Below, in pieces: positions 1 to 64,000 of a stretch of 64,000 nucleotides of DNA; the stretch's first letter is position 1, and each line of letters begins with the position of its first letter. The position numbers were made by a program, and so were the translations under genes. Origin of the DNA: a virus. Under the pieces are notes generated by a model that was not told where the DNA came from, searched no databases, and saw only the letters and a list, made by a program, of their open reading frames with translations. The DNA lies in IMG/VR virus record IMGVR_UViG_3300028571_002266, positions 96,001-160,000 of that record, one strand, 5' to 3'.

Positions 1-2
1 TG

Positions 3-230
3 CAGCCGGGCCTTGATAATATAGCGTATCTAAATTCTCAAAGAAAAGTAAATTACACAAAAAGATATTTTGTCATAAATTCTGGTTATAAAAAAATATT
101 GAGAATCACAACTAAAAGTGGCAAAGTCTTGCTTCTCTCGCCTGATCATCCAGTCTTGACTGATAAATTGAAATATATAAAGGCAGGAGTTCTTAAAATT
201 GGAGATAAAGTTGGAGTAATTAAAAAATAA
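3..230 (+). CDS. dnaE: 3' end of an N-terminal split-intein fragment (IntN), presumably fused to the N-half of DNA polymerase III alpha; runs off the window start
   Basis: Frame 3 is open from 3 to TAA 228-230: ...NSGYKKILRITTKSGKVLLLSPDHPVLTDKLKYIKAGVLKIGDKVGVIKK*. This is intein block B (SPDH) plus the usual IntN end (LKIGDKV). Not in the ORF track. The extein lies outside the window, so dnaE is inferred from the downstream half. Confidence 0.8.
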   Translation, partial: QPGLDNIAYLNSQRKVNYTKRYFVINSGYKKILRITTKSGKVLLLSPDHPVLTDKLKYIKAGVLKIGDKVGVIKK

Positions 231-265
231 TTCATATATATCCTTGCACAGAGCGGGAGATATAT

Positions 266-1279
266 ATGATTTGTAAAATATGCAATAAAGAGGTATCAGA
301 AAAATTTTATCGCCATCTAAATAGTAGTCATAAGATGAAAAAAGGAGATTATCTAAATTTGTTTCCAGAGCAAAAAGAGGAGTACAAAAGTCAAATTTCT
401 GTTTTGTGGAACAAAGGAAAAACCAAGTGCGATGATGATCGCATCATGGCGATTGCCGATAAGATAAAAAAATTCACAGGACAGGAACACATACGAAAGC
501 AAAGATCGGAAAACATGAAAAAAATGTATCAAAATGGTGATATGTTGTCCCCTGAGATGAGAGCTTATGTGCAAAAAAAAGGCACAGATGGATGGGTCAA
601 AAAGGTTAAGGAATCTTCTTTTGAAGAAAGAAAGATATTATTAAAGAATTTTTCTGATGCTGGCAACAAAAAAATACAAGAAAATAAAATAAATCGCACG
701 CCTGAAGATTATATGCGAATTTGCAAAAATGCCAAAGGAAAAGCTCAATATGGTAATTGTGCAGAATGCGGAAATCAAATTGTAATATGGGTTGGAGGCA
801 AGCCACGACCTAAACAAAGATTTTGTAATCAATCATGTCAAAAAATATATCAAAAAAAACATCCTTTTTATACATTATCTCATGTTGGAAAGCATTATTT
901 TTCAGAAAAAATGCAATGTGAATTTTATCTAAGATCAAAATTAGAAATTTGGCTTGCAGAAATGTTAGATGTAAATGAAAAAGTGAATTCTTGGCATATT
1001 ACACCATTCGCTGTAAGCTACGAGTTTCATGGAAAAAAACGATTGTATTACCCAGATTTCATGATAAACTCAAAGTGGGTTGTTGAATTGAAATCTGGTT
1101 ATATATTTGACATCGATGCCGACAAAAATAGAGCAAAGTTTATGGCTGCACAAGATTATTCAGAGGAGATAAATTGTGAGTTTTTTTATTGGCAATTTGA
1201 TAATCACAATATGACAAAAAAGTTATTTGAAAAAGATCAAAGGGTGATTGATTTCTTTTCATTTTTACAGGAAGCATGA
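266..1279 (+). CDS. Free-standing putative homing endonuclease: C2H2 Zn finger, CxxC/FCxxxC module and TnsA-N-like PD-(D/E)xK nuclease
   Basis: CKIC..HLNSSH; WNKGKTK; CAEC..FCNQSC; RSKLE..YYPDF..VVELKSG..K; SD GGGAG upstream. Confidence 0.8.
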   Translation: MICKICNKEVSEKFYRHLNSSHKMKKGDYLNLFPEQKEEYKSQISVLWNKGKTKCDDDRIMAIADKIKKFTGQEHIRKQRSENMKKMYQNGDMLSPEMRAYVQKKGTDGWVKKVKESSFEERKILLKNFSDAGNKKIQENKINRTPEDYMRICKNAKGKAQYGNCAECGNQIVIWVGGKPRPKQRFCNQSCQKIYQKKHPFYTLSHVGKHYFSEKMQCEFYLRSKLEIWLAEMLDVNEKVNSWHITPFAVSYEFHGKKRLYYPDFMINSKWVVELKSGYIFDIDADKNRAKFMAAQDYSEEINCEFFYWQFDNHNMTKKLFEKDQRVIDFFSFLQEA

Positions 1280-1280
1280 A

Positions 1281-1412
1281 ATGCTTGATTTTGAAGAAAT
1301 AGTTCAGATTGAAGAGGTTGGTGAAGATGATTGTTATGATATTATGTTGTTAGAAAAAGACTTGTATTTGGACGAGCCAAATTTTATAGCTAACGATATT
1401 GTTGTTCACAAT
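1281..1412 (+). mobile_element. Split intein C-fragment (IntC, 44 aa)
   Basis: MLDFEEIVQIEEVGEDDCYDI...NFIANDIVVHN followed by Cys+1 (CGMDKRYVERKKG): blocks F and G. Confidence 0.92.
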
Positions 1413-3800
1413 TGTGGCATGGACAAGCGTTATGTTGAGCGTAAGAAGGGTCATGAAAAATATGAAATTCATCATTTAATCAAGCCTATTCTTGAAAAAA
1501 CATATGGAGTTATGATTTATCAAGAGCAAATCATGCAGATATTGAATGTTGTTGGTGAAATTCCTTTGAAGGATTGTGAAGCTGTAAGAAAAGCTATATC
1601 AAAGAAGAAAATAGAATCTATTGAAAAATATAAAGATATGTTTATTAAGAATGGGCAGAAAAATTTAAGTTTTACAAAAGAACAAATGGAAGAGTTTTTT
1701 AATCAAATATTGTCTTGGAGTGAATATGGCTTTAATAAAACTTTGACCGAAGACACAATTATAAATTGTGTTGATGGCGCAAAGCAAATAAAAGACATTT
1801 GTGCCGGAGACATAGTTTATTCTATAAATGAAAAGGGAGAACAGGTACAAACTGAAGTTGCGGCAGTTCATGATCATGGCGTGGTCAATGTTGTGGAGGC
1901 GACATTTGATGACGGCTATGTTGTGAGGTGTACTTATGATCACAAATTTTTGACTGAAGAAGGACAAGTTCCTCTTTGGTTAATTGTTAAAGACAACATG
2001 GTTGTGCTGAGTTCTCCGTTGGGAGAACATGCAGGGGAAGAAAAAGAATGGTCATCTGGCAAGGTGTGGACAAATAATAAAAACTCTGGAAAAGATGAAA
2101 GAGCATCGAGAGAATTGCAAGGAGTGCAACTATCTGAAGTGGAGGCTGGAGGGAAAGAAATACATTTCCAGATGCGGAGTGGAATTTCTGCGTTCACCTC
2201 AACTGGTCCAAAATCATCAGAAAACTGGAGAAATGAATTCGGAGTGGTTCACTTCACTCCAGAGTATGCTTCTATCACCAATACCCGGAATTTGGTGTCT
2301 AGGAGAATATTACGAGTTGTGACCGTGGGTAAAAGACAATGTTACGATCTTGAAGTCGCCATCTCAACTCACAACTTTATTCTTCCGAATGGAATAATCA
2401 CATCGAACTCACATGCTGTGGCTTATACTTACATCAGCATGTATCTTTTGTATTTGAAGGTTCATTACCCTCATGAATTTTATGCTAGCATGTTATCATG
2501 TGAGACTTTGGCTGAGAAGATAAAAGACATTAAGATGGAGGCTAAGATACATGGTGTTGAGATGCATCGTCTTGACATTAACAAATCTGGCATTAATTTT
2601 GAGCTTAAGGATAATTTAATTTATTTTGGTTTTAGTAATGTGAAGGGTATAGGAGAGGGTCCTGCTCAAAAGATAGTGGCTGGTCAGCCGTATCGTAGTT
2701 TTGAGGATTTCCTTTATCGATGTGGAACAGATGCTTCGATGTTGAAGCCGATACTTGGTTTAAGATGTTTTAGGGATCGTGATCCAATTACTTTGTGGAA
2801 ATTTGCAGAGCATTTCAAAGAATGTTTTAAGAAAAACGAAGAGAAGCGCAAGCGTTTTGGTACTTCTTTGGAGAGGTACGAAGACGAGTTAAGGGAGCTT
2901 ATTCCTGAAGTTGAATTCAAATTATCTGATTTGAGTGGTGATTCACCATTTGATAACATTGAGTATCAGCAAAAATATGATAAGGAAGAGGAGATTACTG
3001 TTCTCAAGGAGTATGAGTGTAAGGAAGGGGATGGTGTTGGAAGGATTGAGATGGTATATGTTCCTGTTGATGGGACTGATGTTGTGATTGAGCGTGAGGT
3101 GATGAGATATTACAAGAAGATTGCTACTAAGAGGCCTTGGAACAGGTGGAAGGATCTTAAGAATCTTTGGAATAAAAGAAAGAGAACTATAGCGAGATTT
3201 TCTGATGCTGATTTCAAGACATTGCCAAGATTGATTGATTTCGATCCAGACCAATATGATATACCTAAGGATTTGGCTAAGGAGTTTAAGAATCCGGTTG
3301 TTTCAGAAGAAAAGTTTTATGGATTTGCTTGGATTCATGAGCTTGAGAGAAGTCCTGATTATAGAGGGAATTTGACATTTGATTCTTTGAGAAGTGACAT
3401 TGACAGTTCTTCTGGTCCTGTTGAGTTGAGGGTTAAGAAAGTAATTCAGATGACTAGTAAAAAGGGTTCTACTTATTCTCAGGTATTGGCGGAAGATGTT
3501 ACTGGTCAAGAGAATAAGATTAATGTTTGGTCTGATGACTGGGATCGTTGGCATAAAGAATTAAGTGAAGGTAACTTAATTAGGATAAGATTGCAACCTC
3601 CTTCTGGTGGTTTCAATACATTCTTGTTGGAATCAAATCAGAATGGCAAGTATAGAGGTCAGAAGAGATATCGAGACAAGGATGATGATCCTCGTGTTAT
3701 TGTCATGAGAGTTGGCTTAAAAGAAGAAGAGAAATTCATGACAGATGAAGAGGTTTTGGAACTTTTTAATAATTTAGGTATGGAAAATAAAAATGACTGA
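1281..3800 (+). CDS. dnaE: DNA polymerase III alpha, C-terminal half (IntC + extein + cis intein + extein)
   Basis: TYGVMIYQEQIMQI, RKAISKKK, YGFNK/SHAVAY, YLKVHYPHEFYA, VKGIG (HhH), C-terminal OB fold. Start moved to ATG 1281 (SD AGGA, 1 nt after the endonuclease stop). Confidence 0.93.
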   Translation: MLDFEEIVQIEEVGEDDCYDIMLLEKDLYLDEPNFIANDIVVHNCGMDKRYVERKKGHEKYEIHHLIKPILEKTYGVMIYQEQIMQILNVVGEIPLKDCEAVRKAISKKKIESIEKYKDMFIKNGQKNLSFTKEQMEEFFNQILSWSEYGFNKTLTEDTIINCVDGAKQIKDICAGDIVYSINEKGEQVQTEVAAVHDHGVVNVVEATFDDGYVVRCTYDHKFLTEEGQVPLWLIVKDNMVVLSSPLGEHAGEEKEWSSGKVWTNNKNSGKDERASRELQGVQLSEVEAGGKEIHFQMRSGISAFTSTGPKSSENWRNEFGVVHFTPEYASITNTRNLVSRRILRVVTVGKRQCYDLEVAISTHNFILPNGIITSNSHAVAYTYISMYLLYLKVHYPHEFYASMLSCETLAEKIKDIKMEAKIHGVEMHRLDINKSGINFELKDNLIYFGFSNVKGIGEGPAQKIVAGQPYRSFEDFLYRCGTDASMLKPILGLRCFRDRDPITLWKFAEHFKECFKKNEEKRKRFGTSLERYEDELRELIPEVEFKLSDLSGDSPFDNIEYQQKYDKEEEITVLKEYECKEGDGVGRIEMVYVPVDGTDVVIEREVMRYYKKIATKRPWNRWKDLKNLWNKRKRTIARFSDADFKTLPRLIDFDPDQYDIPKDLAKEFKNPVVSEEKFYGFAWIHELERSPDYRGNLTFDSLRSDIDSSSGPVELRVKKVIQMTSKKGSTYSQVLAEDVTGQENKINVWSDDWDRWHKELSEGNLIRIRLQPPSGGFNTFLLESNQNGKYRGQKRYRDKDDDPRVIVMRVGLKEEEKFMTDEEVLELFNNLGMENKND
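1740..2408 (+). mobile_element. Cis intein (223 aa) in the DnaE YGFNK/SHA motif, Thr1...Ser-Asn
   Basis: TLTEDT (block A), RCTYDHKFLT (block B), CYDLEV..HNFILPNGIITSN/S (blocks F, G); removing it restores YGFNKSHAVAY. Confidence 0.92.
2029..2322 (+). pseudogene. Out-of-frame ORF nested in the cis intein; probable remnant of a Zn-finger endonuclease gene
   Basis: GGGAGA just upstream of the ATG; RCG...H.ENCKEC then a second RCG...HQKT repeat that breaks off; the intein frame here reads as non-domain linker. Confidence 0.55.
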
Positions 3801-4287
3801 TGAATTAATTATCGATGAAAATAATTTTAGTACTTATTTCAGGGATTGTCGTTTGCATCGTCCTGAAAGAAGTGATGTCATGGCAAGATATTCTGCAATT
3901 GCAGAGTTTATTGATGGTCAGATGAAGAAAGATATCATTAATTTGCTTTCAAGTTATGACAGTAAGGCTATTGCTGCTACTCAGGTTATGAGGAAGCTTG
4001 GATGTGCTACAGAAGGCGAATCTATAAGAATATGCAGGGAGGTAGCAGAAGATTTAGCTAATGGTATGGGGCCATTGGAAGTTGAGAATAAAGTTTACAA
4101 ATATAAGATGGAAGTTTTTTATTATACGAAGAGGGAATACGTTCCTGTTGATGATCCACATTGGACAGTAATTAGTATTGCAAATTTGGATAAATTCTTG
4201 GATAATGCAAATCAATTGGTTTCGATTAAGTCAAAAATCATTGAACCGGAGAGTTCAAATGAGATACAAGTTGAGCAACATGTCTGA
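3793..4287 (+). CDS. hypothetical protein
   Basis: 164-aa ORF overlapping the dnaE stop. Confidence 0.75.
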   Translation: MTDELIIDENNFSTYFRDCRLHRPERSDVMARYSAIAEFIDGQMKKDIINLLSSYDSKAIAATQVMRKLGCATEGESIRICREVAEDLANGMGPLEVENKVYKYKMEVFYYTKREYVPVDDPHWTVISIANLDKFLDNANQLVSIKSKIIEPESSNEIQVEQHV

Positions 4288-4834
4288 TGAAGTTGTTCTG
4301 ATTGATACTCCTTACTGTCCTGATGCTGGTAATTTTGCAAGAACTCGAAAGATTGTTGAAGAAAAATATAAAATTGATAATTGGTTTTATTGTCGTGATC
4401 TTTTCCATAATGTTTTATGGAATTTGAAAATATTTTTCTTTAGCCACAATTGGAACAGGGGTTCTTCTGTGGCTGCTTTTATGAAAAAAATTGAAGATAT
4501 TCTTGATGTTGAACCAAGATCTCAGTTTGGTCGAACCCAAATAAAAAGGGTTATGTGGGTCAAACCGAGTGTTTGGTGGATAAAGCAAGGAATGAGAAGA
4601 TCTTTGTTTACGATACTTTTGCGTGTAGGCGTTAAGTATGTGGTTTCCAAAGATAATTTTGAAGAAGTTATCAAATCAGAAAAATATTTACATCAAACTT
4701 ATTATGCTTTTGAAAGATTTATGAATGGCAATACGAAGTACAAAGGTCATAAACGTGGTTGGTACAAGCAATTTTGTGAAATAAATATGTCGAATGAAGA
4801 GATAGATAAGTTGTTAGTTATGCCAAAAAAATAA
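4280..4834 (+). CDS. hypothetical protein, paralogue of 32222..32893
   Basis: Shared W..CR..F, F.FSH, PS..W, RSLFT..LR.G..Y, DNF and RFM.G.TKY.G..GW motifs. Confidence 0.8.
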   Translation: MSDEVVLIDTPYCPDAGNFARTRKIVEEKYKIDNWFYCRDLFHNVLWNLKIFFFSHNWNRGSSVAAFMKKIEDILDVEPRSQFGRTQIKRVMWVKPSVWWIKQGMRRSLFTILLRVGVKYVVSKDNFEEVIKSEKYLHQTYYAFERFMNGNTKYKGHKRGWYKQFCEINMSNEEIDKLLVMPKK

Positions 4835-4921
4835 TTTTATCGGCATAGATAAGAATAATTCTTTATTAAAGAAAAAAGACTGATTAAAAGGATTTTTAAG
4901 TTGCCGGAAAAAGGACAAAAT

Positions 4922-5548
4922 ATGAACAGTATGAGTAGCATGATGGATGATATCAACAAATATGCAGATATTTGGGACAAGGCTTTAGCAAAGGGCATTT
5001 TTAATGGTGCTCCTAAGCCTCCTACTCCAATTGAGCCAGAAGCTAGTGCTGATTTCTTTGGTCAGATGAAGACTGGCGAGTATGACATTGATGCTCCTTT
5101 GAATGAAGGAGAGGCCAAATACTGGAGGGATGTTTCCCGCAGTGCTGCTGGTCGTTCTTCCTATCATATGCCTCTTAATGAAGAGCGTGAAGTAGACAAG
5201 AAGTCGATTAAGAAGGCTTCTAACCGTCTTGGAAGCACCTTTAATCCTGTCTACAACAATACTGTTGGCAAGGATCAAGATTTGGGTACTCCTGACAAGG
5301 TTACCAAGAATTGGGGTGTTGGTGGTAAGGATCTGAATGATCTAGAAGACCTTAAGAAGCGCCTTTATAATCTTGAAGTAGAATTAAGTAAGGCTGGTAT
5401 CATTAAGGGTGAAAAGGGCAAAAAAAAGGCTGATTCAGAAAGCACCATCCTTAAGAGCATGGACGATTTGAAGAAAGACATTGATGGTCTTAGCGACAAG
5501 TTAAATGGCAATCGCACAGACGAGAGCATTCGTCGCAGAAGAAAATAA
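4922..5548 (+). CDS. hypothetical coiled-coil protein
   Basis: SD AAGGA, heptad-rich C-terminus. Confidence 0.75.
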   Translation: MNSMSSMMDDINKYADIWDKALAKGIFNGAPKPPTPIEPEASADFFGQMKTGEYDIDAPLNEGEAKYWRDVSRSAAGRSSYHMPLNEEREVDKKSIKKASNRLGSTFNPVYNNTVGKDQDLGTPDKVTKNWGVGGKDLNDLEDLKKRLYNLEVELSKAGIIKGEKGKKKADSESTILKSMDDLKKDIDGLSDKLNGNRTDESIRRRRK

Positions 5549-5568
5549 CTTTGATTTAATGTTATGTC

Positions 5569-5604
5569 CCCCTTAGAATTTTATAAGTTCTAAGGGGTAT
5601 TTTT
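5569..5604 (+). terminator. Intrinsic terminator-like hairpin overlapping a sigma70-type -10 (TTGATT 5551, 17 bp, TAGAAT 5574)
   Basis: CCCCTTAGAATT...AGTTCTAAGGGG followed by TATTTTT. Confidence 0.6.
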
Positions 5605-6147
5605 ATGTCTGCTAATCCGTGGAAAGCATCTGATGAGGTCATTCAGATTCTAAATCTTGTCAAGTCTAAGCATCATTCTCCTAGACTTGATGATTTTAGA
5701 GTTGCTGTTTGTTTTGATGACAGCAAGCCTTTTGTTAAGAATAAGCTTAATCTTGGAAAATTGAGTAAGTTTAGTGCCACTGCTAGGTTATGGCAGAGGG
5801 AGAAGTATGATTTTTGTTTGATTATTCCGATGGAGTTGTGGACTACTGCTTTGAAGGTTGATCAGAGGGAAGCATATCTTGATCTTATGTTGACTCGTTG
5901 TGACATGGAATATGTTCCAGAAGTTATTGAGGAGAACGGGAAAAAAATCAAGCTTACGGATGAATTTGGCAGGATTAAATACAGTAAAGTTCCGAAAGAG
6001 GATAAGGAAGGAAATGTTAAGTGGAAAATAGATCCTTTGGATCTTGAGGTTTTTGCCAAGAATGTTCGTAAATATGGATTATGGCAAGAAGATTTGTTGA
6101 TTTTCAAAGAAGCGATCTTAGCCGTTGATGGGGGCTTAGGTGGGTAA
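5605..6147 (+). CDS. Phage putative-metallopeptidase family protein with degenerate active site
   Basis: YDF.LII...W...QREAYLD(LMLTR)C...DLEVF...VRKYGLW matches the family layout but HExxH is absent. Confidence 0.6.
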   Translation: MSANPWKASDEVIQILNLVKSKHHSPRLDDFRVAVCFDDSKPFVKNKLNLGKLSKFSATARLWQREKYDFCLIIPMELWTTALKVDQREAYLDLMLTRCDMEYVPEVIEENGKKIKLTDEFGRIKYSKVPKEDKEGNVKWKIDPLDLEVFAKNVRKYGLWQEDLLIFKEAILAVDGGLGG

Positions 6148-6556
6148 ATCAAAACTGATTGAGATTGTTGTGCTGGGTTTGTGGCTTCTTATTGCTATTG
6201 TTTTATTTGTAAGGTTGCAGCCCAGCGCACAATATGTTCCTTCTTCTCCGGAAGGCATTATTAATCCAGAAAAATCTTATGATGTTAAGAAAATATCGAT
6301 AGTTGATGGTAATACTTTTGATTTAATTTTGAATGATAATTCTGTTTCGAGGATATTGGCGGAAATTCCTGTGAAGACTGTAATTGAAGCAAAGAAAAAA
6401 TTAATTGATCTTTTCAACAATTGTGAGAAGCCAAGAGTTGTTTTGAAGAAAAAAGATTCTGATGGGAAGTGGATTGTAGATTTCTATATTCATATTAATT
6501 CTAAAGAAATTGATCTTATTGATTGGATGAGGTCTAATAATTTGGTATATCAATAA
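6140..6556 (+). CDS. Membrane-anchored thermonuclease (SNase)-like protein, degenerate
   Basis: N-terminal TM helix; SIVDGNTF (cf. VIDGDT), DSDGKWIVDFY (cf. DKYGR). Confidence 0.5.
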   Translation: MGKSKLIEIVVLGLWLLIAIVLFVRLQPSAQYVPSSPEGIINPEKSYDVKKISIVDGNTFDLILNDNSVSRILAEIPVKTVIEAKKKLIDLFNNCEKPRVVLKKKDSDGKWIVDFYIHINSKEIDLIDWMRSNNLVYQ

Positions 6557-6568
6557 CTCTTGTAAGTT

Positions 6569-6757
6569 ATGGAAAAGAACTTCATGGTTAGGTGTCACAA
6601 GTGCAGATGGGCGAGGTTATCAACAGGTTTATCCTCTGATCTTGCCGATTTGAAGGAAATTATTTCTTGTCCAACTTGTGGCAAGGCTAGACAATTTAAG
6701 TGTCCAAAGTGTGGTCTTGTGGCTAAGTTGACTAGAGTCAAGAGAACTGATGGATGA
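6569..6757 (+). CDS. small Zn-ribbon protein
   Basis: CHKC, CPTC, CPKC. Confidence 0.75.
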   Translation: MEKNFMVRCHKCRWARLSTGLSSDLADLKEIISCPTCGKARQFKCPKCGLVAKLTRVKRTDG

Positions 6758-7926
6758 AATTAATTAGTTTTTGTCGGCGCAATCCCGGCAATGGTAAGTT
6801 GCTATCCAAAGAAGTATTAATTCCTTCTTTGAAATTTACTGTATTCAAATTCAATAAAAGACCTAAGCCAGAGAATGTTAAAAGAATACTGATAATTAGT
6901 TGTTTTTCTGAGTTTGGTTGTGAAACAATTGGTTTGATGTATTGTATTCCCAAGATCATTTCGAGTAATCCCGGTGCTTATGTAATTTGTGTTGGTTGGT
7001 ATGGGAGAGAATATCTTTACAGGCATCTTGTTGATGAGTTTTGGGAAATTGAAGAAAACGTCATGAATTTGCGTGAATATTCAAATGCTTTTTATAATTC
7101 TTCTTTTAATATTCGTCGTCTTGAAAAGTGTCTTGAAAATTATGGTGTAGTTTTCAAGTGTGCCAATATGGGACAATTATGTGTCAATAATACTTGTGAA
7201 ATTTGTAAAAAAGTTTGGGCTTCTGACAATGTTTCCACTGGATGTCCTTCTTGTTATTCTCAAAAAATAAAAAAAGGTTATCTTGCCGATGTTGCTTATC
7301 ATCGTAAGTTTGCTGTACAGATTCCAAGACCATCTATGAAAGTTCAGAATAAAGCTAAAGATTATTTGAAGCCAAATTCTGTTGGTATTTTTGCAAGAGG
7401 CAGGACGATGTATGGTCGTAATCTATCTCCAGAATTTTATATAAAGCTTATAAAATGTTTGGAGGAAAAGGGTTACAATCCTATATGGCTGGGTGAAAAG
7501 CAGAGTGTCATTCCTTGTCCTGTTGATCACATCATTGATTTTAGTCGTCTTCCTGAATCAAGGGATTTGGAACTTACTTTGGCGATTATATCAAATTTGC
7601 AATTTACTGTTCAGTTTTGGACAGCTTCTACGAGGCTGGCTGGAATGATGGGTGTTCCTTGGATATTATTTGAAAGTCCTGATCAAATAGCGGGTAATGG
7701 GCAAGAGGGCAAGAGGATTGTTCTTACGACTGATTACAACAAGAAAAAATTAATTTTGGCTCATTATTTTAATGTTGTTGAAGATCATGAAAAAGCATTG
7801 AAAATCTTGGATCAGGCTATAGACGAAATGAATGAAGACAATTGGGAAGATATGCTGGGTTTGATAGAAGATGCTGGCATAGTTAACGATATGCTTAAAA
7901 AACAACTTGAATGGAGGTCGATGTGA
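6754..7926 (+). CDS. GT-B glycosyltransferase (GT9/heptosyltransferase-like) with inserted Zn ribbon
   Basis: EFGCE, GRNLSPEFY..LI..L, L.LTLAIIS..QF.V...TASTRLAGMMGVPWI; CEIC..CPSC insert. Confidence 0.65.
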   Translation: MKLISFCRRNPGNGKLLSKEVLIPSLKFTVFKFNKRPKPENVKRILIISCFSEFGCETIGLMYCIPKIISSNPGAYVICVGWYGREYLYRHLVDEFWEIEENVMNLREYSNAFYNSSFNIRRLEKCLENYGVVFKCANMGQLCVNNTCEICKKVWASDNVSTGCPSCYSQKIKKGYLADVAYHRKFAVQIPRPSMKVQNKAKDYLKPNSVGIFARGRTMYGRNLSPEFYIKLIKCLEEKGYNPIWLGEKQSVIPCPVDHIIDFSRLPESRDLELTLAIISNLQFTVQFWTASTRLAGMMGVPWILFESPDQIAGNGQEGKRIVLTTDYNKKKLILAHYFNVVEDHEKALKILDQAIDEMNEDNWEDMLGLIEDAGIVNDMLKKQLEWRSM

Positions 7927-9065
7927 GTTCGGTTGCTGATTTTTTACGCAGGGCAGCGGAGCGTAATGGTTTCCATAGAGATCGTTATGAAGAGAAGAGG
8001 ATTCCAACTGACTTCACGAATGTTTGCATTTTGCCTTTTTTTGGTGATTTGAGAAGCATGACGATTTTGTCAAGTTATATTCTGCATCGATATCGTGATG
8101 AGTCAAGAGGTTCAAAATATTTTATAGTTGCTTCATGGCCCGGATTTCAGGGTTTGTTTCCATATGCTGATGAGTATTGGTCTTTGACTGATGATTCGAT
8201 TATGAAGAGGTTTTACGATCATTCTGAGGGAATGCGTAATAGTTCTGATTTGAATGTTTCGTACATGAGGAATATGAATGAGTTTTTCAGGGATGTGATT
8301 GATGCGGTTGAGATTCAGAAGTATTATCGGAATGGATTTACTAATTACTTTTTTGATAAATTTCAGGACACGAAAAGATTTTTACCTTTTATTCCGAGTT
8401 CATCAATTATTGGTAAGGAATTCAATAGAAGTTTGATAACGAAGCCGGGTTATAAGGTATTTTTACATCCATCTATTTATTGTAGGTTTTGGCATAATGG
8501 TATAAGCGACCACATGAAGGTCAAGAAAGAATTTTATATTGATTTGGTTAATTTCTTGTCCAATAAGGATGTTACTTGTGTTTTGTGGCAAAATGCATTT
8601 TCTTATGATCTTGCTGATTCTCTTGAAGAAAAGTGTGTGTTTTTGAGAGAGCAGGACGTAACAAAGGCTTTGGCAGCGATGCGTGCTTGTGGTTGTGTTC
8701 TTGACACGTTCAATGGTTTGTCGAGGTTGTCTTTGCTGGCAAGAACTCCCTTTTTGTCTATTGATGAAAGGTCGAGGTTTTCAGGAACGAAGGAATTCGA
8801 GATTGATCATTTGAGTGGCAATCAAATTCCGTATCAGTATATTTTTTCATTTTCTACTATCATAACTGATGGCGATGCTGGTTTGTGGAAGAGTGATATT
8901 TTTCCAAGTATTTATCGAAAGCTTGAGGAATTTTTACCTAGCCTAAACCGTGATGAATGGCCTTCTACTGCGGAGAGTATTGAAAATTTACCTTATGAAG
9001 ATTTTGTGCAACCGCAGAAAAAAAAGAAACTTGGCACAAGATTTATCAAGGTAGCAAAAGAATAA
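7923..9065 (+). CDS. GT-B glycosyltransferase-like protein, paralogue of the upstream gene
   Basis: Y.DEYW, ALAAMRACGCVLDTFNGLSRLSLLARTPF; GTG start with SD GGAGG, coupled to the upstream stop. Confidence 0.55.
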   Translation: MSSVADFLRRAAERNGFHRDRYEEKRIPTDFTNVCILPFFGDLRSMTILSSYILHRYRDESRGSKYFIVASWPGFQGLFPYADEYWSLTDDSIMKRFYDHSEGMRNSSDLNVSYMRNMNEFFRDVIDAVEIQKYYRNGFTNYFFDKFQDTKRFLPFIPSSSIIGKEFNRSLITKPGYKVFLHPSIYCRFWHNGISDHMKVKKEFYIDLVNFLSNKDVTCVLWQNAFSYDLADSLEEKCVFLREQDVTKALAAMRACGCVLDTFNGLSRLSLLARTPFLSIDERSRFSGTKEFEIDHLSGNQIPYQYIFSFSTIITDGDAGLWKSDIFPSIYRKLEEFLPSLNRDEWPSTAESIENLPYEDFVQPQKKKKLGTRFIKVAKE

Positions 9066-9075
9066 GGAATAAAGT

Positions 9076-9363
9076 ATGGCTTGTAAAGTTGAATTGCGTG
9101 ATCTTCCTATGAATCCAAGTTGGTATGAAAAGGAGATTGCATTCAAAAAAATGTTTACTGCTTTCAAAAAGCAGGTTGCGGAAGCTGGTATTCTGCATGA
9201 TTTTAAGAAGAGAGAGTACTATGAGACTCCCGGTCAAATTCGTCGCCGTAAGAGTCGTGAGGCGGAAAATGTGCGTTTGAAGGAAAAGCTGCGTGAGAAT
9301 TTCCCAGAAAGACGTAAGCCGAAGAAGTCTGATAACAAGAAAACAAAAGCCAAGGGTGAATAA
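9076..9363 (+). CDS. rpsU: 30S ribosomal protein bS21
   Basis: FKKQVAEAGILHDFKKREYYETPGQIRRRK, with N- and C-terminal extensions. Confidence 0.9.
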   Translation: MACKVELRDLPMNPSWYEKEIAFKKMFTAFKKQVAEAGILHDFKKREYYETPGQIRRRKSREAENVRLKEKLRENFPERRKPKKSDNKKTKAKGE

Positions 9364-9626
9364 TGCCATCTAAAAAAGGTACGATCATGAGCCTGAATGT
9401 TGATCCCAGCATTCAGGAAAAGATGAAGGCAGTTGCCAAGAGGCGAAACATTAGTGTTTCCAAGCTTGTTCGTGATTTGGTTGACAATAATCTTCCAGAT
9501 GCTGACGAGGAAGTAGATGTTGTGATCTTTAAGATTCCAACTGCCATGAGGACAACTCCTGATTCTCTTAAGCAATGGCTGCAAAATCGTATTGATGCTG
9601 TAGTAAGGGCTTTGACAACATCATGA
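9363..9626 (+). CDS. Ribbon-helix-helix DNA-binding protein
   Basis: IMSLNVD...EKMKAVAKRRNISVSKLVRDLV. Confidence 0.75.
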   Translation: MPSKKGTIMSLNVDPSIQEKMKAVAKRRNISVSKLVRDLVDNNLPDADEEVDVVIFKIPTAMRTTPDSLKQWLQNRIDAVVRALTTS

Positions 9627-10117
9627 AATTCAAAGAACCTCTGAAAATTGTTCCAGTTGCTGATATCCCTAAGGCAAAAGATGTTCCTCTTGAAAGCCTT
9701 ATGGATATATTCCGTCTTTGCACAAAGATGGAAAAAATTTGCGATGAAAATGATGGAATAGGTTTATCAGCAGTTCAAGTTGGAGTTCCATGGAATCTTT
9801 TCATTGTTAAGCGCAATCGTCATTTTGAATATTATGTCAATTGCGAGTATACAGGCCATGGAGACAAGATAAAGTCAGTTGAGGGCTGCTTGTCTCTTAG
9901 GAATGAGGATGGCACTTTTAGAAGGTTTGAGGTTGAGAGATTTTCTAAGACACGAATAAAAGGCAAGCAACTTGTTGTTTCAGGGATGCCTTCTCTTGTT
10001 TTGAATGATGTTGATCGTGAAGAGATTAATCTTTTCAGTATTGTTTTTCAGCATGAATGCGATCACAGTCGAGATGTACTCGTTTCGCAAATAGGTCGTG
10101 AGGTGGAATTGGCCTAA
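9623..10117 (+). CDS. def: Peptide deformylase
   Basis: GIGLSAVQVG, EGCLS, QHECDH. Confidence 0.93.
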   Translation: MKFKEPLKIVPVADIPKAKDVPLESLMDIFRLCTKMEKICDENDGIGLSAVQVGVPWNLFIVKRNRHFEYYVNCEYTGHGDKIKSVEGCLSLRNEDGTFRRFEVERFSKTRIKGKQLVVSGMPSLVLNDVDREEINLFSIVFQHECDHSRDVLVSQIGREVELA

Positions 10118-10144
10118 GAAATCCGTCTTCCGTTAAAGGACGGA
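10118..10144 (+). repeat. GAAA-hairpin element, copy 1
   Basis: GAAA TCCGTCTT-CCGTTAA-AGGACGGA (8 bp, 1 G.U). Confidence 0.75.
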
Positions 10145-10160
10145 GCTAAGGGAATGAATT

Positions 10161-10439
10161 ATGTTAAGTCTCAAACAATTAGAAGATGTGTGTCTGAATT
10201 CAGATGCGACTTCTCAAAAATGTCGATATATTTGTCAAGATGAAGTTGACAAAAATAAGTTTTACTGCTTAAAACTTTCTGCTAAAGCTAGCAAAATAGA
10301 TAATGAAATTGAAAATTATATCAAAGTAATTAGCTTAAAAGGCAGAGATCCTTCTGATGAAAATTTACCATTAGGGGACAATTGTTCTGGTTATCCTTTT
10401 CTTAGGCATATCGAACAAGGTTACGACAAGAAAAATTAG
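10161..10439 (+). CDS. hypothetical Cys-containing protein
   Basis: 92-aa ORF, SD AAGGG. Confidence 0.7.
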   Translation: MLSLKQLEDVCLNSDATSQKCRYICQDEVDKNKFYCLKLSAKASKIDNEIENYIKVISLKGRDPSDENLPLGDNCSGYPFLRHIEQGYDKKN

Positions 10440-10936
10440 AGACTTTCTAGTCTCTCTCTGATTATCTGGTAGATATCCTTTCCTTTGTTTTCTTCAACAG
10501 CAGAGGAAAGGATATTTGCTTCTAGCTCATTACTGTTAAATCTTGCTATCTCTCTTACCATTAGTTCGTTCGTCTTTTCGCTGCTTATAGCTCTGTTTCG
10601 ATAGTAGAACAATAGCATTGCTATGACAACTAATGCGAAGATGAAGATTAGTGCTCCATCGCCTTGGATTATTTGAACTCCTGTGTTTTCGTTTCGTGAA
10701 ATTGCGCCGTTTATGTTGACTAGGCCGCTTTGTATTTCTTTCAGAAGACTATTTTGGGCTGATAGATCTTGCCTAGTCTTCATGAGTTCGGCCATTACCC
10801 CATTTTGGTTTGTGCGTATATCCTCTATTTTACCATTTTGATTTTGTATTTTGGGGTTGTTTCTTGGGTTGAAGTTTGCACATCCTACCAAGTTTAACAA
10901 GGTTGCGGCTGCAATAATCAACAAAAATTTGTACAT
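10436..10936 (-). CDS. Lipoprotein with coiled coil and an internal TM helix (spanin-like topology)
   Basis: SD GGAGG; MYKFLLIIAAATLLNLVG/C lipobox; TM ALIFIFALVVIAMLLFYY-RNR. Confidence 0.7.
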   Translation of the reverse strand: MYKFLLIIAAATLLNLVGCANFNPRNNPKIQNQNGKIEDIRTNQNGVMAELMKTRQDLSAQNSLLKEIQSGLVNINGAISRNENTGVQIIQGDGALIFIFALVVIAMLLFYYRNRAISSEKTNELMVREIARFNSNELEANILSSAVEENKGKDIYQIIRERLESL

Positions 10937-10955
10937 ACATCCTCCACAATATGTA

Positions 10956-10984
10956 TTTACAAGTGGGGAATTTCTTTGTACACT
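10956..10984 (+). promoter_or_regulatory. sigma70-type promoter
   Basis: TTTACA, 17 bp, TACACT; 7 nt before hairpin copy 2. Confidence 0.6.
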
Positions 10985-10991
10985 ATGCTGA

Positions 10992-11014
10992 GAAATCCGT
11001 TTCATGTTGACGGA
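10992..11014 (+). repeat. GAAA-hairpin element, copy 2
   Basis: GAAA TCCGTT-TCATGTT-GACGGA. Confidence 0.8.
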
Positions 11015-11039
11015 TGATCAACCCGCTGGAGGATTTGGC

Positions 11040-11450
11040 GTGGCTCAAGGCAAGGATGTTTTTTTCTTTGGTGATGAATTTGATGATGAAAATTCATCAA
11101 GTGAAAGCGCACAGATTGCAAATGAATTTAAGCAGAATGCTAATTCATTAGTTGTACATCATTTGTCAAATTACTTCAAGGACAAGATGTTGCACACAGG
11201 AGGAAATGTTCCTGATCAATTACTAAATAGTCATAAAAGAATATCTATGGTTTTGAACTACACTGTTTCTAATGGTGTAGATCATGCTCATGAAAGACTA
11301 GAATTTTCTGAGGGGAGAAACAATGATGATGAGAATTCAGAGCTTATCGTCACTGTTCTTCATGGAATAGCCAAAAGTGGTGTTCCGAAGGAATTTGCTG
11401 GTGGTATGCTTTGTCTGCACTTGGAATTAATAGAAGGGATAGATTTTTGA
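11040..11450 (+). CDS. hypothetical acidic protein
   Basis: GTG start 7 nt after GGAGG. Confidence 0.65.
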   Translation: MAQGKDVFFFGDEFDDENSSSESAQIANEFKQNANSLVVHHLSNYFKDKMLHTGGNVPDQLLNSHKRISMVLNYTVSNGVDHAHERLEFSEGRNNDDENSELIVTVLHGIAKSGVPKEFAGGMLCLHLELIEGIDF

Positions 11451-11761
11451 ATCTTGATTTATTATTGTTGTCAAGGCAATTTGAGACTGTCGAATTGCCG
11501 AAGGAAAAGAAATACCTCCTGAGATATTTTGAAAATCCAGTTCAGGAGGCTTTTCTTAAATATTTCTTTGTATTTGGTAATTATGTTAATTTTTGTGACC
11601 ACACTGGTCATTTCGTGCAGAAAAAATGGTTAAAACATCTGCATGAAAAATTAAAAACAATTGAAAAAGCCCACAAAGATGCCAGATCTAACTTTGACAT
11701 GGCTGGACTTGTTGAAATTGAAAAAGGTGAATTCAAATTCAGTCGTCATCTTCCTAAATAG
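11447..11761 (+). CDS. hypothetical protein
   Basis: TTG start coupled to the upstream stop. Confidence 0.65.
   Translation: MNLDLLLLSRQFETVELPKEKKYLLRYFENPVQEAFLKYFFVFGNYVNFCDHTGHFVQKKWLKHLHEKLKTIEKAHKDARSNFDMAGLVEIEKGEFKFSRHLPK
11755..11760 (+). promoter_or_regulatory. Putative late promoter TAAATA (also at 12927, 17887 minus, 22601, 23750, 24561, 25819 and 50985, each 4-6 nt before an ATG)
   Basis: Recurrent hexamer at fixed distance from start codons; core of the T4 late promoter TATAAATA. Confidence 0.65.
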
Positions 11762-11764
11762 TGT

Positions 11765-12007
11765 ATGGCACTAATATCATTCGGCGATTGGCGTAAAAAA
11801 TTTGATGAAGCAAGCCCTACTACAAGATTAAGGGCTGGAATTGAGGCGGGTAATTATCCCATGTCTGCTGGGGTGGCTATGTCTCGATCCACACCAAGCC
11901 CATCTTTTGTAAAGAAGGCAATTGAAGAATTAGGATCACCTGAACATCCTAAAAGGAAAAATAAGACTAAAAAGAAACGTAGGAATTCCAAGAAAAGGGA
12001 AAAATGA
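11765..12007 (+). CDS. Small basic protein, possible internal head protein
   Basis: MALISFGDW..FDEA N-terminus, K/R-rich tail. Confidence 0.7.
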   Translation: MALISFGDWRKKFDEASPTTRLRAGIEAGNYPMSAGVAMSRSTPSPSFVKKAIEELGSPEHPKRKNKTKKKRRNSKKREK

Positions 12008-12402
12008 TTTTTTTCAATGAATGGATGCAGGAAAGATTCGATGAGGCTAAAAAGTCTCGTCGCACCCCTGTTCCTCATTCTGATGTTGAAAAATGGATGC
12101 GTTCTTTAGAGCTTCTCAAGAAAGATCTTGAGGAATTGCAGAAAGCCAAGAAGAATGCTGCCCAAAGATTTGCTAGAGAAGCAAAAATCAAGAAGGAAAA
12201 AGAAAAGAAGGCTAAAGATGCCAAGAAGTTAAAAAAGAAAAAAGATTCAGAAATAGATAAAAAATCTGAAAAAGAACCTGAAGTTGAGAAGAAAGATAAA
12301 AAACCTGAAGTCAAAAAATATGATTCCAAGAAAAATGTTGTATCTGATAAGTTCAGACAGATTAAGAGTCAAAGGCGTAAAAATAATAAGCCTAGAGACT
12401 AA
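12004..12402 (+). CDS. Lys-rich protein, possible internal head protein
   Basis: MIFFNEWMQERFDEA N-terminus, highly charged. Confidence 0.7.
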   Translation: MIFFNEWMQERFDEAKKSRRTPVPHSDVEKWMRSLELLKKDLEELQKAKKNAAQRFAREAKIKKEKEKKAKDAKKLKKKKDSEIDKKSEKEPEVEKKDKKPEVKKYDSKKNVVSDKFRQIKSQRRKNNKPRD

Positions 12403-12452
12403 TTATTTTTAAGTTGGCAGTCTCCACTATAATTAAATAGCGGAGATAGATC

Positions 12453-12899
12453 ATGAGTACTGAAAATATTTGCAACGATGATTCCTTAGATCAATCTAAG
12501 GCAAAAAATGCCAGAGATGTTCTGAAAGGCATTATTGTTTCAGAATCAAATCTTGAAACATATTTAATTGCAGTAGCTGTTCATAAAGATTCATCCAAGA
12601 ATTTTATCAATAGAATAAGTTGTAAGAAGGGCATACCTCTTGATGGATATGTTTATGATGCTCAATCAGACAGTTATTTCATAGAATGCACTGATTTTTT
12701 GCATGTAGGGGTAATTCCTGTTTCTTTTGTTGCTACTGCTAAAGATTCTTATTTTTGGAAAATGAATATACCTTTGCCTGAAGCTGTCATTAAAAAGTAT
12801 TTGACTGAGATCCAAAAGAAGGATTTGAAAAACTTTAAGAGTCATTTTAGCTCTCAAGATTACATGATTAATTATGTTCAAATGGTTAATCCAAACTGA
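12453..12899 (+). CDS. hypothetical protein
   Basis: SD GGAG, 148 aa. Confidence 0.7.
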   Translation: MSTENICNDDSLDQSKAKNARDVLKGIIVSESNLETYLIAVAVHKDSSKNFINRISCKKGIPLDGYVYDAQSDSYFIECTDFLHVGVIPVSFVATAKDSYFWKMNIPLPEAVIKKYLTEIQKKDLKNFKSHFSSQDYMINYVQMVNPN

Positions 12900-12937
12900 A
12901 TTCATGTTTTTCTGGTTCTTCTGCCATAAATAATTTC

Positions 12938-13765
12938 ATGGCATGCTCATCTACTGGAATAGGCTGTACTACTACAACTGCAAAAAGTTGTCCTGACGAA
13001 TATGGATGCGTTAGCGGCGTATGTGCCGATTTCATCATTCGTAGGCATGATACTAAACCATCTTTCAAGGTTAAGATCGAAGATTGCGATGGACCTCTTG
13101 ATCTTACAGATCTTGTTCTTGAGGCCACAATGTGGGCCAAGGGGAAGCTTAAGGTTTCTCTTGATCAGAATGATTCAGTTATTGGTTTGGCTGATAATAT
13201 TGGCTTTAATCAAGTAATGCAGGGCGATGTGATTATCATGGATCAGGCTAGATTGCCTGAGAAGATGCTTGTTGTTGGATTTGATGAAGTAAATCGCCTC
13301 ATTCGTGTCCAGAGAGGTTATCATGGAACCCCAGTGCAAAACTGGAGACGTGGCACAGGATTGAAAATCATTAAGTTTTCTAACGCAACTGCTACAACTG
13401 AAATGTTGTATCAGGACATCATTAACATTGATGGAACAACGACTAAGGATGTTTTAGTCGATAGTTTTTTAATTTATGATTGGCAGAGTGAAGACACATG
13501 TCTTCCGGGTTGTTATTATTTGGAATTTAAGCTTTTGAAAATGGTGGTTTCTTTTGCTCTTGCTTATGATTCTTCTGTCCCAAGCAATCAAATTCCTAGT
13601 AATCTTTTGCCTGATGGAGTTATTCCGAGTTTTACTGATCCAAGTTTTATACCTTCCGATTTTGGTTGTTCTATGAATCCACTTGTTGAATGGATAAGAA
13701 GGTTTCCTATTGATAAAGAAGGCTTTATAATTAAAATAACGAATACTTTTACGGCTGATGATTGA
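12938..13765 (+). CDS. Putative virion structural protein (BppU-like Ig domain)
   Basis: FIIRRHDTKPSFKVKIED.DGPLDLT...YDWQ.EDT..PG.YYLEF; TAAATA upstream. Confidence 0.6.
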   Translation: MACSSTGIGCTTTTAKSCPDEYGCVSGVCADFIIRRHDTKPSFKVKIEDCDGPLDLTDLVLEATMWAKGKLKVSLDQNDSVIGLADNIGFNQVMQGDVIIMDQARLPEKMLVVGFDEVNRLIRVQRGYHGTPVQNWRRGTGLKIIKFSNATATTEMLYQDIINIDGTTTKDVLVDSFLIYDWQSEDTCLPGCYYLEFKLLKMVVSFALAYDSSVPSNQIPSNLLPDGVIPSFTDPSFIPSDFGCSMNPLVEWIRRFPIDKEGFIIKITNTFTADD

Positions 13766-13790
13766 CATCATAGAATTTAAGTCGTATTTT
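13762..13790 (+). promoter_or_regulatory. sigma70-type promoter of infC
   Basis: TTGACA, 17 bp, TATTTT. Confidence 0.5.
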
Positions 13791-13831
13791 TGTATAGGGT
13801 CTTTTTTATGTTGGAGCATGGATTTCACAAG

Positions 13832-14377
13832 ATGCAGCAAAACAAATTTCCTAGAGAGCGAAGCGAAGATCAAAACAGAGTTAACTGGCAGATAAGAGTG
13901 CCACAAGTTAGGGTTGTTCGTGAAGAAGAGCAACTTGGCATTATGGCTACTGATGAGGCAAGAAAACTTGCCATGGACAATGGTCTTGATCTAGTAGAGA
14001 TCGCTCCTACTGCGAAGCCTCCTGTTTGTAGGATTATGGATTATGGTCGTTATAAATACGAACTGAAAATCAAGAAAAAAGAAGCTGCAAAGAAGCAGCG
14101 TGAGTCACAAGTCCAGATAAAGGAAATTAGACTTCGTCCTGCTATTCAAGATCATGATATTGAAACAAAAATTAATCAGGCGAAGAATTTTCTTGAAGAA
14201 GGTTGTAAGGTTCAATTTTACCTTCAATTCAAGGGTTACCGTGAATTGAATCATAAAGAGCAGGGTTTCGCTGTTATGAAAAAAATTGTTGAAACAATGG
14301 AGCAATTTGGAGTCGTAGAGAAAAGACCTGCGATGGAAGGCAATCGAATTACATGCTTTTTTACTCCCAAAGTATAG
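13832..14377 (+). CDS. infC: Translation initiation factor IF3
   Basis: RVNWQIR..QVRVV, GLDLVEIAPTAKPPVCRIMDYGRYKYE, KEIRLRP.I..HD; exact start uncertain. Confidence 0.95.
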   Translation: MQQNKFPRERSEDQNRVNWQIRVPQVRVVREEEQLGIMATDEARKLAMDNGLDLVEIAPTAKPPVCRIMDYGRYKYELKIKKKEAAKKQRESQVQIKEIRLRPAIQDHDIETKINQAKNFLEEGCKVQFYLQFKGYRELNHKEQGFAVMKKIVETMEQFGVVEKRPAMEGNRITCFFTPKV

Positions 14378-14388
14378 TGGGAAACATC

Positions 14389-15597
14389 ATGATTGATAAT
14401 GTTTTGGCCAAAAAGGTCAACGATGTTCAGAATGAATTCAATCGTCGATTATATCATCATGTTCAACTAAGAGATAATTCATCAGGTCCTCCTCTTTTTT
14501 TTAGAATGATTCATGATTCCAATCAGGATCTTCTTGAATTTGCATTTGGTCATTTTGGTAAGAATCTTGGTGATTTGACTCATGTCCTAGACATGACTCA
14601 TCCAGACCTTGTAACCATATTTGATGGTAGTTTTTCAGACGAGCATATTTTTTCAAAGCAATGTATAGAATTTTTGGCGATGGCACAATATGCTAAAAAC
14701 AATGGAATGAGTCATATTTTCCCGTTATTGGGAAATCTTTTGATCAAAGAATCATTAGATAAAACTATTGTCAAAAAGATTGATGGTGCAAATTACAATA
14801 AATCTTATGTTCGTCTTATTCTCGATTCAGAAGAGAGAGATGCAATAAGATTTTGCAAGAAAATGCAAGTTATTGATCTTCAGGCCTTTTATAAAAAAGG
14901 CGAAGAATCATGGAATGCACAGCCAGATTCTTTTAAGCAATTTATCAGATATGATTCTGCATATATGCGTGAATTAAAGCAAGCTGAAAAGAAAATGAAG
15001 AGATATGAGGATTTGGGTTGTCAAAGTCTTGCTTCTGAAATTTCTAAGAGTATTGAAGTTTTCCGTGAAAACATGGAACAGGCATATTATGGATTCAATC
15101 GCATTACAATGACTAATGCTGCTATTATTTTAGCAAAATCAATGTCTTACAACTATAGTCCTTCCTGCCAGATTTCTGCTGGTGGGCATATAATGAAAAT
15201 TGAAGCTCAGGTTACAATAAATCGTTCATTCTTCAAAGATATTTATTTTGATTCTTCCCTTGTAGTTGACGCAACTTATCATTATGAGCCAAAAGTATAT
15301 CCTTTCCATGAACTTAAAGATGTGGCTTCGGATGAAGTTCTCCAAACGATAAAAATGCTTGAAAACTTCCCAGAAGCAAACAATAAACCAATATTCGATC
15401 ATTTTGGCGTTATTGTGCCTTCAATAGCTTATAGGAATAAAATGTTTAAGAATGAGAAAGGTATATTGCAGGATTATGCCGTTTTAGAAGATTGTCAAAA
15501 AGAAATGGACAAAATGTTCATCAGGAATAAATGTTTTTATCCGATAATTGTTGGCGAGAAAGATGGAAAATGCTTTTTTATATGTTATTGGACTTGA
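14389..15597 (+). CDS. hypothetical protein
   Basis: ~400-aa ORF; C-terminus YPIIVGEKDGKCFFICYW. Confidence 0.8.
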   Translation: MIDNVLAKKVNDVQNEFNRRLYHHVQLRDNSSGPPLFFRMIHDSNQDLLEFAFGHFGKNLGDLTHVLDMTHPDLVTIFDGSFSDEHIFSKQCIEFLAMAQYAKNNGMSHIFPLLGNLLIKESLDKTIVKKIDGANYNKSYVRLILDSEERDAIRFCKKMQVIDLQAFYKKGEESWNAQPDSFKQFIRYDSAYMRELKQAEKKMKRYEDLGCQSLASEISKSIEVFRENMEQAYYGFNRITMTNAAIILAKSMSYNYSPSCQISAGGHIMKIEAQVTINRSFFKDIYFDSSLVVDATYHYEPKVYPFHELKDVASDEVLQTIKMLENFPEANNKPIFDHFGVIVPSIAYRNKMFKNEKGILQDYAVLEDCQKEMDKMFIRNKCFYPIIVGEKDGKCFFICYWT

Positions 15598-15606
15598 GGT
15601 TGCGTA

Positions 15607-15858
15607 ATGATTTATAATTTAACGAAGGAAGAACTTCTGGAATTTGCACATGTGATTTACGAGCAATCTGTGAATGGTTATTTAGATCTGAAAGAAAGTA
15701 CTTGTCACAAGTTGCTAGTAAATTTTTTAGCAAACAAAAAAACTTCTATTCCAGATACTAATGTAAACATGAGTACTAATTTTGTGGATACAAATCAGAT
15801 TTTTAATTCTGATGTTTTCACGGTAACAGAAAGTTTCATCATCAGTCAAACTCAATGA
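15607..15858 (+). CDS. hypothetical protein
   Basis: SD GAGG. Confidence 0.65.
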   Translation: MIYNLTKEELLEFAHVIYEQSVNGYLDLKESTCHKLLVNFLANKKTSIPDTNVNMSTNFVDTNQIFNSDVFTVTESFIISQTQ

Positions 15859-15882
15859 GTTTGTAAATTTACGGGGATAATT

Positions 15883-16254
15883 ATGTCGAAGAGTAAGATT
15901 CTCACTCCTATGGGTTCAGTTTATGATTCTACTATTATTGGTGGTGGATCAAAAGTTCCTAAAATCAAATCTGTCAAGCCAACTGGTTCGCAGGTTCTAA
16001 TTGAATTCTTGACATCTCAGGAAATGCTTGGGACAAGTCTAGCTGTCAATGAAAAAACAGATTTGAAAGTTCCTTTGCAAGGCTATGTTCGCTCTGTAGG
16101 CCCTAACTTCAAATCATCAGATTATGGGTTTAATATAGGCGACAGAGTCACTGTTTCAGGTCCCGGTATTCATGTTCCTAATTGGGACAATATTCACCGT
16201 GATCGCTTCCTTATGGAACCTTCTTCAATTAAAGGCGTGATCATAGAAGAATGA
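15883..16254 (+). CDS. groES: GroES-like co-chaperonin
   Basis: VKPTGSQVLIE...QGYVRSVGP...IGDRV...LMEPSSIKGVI. Confidence 0.75.
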   Translation: MSKSKILTPMGSVYDSTIIGGGSKVPKIKSVKPTGSQVLIEFLTSQEMLGTSLAVNEKTDLKVPLQGYVRSVGPNFKSSDYGFNIGDRVTVSGPGIHVPNWDNIHRDRFLMEPSSIKGVIIEE

Positions 16255-17306
16255 AAGACTACTATGTCGTTCTAGGTATTCCTAGAAATGCATCTAAAGA
16301 AGATATTGTTAGGGCATACCGCAAGGGTGCCCAAACACATCATCCTGACCGTAATCCCGGCGACTCAGAAGCCGAAAAGAGATTTCGTGAAATTCAGGAA
16401 GCGTATGAGATATTAAACGATCCAGAAAAACGTGCTGAATATGACAGTGGAGGCCACTCCATGCATTTCAGGATGCGTGGATTTGAGGGTAATCCTTTCA
16501 GTGGTTCATTTGGTGATATTTTCCAGAATAGTTCTTATCGTGGAAGAAATCTAACAGTAAGATTAGAAATTGATTTATCAGAAGCTTATAACGGTTGTAA
16601 CAAAGAAATAATTATAAAAGTTAAAAATACATGCACGACATGTAAGGGTCAAGGCCAGATAAGTAATGAATCATGTGCTAATTGTAATGGTCAAGGATTC
16701 ACTAAAGTAAATAATGCTCCTTTTGAATTCAGAACAAATTGTCCAATTTGTAATGGTTTGGGAAAGATAAATCCAATCACATGCGTTGATTGCAGTGGTT
16801 CTGGAATGCTTTCTGGATATAAGGAAAAAAAGATACAGGTTCAAATTCCATGTGGAGTTGACAGTGGAATTAATCTGAGAATGCCCGGTCAAGGAGAGGA
16901 ATCAATCAGGGGAGGAAATCCCGGTGATTTAATTATTCATGTCTTGGTTAAAGAACATGAATATTTTCAAAGAGAAGGAATAGATCTTCTTGTTGATGTC
17001 CCTCTTTCCTTTTCCCAGTTGACATTTGGCTGTGAAGTCGAAATACCTACAATTTGCGACGAGACGCTTACTTGTAAAATTCCATTGGGAACACAAAGCC
17101 ACGCCAAGTTTAAGCTTGGAGGCAAAGGAATGAAACTTCCAAATGGTGTTTATGGTGATATGATTGTTACTGTAAAAGTTGAGATACCAAAAGGAATAAC
17201 AGGTGAATATAAAGAAGCAATTTTGAAACTACAGGATTTTGAAAAAAATAACTTTGGATCTAGAAGACAAAGATGGCAAAAAATTGTAGGCAAAAAAGAT
17301 AAATAA
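16251..17306 (+). CDS. dnaJ: Chaperone DnaJ
   Basis: DYY.VLG, HPD, four CxxCxGxG, GDL..HV, F.R.G.DL. Confidence 0.95.
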   Translation: MKDYYVVLGIPRNASKEDIVRAYRKGAQTHHPDRNPGDSEAEKRFREIQEAYEILNDPEKRAEYDSGGHSMHFRMRGFEGNPFSGSFGDIFQNSSYRGRNLTVRLEIDLSEAYNGCNKEIIIKVKNTCTTCKGQGQISNESCANCNGQGFTKVNNAPFEFRTNCPICNGLGKINPITCVDCSGSGMLSGYKEKKIQVQIPCGVDSGINLRMPGQGEESIRGGNPGDLIIHVLVKEHEYFQREGIDLLVDVPLSFSQLTFGCEVEIPTICDETLTCKIPLGTQSHAKFKLGGKGMKLPNGVYGDMIVTVKVEIPKGITGEYKEAILKLQDFEKNNFGSRRQRWQKIVGKKDK

Positions 17307-17326
17307 AAGTTAACTAGGAGAAGAAA

Positions 17327-17530
17327 ATGAATGCTTTGCACAATAAGTTTTTTTGGGTAGTCGCCGCTCTTACCGCAGCACTTTTAATTTTTGGAATTGG
17401 CGGTAAGTTATTTGTGGACAAGGTTGCTGATGTTGTTATTGAAAAGCTGAAAAAAGACTATAGCCCTTCTCCTTACGGTCCCGGTATTGATCCTGATAAG
17501 ATTGATGTTACTAAAATTAAGAAAAATTAA
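17327..17530 (+). CDS. small membrane protein
   Basis: SD GGAG, one TM helix, YSPSPYGPG.DPDK. Confidence 0.7.
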   Translation: MNALHNKFFWVVAALTAALLIFGIGGKLFVDKVADVVIEKLKKDYSPSPYGPGIDPDKIDVTKIKKN

Positions 17531-17877
17531 ATAACGTGACAGCTTTTTATTTGAGAAGGAGCGAGGCTGTTGTCATGCGACAGCCTTAACATTTTTATTA
17601 CCATTGTTTTTCCAGTTTCTGGTTGGCCCTTTATCCTTCTAAATTCATCATGTGTAAAATAAAGTTTTGTCCCATCACCTAGTTGAATATAAATAGGGTT
17701 CTTTTTTCGTATGATGATGTGAATTTTTGCTCTTTTTTCTATTACTGGTAAGTCTAAATCAATATTTGGCAAAATATAAGATTTTGCCCAATCAAAATTT
17801 TCTGAAACAGAAAAAGCCCCAATTCTATCTAGGCAATCTCTTATATTGATAAATTCTTGAAAATTACTGCTCATCAT
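17527..17877 (-). CDS. hypothetical protein
   Basis: TAAATA 4 nt before the ATG; NFQEF N-terminus. Confidence 0.7.
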   Translation of the reverse strand: MMSSNFQEFINIRDCLDRIGAFSVSENFDWAKSYILPNIDLDLPVIEKRAKIHIIIRKKNPIYIQLGDGTKLYFTHDEFRRIKGQPETGKTMVIKMLRLSHDNSLAPSQIKSCHVI

Positions 17878-17894
17878 TACTTATTTAGTTTACT

Positions 17895-18197
17895 ATGTCT
17901 GGAAAATACAAGATTGTTTCATCTTCCAATATTATCACGATGGTCATCAATTTCAAGGATGAGAATGATGAAAATAGAACTGTTAATGTTGGAGTTGATT
18001 ATTTGATGAGCAAAGTATATTTTTTCGACGAAATTTCAAAAAAAATAGATTATGATGAACTAGAAAAGACTATTCTAAATCATATCATTCCTGATATATG
18101 CGATTTACCTGAAATACCAGAAGATTTATTGATCAAGGTTGATGAAATTCGTCAGGGCAAGTTTGACAATGAAAGTCTTTTTAACATGCAAGGATAA
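17895..18197 (+). CDS. hypothetical acidic protein
   Basis: 100-aa ORF. Confidence 0.65.
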   Translation: MSGKYKIVSSSNIITMVINFKDENDENRTVNVGVDYLMSKVYFFDEISKKIDYDELEKTILNHIIPDICDLPEIPEDLLIKVDEIRQGKFDNESLFNMQG

Positions 18198-18199
18198 AG

Positions 18200-18574
18200 A
18201 TGGCAAATAATAATACAGAAAGATTTGGATTTAGTGTATCTGCTGGAAACAATAGGCCAGATCCATGTAACTTGAGAATTATGACTTTGGAGCGTGTCAA
18301 TAAAATCATAGAAAATAAAAGATACGAGCCAAAACTAACTTCTCAACTTAAGAAAATGGCATCTTTGTATCCACAACAAGCATTGGAAAATTTTGTTCAA
18401 AATTTTGATCATCATTTACTAAAGGCAAGACAAGCGATAAGAATAAGTAAGCCAACTACATCGCCTGTAGAAGTCACTGAGGTTGCTGAAATAACTGAAG
18501 TCACTGAGGTTGCTGTAGAAGAAATTGTCACTCACGAGAATTCACATGCCCCGTCAGTCGAAGAATTTGAGTAA
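18200..18574 (+). CDS. hypothetical protein with EVTEVA repeats
   Basis: SD AAGGA; 19-nt direct repeat at 18470 and 18497. Confidence 0.7.
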   Translation: MANNNTERFGFSVSAGNNRPDPCNLRIMTLERVNKIIENKRYEPKLTSQLKKMASLYPQQALENFVQNFDHHLLKARQAIRISKPTTSPVEVTEVAEITEVTEVAVEEIVTHENSHAPSVEEFE

Positions 18575-19049
18575 AGAACTACCTTTGCCGGGATCAAAAA
18601 TTCCAGTAAAGATTGTAGCAGATAGCCCACAGTTTGTGCCGAAATATAAAACTTCTGGTGCGGCAGCAGCAGACTTAGTTGCTAATATTCCCACAAATGA
18701 TGCTGGTCATAATTTTGTCAGTGTCATGCCAAGCCAGACAGAAGTGATCGATTGTGGATTCAGCATGTCTCTTCCTCAAGGCTGGGAAGCGCAAATCAGA
18801 GCAAGAAGCGGTCTTGCAGTTCAAGGTCTACAAGTAACCAATGGACCCGGAACTATCGATAGTGATTTTACCGGAAGAATCAAAGTAATTGTCAATAGTG
18901 CAAGCAAAAACATCATCAGGATCACTCATGGTGATCGTGTAGCACAGATTTTAATAAAACCTGTGTGGCAAATTGATTGGGTTGAAGTTGATTCTTTAGA
19001 AGTTACTGAGCGTGGTGATAAAGGTTTTGGTTCAACAGGAAAAAATTGA
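18546..19049 (+). CDS. dut: dUTPase (trimeric)
   Basis: AAADL, RSGLA, GTIDSDFTG, DRVAQ, RGDKGFGSTG; start uncertain. Confidence 0.95.
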   Translation: MPRQSKNLSKELPLPGSKIPVKIVADSPQFVPKYKTSGAAAADLVANIPTNDAGHNFVSVMPSQTEVIDCGFSMSLPQGWEAQIRARSGLAVQGLQVTNGPGTIDSDFTGRIKVIVNSASKNIIRITHGDRVAQILIKPVWQIDWVEVDSLEVTERGDKGFGSTGKN

Positions 19050-19056
19050 GGTTAAA

Positions 19057-19272
19057 ATGAAAATATTTGCTGTAATTAGCGTTGCCAGACAAGTAGACGG
19101 AGAATGGGTCTGTGTCAAAACAGAAAAAGCATTCAAGAGTTCTTCTTCGGCAGAAAAATATGCAAATAATTTAGCAAGAAATTATGCAGAAAAGATCACT
19201 ACTGCTAGTGGTGTAATGAATTGTATTTGTGAAAGAGGAGTTTTTGAAATAGATGTTGATGAACAGGAATAA
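19057..19272 (+). CDS. hypothetical protein
   Basis: SD GAGG. Confidence 0.65.
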   Translation: MKIFAVISVARQVDGEWVCVKTEKAFKSSSSAEKYANNLARNYAEKITTASGVMNCICERGVFEIDVDEQE

Positions 19273-19310
19273 TCAACATTAACCCCATTATAATTAACTG
19301 AGGAGAATCC

Positions 19311-20048
19311 ATGGCCACACAGAATAATTACAATCCACTTGAAGGCGACCGTCCAGAAATGACGGTAAAGCTTCACGAAAATTCTGACGATCATATTTCA
19401 ATTATTGTCGTCCATAGAGATAGACCTGAATATTTGAACATTTGCCTTCAGTCAATTGCAGTCACCAGCTTCAACAACAACTACGAAATCATCGTTGTCG
19501 ATAACGGAAGCGGCAAGGAATCACAAGAATTCCTTAAGGATATCGAAGGGGAAGTCAAGGTCGTAAAGAATGAGAAGAATCTTTACTGGTCAGCAGCTTG
19601 TAATAAAGGCGTACAGGCTGCTGATAAAAACAGTAAATATTTTATCTTCATGCATTGTGACATCGTAGTAATCAATCCTGCTTGGATTGACTTGCTTGTA
19701 AATGTGTCAGAAGCACAACATTCAGGATTCGTTGGGGTTGACACTCAATCCTATATGATGGGAAATCAAAAGGTTGATTTCCTCCAAGATCATATTACCT
19801 TGATAACAAGAGAAGCTTGGAGTGATATTGGTCCTTGGCCAGAACAACTTCCACAAATAGGCCCATCTTTCATTCTCACAATCAGAGCTCAACAGAAGGG
19901 CCATAAGCCTCAGATTATGAAAAATCCAATCATCCATCACTACAAGATTTTTAGCATGGATATTTCAGAATATGAAAGAATGACAGAGCAGGCGATGACA
20001 ACATTACCAAAACTAATGACTGATGTTTACTCAAAGGCTGTTTCATGA
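19311..20048 (+). CDS. Glycosyltransferase family 2
   Basis: ISIIVV..., YEIIVVDNGS, N..WSAACNKG, FMHCD. Confidence 0.85.
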   Translation: MATQNNYNPLEGDRPEMTVKLHENSDDHISIIVVHRDRPEYLNICLQSIAVTSFNNNYEIIVVDNGSGKESQEFLKDIEGEVKVVKNEKNLYWSAACNKGVQAADKNSKYFIFMHCDIVVINPAWIDLLVNVSEAQHSGFVGVDTQSYMMGNQKVDFLQDHITLITREAWSDIGPWPEQLPQIGPSFILTIRAQQKGHKPQIMKNPIIHHYKIFSMDISEYERMTEQAMTTLPKLMTDVYSKAVS

Positions 20049-20698
20049 AACAGGTCGTAAGGACCGATAAATTCGCAATTTTTGATGATGTGTTCAAACA
20101 AGATTTGTTTGACACATTGGTTAGACATTTTTGCGAAATTGATTTCGTAAAACATAATCAAAACTTGATTAAAGTTTGGAAAATAAGCGATGGAGAAATT
20201 TTTGGTGGAGAATCTCATAGCTCCAAAAAATTTCCCTTTAACAGTCCTTTGGATTTTGTCCATAATACTGTTTACTATCTTGCTAAAAATAATATTCAAG
20301 ATTTGGTTGGAAAAGAAGGAGAAGAATGGACAGAAATAATTTATCGTCCTTACATTTACCCAGTAGGAACAAAAATATCTTGGCATAATGATTCAGGTTA
20401 TACTGCTGCATGTATTTTTTATTGCCATAGAGAATGGAGTCCTTTTTGGGGTGGCGAATTAATGATTGCAAACACTCCAAATAGCGAACAATATCCAGAA
20501 TTGAAATCTAGCCCAGACGATCTTTTTTCTAAAGACTATACTAAACCTTTTTTGAATTACTTTGGATTTGGTCAATACATCACACCTATTCCAAATAGAA
20601 TGGTTTTCACTAAAGGTGGAGTTTGGCATGGGATTAACAGAGTCGATGTGGCAGCAGGAGATAACCTTAGATTTTCAATTGTAGCTTTCTTCAAGTGA
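20045..20698 (+). CDS. 2OG-Fe(II) oxygenase
   Basis: WHND, W...WGGEL, P.PNR, WHGI, R.SI. Confidence 0.85.
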   Translation: MKQVVRTDKFAIFDDVFKQDLFDTLVRHFCEIDFVKHNQNLIKVWKISDGEIFGGESHSSKKFPFNSPLDFVHNTVYYLAKNNIQDLVGKEGEEWTEIIYRPYIYPVGTKISWHNDSGYTAACIFYCHREWSPFWGGELMIANTPNSEQYPELKSSPDDLFSKDYTKPFLNYFGFGQYITPIPNRMVFTKGGVWHGINRVDVAAGDNLRFSIVAFFK

Positions 20699-20702
20699 GA
20701 AA

Positions 20703-21182
20703 CTAATCTTTCTTTGTATTTTCTAAATTCTTGACAAAATTAATCCAATCTTCATTAACCCATATAACTGGTGAATGGGTGCAGTATGCTGCTGCATAAC
20801 TCATGCAGAAAATTTCTTCTGCATTTTGTTGCAAGGCATGTTTTTGTTCCTTATGTGGGAATTTATCTATTTGCGTTTGCTTAGTCTTCTTGACTAATTC
20901 TTCCCATTTCTTCTTCAAATCTTTGGTCATAATATATTCCCAGACCAAATGAGCAATTTCATGCAATGTTGTGAACGCTCTGCTGTAGTTCCATGGAGCA
21001 GCTACAACGATCCTGTTTTTGAAAATATAACCAATATGATCATTATCGCCGTCTAAAGTGTTGCCACTTGTATATTTGAATTTATATCCATTGAGAAGAT
21101 CACGATGTTTCTTAGGAAGAGAAGAAATTAACTTCTCAACATCTTTTTGTTCTTCAGATTCAAGAAAAGTTTTGAATTCCAT
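20703..21182 (-). CDS. Zincin-like metallopeptidase domain protein
   Basis: LHEIAH...EEIFC; start MEFKTFLESEE after SD GGAG. Confidence 0.65.
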   Translation of the reverse strand: MEFKTFLESEEQKDVEKLISSLPKKHRDLLNGYKFKYTSGNTLDGDNDHIGYIFKNRIVVAAPWNYSRAFTTLHEIAHLVWEYIMTKDLKKKWEELVKKTKQTQIDKFPHKEQKHALQQNAEEIFCMSYAAAYCTHSPVIWVNEDWINFVKNLENTKKD

Positions 21183-21266
21183 CTTTTTCTCCCAAGATAT
21201 AAATGATTCAACCATATTATTTAACAATAAATTCGACTATATTGTTTTCAAATTCCTAATACATAA

Positions 21267-21509
21267 CATCACAATGGAAATGTTCAATATGATACTTCAG
21301 CGACATCTTTGGCAAGTGGAAGTGGTACTGATGTCATAGGTGGTTATGTGAATAAACAAGGCAGTTTGGATATTACTAGCATAAATCAATTCAACTTCCA
21401 GATTGGAAGGTTTTTGGATGGCACGAGTGAAGTTATCACAGTTGCTTTTGCCCCAACATCAGCAAACACTAAGGTTTTGGCTGATTTGGCTTGGTTTGAA
21501 ATTGTTTGA
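21267..21509 (+). pseudogene. 3' remnant of a virion structural gene
   Basis: Open frame NGNVQYDTSATSLASG...FNFQIGRFLDGTSEVITVA...LAWFEIV with no credible start or SD; in-frame TAA at 21264. Confidence 0.5.
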
Positions 21510-21518
21510 TAATTTGGT

Positions 21519-21556
21519 AAAAAAAACCACTCAAATATTTTTATTTGAGTGGTTTT
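21519..21556. terminator. Bidirectional intrinsic terminator
   Basis: 15-bp stem AAAACCACTCAAATA/TATTTGAGTGGTTTT between convergent genes. Confidence 0.8.
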
Positions 21557-21574
21557 ACTGTAAAAAATAAATTT

Positions 21575-22519
21575 TTAGACTATTGCAGATGTGTCAACAC
21601 TCTTCCATGCTCCGCCAACATAGACCTCTATGTTGCCTGTCGCTGTGTTGTAGCAGAACATACCGTTAGTTGCAGTGCCAGCAGCAGCGTTTCTTGCAGT
21701 ATTGTCTGCATAGACTGGCATTCTTGGCATAGAATTCAAATAAATATGACCATTTCTACCAGCACCAGAATTAGTGCCACAAGTAAGGTTCATATCACCA
21801 GCACGATCTGTGCCAACGCTATTACCAGAAATCAAGGTTAAATCGCCACCACGACCATCAACAGTGCCATCTCCAGCTTCAATAGCAATATCTCCACCAT
21901 CTATATCTGTAGTGGCTAATGAATTACCAGCATATATAAATATGTCACCTGCTTCTGGATCATCTCCAGTGCTACCATCTCCATTGCCACTATCGCCAGC
22001 ATAGATGTAAACATCACCAGCTTGACCATCATCGCCAGAATCTCCAGCTTCTAATCTAATATCGCCACCATCGCTGTCGCCAATGCCAGTAGATGCATTG
22101 CCACCATATATGAGTACATCTCCTGCATCGGAATTATCGGCAGCATCTGCATTGCCACCTCTAATCGTTACATCTCCAGCGTTTGCATCTGGACCATCTC
22201 CAGTATTGCCAGCTTCGATGTTGATGTTTCCGCCTTCACCATTACCGTTAGCGTGACCACCTTTTATGAAAACACTACCACCATCAGCATCGATACCATT
22301 AGCCGCTAATGGATATCCATTTCCACCTTTGATAGTAATATTTGAAGCACTAATGGAATTCACTATTCCGTCTGCTGTGGAAATTGTTATATTCGATGAA
22401 AAGTTTTCAAAAATTTTACCCTCTTGTATGTTTACTTTTTTTACTACACCGTTTACAATTTTCGGTAAAGATTTTTCTGCCGATCCTATTCCTGTTCCTT
22501 CTTGACTTGTAGCGCCCAT
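21575..22519 (-). CDS. Gly/Asp-rich repeat fibre-like virion protein
   Basis: ~11 [GA]G[DN]hxhx[AG]G repeats; C-terminus GMFCYNTATGNIEVYVGGAW. Confidence 0.7.
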   Translation of the reverse strand: MGATSQEGTGIGSAEKSLPKIVNGVVKKVNIQEGKIFENFSSNITISTADGIVNSISASNITIKGGNGYPLAANGIDADGGSVFIKGGHANGNGEGGNINIEAGNTGDGPDANAGDVTIRGGNADAADNSDAGDVLIYGGNASTGIGDSDGGDIRLEAGDSGDDGQAGDVYIYAGDSGNGDGSTGDDPEAGDIFIYAGNSLATTDIDGGDIAIEAGDGTVDGRGGDLTLISGNSVGTDRAGDMNLTCGTNSGAGRNGHIYLNSMPRMPVYADNTARNAAAGTATNGMFCYNTATGNIEVYVGGAWKSVDTSAIV

Positions 22520-22610
22520 ATTTTCTCCTTAATAAAATAAAATAAAACTATTGTCTCTATATTTATTGTTTTGCATTAAAAAATAAATTACTGCATTGCT
22601 TAAATAAGGC

Positions 22611-23345
22611 ATGGCAAAACCAAGAAAAAAACCCGTCAAGAATGAAAAGACCAACACAACACCAGCACAGCATGCTAGTGGTAAAAAGCCATTTCATGTT
22701 GAGTTTATGAATGCTGCTCAAAAAATGGCTTGGGGTGCATTTGATCAGCATGATGTTTTGTTTTTGCTAGGAGCTCCCGGTACGGGGAAGTCACACCTCG
22801 CTTGCGCCTTTGCAATTAGTGAGATTTTAGCTAAAAGAAAAGAAAAAATTATTATAACAAGACCAACCATTGAAGCTGGTGGCCGAGGACTTGGGTTTTT
22901 ACCGGGCTCGGCGGAAGAAAAATTAAACCCTTATATGCTTCCTCTTTTTGATTGTATGGATAGGTGTTTGGGAACATTTTCTCCACAGAGGGACATAATC
23001 AATAAGAGTGTAGAGCTTTCTCCTCTTCAGTTTATGCGTGGTAGAAGTTTTCATGATTCAGTTTGTATTCTTGATGAAGCTCAGAATTGCAATTATGCTG
23101 AAATTAAATTGTTTCTTACAAGATTTGGACAGAACAGTAAAGTAATCATTACTGGTGATCCGATGCAAAGCGATTTGCCTTGGAAGGACAGGGCTTTGAT
23201 GAATGTTGTTGATAGGTTGTCAAGCTTAAAGGGAGTTGGAATAATAAACTTCAAGGCTAATTCTATTGTTCGACATCCATTGATTGCATCGATTCTTGAG
23301 AAGTTGGAAGAGGATAAGGAGGAGAGTGGCACTAGTAGTTCCTGA
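22611..23345 (+). CDS. phoH: PhoH-like ATPase
   Basis: GAPGTGKS, TRP, LGFLPG, MRGRSF, DEAQN, TGD..QSD, VRHPL. Confidence 0.95.
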   Translation: MAKPRKKPVKNEKTNTTPAQHASGKKPFHVEFMNAAQKMAWGAFDQHDVLFLLGAPGTGKSHLACAFAISEILAKRKEKIIITRPTIEAGGRGLGFLPGSAEEKLNPYMLPLFDCMDRCLGTFSPQRDIINKSVELSPLQFMRGRSFHDSVCILDEAQNCNYAEIKLFLTRFGQNSKVIITGDPMQSDLPWKDRALMNVVDRLSSLKGVGIINFKANSIVRHPLIASILEKLEEDKEESGTSSS

Positions 23346-23736
23346 TCTTGGCGAAATTGAACTTTTGACTAAATTGTTAAAAAACACTGCTGATACAGAG
23401 GATTATATTCTTAAGCTTTATAAGAATAATTACACTCCAATTGCAGCAACTGTTGTTGGTAGTTTTACTGAGGCTGATTTTACAAATTATGTAGATAAGA
23501 CCATTGCAAGATCAGATTGGGCCACACCTTCAACTGTAAGTAATAAAGCTGAATCTAGTGTTGCGACACAATCATGGACATGTGGTGTTACTACCAACAC
23601 AATTTATGGTTATTATGTAGTTGGCGCAACTTCTGGTGTTTGTTTGTGGGCGGAAGAATTTGCGGCAGCAAGAGTTCTTGCAGACGGAGATATTCTTAAT
23701 CTTACTCCAAAATTTAATCTTTCTAGCGCCAATTAA
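23326..23736 (+). CDS. Putative virion/tail protein
   Basis: GTG after AGGAGG; LKLYKNN.TP...FTEADFT.Y...TIYGYYV...WAE.F. Confidence 0.65.
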   Translation: MALVVPDLGEIELLTKLLKNTADTEDYILKLYKNNYTPIAATVVGSFTEADFTNYVDKTIARSDWATPSTVSNKAESSVATQSWTCGVTTNTIYGYYVVGATSGVCLWAEEFAAARVLADGDILNLTPKFNLSSAN

Positions 23737-23759
23737 TATTCTTAATTAGTAAATAGGTA

Positions 23760-24542
23760 ATGAGTAATTTAGCATTATCTTTTTCTTATAATGGGACTCA
23801 TCATAAATCAGATGGATCTATAAATCCTATTGAACATTTGAAAATGTTAATTGCGGCAATTGATTGTGCGAATCCGAAAGGAGAACACGATGTTATTGTT
23901 TCTGCAATTTGTTTTGATATTTGGAATATGGATCAAAGAGAAAGAAATATTGCTTTAGAAGTTTATAAGAGGGCAAGAATAGTTCTCTCTAACAGTATTC
24001 AAAAAAATCATCAAGATGGAGCGGCTACTTCAATAAGGATGGCAACTGAATTTGCTGCTGCAACAGGGAAAGATTATTTAATTCATCTTGCCGAAGATAT
24101 AGCAGTTGCTCCTGATTTTGTTGAATATTTTCTTAAACATTTGGTCGATTGTGATTATGTTGGTACTTATTGGAACATGTATCCGGGAAAGTCGTTCAAT
24201 ACACAAGTATTTGGTTGTAGAGTTTCTTCTTTTGCTGATTTGTGGAAAAATAATTTTATGATGCCTTTTTCTATTCCTAGAGAATCAGATATAGAGAGAG
24301 AGTTATATAATAATATTACTTCTAATAAATTAATCTATAAAGTTGGAGATCCAAACAGTGATTATAGATTCTCTTATCCTGATAAAAGAGGATGTCCTCA
24401 TTTGAATAGCGCACCAGTTCTTTTTCAGCATACACATAATTCAAATAATTTTCGCAAGATAGTAGAAGGTTATGGCGTGAAATGGTTTGACGAAACAAAA
24501 GAAATAAAAAAAACAAACAAAAAAAATATTTCTATGCTTTGA
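23760..24542 (+). CDS. hypothetical protein, possible GT-A glycosyltransferase
   Basis: NHQDGA, DYLIHLAED. Confidence 0.5.
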   Translation: MSNLALSFSYNGTHHKSDGSINPIEHLKMLIAAIDCANPKGEHDVIVSAICFDIWNMDQRERNIALEVYKRARIVLSNSIQKNHQDGAATSIRMATEFAAATGKDYLIHLAEDIAVAPDFVEYFLKHLVDCDYVGTYWNMYPGKSFNTQVFGCRVSSFADLWKNNFMMPFSIPRESDIERELYNNITSNKLIYKVGDPNSDYRFSYPDKRGCPHLNSAPVLFQHTHNSNNFRKIVEGYGVKWFDETKEIKKTNKKNISML

Positions 24543-24570
24543 TTTAATTCATTTGAGCATTAAATATGTT

Positions 24571-25794
24571 ATGAATTTTAGATTATGGCTTGAAAGCGAA
24601 GAAAAACAAGATGTCATCGATATGGAAATACCGATGCCTGATGACATTGTTTTTTTGAATGAATTATTCAAAAAGCATGGTAAAAAGTTGTATGCTGTTG
24701 GTGGAGTTATCCGTGACTTCCTGATTAGTCACTTCCATATGAATGGGAAGGGTGGAGGTCCAAAGGATGTTGATTTAACAACTGATGCTAGGCCAGAAGA
24801 CATAACTAAGATTTTATCATCAGAAGAAGCGCAAAGACATGGGATTAGAGTTCTTCCTAAGGGAGAAGCATTTGGTGTTATTTCAGCTATTATGGATGGA
24901 AAAGAATATGAGATAGCAACATTTAGAGAAGAATATTATGATCCTATTCATGGTGATGGTCGAAGACCAGATAGAGTGAGCTATTCTACGGCAGATAAGG
25001 ATGCACAGAGAAGAGACTTGACTATGAATGCTCTTTTCTACGACATAGACAAAAAAAGAATTATAGATTACAACACCATTGATGGTCGTGGGCAAGGAAT
25101 TAATGATATTAAAAATCTTGTTGCTAGGCCGGTTGGGAATCCAGAAGAAAGATTTAGAGAAGATAAACTTAGAGTTCTTCGCCTTGTTCGCTTTTTCAGC
25201 AGGTTTAATCCCGGCTTAATCAAGGATAATGTTGACAAGGACACTTTGAATGCAATTAATAAATTCAAATTTTTGGAAGGTGTTTCAGGAGAAAGGATTG
25301 TGGCCGAATTCACGAGTGGTTTTAAGGCAGCGATAAATAAAAATAACTTCTTCAGAAATTATCAAGACTTAGATCTTTTCCCTGCTGTTTTGCCTAATTT
25401 GATTATTGATGTTCAAAACTATGAAGAAAGCAATAGTTTTCCTGCTTCGTTAGCTTTTATTCTAAGAAACAATACGAATTCATCAGTAGTAAGAAAACAA
25501 TTGTCTGCATTAAAATATCCAAATGATATTTCTGATAAAGTGGAATTTTTCTTAAGATTAACAGAATTTGATGGAAGCGAAATTATTACATTTTTGAGGC
25601 GTAGAGATGCTTTGCATGATGTTAAGAAAGATTTACTGGAATTTGCAAAGTTAGAAAAAAATAATTATTTAGTTCATTTTGCTAATTATAAGCAACAAAC
25701 TAACAGCAAAGATTTTATGCATCTTAAAGGCCCAGATATAACAAAGGCTATGAATCAGCGAGAAAAAGAAATTTTCTTGGCCAGTGCTTATTAA
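24571..25794 (+). CDS. cca: Class II tRNA nucleotidyltransferase (CCA-adding type)
   Basis: AVGGVIRD, DVD, GEAFG, EIATFR, RRDLTMNAL, EDKLRVLR, SGERI. Confidence 0.9.
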   Translation: MNFRLWLESEEKQDVIDMEIPMPDDIVFLNELFKKHGKKLYAVGGVIRDFLISHFHMNGKGGGPKDVDLTTDARPEDITKILSSEEAQRHGIRVLPKGEAFGVISAIMDGKEYEIATFREEYYDPIHGDGRRPDRVSYSTADKDAQRRDLTMNALFYDIDKKRIIDYNTIDGRGQGINDIKNLVARPVGNPEERFREDKLRVLRLVRFFSRFNPGLIKDNVDKDTLNAINKFKFLEGVSGERIVAEFTSGFKAAINKNNFFRNYQDLDLFPAVLPNLIIDVQNYEESNSFPASLAFILRNNTNSSVVRKQLSALKYPNDISDKVEFFLRLTEFDGSEIITFLRRRDALHDVKKDLLEFAKLEKNNYLVHFANYKQQTNSKDFMHLKGPDITKAMNQREKEIFLASAY

Positions 25795-25830
25795 TTGTTG
25801 GATTTTCTGTTTGGCCAATAAATAGTTTAT

Positions 25831-27234
25831 ATGACAATTTACAATGATACAATGTCTGATGGAGTTCTGATTGATGGAACGGCAGGTGTTGTACAACAAT
25901 TTTCGGTTGACTTGCAGGTTTATTACGCTGTAAATGAAGAAATTGAATCTGAGATTTCTTTTTATTGGTCTGTAGGCGAGTTGCCTTTGTATTGGTGGGT
26001 TATAGAAGGATATGTTCATCCTCCTGATGACACAAAGTCTTTAGATGTATCTGTTCCAGAAAAGCAAAATTTTATACAAACAATTCTTGCAAGAACTCCC
26101 AAAGAGGTTGGTGAATATTTTGCTCGTGAGTCTCGAAACTGGGAAATAGTTTACCTTAAGAGGTATAGCCAGCCTGCTGATATTTACCTCAATGATCCTA
26201 GTCTTCCGAATGACTTACAAGTTGTTGATTATAAATTTCCTCAATTTTCTGTAAGCACTAGATCTTTGATAAAGATGGGCATGACTGTTTCAGTTGTGCA
26301 GATTTATCAAAGATATCAAGGAAGTGGAGGTGCTACATTTTACGGAAGTGCAGATGCAGCAATTACAAGTGGAGCAGTAACTCCGACAACATCTAATTTT
26401 GTTTATGATAGTTCTGGTGGTCATGTTTTAACTGGTGGATCAGGTGGAGCGGTTAGTTCATTTGCTACTAGTTTCTTGACATATGGTGGAATAAAAACCT
26501 TCTTGTTAAGTGATGTTATTTTTGGATTAGGATCTGCTCCTGCTCTTATCGCTCCTACCAACACAGTTGCCACAGCTTGTGGCTCATGTATAAGTTTCCC
26601 ATTAGAGTTATTCATAGAAAATAACTTTAGTAATCCCGGTGTTTTAGGTAATTTCTTGCAGCGTAATGCTTATACTTTCCCGTCAATATTGCCACTTATT
26701 TACAGTGGTCGTAGTAATTCATGGTTGGCTTTTAAGCATTTTGAAGGTTCGTCTGGTGATAATGCAAATATTGAAAATTGGCGTTTTCAGTTTGAGTGGG
26801 CTTGTACAAATAGTCCTTTCGGTCAAGAAAACGCAACAAGCACTCCTGCTTTCAAATTTTCGATTATAGTTACAAGAAAGAATCTTGGAACAAATATTGC
26901 CATTGATACAAGAATTGTAATTATTTTTTCTTCTGACGATGTTTGTGAAACAGTGAGGAATTTCAAAGAAGATTTTATTTTCAATTTGAACACGAAAACA
27001 AACTATATTAATAATGGGAATGGGATTGTGCCAATTAGCGTTCTATTGAATGATAGAATTGGTATTTTCAAATCTTCATATTGGACTGATAATCCTTATT
27101 TGAACATAAGGATTTCTAGTACAAATATTTTCAATAAGGGTGAAAACAAGGACATTAGTTCGATTATCCCTAAACCTCCAACTTTATATCAGTTGGGGAC
27201 AAGTTTTGCGAGATCTTCGACTGCTGTGATTTAG
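25831..27234 (+). CDS. Putative virion structural protein
   Basis: S/T/G-rich, beta-type composition, TAAATA upstream. Confidence 0.6.
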   Translation: MTIYNDTMSDGVLIDGTAGVVQQFSVDLQVYYAVNEEIESEISFYWSVGELPLYWWVIEGYVHPPDDTKSLDVSVPEKQNFIQTILARTPKEVGEYFARESRNWEIVYLKRYSQPADIYLNDPSLPNDLQVVDYKFPQFSVSTRSLIKMGMTVSVVQIYQRYQGSGGATFYGSADAAITSGAVTPTTSNFVYDSSGGHVLTGGSGGAVSSFATSFLTYGGIKTFLLSDVIFGLGSAPALIAPTNTVATACGSCISFPLELFIENNFSNPGVLGNFLQRNAYTFPSILPLIYSGRSNSWLAFKHFEGSSGDNANIENWRFQFEWACTNSPFGQENATSTPAFKFSIIVTRKNLGTNIAIDTRIVIIFSSDDVCETVRNFKEDFIFNLNTKTNYINNGNGIVPISVLLNDRIGIFKSSYWTDNPYLNIRISSTNIFNKGENKDISSIIPKPPTLYQLGTSFARSSTAVI

Positions 27235-27243
27235 GAGAAAATT

Positions 27244-27540
27244 GTGGAAGCAATTATTTTGTCGTTGTGTTTTATGATTCTTATTATCAATTTGGTTTTT
27301 TTGTTTTTCATTGGTATCTTTCTTGTTAGGATGAATGATCGTTTTGACAATATGTTTGCAGAATTGGTTGAAATTATTTCTGATTCTCCATCGGCTGTTC
27401 CTCCTTCTGCTAAAAAATCTCAGACTTGGGATGAAAAATATGAACGTGAGATGGAAATGATTGCAAGGAGAATGAGGGGAGAGTCGGCTCTTGATGATTT
27501 GCCAAATTTGAGATCATACGATGTTCCAGAGCAAACTTAA
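27244..27540 (+). CDS. membrane protein
   Basis: SD AGGAG, N-terminal TM helix. Confidence 0.7.
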   Translation: MEAIILSLCFMILIINLVFLFFIGIFLVRMNDRFDNMFAELVEIISDSPSAVPPSAKKSQTWDEKYEREMEMIARRMRGESALDDLPNLRSYDVPEQT

Positions 27541-27596
27541 TCAAAAAAAAACAGTCTTGTTTTGCCCCTCTGAAAAGTTTATGATGCTGCTTCATG

Positions 27597-27619
27597 GAAA
27601 TCCGTCCTCCGCTGACGGA
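27597..27619 (+). repeat. GAAA-hairpin element, copy 3
   Basis: GAAA TCCGTC-CTCCGCT-GACGGA, 11 nt after TTGTTT-17-TATGAT. Confidence 0.8.
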
Positions 27620-27635
27620 CGGAAGAGGTATGGTA

Positions 27636-28643
27636 ATGGAACAAAAGAAGTTAAAATATGTCAAGTTTGATAGTCAAAGGAGATTTGGCGTTGAATTAGA
27701 AGTTGGCAATGAGGTCAAAAAGAAAGCTGTTCAATCTGTTATTTCAACTGTTTCCAAGTACAACGCTTATGTTTCTCGCTATGCTCTTTCCAATAACAAT
27801 TGTTATTGGCACATAAAGGATGATGCCACCTGTGGATTGAAAGGTCGCAATGGTCCTAAGGGTGTTGAGATTGCTTCTTTTATAGGAAAAGGAATAGATG
27901 ATATTGATCATGTATCGTTTGTAAGCTCGAAATTAAACGATATTGGCTGTAAAGCAAATCATAATTGCGGCTTACATGTTCATGCAGAGGTTTCTGATCT
28001 TACCATGGATCAGGTTGCAGTTATTGTTGCTTGTTGGATCAAGATTGAACGATTAATGAGCATGATTTTACCAATAAGGCGCTATCAAAGTGAACACTGC
28101 AAGTTCATGTTTGCGCCATCTTGTAATGATAATGTTTTTGGTTTATGTCGGGAAAAATCATATACTTGTCATGATTTCTTGGAAGCTGTTTCTCCAAAGA
28201 ATTTAAGTTATTTCGACAATGATGATAGAAGGTTTAATCTTAATTTGGTTAATTTGGTTCGTGCTGTAAATGACAACAGTCCAAATCGTCGCACTATTGA
28301 ATTAAGGTGGCCAGAAGGCACTCTTGAGCCTCGTGACATTCGATGTTGGGTTAAGCTTTTTCTTTTGTTTATTGACAGTTGCAAAGACAGAAAGATGCCT
28401 AAAAATTTGCATCATTGTGGACTTGAAGAGGGATTGCAAATGTTTGGTCTGAGCCATTCAAAAAATATTTTTATTATCATGAGCGAATCGATACATGAAA
28501 CAAAAACATGGTTTTTGGAAAGAATTTTGAATCACAATGGTGACGCTGTTGAATTTTATAAATCTAAAGATGTTTTGAAGATTGCTAATGAGGCGAAGTT
28601 TATTTTGAATCAAATGTGGTCGCCAATTCGCATTTATGAATGA
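27636..28643 (+). CDS. Putative amidoligase (COOH-NH2 ligase)
   Basis: FGVELEV, W.IKDD, VEIAS, CGLHVH, TIELRWPEGT. Confidence 0.8.
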   Translation: MEQKKLKYVKFDSQRRFGVELEVGNEVKKKAVQSVISTVSKYNAYVSRYALSNNNCYWHIKDDATCGLKGRNGPKGVEIASFIGKGIDDIDHVSFVSSKLNDIGCKANHNCGLHVHAEVSDLTMDQVAVIVACWIKIERLMSMILPIRRYQSEHCKFMFAPSCNDNVFGLCREKSYTCHDFLEAVSPKNLSYFDNDDRRFNLNLVNLVRAVNDNSPNRRTIELRWPEGTLEPRDIRCWVKLFLLFIDSCKDRKMPKNLHHCGLEEGLQMFGLSHSKNIFIIMSESIHETKTWFLERILNHNGDAVEFYKSKDVLKIANEAKFILNQMWSPIRIYE

Positions 28644-28660
28644 TTTTTTCAAAAAAACGG

Positions 28661-28689
28661 TTGAATGATTTTGATTTTTACTATATAAT
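28661..28689 (+). promoter_or_regulatory. sigma70-type promoter
   Basis: TTGAAT, 17 bp, TATAAT. Confidence 0.65.
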
Positions 28690-28727
28690 TTAACTGCTTA
28701 ACTTTCAAAAACTTTCGAGGTACTACA

Positions 28728-29270
28728 ATGGCACGAAAAAAACTGATAAAAACAAAAGAAGAAATTGAAATTCTTACGCTTTCTCATATTGATTTGGCTG
28801 ATAAAATAGCAAGGATGAATCAAAGCAAATATCCTTATTTTAGTTATGACGAGTTGCAATCAGCTGCATATATGGGTCTAGTTAAAGCTGCTAATGAATA
28901 TAATAAAAATAAAAATACTAAATTTTCTACTTTTGCGTTTTCTAAAATTAATTGGTCTATAGTGCAATATGCAATGTTAGAATCAAAGCGTCTTCCCACA
29001 GTTCAGATTGATCCAGATTCGGAAGAACTTTCAATATATTCTTGTGATTATGATGAAAAAGAATTTTATGATGTTCTGTTAAAGTTTATGGACAAGAGAG
29101 AGAAAGAGATTTTTCTGGATTACTATGTTAATGGCAAGAGAATGCACCAAATCGCTGATGAATTGCAATTGGATGAATCTAGAATCAGCCAGATAATTAA
29201 AAAAATAATTGAAAAAATTCGTATGACATGGAAATATTATGAATTTGAATTATACGAAAGAGCGGCTTAA
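28728..29270 (+). CDS. RNA polymerase sigma factor (regions 2 and 4, FliA/SigB-like)
   Basis: DELQSAAYMGLVKAA..Y....KFSTFA..KI; REKEIF..YY..G..M.QIA.EL.L.ESRISQI. Confidence 0.88.
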   Translation: MARKKLIKTKEEIEILTLSHIDLADKIARMNQSKYPYFSYDELQSAAYMGLVKAANEYNKNKNTKFSTFAFSKINWSIVQYAMLESKRLPTVQIDPDSEELSIYSCDYDEKEFYDVLLKFMDKREKEIFLDYYVNGKRMHQIADELQLDESRISQIIKKIIEKIRMTWKYYEFELYERAA

Positions 29271-29299
29271 ATAATTTAATCTATGAGTTGGTGAAAATT

Positions 29300-30163
29300 A
29301 TGCTTAAAAATTTGTTCTTTATCTTTTTTTCTTTGCAAAATTTGATGGCGCAAGATCAAGCTACTCCTGTCCAAGTGGAAGCTATTGATCCTCAGATTAA
29401 AAATTTGGAATGGAACAGATATACGTCAAAGAATTTCACTGTTTTAAGCATTGACAATCAAAAGGGTAAGGATCTTTCGGAAACAATTGATTCTTTGAAG
29501 TCATCGGTTTTGACTCGATGGGGTTTTCCAGATGTAAAGTTCACGAAGGAGTGCCGTGTTTTTGTTGTACCAGATTATGATCTTCTTAAGAATCTTTTTA
29601 ATCTAAATGCTGGGAAGGTTCAACTCAGAAAAGAACTTAATGTCATTTGGTGTGTTGGCGATGATAAGCCTAATAAATCATTATTGCCTTATTTGACACA
29701 AGTTTGTTTATATGAATATGAGGTTGCTGAATCAACAACTTTGCCTGTTTGGTTCAAGAGAGGTTGTATTCTTTTGAATGGTTCTGTTACTGATGTTCGT
29801 CAGGTTCTAAAATCATTCAATGATATTGCAAGAAAAGAACAGTTTACTAATTCTGCTGATCAAATATTCACAACTTCAGAAGATGATTATAACAAGCAGA
29901 CAAATGAAAACAAAAAAATATTTGATCAACAGGCTGCTTGTCTTTGTTTGATGTTGAGAAAAGAGTTTGGCGAAGTAAAGCTTCAAGGTTTTCTTAGATT
30001 ACAGTCAAAGAATAAGCCTGAAACTGTTTTGGGAATGATTTATGGGTTTAAGAGCTATTCTCAGTTTGATCGACAGTATGTTAGATACATGAAAGATCTT
30101 TGTGCTGATCTTGCTGACGATCATACTCCTGATTCTTATTTGGAAATCAAATCGGTGAGGTGA
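29300..30163 (+). CDS. Secreted protein resembling peptidase-MA-like domains, without HExxH
   Basis: Signal peptide; YTSKNFTV, LLPYLTQ..., LPVWFKRG, FDQQA..L...L, YGF. Confidence 0.5.
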   Translation: MLKNLFFIFFSLQNLMAQDQATPVQVEAIDPQIKNLEWNRYTSKNFTVLSIDNQKGKDLSETIDSLKSSVLTRWGFPDVKFTKECRVFVVPDYDLLKNLFNLNAGKVQLRKELNVIWCVGDDKPNKSLLPYLTQVCLYEYEVAESTTLPVWFKRGCILLNGSVTDVRQVLKSFNDIARKEQFTNSADQIFTTSEDDYNKQTNENKKIFDQQAACLCLMLRKEFGEVKLQGFLRLQSKNKPETVLGMIYGFKSYSQFDRQYVRYMKDLCADLADDHTPDSYLEIKSVR

Positions 30164-30167
30164 TGTC

Positions 30168-30470
30168 ATGTTTTTTATAATTTCTTGGATTCTGTTCGGT
30201 CTTATTGTTGGTTATATTGCTAAGTCTTTGCACCCCGGAGACGAGCCTATTGGTTATCTTCCAACATTGGGAATTGGAGTGGCTGGTTCATTTGTTGGTG
30301 GTACAATTAATTTCTTGTTAGGAATGGGTCATCAGTCATTCCAGACTTCTGGTTTGATAATGTCGGTTTTGGGCGGTGTTGTGTGTTGTGCAGCTTGGAG
30401 ATATTACAAACTTAAAACTTCTTTGTCTGGTCCAAAGAGTTTTATAAGTGGTCGTTCAAAAAACGATTAA
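30168..30470 (+). CDS. GlsB/YeaQ/YmgE (transglycosylase-associated) membrane protein
   Basis: WILFGLIVGYIAK.L.PG...T..IGVAGSFVGG...GLIMSVLG. Confidence 0.88.
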   Translation: MFFIISWILFGLIVGYIAKSLHPGDEPIGYLPTLGIGVAGSFVGGTINFLLGMGHQSFQTSGLIMSVLGGVVCCAAWRYYKLKTSLSGPKSFISGRSKND

Positions 30471-30481
30471 GTTTAAGAGAT

Positions 30482-30510
30482 TTGATTAATGAAAAGCTGA
30501 TGGATACAAT
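30482..30510 (+). promoter_or_regulatory. sigma70-type promoter 5 nt before ATG 30516
   Basis: TTGATT, 17 bp, TACAAT. Confidence 0.6.
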
Positions 30511-30515
30511 TTATT

Positions 30516-30740
30516 ATGCTTGATGAAAAAATTGTAGATAAGCTTAGAAAAAAATATTCAGATTTGCATCCGCTCCTGTTTCAGCGTTCAGTTGAGCGTG
30601 CAAAGAGTAATGGTGATCTTTTTGACATCGTTGATACGGTGCCTGACAAATATCCTTTGTCATGGGACGAAAAGGAAAATAGGTGGTCTTTATTGGTTGA
30701 CCCCTATATTGTGCAACAATTTCTCAATGACTTTAATTAG
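30516..30740 (+). CDS. hypothetical protein
   Basis: 74-aa ORF. Confidence 0.7.
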   Translation: MLDEKIVDKLRKKYSDLHPLLFQRSVERAKSNGDLFDIVDTVPDKYPLSWDEKENRWSLLVDPYIVQQFLNDFN

Positions 30741-30748
30741 TAAAAAAT

Positions 30749-31411
30749 ATGCGTTTATATGAAGAATATTTCAAAAGGCATCAAATAAGAGATGTGCCGT
30801 TGGTACATCATAATGCAAATTCTTGTGTTTTTTTCAAATGTAGAGATAATCATATTTGGTCAGATATTCTTGGCCAACCTTCATTTTATACTGCAAGTAA
30901 CGCAACTCCATCTTTTGGCATATTTGAAGTAAAATGGGTTTATAGTGATCATCATCCGGGTCATTATGAGGCTGCAATACATTATCAAATTCCTGATGGT
31001 CATGTAAAAGATCAGGTTTTTGGAATTCATCATATCACAACAATAAGATGGAGCGAATACGAAAGTTTCGTTTATCATTTTTGTAAAAAATTAACTTCAG
31101 TCAATCTTATTCGTGATAAAGATTTAGCTTTTATCACAGGATGGGAAATGTTTGTAAGTTCATATGATAGTTTTTTACAAAAACAAAGTGGAGATATAAA
31201 ATATCTTTTATTTCAAACACTCGATGATGAAAATTCAAATGAAACAAGAATTGCATATATTTCTGAAATATTAAGGAAATTTTCTTGTTTTAGCCCTATG
31301 GTCTTACGGAACTGGAAGAATGAAGTGTTAAATAAGGTGCAGAATCATTCAAATTGGCTTGTGAATATAATTGATAAACATGCAAAAGAACTATTGCCCA
31401 ATAAGGATTAA
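30749..31411 (+). CDS. hypothetical protein
   Basis: 220-aa ORF. Confidence 0.75.
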   Translation: MRLYEEYFKRHQIRDVPLVHHNANSCVFFKCRDNHIWSDILGQPSFYTASNATPSFGIFEVKWVYSDHHPGHYEAAIHYQIPDGHVKDQVFGIHHITTIRWSEYESFVYHFCKKLTSVNLIRDKDLAFITGWEMFVSSYDSFLQKQSGDIKYLLFQTLDDENSNETRIAYISEILRKFSCFSPMVLRNWKNEVLNKVQNHSNWLVNIIDKHAKELLPNKD

Positions 31412-32225
31412 AAATCCTAATTCAAAAAATTCTTTGGTTCGCCTTCTTGCGGGTCAAAAAATGCACGTCATATTTAATGATAAATCTTTTCAAGATTACA
31501 AACTTGATCTGAGTGGTTCATTCTTGTCAGTCGAAGAAGTAACAGAGGTTCCTGATGGATGGATGGTTTCCGTAGCCCAAAAAACAGAGATTATCAAGTA
31601 TTTTGAAAGCACTCTTTACCTTGGAGGAGTGAATTTATTTGATGGTAAAAATCAACACAAAGCTTCTCTTTGTGTTGTCAGCAATAATGAAAATAATGAT
31701 TATCTTAGAGTCATCAATCCTCGTAACATTACATGCAACATTACACCCGATCAGGTTCTTGATGTAGTCTTTTATGGCAGCATGAATGAAAGATGGAACG
31801 CTTATCCATCAGGAAAAGATATTTGCGTTGAAATGCTTCAACATTACACTAGAGGCAGTAAGAACATTTGTTCTGAAGGATGTGGTGAAAAGCCATCAAT
31901 AGAACATTTTTTTCGTTTTAGATTTGATCGCAAAAGCATTAATTATCTTTCTGATTTACCTTATGCAAAACATGATGGTGGTCATATACTTTTTGTTAAT
32001 TCAAATAATGAAAGATCAATCCTAAAAATTACATGTAGTTGGCGTGGTAAAAGTTCAATTTATAAAGCTTTGCTTTTGCCAAGAATACCATTTGCGAATA
32101 ATAATACAATTGGTAGAAAACAAGCAAAACAATGCCTTCGTTCTTCTGTTGTGATTGAGAAGATAGAATCGAATGTTTTAGAATCAGGATGCAATGTCTT
32201 ATTGTCAAAGGTGTCAGAAAAATGA
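31380..32225 (+). CDS. hypothetical protein
   Basis: ~280-aa ORF with a weak internal duplication (RI.NP / RVINP). Confidence 0.75.
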   Translation: MQKNYCPIRIKNPNSKNSLVRLLAGQKMHVIFNDKSFQDYKLDLSGSFLSVEEVTEVPDGWMVSVAQKTEIIKYFESTLYLGGVNLFDGKNQHKASLCVVSNNENNDYLRVINPRNITCNITPDQVLDVVFYGSMNERWNAYPSGKDICVEMLQHYTRGSKNICSEGCGEKPSIEHFFRFRFDRKSINYLSDLPYAKHDGGHILFVNSNNERSILKITCSWRGKSSIYKALLLPRIPFANNNTIGRKQAKQCLRSSVVIEKIESNVLESGCNVLLSKVSEK

Positions 32226-32893
32226 AGAAACAAGACAAAGATATATTCTTGCCTACTAAAGATATAACTTTGATTTATTGCAGCCCTCCTGTTGGAAGCT
32301 TTGCTGTTGAAAAAGAAAAGAATAAATTGACACAATGGGATCATTGTCGTGAACAGTTTGCCACAAAATTTGATGATAAAATAGTTGGTTTTTATTTTTC
32401 ACACAAGGCCGAAAAAGCAGAAGATGTTGTTGCATTTGTTCATAAGTTTGAAAACATTGTTCAAAAAAGCAAGACTTGTCCAAACCTGAAATTCTCTGAT
32501 TTTGGCTTGACATCTGTTCCCCATATTTTATACATTGAACCATCAAATTTTTGGAAAGATTGTTTTTTCAAAAGATCATTGTTTACTTTGGTATTGCGCT
32601 GTGGACAAAACTATTCAATCAAAGATGATAATTTCGATGATGCTCTTTTTGGATATCAACATAAAGAATCAAATTTAATGATAGAGACAAAACCTGCTGT
32701 CATGAGGTTTATGTTCGGTTTCACAAAATACACAGGTATAAGTCCAGTTATTGGACAAGCAAATATAATGAAACATGGATGGAAAGAAGAATTTCATAAG
32801 CTCGATGAAGCAGAAATAAAAAACAGACTTGTATTGCCTGATGGAGTCAAGAAATCTTCTAACATAGTCGGATCTGAATCTATTTGGAATTAG
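32222..32893 (+). CDS. hypothetical protein, paralogue of 4280..4834
   Basis: Shares the motifs listed for 4280..4834. Confidence 0.8.
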   Translation: MKKQDKDIFLPTKDITLIYCSPPVGSFAVEKEKNKLTQWDHCREQFATKFDDKIVGFYFSHKAEKAEDVVAFVHKFENIVQKSKTCPNLKFSDFGLTSVPHILYIEPSNFWKDCFFKRSLFTLVLRCGQNYSIKDDNFDDALFGYQHKESNLMIETKPAVMRFMFGFTKYTGISPVIGQANIMKHGWKEEFHKLDEAEIKNRLVLPDGVKKSSNIVGSESIWN

Positions 32894-32906
32894 AGGCAAT
32901 CAAAAA

Positions 32907-33677
32907 ATGTGGCACTTTATTGCAGATCCCCATTTTGGTCATTCCAACATAATTAAGTATTGCAAAAGACCATTCCTTTCAGAAGAAGAAATGAATGTTT
33001 GCGAAATGATTAATCATGGAACTATACCTCATACAGATTTCAAGGTAAGTAAGTCATCTGTTGATCTTATGGACGCAACCATAATTCACAACATCAATGC
33101 TGTTGTCGAAAAAAATGATAATCTTGTCATCCTTGGTGACTTCACATGTAATTCTGACAAGAAAGAAATTAAGGATTATCGTGAAAGAATTAAATGTAAG
33201 AATGTTTATTTGATTCTTGGCAATCACGATGAAAGAAAAGAATGTTCTGATTTTTTTACTGCCTGTTACGAAAATTATCTTTTCAATATCAATGGACAAA
33301 ATATTTTTACAAGTCATTATCCGGCAAGATCATGGAATAAGGCTAATCGTGGATCATGGATGCTTTACGGTCATGTTCATAATGGTTTTTACAACGAAGA
33401 TCATGGAATGCTTTCAAGATATGATGAAAAAGTTTATACAGAAGGATTTTCCTCAGTATTGAAAAGATATGGAATCAAAAATCAAAAAATTGTTGAGGAT
33501 TTGCTTGCAGTCTCATCTTCGACAAAAGGCATAGATCTGACTCTTGATGTTGGAGTCGATCATATTCGTAAGAATGTTCCTTTTGGAACACCATGGAACA
33601 TGAATGACATCAGAAAATATATGCAAGACAAATTGACATCTTGGTCTGCAAGAAAAGCAATGTATAAGATGCTATAA
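32907..33677 (+). CDS. Calcineurin-like metallophosphoesterase
   Basis: ADPHFGH, LGDF, GNHD, HYP, GHVH, DVGVD. Confidence 0.9.
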   Translation: MWHFIADPHFGHSNIIKYCKRPFLSEEEMNVCEMINHGTIPHTDFKVSKSSVDLMDATIIHNINAVVEKNDNLVILGDFTCNSDKKEIKDYRERIKCKNVYLILGNHDERKECSDFFTACYENYLFNINGQNIFTSHYPARSWNKANRGSWMLYGHVHNGFYNEDHGMLSRYDEKVYTEGFSSVLKRYGIKNQKIVEDLLAVSSSTKGIDLTLDVGVDHIRKNVPFGTPWNMNDIRKYMQDKLTSWSARKAMYKML

Positions 33678-33797
33678 AAATATAATTTGTTTGGACTTTA
33701 CATTCACATTTTTTCCATGTAGGATTCTGAGCGTGCTTCAAAAGCACAGGGTTGTTGCGATCCTGATACTCGCAACTTTCTGGTAAGGAAATGCCAC

Positions 33798-34145
33798 ATG
33801 TCTAGGAACTTGATTGTTTTGGTTCTTGTCTTGGTTGTTGGTTCAAGTGTTGAAGCTGGACCTTTCGGCGTTTTTAGCCGTAAAACAAATAGTCGTCCAG
33901 CCACAACAACCAATCGTCCTATTGTCAATGCATTTTTGGGAAGCGCACAGGGAGTCGCCAACCATATGGCCTCAATAGGAAGAATAGGGCATTTTGGCGG
34001 AAACAGCGGCAAAGAAGGAGTAGGCATGGCTTCTAGTCCTCAAGCTGCTATTCGCAACTGCTGCTATTACGGCCAGTACCCAGTTCGTGATCATGGTGTC
34101 GCACAAGGATCTAATGGCATGTGGTATGCTTGCTGCCGCTATTGA
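33798..34145 (+). CDS. Small secreted CAP/SCP-like protein
   Basis: Signal peptide; A.HMA....GH.GG...EGVG......A..NCCYYG...GVA.G..G.WYAC.RY. Confidence 0.65.
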   Translation: MSRNLIVLVLVLVVGSSVEAGPFGVFSRKTNSRPATTTNRPIVNAFLGSAQGVANHMASIGRIGHFGGNSGKEGVGMASSPQAAIRNCCYYGQYPVRDHGVAQGSNGMWYACCRY

Positions 34146-34168
34146 TCTATATCAATAATAATTAATTT

Positions 34169-34203
34169 GAAACCGGAACAGTAATTGTTCCGGTTTCTTT
34201 TTT
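34169..34203 (+). terminator. Intrinsic terminator
   Basis: GAAACCGGAACA-GTAAT-TGTTCCGGTTTC followed by T6. Confidence 0.85.
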
Positions 34204-34241
34204 CTCCCACTATATTATCATGTTGGTCAAAGGGAGAAAAA

Positions 34242-35051
34242 ATGGAACCTAGATTTTTTGTTAATCAGAGAGTTGTATTTCAAAACCAGAATGCTGTTAT
34301 TCTATCTCACATTGCAAATTCTGATGGTACAAATAAATATTACTGTCAAGTTGGAGAAGCTGAACTCACAATGTGGATTCTTGAAAAGGACTTGAGCGAG
34401 GGAATTCCGAAAGGATCGCCACCTCTCAACTTCAACAGGAGAACACCTCATTTAATTATTGTCGATGATTTTTATAAAAATCCTGATGAAATTCGTGCTT
34501 TTGCTATGGAACAAGATTTTGTTGCTGATAATAGATTTTATAAGGGCAAGAGAACTAAAGAAAGATTCCTTTGGCCTTTCGTTAAAGAAGAATTTGAGCG
34601 TGTTTTAGGAAGACCAATTGTCGATTGGCTCAATCAGCCTGCCAATGGTTGCTTCCAAATAACAGGCTATAATGATCCACTTGTCTATCACAGCGATGCT
34701 CAAAGCTATGCAGCAGCAATTTACTTGACTCCATTTGCGCCACCATCTGCTGGCACAAGCTTCTGGAGAGACAATAAATATCATTCTCGTCGCCCAACAA
34801 ATCATCCTTTGGAATTTGATAGATTCCAAAACGATGAACAACGCAGAGCGGCTAATGAAGAAATTTATAATGACTACAACATCCTACATCCAGATAACTG
34901 GGAATTAGTTGATAAGGTTGGAGCCATTTATAACAGATTGGCAATTTGGGACGCAAAGATGATTCACTCAGCAAGTACCTATGAAGGACTTCAAAGTGAT
35001 GTTGTTGACAAAGCAAGAATGGTTCAACTTTTCTTCTTTACTGTTAAGTAA
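34242..35051 (+). CDS. 2OG-Fe(II) oxygenase-like (DUF6445-type) protein
   Basis: IIVDDFY.NPD.IR.FA, G.RT, H.D, IYLTP, GTSF, YNRL, HS, R.VQLFF. Confidence 0.75.
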   Translation: MEPRFFVNQRVVFQNQNAVILSHIANSDGTNKYYCQVGEAELTMWILEKDLSEGIPKGSPPLNFNRRTPHLIIVDDFYKNPDEIRAFAMEQDFVADNRFYKGKRTKERFLWPFVKEEFERVLGRPIVDWLNQPANGCFQITGYNDPLVYHSDAQSYAAAIYLTPFAPPSAGTSFWRDNKYHSRRPTNHPLEFDRFQNDEQRRAANEEIYNDYNILHPDNWELVDKVGAIYNRLAIWDAKMIHSASTYEGLQSDVVDKARMVQLFFFTVK

Positions 35052-35075
35052 AGCTTTTGGTAATATTTTTATATT

Positions 35076-35109
35076 AAAATATCTCTCTTTGCGGAGAGAT
35101 ATTTTTTTT
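35076..35109 (+). terminator. Intrinsic terminator
   Basis: AAAATATCTCTC-TTTGCG-GAGAGATATTTT followed by a T run. Confidence 0.75.
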
Positions 35110-35152
35110 ATCATATATAATATAAGATAAAATTTTCCGTAGAGGAGTTTTC

Positions 35153-35866
35153 GTGGAAAATAAAGAAGAAGTCATTGCACAAGTTGAACTAATTCATTCT
35201 GACACATTAGCAGATCAGAGCATTGGAGACACGCCAATTAAATGGGATAGTTGCATGGGCGATCCCACAGCAGTTGTAAATGCCGAATTTGATGGCGATA
35301 ATTTTACTGCATATTATGATTCCATAAATAATGGTGTTTATTTAACAGAAGCCACGGCTGATACAAAAGGCTCCCTTTATTGGGATAAAGATTTTGATTA
35401 TACCAAAAACATTTATATTTCTGGTACATTTCTTGCTGGAGGAGAAGGATCAGTAGAGACTGATGGAGACGGAATAACTGTTTTTTTTGGTGTAGATGAT
35501 AGTCTAACAGTTTCAAGTGATGCAACAAATGGAATAGCTGTATTTTTTGATGAATTTAATGACGATGTTGTTAAAGTATACAAAAATGGAGTCTTGATTG
35601 ACACAACATTTTACACAAATTTGACGTTAGATGATCTTCAGTGGAGAAAATTTGAAATTATTTATGAATATGTAAGTGATTCAAGCGCCTTTGTTCAAGT
35701 CCAAATAGATAATGTATATGTTTGTCGTGTTGATGTTGGGTCTTGGGTAGGTGACGCAGGAACATATGTCGGCGCAAGCGGTTGGTGTGGTACAGCAGAT
35801 AATGAACACCTATGCAAATCATTTGATGTGAAAAGCGCAACTCCTTGGCTAAAACTAAATAGATAA
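35153..35866 (+). CDS. L-type lectin/ConA-like domain protein (paralogue 1)
   Basis: V.LTE....KGSLYW, GDGITVFF, GIAVFFDEF, YVG.SG..G...NEH; very acidic. Confidence 0.7.
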   Translation: MENKEEVIAQVELIHSDTLADQSIGDTPIKWDSCMGDPTAVVNAEFDGDNFTAYYDSINNGVYLTEATADTKGSLYWDKDFDYTKNIYISGTFLAGGEGSVETDGDGITVFFGVDDSLTVSSDATNGIAVFFDEFNDDVVKVYKNGVLIDTTFYTNLTLDDLQWRKFEIIYEYVSDSSAFVQVQIDNVYVCRVDVGSWVGDAGTYVGASGWCGTADNEHLCKSFDVKSATPWLKLNR

Positions 35867-35885
35867 TTCGATAAAGGAATAAATT

Positions 35886-37217
35886 ATGGAAAATAATCAA
35901 GAAGTCACTGCTCAAGGCGGCAGAATTGGTCATCGCAGTGGAAAAAGCAATCGTGATCCGCTTCTTTCTGTCAATATTGGAGCACCAAAAATATTTTGGA
36001 ATGCTTGCCAAGGCGCTCCTTCGGATGCATTCTCTCAAGGAGATGCATCATACGATGATCATAATACAGGTTTAATTCTTACTCCTAATAGTGCCGACCA
36101 ATCTGGTACGGTTTACTGGAATAGACCATATGATCTGACAAAAGATGTTTATATTAAAGGAACATTTCTAGCTGGACTTGGAACTGGTGGCAATAATTGT
36201 GGAATTTATTTCTGCGGCGTTTATGTTTATTTTAATGACACAGATAATTCCATATATGTAGAAACAAGTGAATTTACTAGCGAGGGTTATGTTTCTGGTG
36301 ATATTCTTGGCGATGCCACTTGGCGTACTTTTGAAGTTATTTATGAATACAAGACAAGCGATGTGAGATATGTAACAGTTTTAATGAACGGAAAACATAT
36401 TTGCAGAGTAGATATTGGTGGCGGATATATCACTGATGCTAATATTGGAGTATTTGCCAACACAGCAGTTTTAACCAATATTCATTATTGCAAGTCTTTT
36501 GAAGTAAGAAGCGCAATTCCTTGGCTGACAATAAATGTACCAAAAATTCTAAAGAAAAGAGATGGAATTTACATACTCATCAATGACACTTATGTTGACT
36601 ATGTTGCTGATCCTATGGGCGGTAATGCTTATGAAGCCAATAATATTATGGCATACTTGGATGCTAACACCATCGCTTATGAAACATTTTCAGATATATC
36701 AGAATCTGGATGGAATAGTGTGGTTTATGAAATCAGTTATGGCTATGTTGTTATTCCCGAAATTGAAAAGGCTGACATTTTGCCAGACATGAGTGCAGGC
36801 GCTAAAAGTGCAGTAAATAATTTTGTTTCTAATGGCGGCAGACTGTTAATGTTTGCCCCTGACAATGGAGATGTGATTCCTTTCTTGAACGATATATTTA
36901 GCTTTAGTATCATCAGTGGTGGAGAGGGTGGCGTTAGTGAGCCAATAAGTCTCACAGTCGCTGGTTCTGCTCTTTTCCCAAGTGAAAGCCCTACTATTCC
37001 AAATTCAAATAATACTAGTTATTTGGAAACCTCTACTTTGCCAGCAGAGTCTGTGACAATTTACGAAGGAAGTGGTGCGAATGAATCTGTAGTGACAATG
37101 ATTCCATATGGTTCTGGAAAAATATATGTCCTTGGTTGGGATTGGTATGATGCTTCTCCGCTAGGTGGCGAAGATGGTGGTTGGCTAAGTTTGCTTGAGT
37201 CTATTTTGCAATCTTGA
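35886..37217 (+). CDS. L-type lectin-like domain (paralogue 2) fused to a class I GATase/ThuA-like domain
   Basis: LILTPN...QSGTVYW ... H.CKSF.V.SA.PWL; second domain FVSNGGRLL...YGSGKIYVLGWDW. Confidence 0.65.
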   Translation: MENNQEVTAQGGRIGHRSGKSNRDPLLSVNIGAPKIFWNACQGAPSDAFSQGDASYDDHNTGLILTPNSADQSGTVYWNRPYDLTKDVYIKGTFLAGLGTGGNNCGIYFCGVYVYFNDTDNSIYVETSEFTSEGYVSGDILGDATWRTFEVIYEYKTSDVRYVTVLMNGKHICRVDIGGGYITDANIGVFANTAVLTNIHYCKSFEVRSAIPWLTINVPKILKKRDGIYILINDTYVDYVADPMGGNAYEANNIMAYLDANTIAYETFSDISESGWNSVVYEISYGYVVIPEIEKADILPDMSAGAKSAVNNFVSNGGRLLMFAPDNGDVIPFLNDIFSFSIISGGEGGVSEPISLTVAGSALFPSESPTIPNSNNTSYLETSTLPAESVTIYEGSGANESVVTMIPYGSGKIYVLGWDWYDASPLGGEDGGWLSLLESILQS

Positions 37218-37225
37218 GGAGTGAA

Positions 37226-38068
37226 ATGTTAAATCTTGATGTATCAACGGATAAACTTGCAGATTTGAAAAAGCTTTTCAACGGCGCTAATGTTCATCAT
37301 CGAATAGTCGGTAAAAGTTCTGACGGTTTGACTACCACTTTGAAATTCAACAAAAAAGTTGATTTTGAAAAAGCCAAAGAAATAATCGATGGCAAGGTAG
37401 TTGCTCAAGCAACTTTGATTCACGCAAGACCAGTTTCAAATGTTAGCATTGGTGATAGCACAATCAACTGGTGTGCCGATCAGGGAGATCCATCCATTGT
37501 TGCTGGTGCAACTATATCTGACGATGCTTTTTATGACACTATAAATAATGGTGTTGTATTAACAGAAAATGTTGATGAACAGCTTGGATATCTTTATTGG
37601 GAAAAAAATTATGATTACAATAAAAATGTCTACATAAGGGCTACAACTTATTCTGGTGAAGGGGATGGCGCAGACAACATTACAATTTTTATGGGATCAA
37701 GCAGTGCTGGAGGTGGCAGTAATGGCTCAATATCTGTATACATCGATGATGAAGATGATGATGTTAAGGTTTATAAAAATGGCTCTTTAATTGAAGACGC
37801 AATCTTAACCAATCAAGAACTTGATGATGCGACTTTTAGAGTTTGGGAAGTTATTTACGAATATGCTTCTGCAACCGAACAATATCTTCATGTTTATATG
37901 AATAATGTTAAAGTCCTAAGATACAACATGTATCTTTTTGGCGGTGTGTGGATTCCCGGTGGTAGTTATATTGGAATTTATGGCGTTACTGGTGTAGATA
38001 ACAACTATCATATTTGCAGGTCATTCAAGGTAATGAGCGCAAATCCTTGGCTTGCAATCAATGGCTGA
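37226..38068 (+). CDS. L-type lectin-like domain protein (paralogue 3)
   Basis: VVLTEN...QLGYLYW, GADNIT, YIG..G.TG..NNYH.CRSF.V.SANPWL. Confidence 0.7.
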   Translation: MLNLDVSTDKLADLKKLFNGANVHHRIVGKSSDGLTTTLKFNKKVDFEKAKEIIDGKVVAQATLIHARPVSNVSIGDSTINWCADQGDPSIVAGATISDDAFYDTINNGVVLTENVDEQLGYLYWEKNYDYNKNVYIRATTYSGEGDGADNITIFMGSSSAGGGSNGSISVYIDDEDDDVKVYKNGSLIEDAILTNQELDDATFRVWEVIYEYASATEQYLHVYMNNVKVLRYNMYLFGGVWIPGGSYIGIYGVTGVDNNYHICRSFKVMSANPWLAING

Positions 38069-38070
38069 TT

Positions 38071-38940
38071 TTAATCGATTTTGAATTGTTGTAATCCGCC
38101 TTCGCAAGGCGGATTTTCTTTTTTAATTCTTTCTTCTGCCATGATGCAATAATCAGGATTAAGATCTATCCCAATAAAATTTCTTTTAAGTTTATTTGCA
38201 ACTGCTCCTGTTGTCCCTGAGCCGACAAATGGGTCTAAAACAAGATCACCTTCTTTGCTTCCTGCCAGCATGCAAGTTTTGACTAGTTCTTCTGGGAACA
38301 CGGCAAAGTGAGCTCCTGCGTATGGTTTTTGATTTATTTTCCAAACTGATCTTTTATTTCTTTTGTTGGCTCCTTCTGTTTTTTCTTCTTTTATGGCTTC
38401 AGAATTATAAAAATAATGTGGATTTTTAGTAAGTAAAAAAACATATTCATGGCATCTTGTAGGTCTATCTTTGACTGCTTCAGGCATTCCATTGGATTTT
38501 TCCCAAATAATATCAGCTCTGAGATACCAACCTTCTGATCTTAAAGCCATTGCTACCATCCAAGGTATGCCAACTAAATCTTTAGCTTTGAATCCGGGAG
38601 GAACTGGTCTTGGCTTTGCTTTGACTCCACGATTAGTGGATTGTTTACTTCCAGCTTGATTTGATGGTGCTGTAGGACAATATCCTCCTCCTCCACAAAA
38701 TGTATCACCAAGATTGATCCAGATTGTTCCGTCATCACGGAGAACATCACGAACTTCTCTGAATATCTGTACCATTCTTGCGACGAACTCTTCTGGGGTC
38801 TTCTCTGTTCCGAGTTGATCTTTCTGGCCATAATCTCTTAATTGCCAGTAAGGAGGAGATGTTATGCATGTTTGTACACTATTGCGCTCGATTTGTTTTA
38901 ATCCTTCGATGCAATCTGAATTTATAATTTTTGATTCCAT
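38071..38940 (-). CDS. Orphan DNA N4-C/N6-A methyltransferase (beta class)
   Basis: ITSPPYW, IIW.K.N.MPE.VKDR, HFAVFP, VLDPFVGSGTT. Confidence 0.92.
   Translation of the reverse strand: MESKIINSDCIEGLKQIERNSVQTCITSPPYWQLRDYGQKDQLGTEKTPEEFVARMVQIFREVRDVLRDDGTIWINLGDTFCGGGGYCPTAPSNQAGSKQSTNRGVKAKPRPVPPGFKAKDLVGIPWMVAMALRSEGWYLRADIIWEKSNGMPEAVKDRPTRCHEYVFLLTKNPHYFYNSEAIKEEKTEGANKRNKRSVWKINQKPYAGAHFAVFPEELVKTCMLAGSKEGDLVLDPFVGSGTTGAVANKLKRNFIGIDLNPDYCIMAEERIKKENPPCEGGLQQFKID
38093..38123. terminator. Hairpin near the junction of convergent genes
   Basis: AATCCGCCTT-CGC-AAGGCGGATT followed by TTCTTTTT. Confidence 0.6.
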
Positions 38941-39018
38941 CAAATATTAAAGTTACATTTATAAATATTTCAGAGCATTCGTGCTTCGACACGCCAATGA
39001 CAACCAGTTTGAGGATTC

Positions 39019-39495
39019 TTAAATTGTTTGCACTTCGGTGCTAAACAAGCTGGTCGAGGCGGTCTTTTCTTGATAGTTTCCAAGAATTGGTAATATTAAA
39101 TTTGTATTGTCATTTAGACTCCAAACAACATTCATCAAATTAGATTTTTGCAATGCGATTTCGCATTTGTAACATGGTTTTGCCATTCTAAATTTTCCAT
39201 GTCTATTTATTTTCATGCTTAGTATTGTTGTTTTCCTGTTATAAAACTTTTCATCAAGTTTGAGGAGAAGGTCTGCTTCAGCATGAAGGAATGGATATTT
39301 TTTCCAGTGTGCAATATTAAATTTTTGAGCTAATTTATATGCTTTCGCTGACATCATAACAGGATTGTTTTTTCCCATTTCTATGATTCTATTTTTTCTT
39401 ATTGCAAATGCATAGTGAAAACCAGAACGGCTTTTGTCTTCGTCCCAATCCTCTAACATGAGGCAAACACATTTGTGGAGAGTTGAGGATTTCAT
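39019..39495 (-). CDS. Zn-dependent (cytidine/dCMP-type) deaminase fold protein
   Basis: LHAE...AKPCYKC. Confidence 0.8.
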   Translation of the reverse strand: MKSSTLHKCVCLMLEDWDEDKSRSGFHYAFAIRKNRIIEMGKNNPVMMSAKAYKLAQKFNIAHWKKYPFLHAEADLLLKLDEKFYNRKTTILSMKINRHGKFRMAKPCYKCEIALQKSNLMNVVWSLNDNTNLILPILGNYQEKTASTSLFSTEVQTI

Positions 39496-39517
39496 GTAAA
39501 ATTATAGCCACATTCAA

Positions 39518-39546
39518 TTGACATGGCCAATAATTCTTTGTAAAAT
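39518..39546 (+). promoter_or_regulatory. sigma70-type promoter of the tRNA
   Basis: TTGACA, 17 bp, TAAAAT. Confidence 0.8.
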
Positions 39547-39556
39547 TGAATGTGTT

Positions 39557-39630
39557 GCCCCCGTAACTCAGGTGAATAGAGTAGCGTTTTTCTAAAGCGC
39601 AAGTCGTTGGTTTGAATCCAACCGGGGGTA
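39557..39630 (+). tRNA. tRNA-Arg(UCU), CCA not encoded
   Basis: Acceptor GCCCCCG/CGGGGGT, D stem ACTC/GAGT, anticodon arm GCGTT-TTTCTAA-AGCGC, T arm GTTGG-TTTGAAT-CCAAC. Confidence 0.92.
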
Positions 39631-39669
39631 TTATTTTAGATCATATTACCAACCTATTCTGGTGACACG

Positions 39670-39921
39670 ATGAAAAAAGACATGGATGAAGACGATAAGA
39701 TTGAAAAGATTCTTACTCCAGCAGGATCTTTTGTAATTGGCATTATTGCTGTTTTCTGTATGGCTTGTATTATGGCTTTCCCTTTTCAATATGCTTGGAA
39801 TAATATTTGCGTTGAAGTTTTGACTTGTTGTAAAGAAATAAATTACTGGCAAAGCACAGGAATGATTTTTTTGATTTTCTTTACAGGAAGAATATTTAAT
39901 TTCCCAATAGCTAAAGATTAG
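39670..39921 (+). CDS. small membrane protein
   Basis: Two hydrophobic segments; WN...EINYWQ. Confidence 0.7.
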   Translation: MKKDMDEDDKIEKILTPAGSFVIGIIAVFCMACIMAFPFQYAWNNICVEVLTCCKEINYWQSTGMIFLIFFTGRIFNFPIAKD

Positions 39922-40672
39922 TTCTAGGATAAAGTATTACATCACAAGAACTATGGTAAGGATATTGCTTAATCATTCTTTCTTTAGATATAGGGAGATT
40001 TTTTTGATCAAAAACATCGTAACCAAGTTGATATATGTGATCAATAAATAAAGGTATATCTCCATTTTCAATATGATCAATGTAGAGAGAAAGTTCTAAG
40101 AGAATGATTGGCTTAAATTTATGAATTGTTTCTTTTGCGCCGAGAAGTACTTTGTATTCATAACCTTCAACATCAATTTTCAATAAATCTACACGATTTA
40201 GATCCTTACAGTAATCGTCAAGTGTAATTAATTCTGTATCAAAAACAGTTGGTTGCAATTCAAGAGCACCGGGACTTACTGGAAGATTTATTTCTTGTCC
40301 ATCTCCACACATTACCCATGAATTGAGCAATTTAACATTTTTAAGAGAACTCTTTGAATCGCTAATTCCAACTTGATTATAAACACATTTATCTCCAAAT
40401 GATTCCAATAATTTTTTACTGCTTTCGATCATACATGGAGATGGCTCAAATAAATGAACTTTTGAATATCCTAGTAGAAGAAAAGAATGAGCCATTACTC
40501 CTATGTTTGATCCTACGTCTAAAACAACACTTTCATTGTCTTTGAGTGCTTTTTCCATAGCTTGTTGAAAAGCTGGACCATTTGAAGCCATTGATTGATT
40601 TTCAAGTGGTTGCTGTGGTGGTTTATTTTTTGGAGGATTGTTGCTTGAATATGCCATTGTTTTATCTTTCAC
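39911..40672 (-). CDS. FkbM-family methyltransferase
   Basis: LDVGSNIG, FEP, TLDD, KIDVEGYE..VL.GA. Confidence 0.9.
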   Translation of the reverse strand: MKDKTMAYSSNNPPKNKPPQQPLENQSMASNGPAFQQAMEKALKDNESVVLDVGSNIGVMAHSFLLLGYSKVHLFEPSPCMIESSKKLLESFGDKCVYNQVGISDSKSSLKNVKLLNSWVMCGDGQEINLPVSPGALELQPTVFDTELITLDDYCKDLNRVDLLKIDVEGYEYKVLLGAKETIHKFKPIILLELSLYIDHIENGDIPLFIDHIYQLGYDVFDQKNLPISKERMIKQYPYHSSCDVILYPRTNL

Positions 40673-40736
40673 AATATATTAAAATGATTTATGAATATAA
40701 TTATATACAATAATTCACTCTCTTATTAAAGAGTGG

Positions 40737-41504
40737 TTATGATTTTTTCCAGAAAACCCCACATCCATCTATTGTTATGATTTGATCATTAATATTCTTT
40801 CTATTTCTAAAATCAACTGTTGCTTTTTGTGCTCCTTTTAAGCACCAATCATCAACAATTGCAAATCCTCCTTTGACAAGTTTTTCCCAACAAGATTCAT
40901 AGACATCCATTGTTGATTTATACATGTCTCCATCCATGCGTAATATGCAAAGTTTTTCAATTTCTTTATTGTTTGGAAGTGTATCGGAAAACCATCCTTT
41001 AAGGAATATGACATTTTCATCTAAAGCACGATATATTGAAAAATTGTTTTTTACTTCTTCTAAGCCAACTCTTAGAATAGCTACTCCGTGATGATGATCT
41101 CCCTCATCTTCAGGATGTTCAGGTTTTGGCAATCCTGCGAATGAATCGGCTATAAACACTTTTTTATTCATTTCATAAAGGTCAAGATATTTTTTCATAA
41201 AAATACAAGCCCCTCCACGCCAAACTCCTGTTTCAATGATGTCTCCATCAATTTTTTTCTCTCTTATTTCGTCAAGACATTTATGTAAATTGTTGAGTCG
41301 AATCATGCCTATCATCGTGTGTGCTCTTTCAGGCCAGTCAAATCCTGTTTCACGAATTTTGTCTATTGGGCTTGAAATAACTTTTTGCATTTCATCCTTA
41401 GATGGATATTCGCCATTTTCAAAAAACTTTTCTCTTATTTTTTCATCATTGGCGCTATCTGTAAGAATTCTTTTGAGAAAATTTAGTTTAAGGCTATTTG
41501 GCAT
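40737..41504 (-). CDS. TylF/MycF/NovP-family O-methyltransferase
   Basis: AHTMIG..RL.NL, GDIIETGVWRGG, DSFAGLP, KGWF.DTLP, LR.DGDMY.ST, DD. Confidence 0.93.
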   Translation of the reverse strand: MPNSLKLNFLKRILTDSANDEKIREKFFENGEYPSKDEMQKVISSPIDKIRETGFDWPERAHTMIGMIRLNNLHKCLDEIREKKIDGDIIETGVWRGGACIFMKKYLDLYEMNKKVFIADSFAGLPKPEHPEDEGDHHHGVAILRVGLEEVKNNFSIYRALDENVIFLKGWFSDTLPNNKEIEKLCILRMDGDMYKSTMDVYESCWEKLVKGGFAIVDDWCLKGAQKATVDFRNRKNINDQIITIDGCGVFWKKS

Positions 41505-42085
41505 TTTTTTCTTTCAATTATTGTAAGTCCGTTGTTGTTAGTGAAAACTTCTTTAATCGTCCAATTTTTACCTTCTTCGCTTATCATAAATTCTTCTAAA
41601 GCAGGAACTAGTCCTTGTTTTTCTGAATTAATGTTAATTAACTTGCAATTTGGTTGATAAATGGGTTCATCTATTGTTCCAAATGTAGTTGTGTCGTGCA
41701 TTATTATATATTTATTTACATTTGATGCATGAGCTTCTAGTTCTTTTTTCAATTGTAAATATCTGTGAAGTGTATCGATGAAAAGTAAATCTGTTTTTTC
41801 GATTGAGAGTGTAAGAACATCTGCGTTAATGAAAATAAATTCAATTCCATCTTCTTCGGCGGCTTTCTTAGGTTCAGAAACATTAATGTTTGACACATCG
41901 TAACAAACAATTTTTTTTGGTTTGGCTGCGAGCAAAGCCCAAGTAGATATTATTCCTCTGACTCCCATCTCAGTTACATGTTCACATTCTGATGCGTATT
42001 TTTTAATTGTTTCTAAATGCTGATTTATATCTGTTCCATTATTTTTTTCTTTTTCAAATTTTTCCAGAATGAAGTTTTTGACCAT
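41483..42085 (-). CDS. Class I SAM-dependent methyltransferase
   Basis: DINQHL, EMGVRG..ST, DLLFIDTLH.Y.QL..EL, HDT, NNNGL. Confidence 0.8.
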   Translation of the reverse strand: MVKNFILEKFEKEKNNGTDINQHLETIKKYASECEHVTEMGVRGIISTWALLAAKPKKIVCYDVSNINVSEPKKAAEEDGIEFIFINADVLTLSIEKTDLLFIDTLHRYLQLKKELEAHASNVNKYIIMHDTTTFGTIDEPIYQPNCKLININSEKQGLVPALEEFMISEEGKNWTIKEVFTNNNGLTIIERKKCQIALN

Positions 42086-42131
42086 ATTTGTTTCCTTGGT
42101 AATTATTTGATTTACATTTATATATAACTTC

Positions 42132-42548
42132 ATGGAAAGACTATGTTCTTTTAATGATTTTTTTTTGCTTAAAGAAGGTAATAGCCGCACGGCATTGAAG
42201 TCTTTGCTTTACCCACTTTCTTATGGTGGGCTGGGTAATTATCCTCCTGCTCACTATCTTCCTCAAGCTGCTGATGCCATTCTATATGTATCGCAGGATG
42301 AGAGGTTATGGTGTAATGGAGATGGAGCACCTTGGGACATCACACATCTACCCGGACATAAGCAATATGGCGATAAAATAAATAATGGCGAAGGCGATCC
42401 ATGGGATATTAATATGGTTCCCGGTAAATCTAAAGAACCATTAGATCATGATGTTCCCGGTAAAGAAGTGCCATATAAGGGATTTTTAAGGCTTGTGACT
42501 AAGATCAAATGTATAAGTCCTGAATATTCAAATTTGCCACCAATTTGA
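42132..42548 (+). CDS. hypothetical protein with internal NG.G.PWDI...PG repeats
   Basis: SFNDFFLLKE N-terminus; TATATA 5 nt before the ATG. Confidence 0.7.
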   Translation: MERLCSFNDFFLLKEGNSRTALKSLLYPLSYGGLGNYPPAHYLPQAADAILYVSQDERLWCNGDGAPWDITHLPGHKQYGDKINNGEGDPWDINMVPGKSKEPLDHDVPGKEVPYKGFLRLVTKIKCISPEYSNLPPI

Positions 42549-42592
42549 CTTTGATTTATAATTCCCCAATAATTGATTTAAGGGGAAAAACT

Positions 42593-42820
42593 ATGAACGA
42601 TAAGCATATTCGCACAATTGCTGCATTTGAACAGGTTGGAGCATTTCTCAATATCTTTGCTAATTTCCTTTATTCGTATCATAAGGATTTGGTTAATGCT
42701 GGATTCCAGCGTGATGAAGCTCTGAAGCTTGTTCGAGAACTTCAAGCTACGATTTTTAAGGAATCTTTCAACAGCAGCGCATCACCTGAAAATAATGATA
42801 TTGAAAATGATGAAGAATAG
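42593..42820 (+). CDS. hypothetical protein
   Basis: SD AGGGG; YH..LV.AGF.RDEAL.L. Confidence 0.7.
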   Translation: MNDKHIRTIAAFEQVGAFLNIFANFLYSYHKDLVNAGFQRDEALKLVRELQATIFKESFNSSASPENNDIENDEE

Positions 42821-42901
42821 TGCTTTTGGGAAAAATGTTTCTGTAGGCATCAAACATCTAAAAATAGTTCGCCTTCAATATCTTAGATAGATTAAGCGGA
42901 G

Positions 42902-43495
42902 GTGCTTGTGTTGGCCGAGAGAAAAGTTCTTGTCCTTAACAAATCATGGCGTGCTATTGCGATTATTACTCTTGAGAAGGCCCTTAGCAAGGTTTTCTCG
43001 ACATATGATGATGGAACACCAAAAGCAAAAATTATTGATCCTAGCAATGATTTTATGATGTTTGAATGGCATGAGTGGTCACAGATCATGCCAAGTGATG
43101 ATGAATTGAAGATTAGGACTGTAAGTGCCTCTTACAGAGTTCCTGAGGTCATACAATATACGAAGTATGATAAAGTCCCATGCACCAAGGCCCAGTTCAA
43201 CAGAAGAAGCATTTACAGAAGAGACAATAGCACTTGCCAATATTGTGGCGAGAAAAAAAAGAGTGATGAATTATCTTTAGACCATATTGTTCCTCGTTGT
43301 CAGGGAGGCAAAACTAATTGGGAAAACATTGTTGTTGCCTGTGTTGGTTGCAATTCCCAAAAAGCTGGCAGGACTCCAAAACAAGCAGGCATGAAACTTC
43401 TCCGTGAGCCTAGAAAGCCTTTGTCCAATTTATATCTGGATGATTCAAGGGTTGAATCTTGGGTTCATTTTCTTGTCGCAGAAGATGTTGCTTGA
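42902..43495 (+). CDS. HNH endonuclease (McrA-like)
   Basis: VLVLN, P.VI, RD..TCQYCG, LSLDHIVP...GG...WEN.V.AC..CN..K. Confidence 0.92.
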   Translation: MLVLAERKVLVLNKSWRAIAIITLEKALSKVFSTYDDGTPKAKIIDPSNDFMMFEWHEWSQIMPSDDELKIRTVSASYRVPEVIQYTKYDKVPCTKAQFNRRSIYRRDNSTCQYCGEKKKSDELSLDHIVPRCQGGKTNWENIVVACVGCNSQKAGRTPKQAGMKLLREPRKPLSNLYLDDSRVESWVHFLVAEDVA

Positions 43496-43550
43496 TTAAA
43501 TTCTTATTTTGACTACAATTGATTTGTTCGTTAATTTTTATTTCTTCAAA

Positions 43551-43573
43551 GAAATTCGTCGTCTGTTGACGGG
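43551..43573 (+). repeat. GAAA-hairpin element, copy 4
   Basis: GAAA TTCGTC-GTCTGTT-GACGGG (2 G.U). Confidence 0.75.
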
Positions 43574-43587
43574 AAAGCAGTTTTTAT

Positions 43588-43824
43588 ATGTGGTTGAAAT
43601 TGTCGAATCAATGGATTAATATGTCTCATATTGTCAGAGTTGAATTTAAGGTTGAAGGCAATACTAAGATAGCCACTTTTTATTCTACAAAAACAGGTGG
43701 TCAGGATCGAACATTTGTACAAGGTCCAGATGCAGATCTTGTAGAAAAATGGCTTAATGATCAGATTGCACCTCCTGTAGAAATCAAGGCTGTCAAGGCC
43801 AAGACCAAGTCTGTCAAAAAGTGA
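43588..43824 (+). CDS. hypothetical protein
   Basis: MWLKLSNQWINMSHIVRVE. Confidence 0.7.
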   Translation: MWLKLSNQWINMSHIVRVEFKVEGNTKIATFYSTKTGGQDRTFVQGPDADLVEKWLNDQIAPPVEIKAVKAKTKSVKK

Positions 43825-43834
43825 TTGGATTCTT

Positions 43835-43879
43835 GTTGATTTTTGGGTTTTTTCGTCTATGATTCCTAGAGAAATCCGT
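43835..43879 (+). repeat. 45-bp promoter cassette, copy A
   Basis: Identical to 49160..49205 except T6 versus T7; TTGATT, 16 bp, TATGAT. Confidence 0.9.
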
Positions 43880-43898
43880 TCATCAGTTGGTGGGCGGA
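43871..43898 (+). repeat. GAAA-hairpin element, copy 5
   Basis: GAAA TCCGTTCATC-AGTT-GGTGGGCGGA (10 bp, 3 G.U). Confidence 0.8.
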
Positions 43899-43920
43899 GG
43901 GAAAAGACGAGACATCAAAG

Positions 43921-45096
43921 ATGTTTTCCACTATTTTGACTTTAGCAGCATCTTTTTTTGGAATATGGGCTTTTTGTAAATATGTTGTTTTTATTGAAAT
44001 AAGAGTAGACGGGAACACATTCAAGACTCTTTATGATTATTTCAAGAATGACAATAAATTTGTCTTGTATGAGGAATTCACTTCAGAAGCTCAATATCCT
44101 GTTTTCTATTCTGTTTTTTGTTTTCCAAAGTCAATTCCATGTTTTTTCCTAACTCGTAATGAGCGTCTTTTTCAAGCTGGCTGGCAAAGCAAAGATTACT
44201 TAACAGTGATCACCTGTTTCAGGTGGGATTATAATAGATTCAAGATTTTTTTGAATGTTGGTTTGAAAGATGCCAGTTTCAGAACTAGTGGTGTTCCAAT
44301 AAGACTTCTTTTGCCTTTTGGAACGGATAAGATTGGTTCTTTGAAAATAAGAATGAATGAGCCAATGATAGATCCTGTTTTGTGGCGTGACTTCGACAAT
44401 GAAGTTGGAGAAATGGTTTCTGGCAAGAGGATCAAGACAAGTGCTCTTCTTCATGGTTTGCCCGGAACTGGCAAGACATCTTTAGTCAAATATTTGTCAA
44501 CGAAATATGAATTGCCGATTATGATTTTCACTTTGAACCCAGAGTGGAACAACCATGACCTTTTGTTTATGTTTTCAAACATTCCATCAAAATGCATAGT
44601 TCTTATGGAAGATTTTGATAATTATTTTGATAAAAGACAATGCACTATGGGCAATGACAGGAATTATATTAAATTTACTTTTGATATAATTCTTAATGGT
44701 TTAGATGGTGTTTACAACACTTATGATAAAGTCGTTTTCATTATGACTGTTAATGATATTGACAAGGTTGATGATGCTTTGAAGGATAGACCGAGTCGTT
44801 TCAAATTCGTCAAGCATTTTGACAATCCATCTTTTGAGGCTAGGAGCAGGATATTGGGAGAAGATTGGGCTGATTTGACAGCAGGAATGAATTTGGATCA
44901 AATCTATCGGATTAAGGAGTACCAAGATCAAGGACTGACTTTCAAAGAAGCTATGCTAAAATTAGGGAAAAATATTGATTGTACTCAAATCAATAGAATT
45001 GCTGAAAATATTTATCGGCGTAGAATTGCATCTAACTTGCCCGGAAACGACAGAGACGATTGGTTTACTGCTGAGAATATAATCACATCAAAGTAA
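43921..45096 (+). CDS. BCS1-like AAA+ ATPase with N-terminal TM helix and DUF2934-like tail
   Basis: LLHGLPGTGKTS, VLMEDFD, ILNGLDG, MTVN...D.AL..RPSRF; IA..IY.RR...G....DW..AE. Confidence 0.8.
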   Translation: MFSTILTLAASFFGIWAFCKYVVFIEIRVDGNTFKTLYDYFKNDNKFVLYEEFTSEAQYPVFYSVFCFPKSIPCFFLTRNERLFQAGWQSKDYLTVITCFRWDYNRFKIFLNVGLKDASFRTSGVPIRLLLPFGTDKIGSLKIRMNEPMIDPVLWRDFDNEVGEMVSGKRIKTSALLHGLPGTGKTSLVKYLSTKYELPIMIFTLNPEWNNHDLLFMFSNIPSKCIVLMEDFDNYFDKRQCTMGNDRNYIKFTFDIILNGLDGVYNTYDKVVFIMTVNDIDKVDDALKDRPSRFKFVKHFDNPSFEARSRILGEDWADLTAGMNLDQIYRIKEYQDQGLTFKEAMLKLGKNIDCTQINRIAENIYRRRIASNLPGNDRDDWFTAENIITSK

Positions 45097-46021
45097 AATC
45101 TACATATTGGATTTCAAGATGTTCTCTTGGGAAAGCTGTTCCATTGGCATATTCTGGAATTTCGCTGTTTTTCCATCTTTCTTTAATTCGTCTCAATAGT
45201 ATTGGATTTTGAGTGAAGAATAGTTCTACATCTCTTTTTGCTATGTTTTCTCGAATAATAGAAAGGCCAGCAGCTTGAAACATTCTTCTATAACTGGCAA
45301 TTGGATTAAGAAGAGCAACTGTTTTAACTGGTTTTATCCCCATTGCGAAAAGTTCGTCTTCAGTATGTACAAGATGTAGATATGCTTTATTGAGAGTTGA
45401 GTGGATGTGGCATCCGTCACGACTGCACCATGGATGGCATCTGACGAATATTCTACAACTATCTGATTTTAATTTAATTATTTTTTGAAGACTCTTTTCA
45501 AATTCTTGTGAATGATCGATAATATCATTGATAACAACTATATCATAAGAACCGTTTGATACTACTTCATCCCAATTTTTTGTGTAAATTAAATTTTTAT
45601 CTTTTTCAAAATGATCCCAGTTATTGTCTTCGATATCATAACACACAACTTTTTTGGGTCCGAACAGTTGACTTGACACAAAACCAATATGTCCTTCCTT
45701 GCATCCAAATACCAATATCTTTTTGTCTACAATATCGGTTGTGATCAAGTTGCTTATAATCATTGCAGCTTCATGAAGTTTCTCTTCCTCTGTGGAGACA
45801 ATGTCTTCTGGACGTAAAGATTCGGGCCAGTGGTCGCTTTTTGCAAGAAGTCTTAAATCGGTAATTTCACGAATTTTATCATTTGAATTTTTAGGTGCTT
45901 CAAAAATTGCATTTTCCTGATCAAGCAATCTTTGCATGAACATTTTCATAGAATCAAGTGTCATCATGAAACTTTTAATTGTCATAATTTCGTTTTGTGT
46001 ATTTTGATTATTAAATTGCAT
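45083..46021 (-). CDS. Class I SAM methyltransferase-like protein
   Basis: KILVFGCKEGH, YDI, YDIVVINDIIDH. Confidence 0.7.
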   Translation of the reverse strand: MQFNNQNTQNEIMTIKSFMMTLDSMKMFMQRLLDQENAIFEAPKNSNDKIREITDLRLLAKSDHWPESLRPEDIVSTEEEKLHEAAMIISNLITTDIVDKKILVFGCKEGHIGFVSSQLFGPKKVVCYDIEDNNWDHFEKDKNLIYTKNWDEVVSNGSYDIVVINDIIDHSQEFEKSLQKIIKLKSDSCRIFVRCHPWCSRDGCHIHSTLNKAYLHLVHTEDELFAMGIKPVKTVALLNPIASYRRMFQAAGLSIIRENIAKRDVELFFTQNPILLRRIKERWKNSEIPEYANGTAFPREHLEIQYVDFTLM

Positions 46022-46055
46022 TTTTCAAACTCATTTAATTTGGTTAACATTTTAT

Positions 46056-46334
46056 ATGAGTGTTTATATGAAAAAATTAGAAGTAATAGAGGCTTTTGAC
46101 GATGAAATTGGAATGATAAAAGTCCTTAAGGTTGAAGGCGAGGTTTTTGATTGGGGTTTGGATTTAGAAAGTTTTGAACAAGCTAGAAAAAACATATTGA
46201 ATCATCAAGAGCTTGCTGAATCAGTGGCTCTTTCTATAATAAATCATTTTCTTGAAAGTTTTTCAGATTTCTTGGGAAGGACAGTAACTTTACAAGAACT
46301 TAATGAGGCAATTGTTAAAGGAAATATTGAATGA
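46056..46334 (+). CDS. hypothetical protein
   Basis: 92-aa ORF. Confidence 0.7.
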   Translation: MSVYMKKLEVIEAFDDEIGMIKVLKVEGEVFDWGLDLESFEQARKNILNHQELAESVALSIINHFLESFSDFLGRTVTLQELNEAIVKGNIE

Positions 46335-46870
46335 TTACCATTGAAGAAAACGATGACAGATTTTATATTAAAGAATCAACTATGAAATTGGCCGGTAAGG
46401 GATTATTTGCCAAAAGAAAAATTAAAAAGGATGAATTTTTACCAATAACTGGGGTTATGGTTAAAAGAGGTTCTACTGCTGATGAGTGTACATATTTTTT
46501 TAACTCATATAAATTTGCAGCAAGTATAAAAGTAAAAAATGATCTTGTGAACATTGGCGACTATCTTATTTTGCCTCTTGGATATGCTGGGATTGTAAAT
46601 CACACTGATGATGTTGCGATTCAAAGTGTGGAAATAAGATATGTTGGAGATCAGTATCCTCAGACAAGTATACATCATGGTAAGGCTTTTTATTGGTTTT
46701 TAAGGGATGTTGAGCAAGACGAAGAGATATTTGGCAATTACGGACATAAGTGGAATGATGTTCTTGATTGGGTGAATGAGCAGCACAGCAACGCTAAATG
46801 TGAAAAAAAGGATTGGCAGCAATTCTTGGATTTTGATCTTTATGGACTTAAGAAATTGTTGCCAAGGTGA
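46331..46870 (+). CDS. SET-domain protein
   Basis: IKES...AGKGLFAKRKI, VNH, LRDV...EEIF.NYG. Confidence 0.8.
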   Translation: MITIEENDDRFYIKESTMKLAGKGLFAKRKIKKDEFLPITGVMVKRGSTADECTYFFNSYKFAASIKVKNDLVNIGDYLILPLGYAGIVNHTDDVAIQSVEIRYVGDQYPQTSIHHGKAFYWFLRDVEQDEEIFGNYGHKWNDVLDWVNEQHSNAKCEKKDWQQFLDFDLYGLKKLLPR

Positions 46871-46874
46871 ACAT

Positions 46875-47408
46875 ATGGAAAAATTTGATTTCGGTAGAAA
46901 AAAGTTACTTGGCATTGTTTTCGATCTATCTATTAGACATGACAAGCAAGGCGGAAGAATAATTGATATGGTTAAAAAGCAACTTGTTTCAAGAATTGCT
47001 TCTTCTGATGAGAATCTTCTTGTTGTTGTAAGTGATGCTGATAATAAAGTACCAAGAATGTGTGGCGGAGGAATACATCAAATTGATTCTTATATAGATC
47101 CTGTTGATTTCAGGATAGGAGAAGCAACTCGAAGAATTGCTTCTGTTGTTGGAGATTCAGTTGAGGACTCTGATAAGTACATAGTTATTATTACTGATCG
47201 TTTTAACGGGAAATTCAAAGGTCACTATAGAGCTTTGTTTGATGCCAAGAAGAATAAAAATTATGAATATAAAGTTGGAGTAATTGCAATAGGTGATCAT
47301 TGTGATTTTTCATTGCTTAAAGATATGGTAAATGAAAACAACGGCATCTTCTTAAGCTCCAACAACATGGATGAATTTAATTCTGCCTTGACAGAAATCG
47401 GGGTGTGA
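46875..47408 (+). CDS. vWA-like domain protein
   Basis: IVFDLS, IVIITD, VIAIG...D..LL..M.....G. Confidence 0.55.
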   Translation: MEKFDFGRKKLLGIVFDLSIRHDKQGGRIIDMVKKQLVSRIASSDENLLVVVSDADNKVPRMCGGGIHQIDSYIDPVDFRIGEATRRIASVVGDSVEDSDKYIVIITDRFNGKFKGHYRALFDAKKNKNYEYKVGVIAIGDHCDFSLLKDMVNENNGIFLSSNNMDEFNSALTEIGV

Positions 47409-47409
47409 A

Positions 47410-48189
47410 ATGGAAGAAAAAATTTTCCTAAATAAAACTATTGAGGCAAAACCATTTTATCTTTCATCTGTAGAAATAATTATTCCATTTTATAACGAAC
47501 AAGCAAAAGTTATCAATTTGGTAAATGATATTTTCAATACTGTTCAAAAGAACAGGTATCTTATTACTCTTGTCGATGATGGTTCTGTGAATAAAAGTTT
47601 TGTAGAGCAATTGCAGAAGAAAAAGGTAGAAGGATTGAGGTTTTTGAAGAATGATAAGTGCAAGGGATTTGGAGCATCGGTCAATAATGCGCTGAAGAAT
47701 CCTTTTCGTAAAGACATTCCTTTCGTTGCTATTTTACATTCCGATGTTCGTGTTCAGGATCAAAATTGGCTTTTTAATCTTGGTCAATCTCTTGCAATTA
47801 TGAAAGAGAATAATGTAAAAATGGTTTCAGCGATGACAGATAATCCAACAGTTGATTCTTCTGATCTAAAGGCCCAAAAGGGCCAAACAAGAGAAGATAA
47901 AATATTAGAAGATGGTTTCTTGCCGATGTATTGTGTTTTGGCAAATCGTGAATTATTTAATAGAGTTGGATTTTTGCATGAATGTCCTTATGCAGGTGTA
48001 GAGACAGAAGAATTTGCAATCAGAATGGCAAAAAGTGGCTATAAACAGGGAGTTTGTGGGAAAAGCTGGGTTCAACATGAAGGAAGAGGCACTTTGAAAC
48101 AATTAGACAAAAATAAGAAAGCACAAGAAATATTGCGAAATGTACGAAGTCAGTTCGACGAAATTTATAAAAATAATCAACAGGTATAA
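47410..48189 (+). CDS. Glycosyltransferase family 2
   Basis: IIIPFYN, LVDDGS, GFGASVN, LHSD, W..H.G..T. Confidence 0.85.
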   Translation: MEEKIFLNKTIEAKPFYLSSVEIIIPFYNEQAKVINLVNDIFNTVQKNRYLITLVDDGSVNKSFVEQLQKKKVEGLRFLKNDKCKGFGASVNNALKNPFRKDIPFVAILHSDVRVQDQNWLFNLGQSLAIMKENNVKMVSAMTDNPTVDSSDLKAQKGQTREDKILEDGFLPMYCVLANRELFNRVGFLHECPYAGVETEEFAIRMAKSGYKQGVCGKSWVQHEGRGTLKQLDKNKKAQEILRNVRSQFDEIYKNNQQV

Positions 48190-48219
48190 TATATAATTTG
48201 TGTACAATAAGGAGGTTTT

Positions 48220-48381
48220 ATGGGCTTTCGTTGCAAAAATGTCGATAACACTTATACAACTACTACTTGGAAATTTTTTACCGCTCAGTGTACTAAGAAC
48301 CAGCAGGCTCTTGGAATCTGTTCTGGTGTTTCTGGCGCTTGGGTTCCAGCAATAACAGTTTGTAACTTACGTCTCTATTAA
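48220..48381 (+). CDS. 53-aa four-Cys peptide (below the ORF-track cutoff)
   Basis: SD TAAGGAGG; MGFRCKNVDNTYTTTTWKFFTAQCTKNQQALGICSGVSGAWVPAITVCNLRLY; terminator directly after. Confidence 0.75.
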   Translation: MGFRCKNVDNTYTTTTWKFFTAQCTKNQQALGICSGVSGAWVPAITVCNLRLY

Positions 48382-48402
48382 TTTAATTTAATTTAATTCA
48401 GG

Positions 48403-48428
48403 AAGGCTGGCTGATTGCCAGCCTTTTT
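48403..48428 (+). terminator. Intrinsic terminator
   Basis: AAGGCTGGC-TGATT-GCCAGCCTT followed by TTT. Confidence 0.8.
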
Positions 48429-48434
48429 CGTTGG

Positions 48435-48463
48435 TTGACAAATTTCTTTCTGATTGTTATGAT
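48435..48463 (+). promoter_or_regulatory. sigma70-type promoter
   Basis: TTGACA, 17 bp, extended TGn-TATGAT. Confidence 0.8.
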
Positions 48464-48490
48464 GATCTTTCCTAATTTGGAGATCAGGTC

Positions 48491-49138
48491 ATGATTGCCA
48501 GCATCAACAGTGTTTTTTCCATTTTCAACAGATTGTTTTTTGATTCCAATCTCTCTGCTCCAGAGATTATTGTTGATGTGAGTAAAAAAGTTTCATTAAG
48601 GTGGCAATCTGACGAAAATATTATTGTTATGGGTTCTGGTTTTGTAAATATAAATAAAGAAATTATTTGCGTCAACTTGCTTCATGAAATGATACATTTA
48701 TCAAATTATAAAAATAAAGTTATAGATGTTAATGATAATCAGTATCATAACTCAAAATTTATGAAGCTTGCCGTAAAGTGCGGTTTGGTTGTTTATAAAG
48801 ATAAGAATCAAGGTTGGTCAAACACAACATTGGAAATTGATAACAGTTTTTCGACTAAAGATTTTAAGATTGAACTTGATAAAAATCAAAATCTCAAGTC
48901 AATTATTTCTAACATACATATTGATAATGAATTATTGAATGAGAACGAAAAGTCTTTAGTTTTAGCAATCAATAATTTGAAACCATCAAAAATTTTCTTC
49001 TTGAAATACGAATGTTCTTGTCCTCCTCCTCACAATAGTATCAGATCAGGTCGCCGACCAGATGGAAGTAATGCCCCAGATATAATTTGCGATAGGTGTA
49101 AAACAAAGTTTAATTGTGTTTCTCCTTTGTATGATTGA
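48491..49138 (+). CDS. SprT-like zinc metalloprotease
   Basis: LLHEMIH, YHNSKF..LA, C-terminal C.C...CDRC. Confidence 0.75.
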   Translation: MIASINSVFSIFNRLFFDSNLSAPEIIVDVSKKVSLRWQSDENIIVMGSGFVNINKEIICVNLLHEMIHLSNYKNKVIDVNDNQYHNSKFMKLAVKCGLVVYKDKNQGWSNTTLEIDNSFSTKDFKIELDKNQNLKSIISNIHIDNELLNENEKSLVLAINNLKPSKIFFLKYECSCPPPHNSIRSGRRPDGSNAPDIICDRCKTKFNCVSPLYD

Positions 49139-49156
49139 TTTTTTTGATCTTTTGGA

Positions 49157-49630
49157 TTAGTTGATTTTTGGGTTTTTTTCGTCTATGATTCCTAGAGAAA
49201 TCCGTCCGGCGTTGACGGTATGATTAGCATGAGGAATTTCCAGTTCTGCATTAGGATCAAATCTTTTGATGATTTTTTGAAAGATCAAGTATAGCATTGC
49301 TGTAACAATCGTGAATTCAAGGAAGGCGTTGACTAGATTTCCAATTTCAAGTTCAAGTCCTTTTGTTGGCGTAAAAACTAGATTGCGCCAGTTGCCATTA
49401 GTTGCTGATATCAAGTAATTGATGATTGGCATAACAAGTGACTCTGTCATAGAAGAAGCAAACTTTTGTGTTTGAGTTGCTAGAACAAGAGCTAAGGCCA
49501 TGACAAAGAAATTTTTCTTGTAAGCAAATTTCTTGTATTCTTCAAATTCTTCTTTGATTCTTTCGGATTTGATGAAATTTCTTTCTTCGTCATTCATTGT
49601 TTTGACCTTTTGGTTTAGTGGTGTTGACAT
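49157..49630 (-). CDS. mscL: MscL-family mechanosensitive channel, divergent
   Basis: EYKKFA.K.N...MA.A.VL......F.SS....LVMPII...LEIGNLVNAFLEF.IV. Confidence 0.7.
   Translation of the reverse strand: MSTPLNQKVKTMNDEERNFIKSERIKEEFEEYKKFAYKKNFFVMALALVLATQTQKFASSMTESLVMPIINYLISATNGNWRNLVFTPTKGLELEIGNLVNAFLEFTIVTAMLYLIFQKIIKRFDPNAELEIPHANHTVNAGRISLGIIDEKNPKIN
49160..49218 (+). repeat. Promoter cassette copy B plus GAAA-hairpin copy 6
   Basis: TTGATT, 17 bp, TATGAT, 7 nt, GAAA T CCGTC-CGGCGTT-GACGG. Confidence 0.85.
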
Positions 49631-49652
49631 TTTAACTGAGTCTGCTTACTTT
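49624..49652 (+). promoter_or_regulatory. sigma70-type promoter of the parB-like gene
   Basis: TTGACA, 17 bp, TACTTT. Confidence 0.55.
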
Positions 49653-49709
49653 ATTTGTGCTTCTGCTTTTTTGGAAACAAGTTACTCTTTGACGGAATGA
49701 GGTTAAGAC

Positions 49710-50927
49710 ATGTCAGTGAAGACACAAGACTTGGTGATGAGTGGTTTGCCAGAAGGAAGTAGGCATTTGACTGGGAACCTTTTTATGGTTCCTTTTTCAA
49801 GTATTATTGCTCCTAAGAACAATCCACGTCTTTTGACTGAACGTGGTCAGTCTGACATTGTTGACAAGAACTTGTCATCTCAACTCCGTGAGAGCATCAA
49901 GAAGAACACTCTTCTCAACCCTTTAGTCTGTAGGTGGGTAAAGGATGGAGACAAATTCCTTCCGATGGTTGTAGGTGGAGACAGGCGTTATCGTTCTCTT
50001 GATTTCTTGATTCGCAAGAAGGAAATGGTTGCTGACCCAAGGACTCCTAAGGTCAATGAAAAGGGCGAATTTATCAGCAGAACTGCTTCTGCTGATGAAG
50101 CTTATGAATTTGTTCCTTGTCAAATTTTCATGTGCAGAGACGATCTTGACGCTCTTGTTTTGGCATGGGCAGAAAACAAGACTCGCATCAATCTGACAGA
50201 TGGTCATGAGATAGTTGAAGTAATTCAGCTTCGTGACAATGGGGCCAGTGACGCAAAGATCATGGAAGTCCTGCAACAGGATTCAAAATGGCTTTCCGAC
50301 ACTGACCGTCTGATTGCTTCTTTGGATTCTCATACACTTGCTGATTTGATTGAAGGCAGATTGGATCGCAACTCTGCTGTCGAGTTGGCAGCAATTGAGG
50401 ACGAGAAGGTCCGTAATCAGGTAAGAGTTGCAGCGCATGAATCTGCAAATGAAACATCTGGTCGTCGTATTGCAAGGCTTGTTCGACGTGCAGAGCAGGC
50501 TGAGGCGAATGAAGACATTGCTAAGGGCGAAGTTGTGTTGGCTCAAAGCCCTCAACAGCAGGATCAAGCCAGAAGCAATTTGGCCAGAGCGGAAGTAGAA
50601 TCTCGTGCAGTTCGTCGCAAGATAGAGGAAACCACTAATCCTGTTACGACTACGAGGGAAATTAGGGAAGCAAGTCAGCAAATTGCTGGCGAAATACCTC
50701 GAACTTCAAACAAGCGTGGTCCCAAGGGTGGACCTAGAAAGATGAGAGAGTCAAAAATCATTGAGGGACGTGATTTCTTTGCCAATTTGGTGAGGAATAA
50801 TGGTGAGGGAGATGACTTCACTGCTCATGTTGATGCCTTGAAGTTGGTAGTGAAAATATTTAATGACAACATTCTTGTGAATAACCCTGATTGGATTAGC
50901 ACTTTGAAACGTCATTATTCAGCTTGA
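49710..50927 (+). CDS. ParB/Srx-family CTPase-domain protein with helical C-terminus
   Basis: NPR, L.ESI....LLNPL.CR, VVGGDRRYRSL, AEN..R.NLT. Confidence 0.8.
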   Translation: MSVKTQDLVMSGLPEGSRHLTGNLFMVPFSSIIAPKNNPRLLTERGQSDIVDKNLSSQLRESIKKNTLLNPLVCRWVKDGDKFLPMVVGGDRRYRSLDFLIRKKEMVADPRTPKVNEKGEFISRTASADEAYEFVPCQIFMCRDDLDALVLAWAENKTRINLTDGHEIVEVIQLRDNGASDAKIMEVLQQDSKWLSDTDRLIASLDSHTLADLIEGRLDRNSAVELAAIEDEKVRNQVRVAAHESANETSGRRIARLVRRAEQAEANEDIAKGEVVLAQSPQQQDQARSNLARAEVESRAVRRKIEETTNPVTTTREIREASQQIAGEIPRTSNKRGPKGGPRKMRESKIIEGRDFFANLVRNNGEGDDFTAHVDALKLVVKIFNDNILVNNPDWISTLKRHYSA

Positions 50928-50940
50928 TTTATGAAATTAA

Positions 50941-50978
50941 AGCCGTCCCATACAAAATATGGGACGGTTTTATTTTTT
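50941..50978 (+). terminator. Intrinsic terminator
   Basis: AGCCGTCCCATA-CAAAA-TATGGGACGGTT followed by a T-rich run. Confidence 0.85.
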
Positions 50979-50995
50979 CGTGCATAAATACATTA

Positions 50996-51298
50996 ATGAT
51001 TCATTTATGCCCTTTTTGCGGTCACGAACTACAAGAGCAACTTTCAGATGGGTTGATTTCTTGTTCTATCTGTAGTCAAGTTTTTGATTCAAGTGATATC
51101 AACCAGTTGCTTTCGGCTGGATGGCTTGTCAGAAAAAACCATTTCAATCATGAGCAATTGAAATGGCATACAAAGCTTGATGAAGACATGATTATTCTTG
51201 TTTTGGCATATGTTGCTGACAATGAATATTCACATCAAGAATTCCTGCAAGTTCTTAAAAAGTTGGGTGTTGCCAACAAATCTTATATAAAATACTGA
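50996..51298 (+). CDS. Zn-ribbon protein
   Basis: CPFC..CSIC; TAAATA 5 nt before ATG 50996. Confidence 0.7.
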   Translation: MIHLCPFCGHELQEQLSDGLISCSICSQVFDSSDINQLLSAGWLVRKNHFNHEQLKWHTKLDEDMIILVLAYVADNEYSHQEFLQVLKKLGVANKSYIKY

Positions 51299-51303
51299 AT
51301 TTT

Positions 51304-51534
51304 CTATTTAGTATCATCAGTTATTGCTGAGATCTGGCCTTTGGGGGCACGGGGGTCAATTTCCATGGCGTTTGCTGCGAGTTCCTTACGCAGCACTGTC
51401 ACACTCTTATTGGCTTCAATCCCGATCCTGACCTTGTTGCGGTTATCGATCCTCACAACCGTCAGGACTATGTCCTGCATACCGGGGACCTGTAGAATGA
51501 TCTGTTCGTCCTTCTTGCGACTAAGTACCAGCAT
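51304..51534 (-). CDS. csrA: Carbon storage regulator CsrA
   Basis: MLVLSRK..EQI...I..TVV.I...KVRIGIEA...V.VLR.EL; SD AAGGA. Confidence 0.92.
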   Translation of the reverse strand: MLVLSRKKDEQIILQVPGMQDIVLTVVRIDNRNKVRIGIEANKSVTVLRKELAANAMEIDPRAPKGQISAITDDTK

Positions 51535-51716
51535 TTAACTTCCTTTCTTTGCTTTCCATGTGTCCTCTGACACAATATTAAGCGAGTAAGTTTGCTGAAA
51601 TTTTACAATTTTTACTTTTTTTTCTGCAACATGGCTTTACAACAAAAAAAAATTCGTATATTAATTACTTACTGGCTTTCATTTACTAACACGCCAGTAT
51701 ATTAAGGAGCAAAGAC

Positions 51717-52157
51717 GTGAAGACATCTTGGGCAAACGAATTGGTAGCACTTAAGGCACAGCAAGATAAGATTGCTAAGAAGATTAACTGTATCGAGGAG
51801 CTTGTCAGGCTCGAAGAAGAGCATACTATTGATACAGATATTCCGACCAGTCATGAAGACCCAGTAATTTTTCGTGGTGACAACTCTGTTAAGGTTCGTC
51901 GCACTCGTATTGCTTCTCCTGTTTCCAGCGGTAAGTCAATGAAACTGCCCAATCTTTTGGAAACAATTGGTCAGCAGCATCCTCATTTCATGAGGTATGA
52001 GAAAATTGCTGAACTCGTTCTTGAAACCGGCTATAAGACTAACAGTGGTAATTTGAGCAACATGGTTTATCAGTGTTTGCAGAAACTTTGCAAGAAGGGC
52101 GTTTTCACGAAAAATGATATGACCCGTGAATATCAGTTTTCTGGCAAGATTGACTAG
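51717..52157 (+). CDS. Coiled-coil plus putative winged-helix DNA-binding protein
   Basis: SD AAGGAG; IAELVLETGYKT.S.NL.NMVYQ.L.KL.K.G.F.K. Confidence 0.6.
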   Translation: MKTSWANELVALKAQQDKIAKKINCIEELVRLEEEHTIDTDIPTSHEDPVIFRGDNSVKVRRTRIASPVSSGKSMKLPNLLETIGQQHPHFMRYEKIAELVLETGYKTNSGNLSNMVYQCLQKLCKKGVFTKNDMTREYQFSGKID

Positions 52158-52193
52158 TTTTTACGATTTGAAACAATAAACTTGATTTAGCAC

Positions 52194-52222
52194 ACCCCGT
52201 TCACATACGAACGGGGTTTTTT
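52194..52222 (+). terminator. Intrinsic terminator
   Basis: ACCCCGTTC-ACATAC-GAACGGGGT followed by a T run. Confidence 0.85.
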
Positions 52223-52229
52223 GATTTTG

Positions 52230-52329
52230 ATGGCTGTTGCATAGCGGACAACACTTAATCTTTGCTTCTGCATAAACAGATACCGGGTCAGGAAAGTGTG
52301 AAAACGACCTCCATTATCTGACCAGCCAT
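52230..52329. ncRNA. Candidate structured RNA of unknown class
   Basis: ATGGCTG/CAGCCAT closing stem, GGTCAG/CTGACC, ACACTT/AAGTGT (crossing) and TCTG/CAGA, in a GC-richer intergenic island. Confidence 0.35.
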
Positions 52330-52414
52330 TAATATATAATAGTTGTTTCTTGTTAAATTAATCAAGAATTACTGTATAATGATTTTGGCAAGTTGAAACT
52401 AAGGAGTTTGATTC

Positions 52415-53683
52415 ATGGCGAAAAAGAAGGGTCCTTTCTGTGACTACTGTGGAATGTCTAGTTCTCAGGCAGGGATGTTAGTTGAAGGTCCAAATATCAG
52501 CCGTGAACAGAATGGTAGACCTGCTGGGAGCAAGGTTTACATATGTGCAGAGTGCATCGAAATTTGTCAAACCATGGTGAGTAAGAACAGCAAAGCTGCA
52601 AACATGAGTGCAAAAAAGATGATTCCTTCTCCAAAGCAAATTGTTGAACATCTTGACAAGAGCATCATTGGCCAAGATAAGGCCAAGCGTTGTTTGGCAG
52701 TTGCTGTCACTAATCATTATAAAAGATTGACTCAGAATTTTTGCATCACTGATGATAATCCATTCTCTGATGTTAATATCGAAAAGTCAAATATCCTGTT
52801 GATAGGGCCAACTGGATCAGGAAAGACTTCTTTGGCTAGGACTCTTGCAAAGATTCTTGAAGTTCCATTCGCAATTGGCGATGCAACAACCCTTACAGAA
52901 GCTGGGTATGTTGGAGAAGATGTCGAGAATTTAATTCTTAAGATTGTAAGGGAAGCTGATTTTAACATTGAATTGGCTCAGACTGGAATTATTTTCCTTG
53001 ATGAGATCGATAAGATTGGTAAGACAAGCCAAAGTGTTAGTATCACTCGTGATGTATCAGGGGAAGGAGTTCAACAGGCTCTACTGAAAATGCTTGAAGG
53101 TACTGTTTGCAATGTGCCTCCCGGTGGTGGCCGTAAACATCCAGAGCAGCAGTTCCTTCAGGTTGATACTACTAACGTACTATTCATCTGTGGTGGTGCT
53201 TTTAATGGCCTAGAAGACATTATTAAGCGTAGAATAGGTAAAAATCAAATGGGGTTCGGAAGTGCTTCATCGAATCTTGATGAAGAATGGATTCTTCAGC
53301 ATGTCACTCAGGATGACCTTATCGAGTTTGGAATGATCCCAGAACTAGTTGGTCGTCTTCCTGTTGTGACACCTTTGAAAGGTCTTGACGAAGAAAGCCT
53401 TATGAAGATTCTTACCGATCCTAAAGATGCTCTCGTGAAACAATATCAGAAAATGTGTTGGCAAGATAATGTAAAGTTGTCATTCACTGACGAAGCTTTA
53501 CGAGAAATTGCCAAGAAAGCCTTGAGTGTTGGAACTGGAGCTCGTGGACTAAGGACTGTCATGGAAGAATTCATGATTGACATCATGTACCATTTGACAG
53601 ATCATGGTGGAGAAACAGTAGTAGTTACCAAGGATGTCGTTTTGGGTCAAACTGCTCTTTTTCAAAAAAGCCTAGCAGCTTAA
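52415..53683 (+). CDS. clpX: ATP-dependent Clp protease ATP-binding subunit
   Basis: CDYC..CAEC Zn-binding domain, [32 protein letters not shown] loop, GARGLR. Confidence 0.97.
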
Positions 53684-53697
53684 ATTTTTAAGATCTA

Positions 53698-53726
53698 TTG
53701 ACCTTTTGGTTCATTAGGATTATCAT
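53698..53726 (+). promoter_or_regulatory. sigma70-type promoter
   Basis: TTGACC, 17 bp, TATCAT; 7 nt before hairpin copy 7. Confidence 0.75.
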
Positions 53727-53733
53727 TATTTTG

Positions 53734-53785
53734 GAAATCCGCCTTCCGTTGATGAAACGGAGGGCGGAGGGCGGAGGGCGGAGGG
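53734..53785 (+). repeat. GAAA-hairpin copy 7 fused to a (CGGAGGG)x4 tandem repeat
   Basis: GAAA TCCGCCTTCCGTT-GATGA-AACGGAGGGCGGA (13 bp); heptamer x4 at 53758-53785. Confidence 0.85.
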
Positions 53786-53908
53786 TGTGATGTTTCGATG
53801 AATATCAGCTAAAATATTGTCTTTTTGGCTGTCAATGTAACTATCATAATAAATGAAAACTAATTTTCTTGTTTTGAGAGACTTCACATGCCAAGAGGGT
53901 TGAGCTAA

Positions 53909-54529
53909 ATGAGTTATATTGTTTCTACTTTTTTCAATGAGAACAGTTGGAATAAGTTTGGCCTCAATTGGGTCCGTAATACCAAATCTGCATCACTCGA
54001 TGCTCTAATTATAGGCAAAGATTTGCCAGAAGAAGCAATCACAAAGATTGCTGAACTTAATTTTCGTTATGTTCCTGTTTTGAATAAATTCAAGACAGAT
54101 TGTAATGTGGATTACACTTTGGTTCAAAATTTAGAAAAAAATCAAAGATGTCTTTGGACTCAGCCTGAGATTTTGCCTAAAGCTGGAATTTATTCTAGAA
54201 ATACGTCATCTGTTGACGGAGAATCTGATTTGATTTGTGGATTAAGTTCTTTTAATGTGCAGGATTTGACTCAGTCTGTAGTCAATTTATATGACAGGGC
54301 TGCAATGATAGAATCTTTGAAGCAGAAAATTGAAAATGTACATGGCAAATACTTGTCTAGCGATTATATGCTTGGAACATATGATTTTTGGAATGGATTT
54401 TTTGGTTGCAAGGCCTACCTCTTTGAAAGAGGATATCTACAAGGTTCTGTGCAAAGCGATGATCTTGTCTTGAATTTCTTTGTTTCCTTCGCTAATTCTT
54501 TTTCTTTACAAATAAAGGATTACTCTTAA
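53909..54529 (+). CDS. hypothetical protein
   Basis: 206-aa ORF containing hairpin copy 8. Confidence 0.7.
   Translation: MSYIVSTFFNENSWNKFGLNWVRNTKSASLDALIIGKDLPEEAITKIAELNFRYVPVLNKFKTDCNVDYTLVQNLEKNQRCLWTQPEILPKAGIYSRNTSSVDGESDLICGLSSFNVQDLTQSVVNLYDRAAMIESLKQKIENVHGKYLSSDYMLGTYDFWNGFFGCKAYLFERGYLQGSVQSDDLVLNFFVSFANSFSLQIKDYS
54198..54220 (+). repeat. GAAA-hairpin element, copy 8 (intragenic)
   Basis: GAAA TACGTC-ATCTGTT-GACGGA. Confidence 0.7.
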
Positions 54530-54530
54530 A

Positions 54531-54665
54531 ATGATTTACAGCACACTATCTCATTTAGGTTCTTTTGTGTTTTTTATGCTAAGTGCTTTTGTAATTTGCA
54601 CTTTCATTATTGCTATTACAAGAACTAATGAAGATGAGACAACAAGAATTAAGGAAGATGAATGA
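54531..54665 (+). CDS. 44-aa membrane peptide
   Basis: One TM helix; stop overlaps the next ATG (ATGA). Confidence 0.55.
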   Translation: MIYSTLSHLGSFVFFMLSAFVICTFIIAITRTNEDETTRIKEDE

Positions 54666-55090
54666 GCGTATTGCTTTTTGTTTACGGAACTCTAAAAATA
54701 GGGTTTACTAGAAATTATGCTTTGCAGGGACAGATCTATTTGGGAACTGCTAAAACAAAGCCTGAATATAGCATGCATGCAACAGGAGGATATCCCGCCC
54801 TTCTCAATAAAAAACTTGCCGAACAAAATAATATCAAGGCAGATAAATCTATTTTTGGTGAAATTTGGGAAGTTGATGAGGATTGTCTTGTAAGATTGGA
54901 TAAAATAGAAGGCGTAGAAATTAATTTGTTTGAAAGATCAACCATAAATATCGAAGAGTTTACTCTTAGTCGTTTGCCTATTGACAAAACAGTTTGGAAT
55001 GATGTACAAGAAAATAAAGCTTATGCTTATTTGTACAAACAGCCGATAAATGGAGCGGCATGCTGTGGATCTTTTTGGCATAGAAAGTAA
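54662..55090 (+). CDS. Gamma-glutamylcyclotransferase (AIG2-like)
   Basis: LFVYGTLK.G, YPAL, GE.WEV...L.RLD.IEG. Confidence 0.9.
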   Translation: MSVLLFVYGTLKIGFTRNYALQGQIYLGTAKTKPEYSMHATGGYPALLNKKLAEQNNIKADKSIFGEIWEVDEDCLVRLDKIEGVEINLFERSTINIEEFTLSRLPIDKTVWNDVQENKAYAYLYKQPINGAACCGSFWHRK

Positions 55091-55098
55091 GGAATTTT

Positions 55099-55488
55099 AT
55101 GGATTATCTCTTTCTCTTATCAATATTCATCGCAGGATTTACTTTAGCTACATTTATATTTTTGTTTTATCGCATCTATATGCTGAGACACATTAAATTA
55201 ATTCAATCTCAATATTTGCTTGAAGATCTCGAATTAGCAACTAAAGAACAACTTTTGACTGAATTTCGCAATAGACCAAACAATTCTTATATTCTCTTAA
55301 TGCCAATGTCCAGCAAAGAAGAAATGGGAATGAAAATTGAGTTGAATAGCTTCAAGCCTTATGATAGCGTTAATCTTTTGCATCTGGCCACAACCCTTAT
55401 TTTCAGAGAAATGAAAAATAAAGGTATGTCAGTCCCAGAATTACCTGCAATAGATGTTCCTTCGACAGAAGACGGATCACAACGGTAA
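55099..55488 (+). CDS. membrane-anchored hypothetical protein
   Basis: SD AAGGA, N-terminal TM helix. Confidence 0.7.
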   Translation: MDYLFLLSIFIAGFTLATFIFLFYRIYMLRHIKLIQSQYLLEDLELATKEQLLTEFRNRPNNSYILLMPMSSKEEMGMKIELNSFKPYDSVNLLHLATTLIFREMKNKGMSVPELPAIDVPSTEDGSQR

Positions 55489-55516
55489 TCATCATTTGTC
55501 GCTTTAAGAGGTTAAG

Positions 55517-56659
55517 ATGGAACCCAAAAGGTCTAGAATCTGCTTGAATACTATGGTCGCCAATGAAGCCCATGTAATCAAAAGGATGCTTGAATCTTGT
55601 TATAATTATATTGACTATTGGATTATTCAGGACAATGGCTCCACTGACGGAACACAAGAAATAATTCGTAACTTCTTTCAGGATAAGAACATACCCGGAT
55701 TTCTTTATGAAATTTCTTGGCAGTATCCCGGATATAATCGTGATCATGCTTTACAAACAGCTTTGCAAGCTTCACACAACTGTGATTGGATATTGAGAAT
55801 CGACGCTGATGAGATTTTGCAGGTCGATGATGAACTTGATTGGAAGCTAATCAACGATACAACTATCGAAAGCTTCAATATAGTTGCGCTGCAAGGTCAA
55901 TGCAGTTATCAACGCTGTTGGCTATGGAACTCTAAGCTTCCTTGGAAATTCAAGCATGATAAGCGTCATGAAACCATTTATATGGACAAAGATAATATAG
56001 GCGAAGGATTCCAGAGGGTTTCTCTTTCTCCAAAATTCAAACACTTAATCATGGGTGACGGCAGGACTTGGTTCAATCCCACTAAGTTTTATTCCGATGC
56101 TTTAGAGATAGAGAAGGATCTTTTGTCTGACAGTAAGATGTCTAATGACACATATCATCTTTTCTATATTGGCAAAAGCTATAGAGATGCAGTTCTTGAT
56201 CCAAGAACAAAGTGGCCTTTTGGAACAAATCATTTACATGAATGTGCAAGAAGAGCTATATTCTTTTTTGAGCAATATTTGAATGTTGTTCATCAATACT
56301 CAGAAACTAAAAAGCCGAAGCACATGGATGAAATGGCCTACATGGTTCTAGTTTTCATGGCAGAGTGCCAAAGAATAATCAAAGATGATGAGGCTGCTAT
56401 TTCATTATTGATGCAGGCAGAGCCATTTTGCCCAGAAAGAAACGAACATCTTCTTGAAATTGCACAAATTTATTCTGATCATGGTCAAAGAATAGGTTTG
56501 CTTAACGCAACAACAAGACTTGTTGGTCAATCAAGAAAGAATCCATTCCCAAGATTTTGTTTCTTCATAAATAATGAAGCTTATTACGACACAGGAAAAT
56601 ATGTGAAACACCTTCACAGTATTGCTTGTTCTTTCAACAATATTTTGCCAGTAGATTGA
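55517..56659 (+). CDS. GT2 glycosyltransferase with TPR-like C-terminus
   Basis: ICLN.MV.NE..VI.R.LES, D.GSTDGT, NR..AL, DADE, HE, FY.GKSYRD. Confidence 0.85.
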   Translation: MEPKRSRICLNTMVANEAHVIKRMLESCYNYIDYWIIQDNGSTDGTQEIIRNFFQDKNIPGFLYEISWQYPGYNRDHALQTALQASHNCDWILRIDADEILQVDDELDWKLINDTTIESFNIVALQGQCSYQRCWLWNSKLPWKFKHDKRHETIYMDKDNIGEGFQRVSLSPKFKHLIMGDGRTWFNPTKFYSDALEIEKDLLSDSKMSNDTYHLFYIGKSYRDAVLDPRTKWPFGTNHLHECARRAIFFFEQYLNVVHQYSETKKPKHMDEMAYMVLVFMAECQRIIKDDEAAISLLMQAEPFCPERNEHLLEIAQIYSDHGQRIGLLNATTRLVGQSRKNPFPRFCFFINNEAYYDTGKYVKHLHSIACSFNNILPVD

Positions 56660-57133
56660 TTAGAATGCCTTTCTAAGCTCATTGATTGTTCTCTCAGCAT
56701 CAACGTGTAATATTCCAGTTCCTCCCCAGTCATGCCATTCTTGGATGTTACTGGGGAGATCGTCTATTAGTATTTTTCCTGAACTAGCGTAATATTTTTT
56801 CAACTTGCTTTTCTCAACACAGATAATTCTATTTCCAGAAACGCCAATATGATTCTGGCACCATATATTTTTACCTTCACATGCTTCTTTTGACTCTGAA
56901 CATGATGTCAGGATATAAGGTTTATATTCTTTGATAAAATCCCATAGGATTTGACAGTCTTTTGTTTCAGGTAGATTTGCCCAAAATTCAATTTTTTCTT
57001 TGCTTGTGAGCTTGTCGATATAACTGTTGAAGTAGTCTATGAATGTTTCTCCGTTGCTAAGATGAAATCCATATATATCACTTAGTTTTCCAGCTAAATC
57101 AACAAGAACACCATCTAAATCACAATATATCAT
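56660..57133 (-). CDS. HAD-family 5'(3')-deoxyribonucleotidase-like protein
   Basis: IYCDLDGVL, FW.NLP, ILT, GK..W, ILIDD...NI.EW...GG.GILH. Confidence 0.85.
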   Translation of the reverse strand: MIYCDLDGVLVDLAGKLSDIYGFHLSNGETFIDYFNSYIDKLTSKEKIEFWANLPETKDCQILWDFIKEYKPYILTSCSESKEACEGKNIWCQNHIGVSGNRIICVEKSKLKKYYASSGKILIDDLPSNIQEWHDWGGTGILHVDAERTINELRKAF

Positions 57134-57220
57134 AATTTTTTTTTATTCTCTGTTTACAAATTACCTTAAATTCTATAAGTTATTATAGGATAAAGCAAAT
57201 TTTTGAAAGGAATCGATGAG

Positions 57221-57481
57221 ATGAAAAACCCATTAGGCAAAAACGTCGATCTTAGACTATGTGTGGTCGATAGCACATATGACAATGAATTGGACGAATG
57301 GATGATTGATAAGATTTCTGCAACGGATTCAGTCTTGAAAATTGCAAGTCCAAGTCAAGAAGAAATATGCAGCAAGGTTAAGCTTTGCAGGAAGAAGCAT
57401 ATTGCTTATGTTTCCAAGAATGACATATTTGTTGTACATCGTGATACCAAACAGCCAATAGTATGCTTGAAAAAAGTTTGA
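57221..57481 (+). CDS. hypothetical protein
   Basis: ORF of ~86 aa. Confidence 0.65.
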   Translation: MKNPLGKNVDLRLCVVDSTYDNELDEWMIDKISATDSVLKIASPSQEEICSKVKLCRKKHIAYVSKNDIFVVHRDTKQPIVCLKKV

Positions 57482-57520
57482 TTTTTTATCTGAAGAGTTT
57501 TCTGAAATAACTGAGATTCG

Positions 57521-58360
57521 ATGCGAATAAGAGATGTGGAGATCAGAGTCACAGACGGAGAACTGGGAATGAACGTCAAGAAAGTTTGGTTTTACATCCA
57601 TCGTTTCGATGCCGCTAAAACTGCACATGTAGCCAGAATAATTCTCAAAAAGTACCCTTTCATCAAGCCTACTGTTGAAGGTGACAAGTGCATCCTTTTG
57701 TGCAGCGATATGGGTAAAGATCCATCTTCTTGGGTCATTGAGAAGCTTGTTGAAAATAAAAGGTTTTTGGGGCATTTCCATTCAGAAAGCAAGAGATATA
57801 ATGCCGAAAGGCATGAATATCTGACAGAAATGCATCATGCTGCTGTCTGTCGTTTTGGTTTTTTTGACTTATATGACGTTCCTGACGATTTAGAATTTGC
57901 CAATTTTATTGTTGGGAAGTTACAAAACACTCTTTCAGGTCAGCCAGCTTATCTTGCTGAAGAGAATGCTTCTATCAGCAGTGGTCATAAATTGAATTTT
58001 TCAAATGAGATTAAAGTGGAAAGGAGGAAGATGTATATCTATAACCTCGTGAGATTCCACAATTACTCTAAGGAATTGGCAACATTAACAATTGACCGAA
58101 AGTTTCCAGAATGGAAAGATATAAAAATCGAGAAGAAAAAGATCAGTCCTCGTGAGGAAAGAAAAAGGGCTAGAGATGAGTACAAGAAAGCTTTGGAACT
58201 TGCCAAGAAGTTAGCTTTCATGTCGGCGAAAGATAGAAAGAATCATCTCAGTCAAAATAACAACTTGTTTGAATTTTTACTTTTCGTTAAGCTTTGCAAG
58301 GTAAAGGGCAGAGAGTGGATTTTGGAAAATGTTGGACCTGTTCCCGGAATTGTCGAGTAA
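57521..58360 (+). CDS. hypothetical protein
   Basis: 279-aa ORF. Confidence 0.75.
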   Translation: MRIRDVEIRVTDGELGMNVKKVWFYIHRFDAAKTAHVARIILKKYPFIKPTVEGDKCILLCSDMGKDPSSWVIEKLVENKRFLGHFHSESKRYNAERHEYLTEMHHAAVCRFGFFDLYDVPDDLEFANFIVGKLQNTLSGQPAYLAEENASISSGHKLNFSNEIKVERRKMYIYNLVRFHNYSKELATLTIDRKFPEWKDIKIEKKKISPREERKRARDEYKKALELAKKLAFMSAKDRKNHLSQNNNLFEFLLFVKLCKVKGREWILENVGPVPGIVE

Positions 58361-58450
58361 AAAATTAGGTCTGTGATTGCTTAGACCTGTCTTAATTTGA
58401 TGGGTTTAAGCAATCTGACCTTCTTTGAAGGCGGCTTATAGTTACTTTAA

Positions 58451-58473
58451 GAAATCCGTTTTCTTTTGATGGA
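58451..58473 (+). repeat. GAAA-hairpin element, copy 9
   Basis: GAAA TCCGTT-TTCTTTT-GATGGA (2 G.U), 8 nt after TATAGT. Confidence 0.65.
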
Positions 58474-58666
58474 ATACCAAACTTATATTTTATGGCTAGA
58501 ATGGCTTCAAGATATTTTTTAATTTCATCTGTTTTTTTGGAGGATAAGTCCAGTTTATTGTCTATAATCATCAAAACCCTTGTTTTTTGTGCTTGCCTTT
58601 TCAAGCACAAATGTTATGTATTATTTTGGAAATATTTTTCAATACAAAAGGAACTATAATTAAATT

Positions 58667-59359
58667 ATGGAAAGAGTCAGTATTATCGAAGGTAATATTC
58701 CAGTTATCGTAGTCGCTCCTCATGGCTATAAGGGAGACGATGAAAATACTGATGTGATGGTTGAAGCCATTGCTTCCACTATTGGCTCTTATGCAGTGAT
58801 TAACAGAGGATGGGAAAGAGGAGAAACTGTAGATATCTTCAAAGATATTGCAGATTGCAACAACATCTATCATTGTCAAGAAGATGTTGTTCGTGAAGAG
58901 TTTTTAGATCCAATCATTAGATTCAAAAACAAAATTCTCAAAACTAATCAAATAGCATATGTTTTTTATATTCACGGCATGGGAAATAGACATAGGATAA
59001 TATCAAAAGATCCTTATCTTGATGTTGTAGTTGGATATGGATCTGGTAAGCCAAATAGTTATTCATGTGATGTGTGGCAGAAAAATCTTTTCTTGCATTT
59101 TATGAATCAATCAGGAATAACTTCTTACGAAGGTAAAGCTGGTGGGCAAATGAGTGGTTGGTCTAGAAACAACCTCAATCAGTATTTTCGTAAATGGGAT
59201 TATGATCCAAATGTTAGTTCAATGCAGGTTGAGGTTGTTTATGATTTAAGACATGATAAGGAATTAGCACTTATTACGGCAGATTACATTGCTAATGCAA
59301 TCATGGATTTGTCTACATCAAATGGTTATACTGGAACCGAAGTCTACAGATCTTACTGA
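58667..59359 (+). CDS. Zn amidohydrolase-fold protein (N-formylglutamate amidohydrolase / poly-gamma-glutamate hydrolase-like)
   Basis: PVIVVAPHG, DCN, YIHG, MQVE. Confidence 0.5.
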   Translation: MERVSIIEGNIPVIVVAPHGYKGDDENTDVMVEAIASTIGSYAVINRGWERGETVDIFKDIADCNNIYHCQEDVVREEFLDPIIRFKNKILKTNQIAYVFYIHGMGNRHRIISKDPYLDVVVGYGSGKPNSYSCDVWQKNLFLHFMNQSGITSYEGKAGGQMSGWSRNNLNQYFRKWDYDPNVSSMQVEVVYDLRHDKELALITADYIANAIMDLSTSNGYTGTEVYRSY

Positions 59360-59955
59360 TTTTTTCTTATAAATTTTTTAAGATATTCTTTATCATCTTC
59401 TGTCATTTCGATGTATTTTGGCATTCTGTCCAATGTCCAATCACGATTAAAGAAAATGAAATCACTTGCATCTTTGCCGTTCATGATCATAGTGAAATTT
59501 TCGTTTATAAGTAAACCCATTAACCCAATTTTTGATGAGTTTGAATTTAATTTTGCTTGAATTGCATCAATAGCTGTTTTATTTTCTGATCTAAATTTTT
59601 CTAATTCATTTTTTAATTTGCCAACTTCAGCATCAGATATCAATTCTTTTTCTTCAGGCTGAACATTTTCTTTGCTATGGAACGTGGACATGATTGAAGA
59701 CTTTATTTTGCCACCAGTTTTGTCATCATAGATCCAAACTATTGTAATTCCAAGAATTAAAAAAAGAACAAGGAATAGCCATGTGCCGCTATCTTTAGAT
59801 TTGTCATCTACAGGTTTGATTTCTACTTTTGGTTCTTCTACTTTTGGTTCTTGCACAGGAACTGGAGTGGATTGGGCTGATGGTGTAGGTTCAGCCTTAA
59901 CTTCAGGACTCCCATACTCATTTCTAAGTTCTTTCTCCCAATCTTCTAGTTCCAT
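59353..59955 (-). CDS. membrane-anchored coiled-coil protein
   Basis: SD AAGGAG, one TM helix, TAAATA upstream. Confidence 0.7.
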   Translation of the reverse strand: MELEDWEKELRNEYGSPEVKAEPTPSAQSTPVPVQEPKVEEPKVEIKPVDDKSKDSGTWLFLVLFLILGITIVWIYDDKTGGKIKSSIMSTFHSKENVQPEEKELISDAEVGKLKNELEKFRSENKTAIDAIQAKLNSNSSKIGLMGLLINENFTMIMNGKDASDFIFFNRDWTLDRMPKYIEMTEDDKEYLKKFIRKNQ

Positions 59956-59997
59956 AGCACTCCTTTAATTTAACTAAAGTATTTAGTGTTTGTTTTT

Positions 59998-60894
59998 TCA
60001 TTTTGTAAGATACTCTTTGGCGATAATCACTACCAAGTCAGATAATTTACATGCGCTCTTATTGTTTATTTCTAGAATTTCTTCGAGATATGTATCTTTT
60101 TCAATGCATCCTCTTGCAACAATAGATTTTGGTAATTCTTTTTCTGGAACTGCAATCATTTCGTCCCCATCTTCAAATATGACCATGTTAAAAAGGCATT
60201 GGACTGCATTTGCTGGTTTGGAATTATTTTTATAAATTAAATGAGGCCATGGCTGTTCAAGTTTCAATCTTTCATTTTCTATAAGAACATGAAGTTTCTT
60301 TTTACCTATTTTTTTTCTATTCTCGTCATATGTTCTTCGTAGTTTAGCCACTGAATCAACTGTGAGATTGCTGTGAGCCTTCAAAGTATTGCAAGTGCTG
60401 CACATGGTCTGGAAGTTATCGAGAGTGTCTTCTCCTCCAAAAGCTTTTGCTGTGATGTGGTCTTTTGTGAAAAGAACAAGTTTGTTGTCTTCTTCGCCAT
60501 AAAGATTAAAATGTGGGATCATATCAGCAGGATAACATTCAAGTAATAGTTTTTTCCCTTCCAATCCACATGAAACACAAAACATGTTATTTTTGAATAC
60601 ATGATATCTGTCTGTATTCATTTTTACTTGATAGATCGTATTCTTGACTTGGTATTCTTTTCTTTCTGGATCATTTGTTATGAAAGGCATTACTTCATCA
60701 AGCGTAAATTCTCCAAGTTTTATTTTTTCAACCTTTGATTTTAACTTATCGAGTTGGAGAATTGTTCTGATGTCATCGATTCCCTCTTTCGTGGGAATAT
60801 CGTCTAGATGTTGTTTTGCTAGTTCCAAAGCTTGTTCATAAGGCAAATCAGATTCAAAGTTAAATATAATTGTGCAGGTTGCCCTGTATTTCAT
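59998..60894 (-). CDS. HNH endonuclease domain protein
   Basis: CVSCG...TKDHI.AK..GG.D.LDN.QTMC..CN..K. Confidence 0.85.
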   Translation of the reverse strand: MKYRATCTIIFNFESDLPYEQALELAKQHLDDIPTKEGIDDIRTILQLDKLKSKVEKIKLGEFTLDEVMPFITNDPERKEYQVKNTIYQVKMNTDRYHVFKNNMFCVSCGLEGKKLLLECYPADMIPHFNLYGEEDNKLVLFTKDHITAKAFGGEDTLDNFQTMCSTCNTLKAHSNLTVDSVAKLRRTYDENRKKIGKKKLHVLIENERLKLEQPWPHLIYKNNSKPANAVQCLFNMVIFEDGDEMIAVPEKELPKSIVARGCIEKDTYLEEILEINNKSACKLSDLVVIIAKEYLTK

Positions 60895-61298
60895 AATGTC
60901 TCTTCGGCCTGAGGCTTCTCTAGAATTTGTTTTATTAGTTGAATTTCCTGTTCTAGTTTTTTATTTGTTTCCAAAACCTCGTGTTCGAGATTAAGGTCTA
61001 TTTCTACCAGTTCCTTGATTTCTCTGAATAGAGCCCTGTAAATTGCGTCCTGCTTTACTTCAACTCTTCTTTGAGCCATCATGATGAATGGCGCTTGAAA
61101 AGCTGCAATCAAGGAAAGAAACAGGTTGAGAAGAATAAATGGATATTCGTCCCAGTGGTAGAATAAATAAATGTTGTTAGATATAACCCAAATTAGGATT
61201 ATAAAAAAACCAGATAGAATGAAATTCCAAGAACCTCCGAACTTGGCAACTGCATCACTGACTTTTTCGCCCAAGGTACGGCAATCTTGTTCCATCAT
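60891..61298 (-). CDS. DUF1003 membrane protein
   Basis: T.GE.VSD.VA.FGGSW.FI, D.YPFILLNL.LS..AA.QAP.IMM.Q.R. Confidence 0.9.
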   Translation of the reverse strand: MMEQDCRTLGEKVSDAVAKFGGSWNFILSGFFIILIWVISNNIYLFYHWDEYPFILLNLFLSLIAAFQAPFIMMAQRRVEVKQDAIYRALFREIKELVEIDLNLEHEVLETNKKLEQEIQLIKQILEKPQAEETL

Positions 61299-61345
61299 GA
61301 TCCTTGGTTAGAGATGATATATTTAGCATCTCTAACCAAGAAAAA

Positions 61346-61600
61346 TCAAAGCATCTCATTCATGAAATCTGCTTCAAACTGACTTTCAATAAGACGATAA
61401 ACAATAAGAGCGCATGCCATCGCTCCCATCTTGTCTTTTGTCTTTTTAGACCATTCTCTGATCCATACCGCAACTATTGGGTTCTTCCTCTTTATTTGCT
61501 TGTAAAGCTTCTTGACTAGGGCTGTGTCGTCTTGATTGACGCACTCACCCTCAATCGCAAAACAAGTTTCAGGTTGCACAATAGGTAATTCACAAAACAT
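61346..61600 (-). CDS. hypothetical protein
   Basis: SD GGAGG. Confidence 0.7.
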   Translation of the reverse strand: MFCELPIVQPETCFAIEGECVNQDDTALVKKLYKQIKRKNPIVAVWIREWSKKTKDKMGAMACALIVYRLIESQFEADFMNEML

Positions 61601-61615
61601 CAGTTCAATCCTCCT

Positions 61616-62074
61616 TTAGCAGCAGTTTGTTCCACATTTTTGTGGCTTTAGACCACACTTATCAGGGGCAAGACAATTAGTCGAAGTCCTCTTCAACTGG
61701 AAAACAATAGCCTGACTTTTCATGGAATTAAAGCCTCCATAAACTATAGCTTCTTCAATTTCATATAGTCCAATTGTACTTTCCTCCAACTCAACGAGAA
61801 CTTCTAAATTTATTGCGGATTTATCATCCAAATGACCAATAATTTTGGAAAGAGTATTTGTCGTTAAACGATGATCGAAATCATCACCATGCCACAACTG
61901 AAGAGTTACATATTCCTTGCTTCTTTTTACGCCACCACAATCAGTAAATGCCTTCTGCACCTTGGCAACTTCCGTGACATGAAAATGAGGACTCACATAC
62001 TTGCCAGAAGGCAAAAGGAAACTCACATTCACATCTTCATTAGTCAAAAGATTAGACAAAAAATCAAGTTTCAT
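61616..62074 (-). CDS. DUF6428-like Cys-tailed protein
   Basis: HFHVTEV....F.DCGG..R.....QLW...D.DH; T.CLA.DKC...CC. Confidence 0.75.
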   Translation of the reverse strand: MKLDFLSNLLTNEDVNVSFLLPSGKYVSPHFHVTEVAKVQKAFTDCGGVKRSKEYVTLQLWHGDDFDHRLTTNTLSKIIGHLDDKSAINLEVLVELEESTIGLYEIEEAIVYGGFNSMKSQAIVFQLKRTSTNCLAPDKCGLKPQKCGTNCC

Positions 62075-62229
62075 AATTTTTCCTCCATTAAAGTTTAAGA
62101 AAAAAATAAGTATCAGGCAAATTATAGGTTTTTTGCTCAGAGAAATTTAATTCTGCATCTTTACGAATTTAGGAAAAAATAATATAATAAGAAGTGTAGA
62201 TCTAAAAATCATTCTTGATTTGAGAAACA

Positions 62230-62574
62230 ATGCAATATTTAATTCTTCTTGTAGCAGCATTGTTTAATGCTATATCATGTTTTATCAGTTACAAGAAAGA
62301 ATTACATGCTTTCTGGTGGTATGTCCCACTTGGAATATTAGTAGGAAGTGTTTGCAACTATCTTTGGTTTAGCGGCACAAAAGTAATTTCAGAGCAAAAG
62401 GAAATATATGCCTTTAGCATGATGTATGACTTCACTTTGGTTTTAGTCTATTATTTTTTACCAATATTAATATTTGGAATCAAATTCAATAAAATTGGTT
62501 TAATCGGAATCAGCATGATGTTCATAGGAATCATGCTGATTAAATTTTCTTCAGCACAAATCAATGGACAATAA
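62230..62574 (+). CDS. Small 4-TM membrane protein (DMT/SMR-like)
   Basis: Four hydrophobic helices, IG...M.IG..LI. Confidence 0.55.
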   Translation: MQYLILLVAALFNAISCFISYKKELHAFWWYVPLGILVGSVCNYLWFSGTKVISEQKEIYAFSMMYDFTLVLVYYFLPILIFGIKFNKIGLIGISMMFIGIMLIKFSSAQINGQ

Positions 62575-62588
62575 TTAAAATTCTGTTT

Positions 62589-62771
62589 TTAATTTTTTTT
62601 GACTTTTTTCACAAAGTGATTTTTTTCGTTTATTCTTACAAAACGAATTTTTTCTAAACCATCATATAAAAATTTATAAGAAACAAGTATAGACTTGCCT
62701 TTATCGAAATAGTCAAGAATATCATCGTTGCAAATCTCAGTCATTTCTTGACTCCATCTGTTGTTTTCCAT
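62589..62771 (-). CDS. hypothetical protein
   Basis: SD GAGG, 60 aa. Confidence 0.5.
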   Translation of the reverse strand: MENNRWSQEMTEICNDDILDYFDKGKSILVSYKFLYDGLEKIRFVRINEKNHFVKKVKKN

Positions 62772-62778
62772 GATGCCC

Positions 62779-63309
62779 TCATCGTGGTTGTTCTTCTACG
62801 ATCTCGACTAACTGATTGAGATACAAAGCTGGTCCAATACAATTTTTTGAATCTAGACCAAATTGTTTTTCCAAGTTATAAGCTAACCAAATCGTATCTG
62901 GTATTTTGGGGTCAAATGATTTGTAAAGATCTGGAGGAACTGTTCTTTTTACCGCAACCCATTTGTTTCCTAAATCAGTCACAGCATCAGGTTCTTTTCT
63001 TCCCATGAATATCCATGTCGGAGTTCCAATCTTCCATCCTTGATGCATAATACGAATTGGACTTTTCGGCACATTAGGCATGGACAGAACTTCAGTTCCA
63101 TCTGGCATTAAATGACTACGAATAACTTCATGAAGAATGCCCATTTCTTCTTTTGGCAATTTATCATCAAGATAATGTTGTGCGATTTCATAAGCTCTAT
63201 GAATCCACATCGGCTCAAGATTGTTGTCGAGCCTTTTTGATTTATAAAAGTCGCAAATAATAGCAACTTTTTCTTTTATTGATGTGGCAGCAATTAAAGA
63301 TTCTAACAT
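62779..63309 (-). CDS. hypothetical protein
   Basis: 176-aa ORF. Confidence 0.7.
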   Translation of the reverse strand: MLESLIAATSIKEKVAIICDFYKSKRLDNNLEPMWIHRAYEIAQHYLDDKLPKEEMGILHEVIRSHLMPDGTEVLSMPNVPKSPIRIMHQGWKIGTPTWIFMGRKEPDAVTDLGNKWVAVKRTVPPDLYKSFDPKIPDTIWLAYNLEKQFGLDSKNCIGPALYLNQLVEIVEEQPR

Positions 63310-63324
63310 TTTATCATTGCACCT

Positions 63325-63358
63325 AAAAAAAGGGGGAAAGCATTGAGCCTTCCCCCTT
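63325..63358 (-). terminator. Intrinsic terminator
   Basis: AAGGGGGAAGGC...GCTTTCCCCCTT followed by a T run on the minus strand. Confidence 0.8.
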
Positions 63359-63380
63359 ATATTAACAACTTTAGGTTTTA

Positions 63381-63911
63381 TTATCCACCCAAAATTTCCG
63401 CAGCCGCTGCGATTTTTCGCTGAGCCTGTACTGTCACAGAATCATTTGTGGCGAACTTTGCGTAGGCTGGATAGACTACAGGTTGAATCAAGCCTAAAAC
63501 GGCCACAACCTGCTCCACAGAACGGCAATAGGTGGATAGACGATCATAGAATCCAGCCTTGATTTTCACAGAAGCTGAACTCACAACCACCAAGGCCTTC
63601 TCTTCGTCCGTTAGAGCAGCAGGAGCCTTCCCTTGTCCGTTCCAAAGGACAAGTGCAGTCATTTTTTCACCTGCTAACTTTTCTGCTGGAGTGGACTCAA
63701 TCCACTCCCTGTTTTCACCGTAACGGCCCGAAGTCAATTCCTTGGGACTGCGGAATTCGATGCTTGGCGAAAGATCGAGTTCGCTTTCAACCAAATTGTT
63801 TGCGTCATGAGGATGCAAACCTAAATCAGAAAATATGGTAGCGTAAAATTCTGCTGCATCTTCATCAACTGGAGCTTCTGGTAGCTTCACCTTGAACTTG
63901 TCTGTCATCAA
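63381..63911 (-). CDS. hypothetical protein
   Basis: 176-aa ORF followed by a terminator. Confidence 0.7.
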   Translation of the reverse strand: MMTDKFKVKLPEAPVDEDAAEFYATIFSDLGLHPHDANNLVESELDLSPSIEFRSPKELTSGRYGENREWIESTPAEKLAGEKMTALVLWNGQGKAPAALTDEEKALVVVSSASVKIKAGFYDRLSTYCRSVEQVVAVLGLIQPVVYPAYAKFATNDSVTVQAQRKIAAAAEILGG

Positions 63912-64000
63912 GAACTGAAAAGTGCTATCGATGCTCCCATCCTCTTTGCGGAGGACAACAAGGGGGTTTGAAGGTTTGCTCTTGTTATCAAACAGCTTCT

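Follow-up and report, generated by a model that had tools for sequence, protein, structure and literature searches.

A probable fractured dnaE gene, with a split intein and a TnsA-like nuclease gene, in a giant uncultured phage

The dnaE locus and its interruptions

The locus described here belongs to a giant uncultured phage. The window, that is, the whole stretch of 64,000 nucleotides that was analysed (G000:C1:96001-160000), is part of a 168,478-bp virus record whose completeness was estimated at about 39% by CheckV. At the start of the window, a dnaE gene is interrupted by the two halves of an intein, with a separate gene between them, and then by a second intein. The features are as follows.

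3-230 (+): 3′ part of the gene for a middle fragment of DnaE joined to the N-terminal intein half, IntN (IntN residues 21-95; stop codon TAA at 228-230); Cys1, block B S-P-D-H, TIGR01445 at 32.6 bits
227-274 (+): RNA hairpin in the spacer between IntN and the nuclease gene, pairing the Shine-Dalgarno sequence (GGGAG) and the AUG (266-268) of the nuclease gene; dG -20.5 kcal/mol
266-1279 (+): free-standing gene for a putative homing endonuclease of 337 aa; zinc motifs, TnsA-like PD-(D/E)xK domain, TnsA match at Z 9.4
1281-1412 (+): C-terminal intein half, IntC, 44 aa, ending in VVHN, net charge -13; curated HMM match and conserved residues
1413-1739 (+): part of the DnaE extein that separates the two inteins (from Cys+1 to GFNK; fingers domain)
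1740-2408 (+): cis mini-intein of 223 aa at GFNK/SHA (a slash marks a splice junction throughout); Thr1, block B T-Y-D-H, TSN followed by Ser+1
2409-3800 (+): remaining DnaE (end of the fingers, HhH, C-terminal region) with its stop codon

The DnaE-IntN gene starts upstream of the window, at position 8911 of L002, and IntN (95 aa) starts at position 9943 of L002, 57 nt upstream of the window. In a preliminary description made from the sequence alone, an IntN half stopping at 230, a separate gene at 266-1279, and a new start at 1281 were noticed. All of these were found again: the open frame from position 3 contains block B SPDH and ends at TAA 228-230, the separate gene is a 337-aa ORF lying between the intein halves, and ATG 1281 opens the 44-aa IntC, whose VVHN end is followed by Cys (TGT 1413-1415) and CGMDKRYVERKKG. 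The halves therefore lie on two polypeptides, one closed by TAA 228-230 and the other opened by the new ATG 1281. The same description had left it to be confirmed that the upstream frame is DnaE and that the stop codon is genuine. It was revealed from the L002 upstream DNA that the frame is DnaE (…FQFDSEGMRALV…LFRPGCIK/CLQKDSFV…), so the description is not overturned on this point. Since at least 12 independent homologues, which come from other samples, have their ends at this position or only a few residues away from it, TAA 228-230 is not an assembly error.

The second intein, expected to splice in cis, is also present downstream, at GFNK/SHA, and its first residue is Thr (ACT), not Cys or Ser. 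It had been reckoned that the polymerase needs one trans- and one cis-splicing event. Both inteins are indeed there, yet the gene has two further breaks upstream, making four interruptions in total. Both lie before the window. One is an intein-less split into pieces 1 and 2, which are separated by about 4 kb; the other is an 8-nt coding gap, led by UAG, at the start of the PHP region. In the piece 1/piece 2 split, a tail has been added at the C-terminus, and the extension at the N-terminus has homology to the parental sequence. The two pieces are taken to overlap because both align with one and the same region of the L031 DnaE, which is contiguous, although a BLASTP comparison of the C-terminus of piece 1 with the N-terminus of piece 2 was not significant (E 0.44). 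The endonuclease-driven, intein-less split of Aeh1 nrdA by mobE (PMC3045599) and T4 gene 39/60 with MobA and the bypass cassette (bioRxiv 10.1101/2022.08.31.505936) may serve as models for this split, having in common with it the C-terminal tail, the parental-homologous N-terminal extension, and, within the split gene itself, a coding gap that opens with a stop codon. Unlike in these models, no endonuclease gene is now found in the 4-kb gap, and the coding gap is 8 nt long instead of 50 nt.

The TnsA-like gene between the intein halves

In the 337-aa protein, a C2H2-type zinc motif comes first in the N- to C-terminal direction, then helical repeats, and then a Cys4 zinc motif; a TnsA-like PD-(D/E)xK nuclease domain, at about residues 190-337, forms the C-terminal part. 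I found 22 full-length homologues, all of which have the invariant E…PD…ExK motif (E227, P263-D264, and E274-x-K276 in the present protein). Within the nuclease domain, S224, E227, Y252, Y261, P263, D264, F265, E274, and K276 are invariant, with no His among them. The motif sits on a restriction-endonuclease-like fold. In an AF2 model (pLDDT 87), the best fold match was TnsA (PDB 1f1z and 1t0f), with a Foldseek probability of 1.0 and Z scores of 9.3-9.4 over 123-126 residues; at Z 9.4, 126 residues superpose with an rmsd of 2.9 Å. TnsA was also the best profile match to the nuclease domain (E 0.013). DUF7487 scored 29.1 bits against a cut-off of 27, while PF08722, which is assigned to most of the homologues, reached 23.6 bits here, below its cut-off of 26.5. 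A single-sequence scan of viral contigs for the nuclease gave no match, and a genome-contig scan also gave none. The catalytic layout E…D…(E/Q)xK is common to this nuclease and the TnsA protein of Tn7.

A Vsr-like homing endonuclease of the I-Bth0305I family was considered and rejected, as the conserved catalytic His (equivalent to Vsr His69) is missing among the invariants. A profile search with the nuclease gave nothing of the Vsr-like family at E ≤ 10, and in the fold comparison with I-Bth0305I/Vsr, the match to 3r3p has a Z score of 7.2 over 95 residues and reflects the shared superfold.

It could be asked whether the gene encodes a TnsA-like nuclease with another role, in transposition, defence, or restriction, and has simply settled in the gap. 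Among solved proteins, those closest to it belong to transposons, and intein gaps do collect cargo, since a gene for a NaeI-like restriction nuclease also lies in the gap of L035. Against this, the neighbouring ORFs, examined over 10 kb on the upstream side and 9 kb on the downstream side, include no TnsB- or TnsC-like gene, which also speaks against a Tn7-like transposon. Unlike the Tn7 protein, the nuclease is free-standing in a broken gene and has extra N-terminal zinc and helical modules; these modules are consistent with a separate DNA-recognition region. In all six other loci where the context of a full-length homologue could be read (contexts were taken from the related-locus search with alignment A1), the homologue lies between the same intein halves in dnaE. 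The start of the gene is, in addition, masked by a hairpin, as is the case for the endonucleases of fractured genes (PMC2677866). Thus, a role other than homing is unlikely. I infer that the middle gene encodes a homing endonuclease; its nuclease activity and its target are likewise predicted.

The hairpin at 227-274 is more stable than expected by chance (z -4.3; none of 200 shuffles was as stable). L033 and L035 have equivalent hairpins of different sequence, so this RBS-covering hairpin is conserved in structure. For IntC, the RBS (AGGAAG) is embedded in the 3′-terminal part of the nuclease gene, and no significant RNA structure was found around the IntC start (z +0.58). The number of sigma-70 promoters was not above background, with 7 found and 7.7 expected in shuffles, so none is proposed here.

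The split intein, its splice site, and its alleles

The intein halves were recognised by TIGR01445 (IntN, 32.6 bits; cut-off 24.5) and TIGR01443 (IntC, 17.3 bits; cut-off 15.6). Cys1 directly follows the N-extein (RPGCIK/C-L-Q-K-D-S) and is invariant in 13 alleles. Block B reads S-P-D-H here and (S/T)-x-(D/E)-H throughout the alleles, and IntC ends in VVHN/C here and in L033, L035, L036, and L038. In all, conservation of the class-1 catalytic residues (Cys1, (S/T)xxH, and the HN and Cys+1 pair) extends over 13 IntN and 4 IntC alleles. The net charges of IntN and IntC are +13 and -13, respectively.

The junction RPGCIK/CGMDKRY places Cys+1 near residue 645 of E. coli DnaE. The N-extein had been expected to end near the RPG motif; this location was right and can be refined to three residues past RPG. 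It had also been stated that the site differs from the cyanobacterial site EY/CFNKSH, and this is the case: with its insertion at RPGxxx/C, the intein is not of the cyanobacterial type. The joined exteins are equal in length to 20 intein-less homologues and to E. coli and Taq DnaE, and the junction aligns without any indel with RPGCLA/SGMTKRY of the intein-less L008. Cys+1 stands in place of Ser, Met, or Val only in the intein-carrying alleles.

These features bear on the choice between splicing and a mere clasp, in which non-covalent docking of the intein halves would keep the polymerase pieces in one complex and no peptide bond would form. The clasp is quite unlikely, because Cys1, the block B His, the terminal Asn preceded by His, and Cys+1 are all present, because alleles with no more than 36-56% identity elsewhere keep these splicing residues, and because the Cys+1 replacement is confined to alleles with an intein. 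Most likely, judging from the sequence, the polymerase pieces are joined by the split intein through predicted trans-splicing. In sequence, the pair resembles solved inteins only weakly (best E 0.005; E 0.86 for gp41-1). Given this weak resemblance, the idea that IntN and IntC form a candidate orthogonal split intein is plausible.

Is the intein a fixed part of this dnaE? The site is empty in 24 of the 24 closest loci, while the IntN-nuclease-IntC module occupies the same site in the more distant phages L033/34, L035, L036, L037, and L038. In P0048, the same intein is unsplit (140 aa), fused exactly at the break point. Empty, unsplit, fractured, and cargo-loaded alleles (the last being L035) of one insertion point thus occur in one phage clade. 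Along dnaE, the identity to L008 is 96-98%, then about 82%, and then 94-99%, changing at the two intein sites; the patch of about 82% is the extein segment at 1413-1739. Both inteins and the extein between them are one recombination tract. The tract is compatible with either direction of exchange, and the module may have been gained here or lost in the L008-like phages.

The dN/dS values of dnaE against L008 were 0.09-0.22 across the four segments tested, and the gene is under strong purifying selection. For IntN, a dN/dS of 0.42 was obtained against L037 at saturated dS, which shows that the constraint on IntN is relaxed compared with that on the exteins. It is highly improbable that dnaE is a pseudogene on its way out in a phage that replicates with another polymerase: there are four interruptions in one gene, and, the record being incomplete, a second polymerase gene may exist, but the pseudogene reading is rejected on the dN/dS values of the exteins, the pieces are free of internal in-frame stops and frameshifts, and the same architecture is kept in phages that are 50-97% identical.

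Fractured genes and the proposed mechanism

The preliminary description overstated the novelty of the arrangement, because the same layout was published in 2009 by Dassa, London, Stoddard, Schueler-Furman, and Pietrokovski as fractured genes, including three dnaE loci (PMC2677866). In those loci, too, a single host gene in a phage-like setting has a free-standing endonuclease ORF between its two intein halves, with a hairpin upstream of the endonuclease start (in the 5′ UTR at 15 of 16 loci), and one of the dnaE loci likewise has an additional in-frame intein (PMC2677866). The lengths of IntN (95 aa) and IntC (44 aa) are within the published ranges of 88-105 and 33-54 aa (PMC2677866). The published endonucleases are GIY-YIG or Vsr-like (PMC2677866), whereas the present nuclease resembles TnsA and combines a canonical PD-(D/E)xK motif with two zinc modules. 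The alleles of one site described above are a further difference from the published set (PMC2677866). Similarly, the split inteins gp41-1 and gp41-8 come from phage-like DNA and belong to class 1, and in them the N half is basic and the C half acidic (PMC2677866), although their host protein is another one and their sequence similarity to the present pair is negligible. The cyanobacterial split intein (Ssp/Npu) also resides in the catalytic subunit DnaE, and the polymerase is rebuilt by trans-splicing; its site is about 170 residues downstream of the present one and three residues from the cis-intein site here. The FNKS motif lies 109 residues past RPGxxx/C. The cyanobacterial halves are encoded at separate loci, and their charge polarity is opposite to that of the present pair.

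It is very probable that the locus is a fractured gene, namely, a class-1 intein in phage dnaE that was broken by a homing-endonuclease gene and splices in trans. The intein would have been inserted at RPGxxx/C and then broken, at the usual endonuclease-insertion point, by the free-standing gene. Two polypeptides would be made, DnaE(middle)-IntN and IntC-DnaE(C-terminal part). The basic IntN and the acidic IntC may associate and fold as one HINT domain, whose trans-splicing would yield …RPGCIK-CGMDKRY…, and the downstream mini-intein would next splice in cis. The 337-aa protein is the putative mobility engine. It would cut intein-less dnaE alleles, and repair would consequently copy the whole IntN-nuclease-IntC module into them. 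Translation of the nuclease would be held down by the hairpin over its own RBS.

A broader reading is put forward only tentatively, and I lean somewhat against it. With its two zinc modules, the TnsA-like protein of 337 aa might found an undescribed family of site-specific homing endonucleases, travelling with the split intein as a unit dedicated to RPGxxx/C of phage dnaE. Maturation of the polymerase might also depend on four different steps outside the standard route, all for a single gene: ribosomes would hop across the 8-nt gap, led by UAG, at the PHP motif, the products of the old intein-less split would assemble non-covalently, and trans-splicing would be joined by cis-splicing, the cis intein having Thr as its first residue in place of Cys or Ser.

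The layout has been known since 2009, and here each evolutionary stage is visible. Together, the series of alleles and the sharply bounded recombination tract directly illustrate the published model in which an endonuclease gene breaks an intein and its host gene. Being far from the characterised inteins in sequence, the pair may reasonably be considered for the toolbox of orthogonal split inteins, and the 337-aa nuclease is a candidate new specificity scaffold. For the phage, its replicative polymerase evidently tolerates several layers of selfish interruption under purifying selection.

A fractured dnaE gene and its split intein

Judged from its sequence, the dnaE locus of this phage is a fractured gene, of a kind already known. 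Fractured genes were defined by Dassa et al. (2009; PMC2677866), who reported three dnaE loci. The present locus has the features of that kind, although the endonucleases of Dassa et al. are GIY-YIG or Vsr-like, whereas the putative nuclease here is TnsA-like with a canonical PD-(D/E)xK. The layout proposed in the preliminary description, an intein N-half (IntN), a free-standing endonuclease gene and an intein C-half (IntC), is present in the sequence:

Window, TAA 228-230: stop of the open frame entering the window
Window 227-274: hairpin pairing the Shine-Dalgarno sequence and AUG of the middle gene (dG −20.5 kcal/mol, z −4.3)
Window 266-1279: middle ORF, 337 codons
Window, ATG 1281: start of IntC, 44 residues ending VVHN, then Cys and DnaE sequence

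The window covers bases 96001-160000 of an incomplete 168-kb IMG/VR virus record, and the 10 kb upstream is designated L002 (window coordinate = L002 coordinate minus 10000). The main objection to the preliminary description, that the upstream frame might not be DnaE, was checked on L002 and does not refute it, since the frame entering the window belongs to a 439-aa protein in which residues 1-344 comprise the palm (from PDVDIDY), the thumb and the start of the fingers of DnaE. After …LFRPGCIK, where the DnaE part ends, comes an N-intein of 95 aa with CLQKDS as its first residues. Searched against Pfam and NCBIfam, the intein N- and C-terminal splicing regions score higher than the curated cut-offs, and the sequence downstream of IntC contains the finger and HhH domains of DnaE.

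In alignment, the split-intein C+1 falls on residue 645 of E. coli DnaE. At this junction, intein-less relatives have RPGCLA|SGMTKRYVERKKG, RPGPLN|MKMHERY and similar sequences, and the joined exteins of this phage read RPGCIK|CGMDKRYVERKKG with unchanged length; Cys at +1 is confined to the intein-bearing alleles. Across 13 IntN and 4 IntC alleles there is no variation in Cys1, the (S/T)-x-(D/E)-H of block B, the terminal HN or Cys+1. The net charges of IntN and IntC are +13 and −13, the same polarity as reported for gp41-1 and gp41-8 (PMC2677866). The hairpin at 227-274 matches the translational-control hairpins found at 15 of 16 fractured-gene endonucleases (PMC2677866), and hairpins equivalent to it but unlike it in sequence are present in two related viral loci (L033 and L035). 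The C-intein gene begins one base past the nuclease stop, with AGGAAG upstream.

Elsewhere in the same record, a SpoVR-like protein (L004 31-2400; G000:C1:81116-83485) has a full-size contiguous intein (…NEGWA|C … NHN|S) with a LAGLIDADG endonuclease domain inside.

The putative nuclease and the distribution of the module

The middle-gene protein has 22 full-length homologues (43-98% identity), with C3/C6/H17/H22, C165/C168/C187/C191, E227, P263-D264 and E274-x-K276 invariant. In the AlphaFold model, which is of high confidence (pLDDT 87), the C-terminal domain has TnsA as its best match (Foldseek E 5e-4, probability 1.0; Z 9.4 over 126 residues), as against Z 7.2 for the Vsr-like homing endonuclease I-Bth0305I. 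The family profile matches TnsA (E 0.013) and T7 endonuclease I, with no Vsr-like match. The neighbourhood of the middle gene yielded no TnsB or TnsC gene. The six other loci in which the surroundings of a full-length relative are readable all have it flanked by these same two intein halves.

The RPGxxx|C junction is covered by 24 related viral loci, and the module is absent from all of them, L032 and L008 (the latter with an 89% identical N-extein) included. Searching exhaustively with IntN gave 115 relatives, of which the best are the C-terminal ends of 433-447-aa DnaE fragments with the intein at the same site. Modules combining IntN, a nuclease of the same family and IntC are present in L033/L034, L035, L036 (partial), L037 and L038. 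A homologous protein (P0048) has an unsplit 140-aa mini-intein at this site, in which the halves are fused exactly at the break point of the present intein. In L035 (4999-6304), two further genes, one for a NaeI-like restriction endonuclease and one of 243 aa with no Pfam match, separate the nuclease gene from IntC. Thus, the gap collects additional cargo.

Breaks in the upstream part of dnaE

The upstream part of dnaE is itself in two pieces:

L002 3441-4835: piece 1, PHP and first part of the palm (Pfam DNA_pol3_alpha positions 2-98)
L002 8911-9942: piece 2 (Pfam DNA_pol3_alpha positions 100-259)

The split has no intein, and the pieces are separated by about 4 kb containing three opposite-strand genes and a glycosyltransferase/methyltransferase gene. 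Most related loci also have this split; L031 has a contiguous DnaE of 1185 aa, to which the C-terminus of piece 1 (302-435) and the N-terminus of piece 2 (339-460) both align. The start of piece 2 is a degenerate copy of the segment ending piece 1, an overlap resembling the tails described for endonuclease-driven gene splits. Immediately upstream of dnaE lie a Cas12i-like effector (L002 1-1881; E 6e-59 to Cas12i2, PDB 6ltp) and then a 13-repeat CRISPR array (L002 1986-2896; 36-nt repeat core CCCACAATACCTGAGAAATCCGTCCTACGTTGACGG).

Piece 1 has a frame-shifting insertion of 8 nt, TAGTTTAC, directly after …GFEHLHLH in the PHP motif (L002 3457-3464; G000:C1:89457-89464; 6.5 kb upstream of the window), and the conserved SDFSVLDG continues beyond it. 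L008 has the insertion too, whereas L029, another related locus, lacks it; there is no start codon ahead of Met41. Among 60 piece-1 loci, about half have canonical spacing, approximately 23 have 5-8-nt insertions whose first bases are always TAG or TGA, hairpin insertions of 40-47 nt occur in four, and Leu-stop-Leu (CTT TAA CTA or CTT) occurs within FSVLDG in three. In every case the conserved motif is picked up again in the frame that results. By analogy with T4 gene 60, the gap looks like programmed ribosomal bypassing. In this phage no endonuclease gene adjoins the gap, its upstream neighbour being a 144-aa ORF whose CxxCxxCC match is weak and below the cut-off.

The second intein and a recombination tract

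Another intein lies downstream:

Window 1740-2408: putative cis mini-intein, 223 aa, at GFNK|SHA (Taq K815/S816)

The cyanobacterial split site is three residues away, and the N-terminal region of the cis intein resembles the cyanobacterial DnaE inteins. Its first residue is Thr (ACT) and its end is TSN|S; the homologues in L014, L015/16 and L038 start with Ser, and L023 has a large Cys1 intein at the same site. Compared with the homologues in L014 and L015, the central region here has about 25 additional residues, and a 97-aa ORF in another frame (window 2029-2322) lies within this central, featureless part. At this site L017 (9300-10920) has a second fractured arrangement (GFNR|C…IntN, a free-standing LAGLIDADG/HTH gene of about 366 aa, IntC…SRN|SHA).

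Compared with L008, the nucleotide sequence is 96-98% identical until 30 nt or less from the split-intein site and 94-99% identical directly past the cis-intein site, with a fall to about 82% in the 327-nt inter-intein extein. Since the drop is bounded by the intein sites, both inteins and the intervening extein form one recombination tract relative to L008, which, from the sequences, may be either a gain in this phage or a loss in L008. The dN/dS values against L008 indicate purifying selection (piece 1, 0.09; N-extein, 0.12; inter-intein extein, 0.22; C-terminal extein, 0.14). Thus, the dnaE of this phage is not decaying.

What the first reader, a model, noticed from the sequence alone, without database searches (positions are those of the whole stretch)
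9076..14377. Phage translation-initiation kit (bS21, PDF, IF3) in a genome rich in leaderless mRNAs
Seen: rpsU, def and infC lie within 5.3 kb, with cca, a tRNA and csrA elsewhere, and many genes lack room for an SD behind their promoters. Established: IF3 level discriminates against leaderless initiation, and bS21 affects anti-SD availability and leadered initiation. Phage bS21 and IF3 are individually known from huge phages. Inference: these proteins retune ribosomes between SD-led and leaderless messages, giving an early-to-late translational switch.
Basis: partly seen in the sequence, partly recalled or inferred. Interest (0 to 1): 0.7.

Follow-up and report, generated by a model that had tools for sequence, protein, structure and literature searches.

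The report
Giant-phage IF3 with altered proofreading loop
A family of giant bacterial viruses carries its own translation-start factor IF3, and every copy is altered at the short loop that normally makes IF3 reject leaderless messenger RNAs; this may let the virus translate its leaderless and ordinary messages side by side rather than switch between them.

Summary
rpsU, def and infC are real, intact and conserved across a clade of roughly 0.4-0.6 Mb T4-like phages. They are not one operon. The genome is not rich in leaderless messages: a TAnATA box 4-7 nt before ATG marks 5-11% of genes in all ten clade genomes or fragments tested, while 25-41% have a strict SD. In a complete relative, capsid, portal, protease and terminase genes keep leaders, and some early promoters are also leaderless, so a simple early-to-late switch is not supported. 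This scan noted the leaderless layout before in other phages, and SAR11 phage HTVC008M has it without IF3 (checked here). New here: the phage IF3 has an extra Tyr in the RFRGR loop that touches the start codon. The canonical loop is in 166/168 bacterial IF3s and 0/28 clade IF3s, broken in at least six ways while most other conserved sites persist. Published E. coli changes in this loop remove IF3's inhibition of leaderless translation. Best reading (0.5): a relaxed IF3 that boosts initiation without blocking leaderless mRNAs, with bS21 serving SD-led ones. No RNA or biochemical data; effectively one phylogenetic contrast.

The parts
9063..9068 (+). SD (TAAGGA), 7 nt before the rpsU ATG
   Evidence: sequence; an SD-like run precedes rpsU in all 14 relatives read
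9076..9363 (+). rpsU, bS21, 95 aa; about 10-residue insert before helix 1 and a long C-terminal helix ending in a conserved Phe-Pro
   Evidence: PF01165; 67 clusters; alignment A1; PDB sequence hits to bS21; pN 0.07-0.14, pS saturated
9363..9626 (+). ribbon-helix-helix-like protein, coupled to rpsU and def
   Evidence: DUF6364 E 1.5e-6, weak ParG/RHH_3; same position in relatives
9623..10117 (+). def, peptide deformylase, 164 aa, catalytic motifs intact
   Evidence: PF01327, phrog_2890, PDB hits; dN/dS about 0.1
11755..11767 (+). late-type box TAAATA, 4 nt, ATG of an 80 aa gene (11765-12007) with a capsid-targeting-like N-terminus
   Evidence: conserved in L003, L005, L006
12927..12940 (+). 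late-type box TAAATA, 5 nt, ATG of a conserved 275 aa gene (12938-13765) directly upstream of infC
   Evidence: box kept in LR756511, L231, L233
13762..13790 (+). sigma70-type promoter (TTGACA, 17 nt, TATTTT) of infC in this sub-lineage
   Evidence: conserved in L003, L005, L006; not found in most deeper relatives
13832..14377 (+). infC, two-domain IF3, 181 aa from ATG 13832 (alternative ATG 13808)
   Evidence: AlphaFold model matches 30S-bound IF3 5lmn, TM 0.81/0.87; dN/dS about 0.05-0.12
14228..14245 (+). altered start-codon loop FKGYRE (residues 133-138); inserted Tyr codon at 14237-14239; E. coli counterpart F130-R131-G132-R133-E134
17527..17887 (-). gene with box 4 nt before ATG 17877
22601..23345 (+). 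phoH, box 4 nt before ATG 22611
23750..24542 (+). 260 aa gene, box 4 nt before ATG 23760
24561..25794 (+). cca, box 4 nt before ATG 24571, capsid-targeting-like N-terminus
25819..27234 (+). 467 aa gene, box 6 nt before ATG 25831
28728..29270 (+). small sigma factor (regions 2 and 4); one candidate reader of phage promoters
   Evidence: a second sigma lies just beyond the window
39556..39631 (+). tRNA-Arg(TCT)
42121..42548 (+). 138 aa gene, TATATA box 5 nt before ATG 42132
50985..51298 (+). 100 aa gene, box 5 nt before ATG 50996
51304..51534 (-). csrA
   Evidence: PF02599

Best explanation
The phage keeps two initiation routes open at once instead of switching. Most phage mRNAs are SD-led. A minority of promoters, mostly T4-type late ones, start at or next to the AUG, so those mRNAs must load 70S ribosomes directly. 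The phage supplies extra IF3 to split and recycle ribosomes, from an ATG-started gene that should escape IF3 autoregulation. Ordinary IF3 in excess blocks leaderless initiation, and the phage copy has its start-codon-inspecting loop disrupted, so it should add IF3 activity without that penalty. bS21 and PDF are general capacity genes: bS21 supports the anti-SD platform for SD-led messages and PDF processes the extra N-termini. Shown: gene identity, conservation, the loop change and the two 5' architectures in sequence. Inferred: transcript starts, timing, ribosome incorporation and relaxed discrimination by this particular loop.
For: The canonical F[RK]GR[EQ] loop is in 166/168 bacterial IF3s, 0/28 clade IF3s and 5/12 other phage IF3s; the Gly-Arg pair is intact in 167/168, 2/28 and 11/12. 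117 of 120 closest homologues carry the one-residue insertion and none of 53 Planctomycetota IF3s does. Deeper clade members break the loop differently (FKSRE, FKGAE, FRQRE, FKARE, YKRRE, FNKKSQ) on separate branches, while 27 of the other 31 near-invariant columns are kept in at least 80% or changed little. The Arg-Gly of this loop contacts codon position +2 and base +4 (PMC5037330). Swapping it for the mitochondrial motif stops E. coli IF3 inhibiting leaderless translation up to 4 uM, and R131P acts alike in vivo (PMC11775629). All ten clade genomes or fragments sampled have a leaderless-type excess. The box behaves like a promoter: it shares an A/T element at -20 to -16 in leaderless (72/96) and leadered (52/80) cases against 108/314 controls, and A is enriched 5 nt after it in leadered cases (44/80 vs 104/314, p 4e-4), matching T4's -13 to -6 spacing (PMC1524935).
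Against: HTVC008M has the same layout (19/181, expected 4.1) with no IF3 gene, so the layout does not need a phage IF3. LR756504 has a canonical IF3 and a twofold excess (32 vs 15.9); 121Q has a degenerate loop and no excess. The clade is one phylogenetic contrast. The loop changes could reflect loss of constraint on proofreading, which a dispensable second copy may allow. The published swap lowered activity about twofold at 1 uM, and no insertion variant has been assayed. IF3's effect on leaderless mRNA depends on concentration and message (PMC9031893). No RNA data were obtained. The host is unknown, so its own leaderless use is unknown.
Confidence: 0.5

Rival explanations
1. The three genes are generic translation boosters and the loop change has no tie to leaderless messages. 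It is drift in a redundant copy, or it serves re-initiation at coupled genes, non-AUG starts or unusual initiator tRNAs.
For: Leaderless layout without IF3 in HTVC008M; Phosso has IF3 and bS21 with no leaderless class; many window genes are translationally coupled (24 of 95); earlier follow-ups in this scan found no link in other phages. Many different broken states are what relaxed selection also gives.
Against: The change is concentrated in this loop while the gene stays under purifying selection. Leaderless-type starts are almost all ATG (79 of 90 in LR756511, 15 of 15 in G000), so non-AUG use is not prominent. Two-GC initiator stems also occur in a Planctomycetota genome.
Confidence: 0.3
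2. One reading: phage IF3 and bS21 retune ribosomes over time, giving an early SD-led to late leaderless switch.
For: Leaderless starts are commoner among late-type boxes (at least half in LR756511) than early-type promoters (about 22%; none in G000). 28 of 43 genes with capsid-targeting-like N-termini are leaderless in LR756511, p 3e-23. infC has an early-type promoter in this sub-lineage.
Against: Capsid, portal, protease and terminase genes are leadered, so late translation needs SD-led initiation most. Early leaderless promoters exist. infC promoter context is not conserved. No conserved promoter was found for the rpsU unit, so its timing is unknown.
Confidence: 0.12
3. The box before ATG is a translational enhancer inside a leadered mRNA, not a promoter.
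For: No transcript ends were measured; A/T-rich enhancers exist in other bacteria (own knowledge).
Against: The same box and upstream element precede SD-led genes at longer distance; spacing peaks sharply at 4-5 nt; divergent gene pairs only 17-19 nt apart share a central box.
Confidence: 0.05
4. The altered IF3 is a dominant competitor that lowers host initiation fidelity or shuts down host translation.
For: Early-type promoter and ATG start would give high, unregulated levels.
Against: Host and most phage mRNAs use the same SD route (PMC10783764), so selective shut-off lacks a handle.
Confidence: 0.03

Closest known systems
Huge-phage translation genes IF1, IF3, S21, PDF (Al-Shayeb 2020, PMC7162821); LR756511 is their SR-VP 595 kb genome
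   Same: Same gene set; the block from dnaE through rpsU-RHH-def to infC is syntenic in LR756511 at 42-48% identity.
   Different: That paper does not mention leaderless messages, and no paper found describes the loop change.
Mammalian mitochondrial IF3 (KKGK motif) and E. coli infC R131P; mycoplasma R131 variants (PMC11775629)
   Same: The same loop is altered, in a system that translates leaderless mRNAs.
   Different: Here it is a one-residue insertion or varied substitutions in a bacterial-type IF3 carried by a phage, acting beside the host's canonical IF3; untested.
bS21 phages of Bacteroidetes (Chen 2022, PMC9723584)
   Same: Phage-encoded bS21 proposed to enter host ribosomes.
   Different: There bS21 lies among capsid genes on the reverse strand and hosts lack SD use. 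Here it is SD-led, in a dnaE-linked unit with def, in an SD-using genome.
T4 late promoters (gp55; TATAAATA at -13 to -6; PMC1524935, PMC2988020)
   Same: Lone -10-type box with matching spacing; gp23-type capsid gene in the relative.
   Different: T4 has no box-ATG fusions (0/248) and no IF3. The clade box is the shorter TAnATA with an upstream A/T element.
Pelagibacter phage HTVC008M
   Same: Box 5 nt before ATG in about 10% of genes.
   Different: No IF3 gene.

Membership tests
Bacterial IF3 (InfC) | IF3_N and IF3_C domains joined by a helical linker | tested here: met
Bacterial IF3 (InfC) | conserved N-domain tRNA and 30S contacts (E. coli R25, Q33, R66, Y70, Y75, R99) | tested here: met
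   alignments
Bacterial IF3 (InfC) | canonical start-codon loop F[RK]GR[EQ] | tested here: not met
   FKGYRE; 0/28 clade vs 166/168 bacteria
Bacterial IF3 (InfC) | non-AUG autoregulatory start codon | tested here: not met
   clade genes have in-frame ATG starts, L516 and L538 excepted; Planctomycetota genes mostly TTG or ATC
Bacterial IF3 (InfC) | 30S binding, anti-association and proofreading activity | not testable with these tools
   needs biochemistry
bS21 | PF01165 core, helix-loop-helix | tested here: met
bS21 | fold match to solved bS21 | tested here: inconclusive
   Foldseek found nothing for the low-pTM model
bS21 | incorporation into host 30S | not testable with these tools
   none
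Peptide deformylase | motifs GxGxAAxQ, EGCLS, HExDH | tested here: met
   GIGLSAVQ, EGCLS, HECDH in the translation
Chen 2022 bS21 phages | bS21 on the reverse strand within the terminase-capsid-portal block | tested here: not met
   about 190 kb from the capsid gene in LR756511
T4-type late promoter | lone -10 box ending 5 nt before the start site | tested here: inconclusive
   spacing and A enrichment fit; no TSS data
T4-type late promoter | read by a gp55-like sigma with gp33 and clamp | not tested
   sigma genes present; none assigned
Temporal translational switch | late mRNAs leaderless, early mRNAs leadered | tested here: not met

The most novel reading that the evidence does not exclude
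A whole clade of giant phages has repeatedly disabled the start-codon proofreading loop of its IF3, converging on the mitochondrial solution, so that the viral factor reprograms host ribosomes to accept leaderless viral mRNAs. The clade would be a natural mutational series for how IF3 gates leaderless initiation.
Probability: 0.35. Interest if true: 0.8.

Novelty: new variant of a known kind. Interest (0 to 1): 0.58.

Why it matters
Phage IF3 and bS21 genes have been catalogued since 2019-2020 without a mechanism. The loop change gives a residue-level prediction that can be tested in a standard reconstituted E. coli system without the host. It also bears on the open question of why IF3 both helps and blocks leaderless initiation: at least six natural loop variants are available. 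If the test fails, the locus is an ordinary huge-phage translation cluster.

Tried and rejected
Alternative genetic codes: coding density is not improved by TAG or TGA read-through. One operon for all three genes: rejected. Promoter scan against shuffles: no excess (49 vs 48.9); only conservation supports the infC promoter. Loss of E. coli R129 and the Asn at the beta-hairpin Arg as phage-specific marks: rejected, both occur in Planctomycetota. Co-adaptation to an odd initiator tRNA: LR756511 has an initiator-like tRNA with two of three G-C pairs, but the stem is widespread. Host: ClpX is closest to Planctomycetota (59-61% vs 52-56%) and one IF3 tree put the phages beside three Planctomycetota (100/86), but a wider quick tree did not and sampling favoured that phylum; the 'provirus' G182 gave no host flank. 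Unresolved. bS21 fold search gave no match. IF3 presence could not be checked in L227, L228 and L234 beyond 10 kb. Function of the 275 aa gene upstream of infC: no family. Gene starts come from my own signal-blind caller, which misplaces some starts, so percentages are approximate.
Full report
Setting. The window is bases 96001-160000 of a 168 kb viral contig, estimated 39% complete, read by table 11. Its gene order from dnaE through rpsU, an RHH gene, def and infC is shared with lineages at 65-90% identity, with about 25 further viral contigs up to 572 kb and with the complete 595 kb huge phage LR756511, which has a T4 gp23-type capsid. It is a fragment of a giant T4-like phage. The host is unresolved; Planctomycetota is a weak candidate.

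The genes. rpsU-RHH-def is a tight coupled unit with an SD before rpsU in all 14 relatives read. infC is separate: 3.7 kb further on, behind its own sigma70-type promoter in this sub-lineage but often behind an inserted TPP-enzyme gene, downstream of a late-type box, in others. Its timing is therefore not fixed by sequence.

The 5' architecture. With starts chosen without looking at signals, TAnATA lies 4-7 nt before 12 of 182 ATGs here and 77 of 951 in LR756511 (expected 3.2 and 12.8; internal ATGs 2/630 and 1/1887), and 41% of genes have a strict SD. Six more clade genomes give 5-11%, P 5e-3 to 1e-8. The box looks like a promoter: an A/T element 16-20 nt upstream is shared by leaderless and leadered cases, A is enriched 5 nt after the box in leadered cases, and divergent genes 17-19 nt apart share one box. 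T4's box sits at -13 to -6 (PMC1524935), which puts +1 on or beside the A of ATG. The class is enriched for proteins whose N-termini resemble the T4 capsid-targeting sequence (28/43, p 3e-23; the resemblance is from my own knowledge). T4, S-PM2, Phosso and 121Q lack the class; HTVC008M has it without IF3. Earlier notes in this scan report the layout in many phages.

Against a switch. In LR756511 the capsid gene has its box 33 nt upstream, terminase has box plus SD, and portal and protease are SD-led; a head-tail adaptor is leaderless. About a fifth of early-type promoters there are leaderless too. Late expression needs both routes. In E. coli, excess IF3 inhibits leaderless translation, though low levels help (PMC9031893), and loss of bS21 eases it (PMC10491246), so ordinary copies of these genes would not favour leaderless late messages.

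The IF3 loop. Aligned to solved IF3s, the phage protein has one extra residue, Tyr136, between the Gly and Arg of the RFRGR motif. In the 30S complex the Arg and Gly just before it contact codon base +2 and base +4 (PMC5037330). The insertion is in 117 of the 120 closest homologues and in none of 53 Planctomycetota IF3s. Across the wider syntenic clade the canonical motif occurs 0 times in 28, against 166 in 168 bacteria and 5 in 12 other phages; deeper members break it by other means, while most near-invariant columns persist. The fold is still IF3. Replacing this motif in E. coli IF3 with the mitochondrial one removes inhibition of leaderless translation at high IF3, and R131P favours leaderless and non-AUG starts in vivo (PMC11775629). 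Clade infC genes start with ATG, whereas the Planctomycetota genes checked mostly use TTG or ATC, so the phage gene probably escapes feedback. No paper or earlier scan note found mentions the loop.

Mechanism. I infer that the phage adds IF3 for ribosome splitting and SD-led initiation, and that a relaxed loop keeps this extra IF3 from blocking its leaderless messages (0.5). This is a compatibility argument, not a requirement: HTVC008M shows the layout works with host IF3 alone. The main rival is drift or another purpose in a redundant copy (0.3). LR756504 (canonical loop, twofold excess) and 121Q (degenerate loop, none) do not fit neatly, and the clade is a single contrast. bS21 differs from bacterial copies by an N-terminal insert and a conserved C-terminal Phe-Pro, but nothing links it, or PDF, to leaderless messages.

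Verdict. Observation partly confirmed; interpretation partly supported. Phage IF3, bS21 and PDF are known, and the leaderless layout was noted before. The clade-wide disruption of the IF3 start-codon loop appears undescribed and is directly testable. New variant of a known kind; interest 0.58.

Noticed in passing
window 24561-25794: The CCA-adding enzyme starts with a capsid-targeting-like sequence behind a leaderless late box, so it may be packaged into the virion and injected.
   Followed up: partly
window 10116-10150 and 10990-11022: Two GAAA-plus-hairpin elements (about -9.9 kcal/mol each) after def and before the 11004 ORF; the exact pattern was found only in this lineage and once in G001.
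   Followed up: partly
window 5569-5597: A 13-pair hairpin (-17.6 kcal/mol) covers the G-rich SD-like run before ATG 5605 and holds a -10-like sequence, recalling T4 hairpins that hide an RBS until a nearer promoter fires.
   Followed up: partly
window 6754-9065: Two conserved 380-390 aa genes directly upstream of rpsU in all relatives, with no Pfam or PHROG family; by eye they resemble GT-B glycosyltransferases.
   Followed up: no
window 1-3800: dnaE is split by inteins and a free-standing ORF here, but is continuous in some near-identical relatives (L230 vs L229).
   Followed up: no
L231 17896-19440, L235 17691-19313, LR756511 326562-328208: A TPP-dependent enzyme gene is inserted just upstream of infC in several relatives and absent here.
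   Followed up: no
LR756511 c277952-278024 and c179588-179661: An initiator-like tRNA-Met with two of three anticodon-stem G-C pairs, and a tRNA with a CUA anticodon (possible amber suppressor).
   Followed up: partly
G000 76974-83485 (outside the window): Three adjacent large ORFs that by eye look like a PrkA/YeaG-YeaH-SpoVR operon; not checked by family search.
   Followed up: no
L315 (phage 121Q) and L314 (LR756501): Unrelated phage IF3s also deviate at the loop (TSGRG, FSGRE) without a leaderless-promoter excess.
   Followed up: partly
window 15883-17306, 52415-53683: GroES-like, DnaJ and ClpX genes belong to the same conserved core region.
   Followed up: partly

Follow-up and report, generated by a model that had tools for sequence, protein, structure and literature searches.

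Hairpins dispersed through a huge phage genome correspond to the crRNA handle of the phage's own Cas12i array

Cas12i2 uses a 23-nt crRNA handle that is cut before A(-23) and requires A-23, G-22 and A-21 (Huang et al. 2020, PMC7567891), and RNA decoys against type V systems have a precedent in RacrVA1-3 (PMC10651486). We analyzed a window of 64,000 nt (C1:96001-160000) in a virus record, where a sequence-only reading had described a dispersed hairpin at transcript starts as an undescribed family. This description fails because the element is the handle of the phage's own type V-I repeat: it equals the 3' 23 nt (the mature crRNA handle) of the 36-nt CRISPR repeat in an array of 13 repeats (C1:88009-88888) that lies 7-8 kb upstream of the window, so that the source locus of all copies is outside it. 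The best PDB match of the adjoining effector is Cas12i2 (E 1e-101), to which it is homologous over the full length, with the RuvC D/E/D and RNase K/HH catalytic residues present. A model built solely from the array repeats recovered 8 window copies, all on the + strand, and G-22, A-20 and G-15 are kept in 9/9 of the copies described previously; base -12 is C in the arrays seen here, compared with U in Cas12i2. By sequence comparison, the elements are single Cas12i crRNA handles that were copied out of the array of this phage. They are an unusual, multi-copy form of the known viral 'solitary repeats' and no new family. A search of the literature, with most subscription papers outside its reach, returned no paper on dispersed Cas12i handles. 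GTDB genomes gave 19 single matches to the repeat and no array.

All nine + strand copies described earlier are present, as is the variant at 49674. With up to 2 mismatches allowed, the consensus has 8 matches in the window, far above the 0.01 expected from shuffles, and the 43871 copy is a ninth, register-shifted one. The conserved A sits 1 base upstream of the previously given starts, which places the true starts at 10117 and so on. Beyond these, we found a decayed copy at 58409 and, outside the window, the 13 array copies and a copy in the cas12i leader (Table 1). No antisense copies were found above background, and the first 84 kb of the record hold no dispersed copy. A perfect CCGTC-N7-GACGG at 19349 was rejected as conserved coding sequence and an inverted look-alike at 55481 as being at background level. 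The AGA motif and all five stem pairs are both kept in 4/11 window copies (10991, 43550, 49196 and 58450), partly kept in 27596 and 54197, and not kept in 10117, 43870, 53733, 49673 and 58409; three of the 11 are re-registered and two decayed.

Table 1. Positions of the handle copies and of the effector locus (window coordinates unless prefixed C1; +1 positions are predicted).
Feature	Coordinates	Strand	Context	Alleles in relatives
cas12i	G000:C1:84741-87881		Intact, adjoins array
Half handle in cas12i leader	C1:84707-84729		Outside window
32-nt insertion: few upstream repeat bases and re-registered handle, 8-bp stem	10112..10143	+	Between deformylase stop and SD of ORF 10161, after TTG	Empty in 86% relative
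Handle at +1 of TTTACA-17-TACACT promoter	10991..11013	+	26 nt before GTG of ORF 11040
Handle at about +4	27596..27618	+	Followed by ACGG duplication and SD of amidoligase gene	Varied copy in 87% relative; missing from more distant relatives
Handle without strong promoter	43550..43572	+	15 nt before ORF 43588	Hairpin ahead of this gene in two further lineages
Handle at +1, re-registered into 10-bp stem	43870..43896	+	Stem holds SD of AAA ATPase gene 43921
~80-nt insertion: promoter copied from 43870 locus and intact handle (49196-49218) at +1	49138..49218 (boundary approximate)	+	Antisense to 3' end of mscL, after TTG, 7-nt duplication	Handle kept with array-type loop, guide deleted (90% relative)
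Decayed handle, 5' arm broken	49673..49695	+	14 nt before parB-like gene	Intact handle at same position in a relative
Handle at +1, fold-back extension to 11-13-bp stem	53733..53785	+	Variable 7-nt tandem expansion; no long ORF directly after
Handle forming most of 8-codon in-frame insertion	54197..54219	+	Inside ORF 53909-54529
Extra decayed handle	58409..58431	+	Carries -35 box of 58450 promoter
Handle at +1/+2, two G-U pairs	58450..58472	+	No ORF directly behind	Perfect stem, different loop, diverged guide (90% relative)

Folds and predicted promoters support the earlier view of a directional, sense-strand RNA hairpin at transcript 5' ends. The sense strand folds better than the antisense strand in 7/9 copies, with 9 G-U pairs in total among the nine; the previous count of ten G.U among twelve non-Watson-Crick positions was not reproduced. 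If the element were an operator bound as DNA by a dimeric phage regulator (CCGTC-N7-GACGG), or a site of nut/put-like antitermination, this would account for the fixed 7-nt spacing, the variable loop, the lack of compensatory pairs and the location just behind +1. Such a site would not be expected to be identical to a crRNA handle, one-sided tail included, to co-occur with Cas12i arrays or to change with a bias to G-U on the sense strand, and an Rfam covariance-model scan of the window yielded no family for the element, its sole match being one tRNA. We therefore consider this explanation highly improbable. The other suggestions made before, an R-loop primer and RHH, CsrA or ParB-like partners, likewise found no support, Cas12i being the obvious partner.

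The promoter spacings held up. The G of GAAA lies 7 nt past a -10 box at 10992, 43871, 49197 and 53734, 8 nt past it at 58451 and 11 nt at 27597, and the promoters of all but the last rank within the best 1% of non-coding positions. In five window copies the handle begins at the predicted +1 of a strong sigma70 promoter (+1/+2 for 58450), as does the half handle in the cas12i leader, whose promoter hexamers recur at 10991. Since 43871 and 49197 share one copied promoter, they are not independent cases. The motif TGGAATT does occur 7 nt before 10118 and 54198, but its proposed role as a phage-sigma promoter was rejected: it is found 23 times on the + strand, and at both sites it lies within coding sequence, where relatives without the element have other codons.

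We tentatively read the handles as Cas12i-loading decoy leaders acting on the phage's own or a sister phage's Cas12i, a reading from sequence to which we assign a probability of roughly 0.4. Host sigma70 RNA polymerase would make early transcripts whose first base is that of the handle, as in a mature crRNA; other transcripts would hold the handle internally, where Cas12i could cut it free. We infer this step from promoter scores and Cas12i2 biochemistry. Cas12i would load these RNAs with the following UTR as a target-less guide, and the abundant early RNAs would titrate either the Cas12i of a co-infecting sister phage that shares the handle or the costly nuclease of the phage itself. A handle could work at any strong promoter or cistron boundary, and sites would therefore be gained and lost by lineage, while copies harming a gene would be mutated away. 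We count in favor of decoys the identity with the array beside an intact Cas12i, the handle bases kept in all nine described copies, the +1 placement, the sense orientation across lineages, the background-level counts in relatives without Cas12i plus an array, the G-U-preserving stem changes, the target-less guides that are lost while handles persist, the inactivation of the copy within a coding sequence, the lineage-varying gene sets, the cas12i deletions, the lack of an array with this repeat in GTDB and the RacrVA1-3 precedent. Weighing against them, decoys would weaken the phage's own Cas12i, and sister-phage targeting rests on a single 30/38 spacer match, the one spacer-to-locus match in the related loci examined.

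A further point against decoys is that the majority of copies lie immediately ahead of a start codon, as they would in a Cas12i regulon. Six window copies have a start codon 14-26 nt after them, as most copies in relatives do at 3-32 nt, and the SD of cas12i has an intact hairpin ahead of it in L087 and the half copy in this phage. Cas12i might thus bind the handle in mRNA leaders and turn down chosen early genes, perhaps including its own, either by taking up the following 20-31 nt, with the SD and start codon, as its guide or by cutting polycistrons. Repeat fragments engineered into UTRs make Cas12a degrade mRNA (PMC9943656), and one relative retains a full-length, RuvC-dead Cas12i with its RNase residues and no array. 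That phage, however, has no such handles in 57 kb, where a de novo repeat search also came up empty, and handles persist in strains that lost cas12i. Moreover, the downstream gene sets differ by lineage with most sites private to one, no ORF directly follows three of the +1 copies, and short intergenic gaps place any insertion near a start. We regard a regulon as unlikely.

We then considered how copies vary among relatives. About 25 sites were found in three lineages, as lineage-specific insertions always sense to transcription, with the tail always 5' of the downstream gene, minus-strand genes included. In relatives without Cas12i plus an array, element counts are at background level. A diverged Cas12i is present in one further genome (G007), beyond which searches of GenBank phages and other IMG/VR contigs found none; another relative (G026) carries one full-length repeat copy. 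In a sister population, cas12i was deleted three times independently; the sister Cas12i is 42% identical to the one described here. Handles endure while guides get deleted or diverge, and the stems of two +1 copies are maintained at 90% genome identity. The sole copy within a coding sequence, 54197, has lost the Cas12i determinants in 14/14 alleles seen, by at least two independent routes, and none of these alleles retains the AGA motif together with the stem.

Such turnover is also what would be expected of neutral scars, that is, array fragments inserted by microhomology repair, surviving where harmless (no cut at +1, a tolerated cut between cistrons) and then drifting, or kept merely as ordinary stabilizing 5' hairpins independent of Cas. 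Several right junctions show GG/CGG/ACGG microhomology, slippage and fold-back extension occur, deletions (L243) join the cas12i promoter directly to a terminal repeat, and 53733 retains a long stem and not the handle geometry. RNA-templated insertion is without support because neither a reverse transcriptase nor Cas1 was found in the 39%-complete record. Among stem departures, 11/14 stay paired as G-U, which speaks against scars; the stem changes are C>T in 10 cases and G>A in 0, with neutral rates of 0.30 vs 0.17-0.23. On the other hand, under unbiased detection stems showed no conservation advantage over loops (0.86 vs 0.81, p=0.3). This result counts against decoys as well, as do the absence of two-sided compensatory stem changes and the mere four of 11 copies that are fully intact. 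A first selection signal (31/67 mismatches at -12..-9) was inflated because one reference was used, and it was dropped when the corrected test was not significant. Scars would further have to explain why antisense copies, at least as harmless, are not seen above background, why the first base falls so precisely at +1 and why the first 84 kb are free of copies. Overall, we place this explanation on the unlikely side.

The junctions hint at another possibility. The insertion lies between TTN and a guide-matching flank at two window sites (10117 and 49196) and at one in a relative, and filled and empty alleles coexist within one 90% protein cluster. A handle placed between a TTN PAM and its flank would provide a guide against a co-infecting relative's empty allele; Cas12i would cut that allele and repair would then copy the insertion into it, in the way that TnpB acts for its transposon (10.1101/2023.11.20.567912). 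Homing of this kind would account for the sense orientation, and the 23-nt handles would then be minimal, gene-less RNA-guided selfish elements, with Cas12i back in the ancestral TnpB job. Both notions strike us as improbable. The other informative sites have GG-type junctions instead of TTN, the guide of 49196 is deleted in a relative, and the approximately 3/7 informative sites with TTN are not significant because 17% of non-coding positions have a TTN before them by chance, the PAM itself being assumed from Cas12i2 because spacer searches gave no protospacer other than the 30/38 match. Those searches covered roughly 120 array spacers, with no protospacer for one array in the phage collection and none for another in 23 related records.

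The sequences behind the handles have no credible targets. In the record, which covers 39% of the genome, the best match was 16/20, and none combined a PAM with a long seed. Only the guide of 10991 beats its shuffles, with a 9-nt seed and TTC PAM at C1:84628-84636 (-), which places it about 35 nt ahead of the -35 box of cas12i. Copies could in principle guide Cas12i to partial matches near promoters, as reported for CreR in type V-A (10.1101/2023.03.10.532045), and the 10991 guide would then auto-repress cas12i; with fewer than 14 matching bp, binding and no cleavage would be expected. The probability of such a match for any of 10 shuffled guides is P=0.0034 in a 260-nt window chosen after the match was seen. 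Most of the seed is ancestral flank, and the 86% relative has not kept it. We consider DNA-level regulation very improbable.

If Cas12i does load these leaders, the phage would be placing docking sites for an effector of phage origin in the transcripts it makes early, which would extend RNA anti-CRISPRs from phage versus host to phage versus phage or to self-restraint. Alternatively, a class 2 effector would be seen to act on mRNA in nature, something achieved so far mainly by engineering. The filled, empty, decayed and cas12i-deleted alleles in public metagenomes form a ready test panel and show which handle changes are tolerated by a Cas12i2-like nuclease.

Compared with known systems, the copies resemble the Cas12i2 crRNA (PMC7567891) in the 23-nt handle, the 6-nt tail with stem-loop and the bases at -23, -22, -21, -20, -15 and -14. 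Phage-borne type V-I (Al-Shayeb et al. 2020, PMC7162821) is likewise found in a huge phage, here with no cas1 in the 39%-complete record. Unlike type V-I crRNAs, the handles occur singly, at about ten sites that reach as far as 66 kb from the array and lie away from it and from cas genes (58409 and 58450, 41 nt apart, are the exception to their isolation), fused to ordinary transcripts. Viral solitary repeats and Racr (Camara-Wilpert et al. 2023, PMC10651486) are also single intergenic repeat-derived units in phage, often directly behind a promoter and with no conserved target. In contrast to Racr, there are many copies here, consisting of the mature handle only, most leading mRNAs and one inside a gene, and the matching system is the phage's own. 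The window copies cover 23-28 of 36 repeat nt, less than the >=90% coverage of the full repeat that SRUFinder asks for. Degenerate repeats outside an array, with one possible short seed match near a cas promoter (9 nt and unconserved here), recall CreR/crlRNA and V-A standalone repeats (10.1101/2023.03.10.532045; 10.1101/2023.03.03.530964), from which the copies differ in not lying beside the cas locus and in having no second repeat and no conserved spacer-target pair. Finally, in TnpB homing (10.1101/2023.11.20.567912) a scaffold is likewise followed by native flank, as here with TTN split from the flank at three sites; the phage elements differ in having no transposase or element ends, no PAM at most junctions and an unconserved guide.

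The element dispersed through the window is exactly the 23-nt crRNA handle of the repeat in the phage's own CRISPR array, an identity shown by the array match, the adjoining Cas12i and covariance-model recovery. The virus record (168 kb, ~39% complete), of which the window spans C1:96001-160000, carries cas12i next to this array (see table), where the element pattern matches 13 further times outside the window (C1:88023-88888), and its Cas12i has the RuvC D/E/D as well as the RNase K and HH residues. Type V-I systems on phages were already known (PMC7162821). Cas12i2 cleaves pre-crRNA before A(-23) to leave a 23-nt handle, a 6-nt tail plus stem-loop, and requires A-23, G-22 and A-21 (PMC7567891). 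No array carrying this repeat was found in GTDB genomes, and an Rfam scan of the window returned one tRNA and no family for the hairpin. The sequence-only reading had proposed an undescribed family, which the origin in the last 23 nt of the Cas12i repeat overturns. Its nine copies and a variant at 49674, all on the + strand, were recovered where it had placed them, with the correction that the conserved unit begins one base earlier. Consensus matches with ≤2 mismatches numbered 8 in the window against 0.01 expected from shuffled sequence; the covariance model scan it had called for, built from array repeats alone, recovered 8 window copies, none on the - strand.

Coordinates of the source locus and associated features (no prefix, window; C1, contig of the present phage G000; other G and L numbers, other records and loci)
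Feature	Position	Details
cas12i	C1:84741-87881	1046 aa; precedes array; PDB match Cas12i2, E 1e-101
CRISPR array	C1:88009-88888	36-nt repeats, spacers mostly 35-40 nt
Half handle in cas12i leader	C1:84707	first base at predicted +1 or +2
PrkA, DUF444, SpoVR genes	C1:76974-83485	directly upstream of cas12i locus across clade; SpoVR with LAGLIDADG intein
bS21 gene	9076-9363	phage-encoded
Peptide deformylase gene	9623-10117	phage-encoded
IF3 gene	13790-14377	phage-encoded
MscL gene	49157-49630 (-)	phage-encoded; C-terminus extended through 49196 insertion in 7/7 cluster members
CsrA gene	51304-51534 (-)	phage-encoded
3'-arm expansions (ACGG, 7-nt units)	53756-53785; 27619-27622; L075:4987-5010	directly behind handles
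Perfect solitary handles	L090:202-224 (155-kb contig Ga0247844_1000122); L115:771-793	before start codons; no similarity of contigs to present phage detected in parts compared
Array-less Cas12i	L225:16390-19420 (G007, IMGVR_UViG_3300047481_002095)	full-length, 1011 aa, same locus; substitutions D>N and E>T in RuvC, RNase residues retained; array absent; terminator behind
Cas12i, 39% identity	L087:8631-11857	catalytic residues intact; intact handle-like hairpin directly before SD; no array within 244 nt examined downstream
cas12i-array cassette, 91% identical	L086:7646-10876; L088:642-3872	different gene context; L086 copy behind HSP90-like ATPase and DnaJ genes
Near-identical spacers (32/38)	C1:88760-88797; L280:14424 (-)	two strains, opposite orientation
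Matches of L017 spacer 12	C1:3631-7592	several repeats in long genes, 28-30/38; TTC upstream at some

The proposed location at transcript starts fits five window copies (named by handle start: 10991, 43870, 49196, 53733 and 58450), where the prediction of sigma70-like promoters puts the first base of the handle at +1 or +2. These promoters and that of the half handle rank among the best-scoring 1% of non-coding positions, and 49196 and 43870 share one copied promoter. Transcripts from such promoters would begin like mature crRNAs. Two copies, 10117 and 43550, are intercistronic, 54197 is within a gene, and the record's initial 84 kb is free of copies.

The analysis established the origin of the copies in the phage's own Cas12i repeat, their repeated insertion, their sense orientation and their co-occurrence with Cas12i arrays. 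Copies occur in three lineages (median protein identity 65-73%), with 19 found by unweighted matching at ≤6 mismatches against 0 in 1.74 Mb of reversed sequence; one lineage, G010, is tied to a Cas12i-plus-array locus through 99.9% overlaps. Counts did not rise above background in five distant phages with near-complete genomes, in G008 (no cas12i at the locus) or in G007 (dead Cas12i, no array). The tail is on the 5' side of the gene that follows at every one of the ~25 sites, minus-strand genes included, and the loops of dispersed copies tend to resemble each lineage's own array. Sites are mostly private to a single lineage: 10117 is a 32-nt insertion lacking in an 86% relative, 54197 an 8-codon insertion lacking in 11 more distant homologs, and the IF3 gene bears a handle in G010 alone. 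The G007 protein is, from its residues, a naturally nuclease-dead, array-less effector. The cas12i-array cassette recurs in another gene context and therefore moves between genomes, and the matches of a single sister-array spacer to genes at the start of the present record are a weak sign of targeting of relatives.

Several right junctions show GG, CGG or ACGG microhomology. Three distinct deletions seen in a sister population take out cas12i, leaving its promoter fused to one to three terminal repeats, in one case with a repeat remnant joined at ~+1; the repeat thus recombines through microhomology. Presence of cas12i varies within one population of lake phages (L093, L240, L241, L243 vs L110, L112), in which three different microhomology deletions take the gene together with most of the array. 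Slippage or fold-back expansions vary among strains, one lying inside the L112 array. No RT or Cas1 was found in the available record. Three insertions directly follow TTN, a number that chance could produce; homing mini-guides are quite improbable. Post-handle sequences ("guides") have no credible target in the available part of the genome. The 10991 guide does match, through a 9-nt seed with a TTC PAM, a site that precedes the cas12i -35 box by ~35 nt (post hoc P=0.0034), as CreR-like repression might use, but this seed is mostly ancestral flank and absent from a relative, and we consider such repression very improbable.

Evidence for reading by Cas12i is indirect. Against a 98.8% relative, 4/23 bases of 54197 differ (p=0.014 vs the remainder of the gene), and 0/14 alleles keep an intact handle, the terminal pair being broken in one group and the AGA motif in another. 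A 90% relative has lost G-22, A-21 and G-15 there, in part through synonymous changes, while its +1 copies 49196 and 58450 hold perfect stems, with loops changed and guides deleted or diverged. Among 14 stem departures, a set chosen partly by stem similarity, 11 are still G-U paired and none is two-sided. A DNA operator is the least probable reading. In the stems of this lineage C>T stands at 10 against 0 for G>A (neutral rates 0.30 and 0.17-0.23; estimated p ~0.004-0.012, two re-registered copies excluded). We infer that the copies are transcribed and probably loaded by Cas12i. Two results count against selection: in an unbiased test the conservation of stems did not exceed that of loops (p=0.3), and only 4/11 window copies keep all Cas12i determinants. 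Neutral scars or ordinary 5' hairpins seem rather unlikely. Six copies are followed at 14-26 nt by a start codon, which falls within the sequence that Cas12i would take as its guide. Cas12i acting on mRNA leaders as a regulon has an engineered precedent (PMC9943656); with the gene set unconserved, we judge it unlikely. We place first, at roughly 40%, decoy handles that would act on phage-encoded Cas12i, because this fits the +1 placement, the many copies and the unconserved guides and gene set.

Our literature search found no paper on dispersed Cas12i handles in this layout. By our analysis they would work like viral solitary repeat units (SRUs) and RNA anti-CRISPRs (Racrs) (PMC10651486), yet differ in not covering the full repeat and, as tested, in having no matching host system. 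This genome adds a birth-and-decay series of handles, together with an in-gene copy that has been erased repeatedly.
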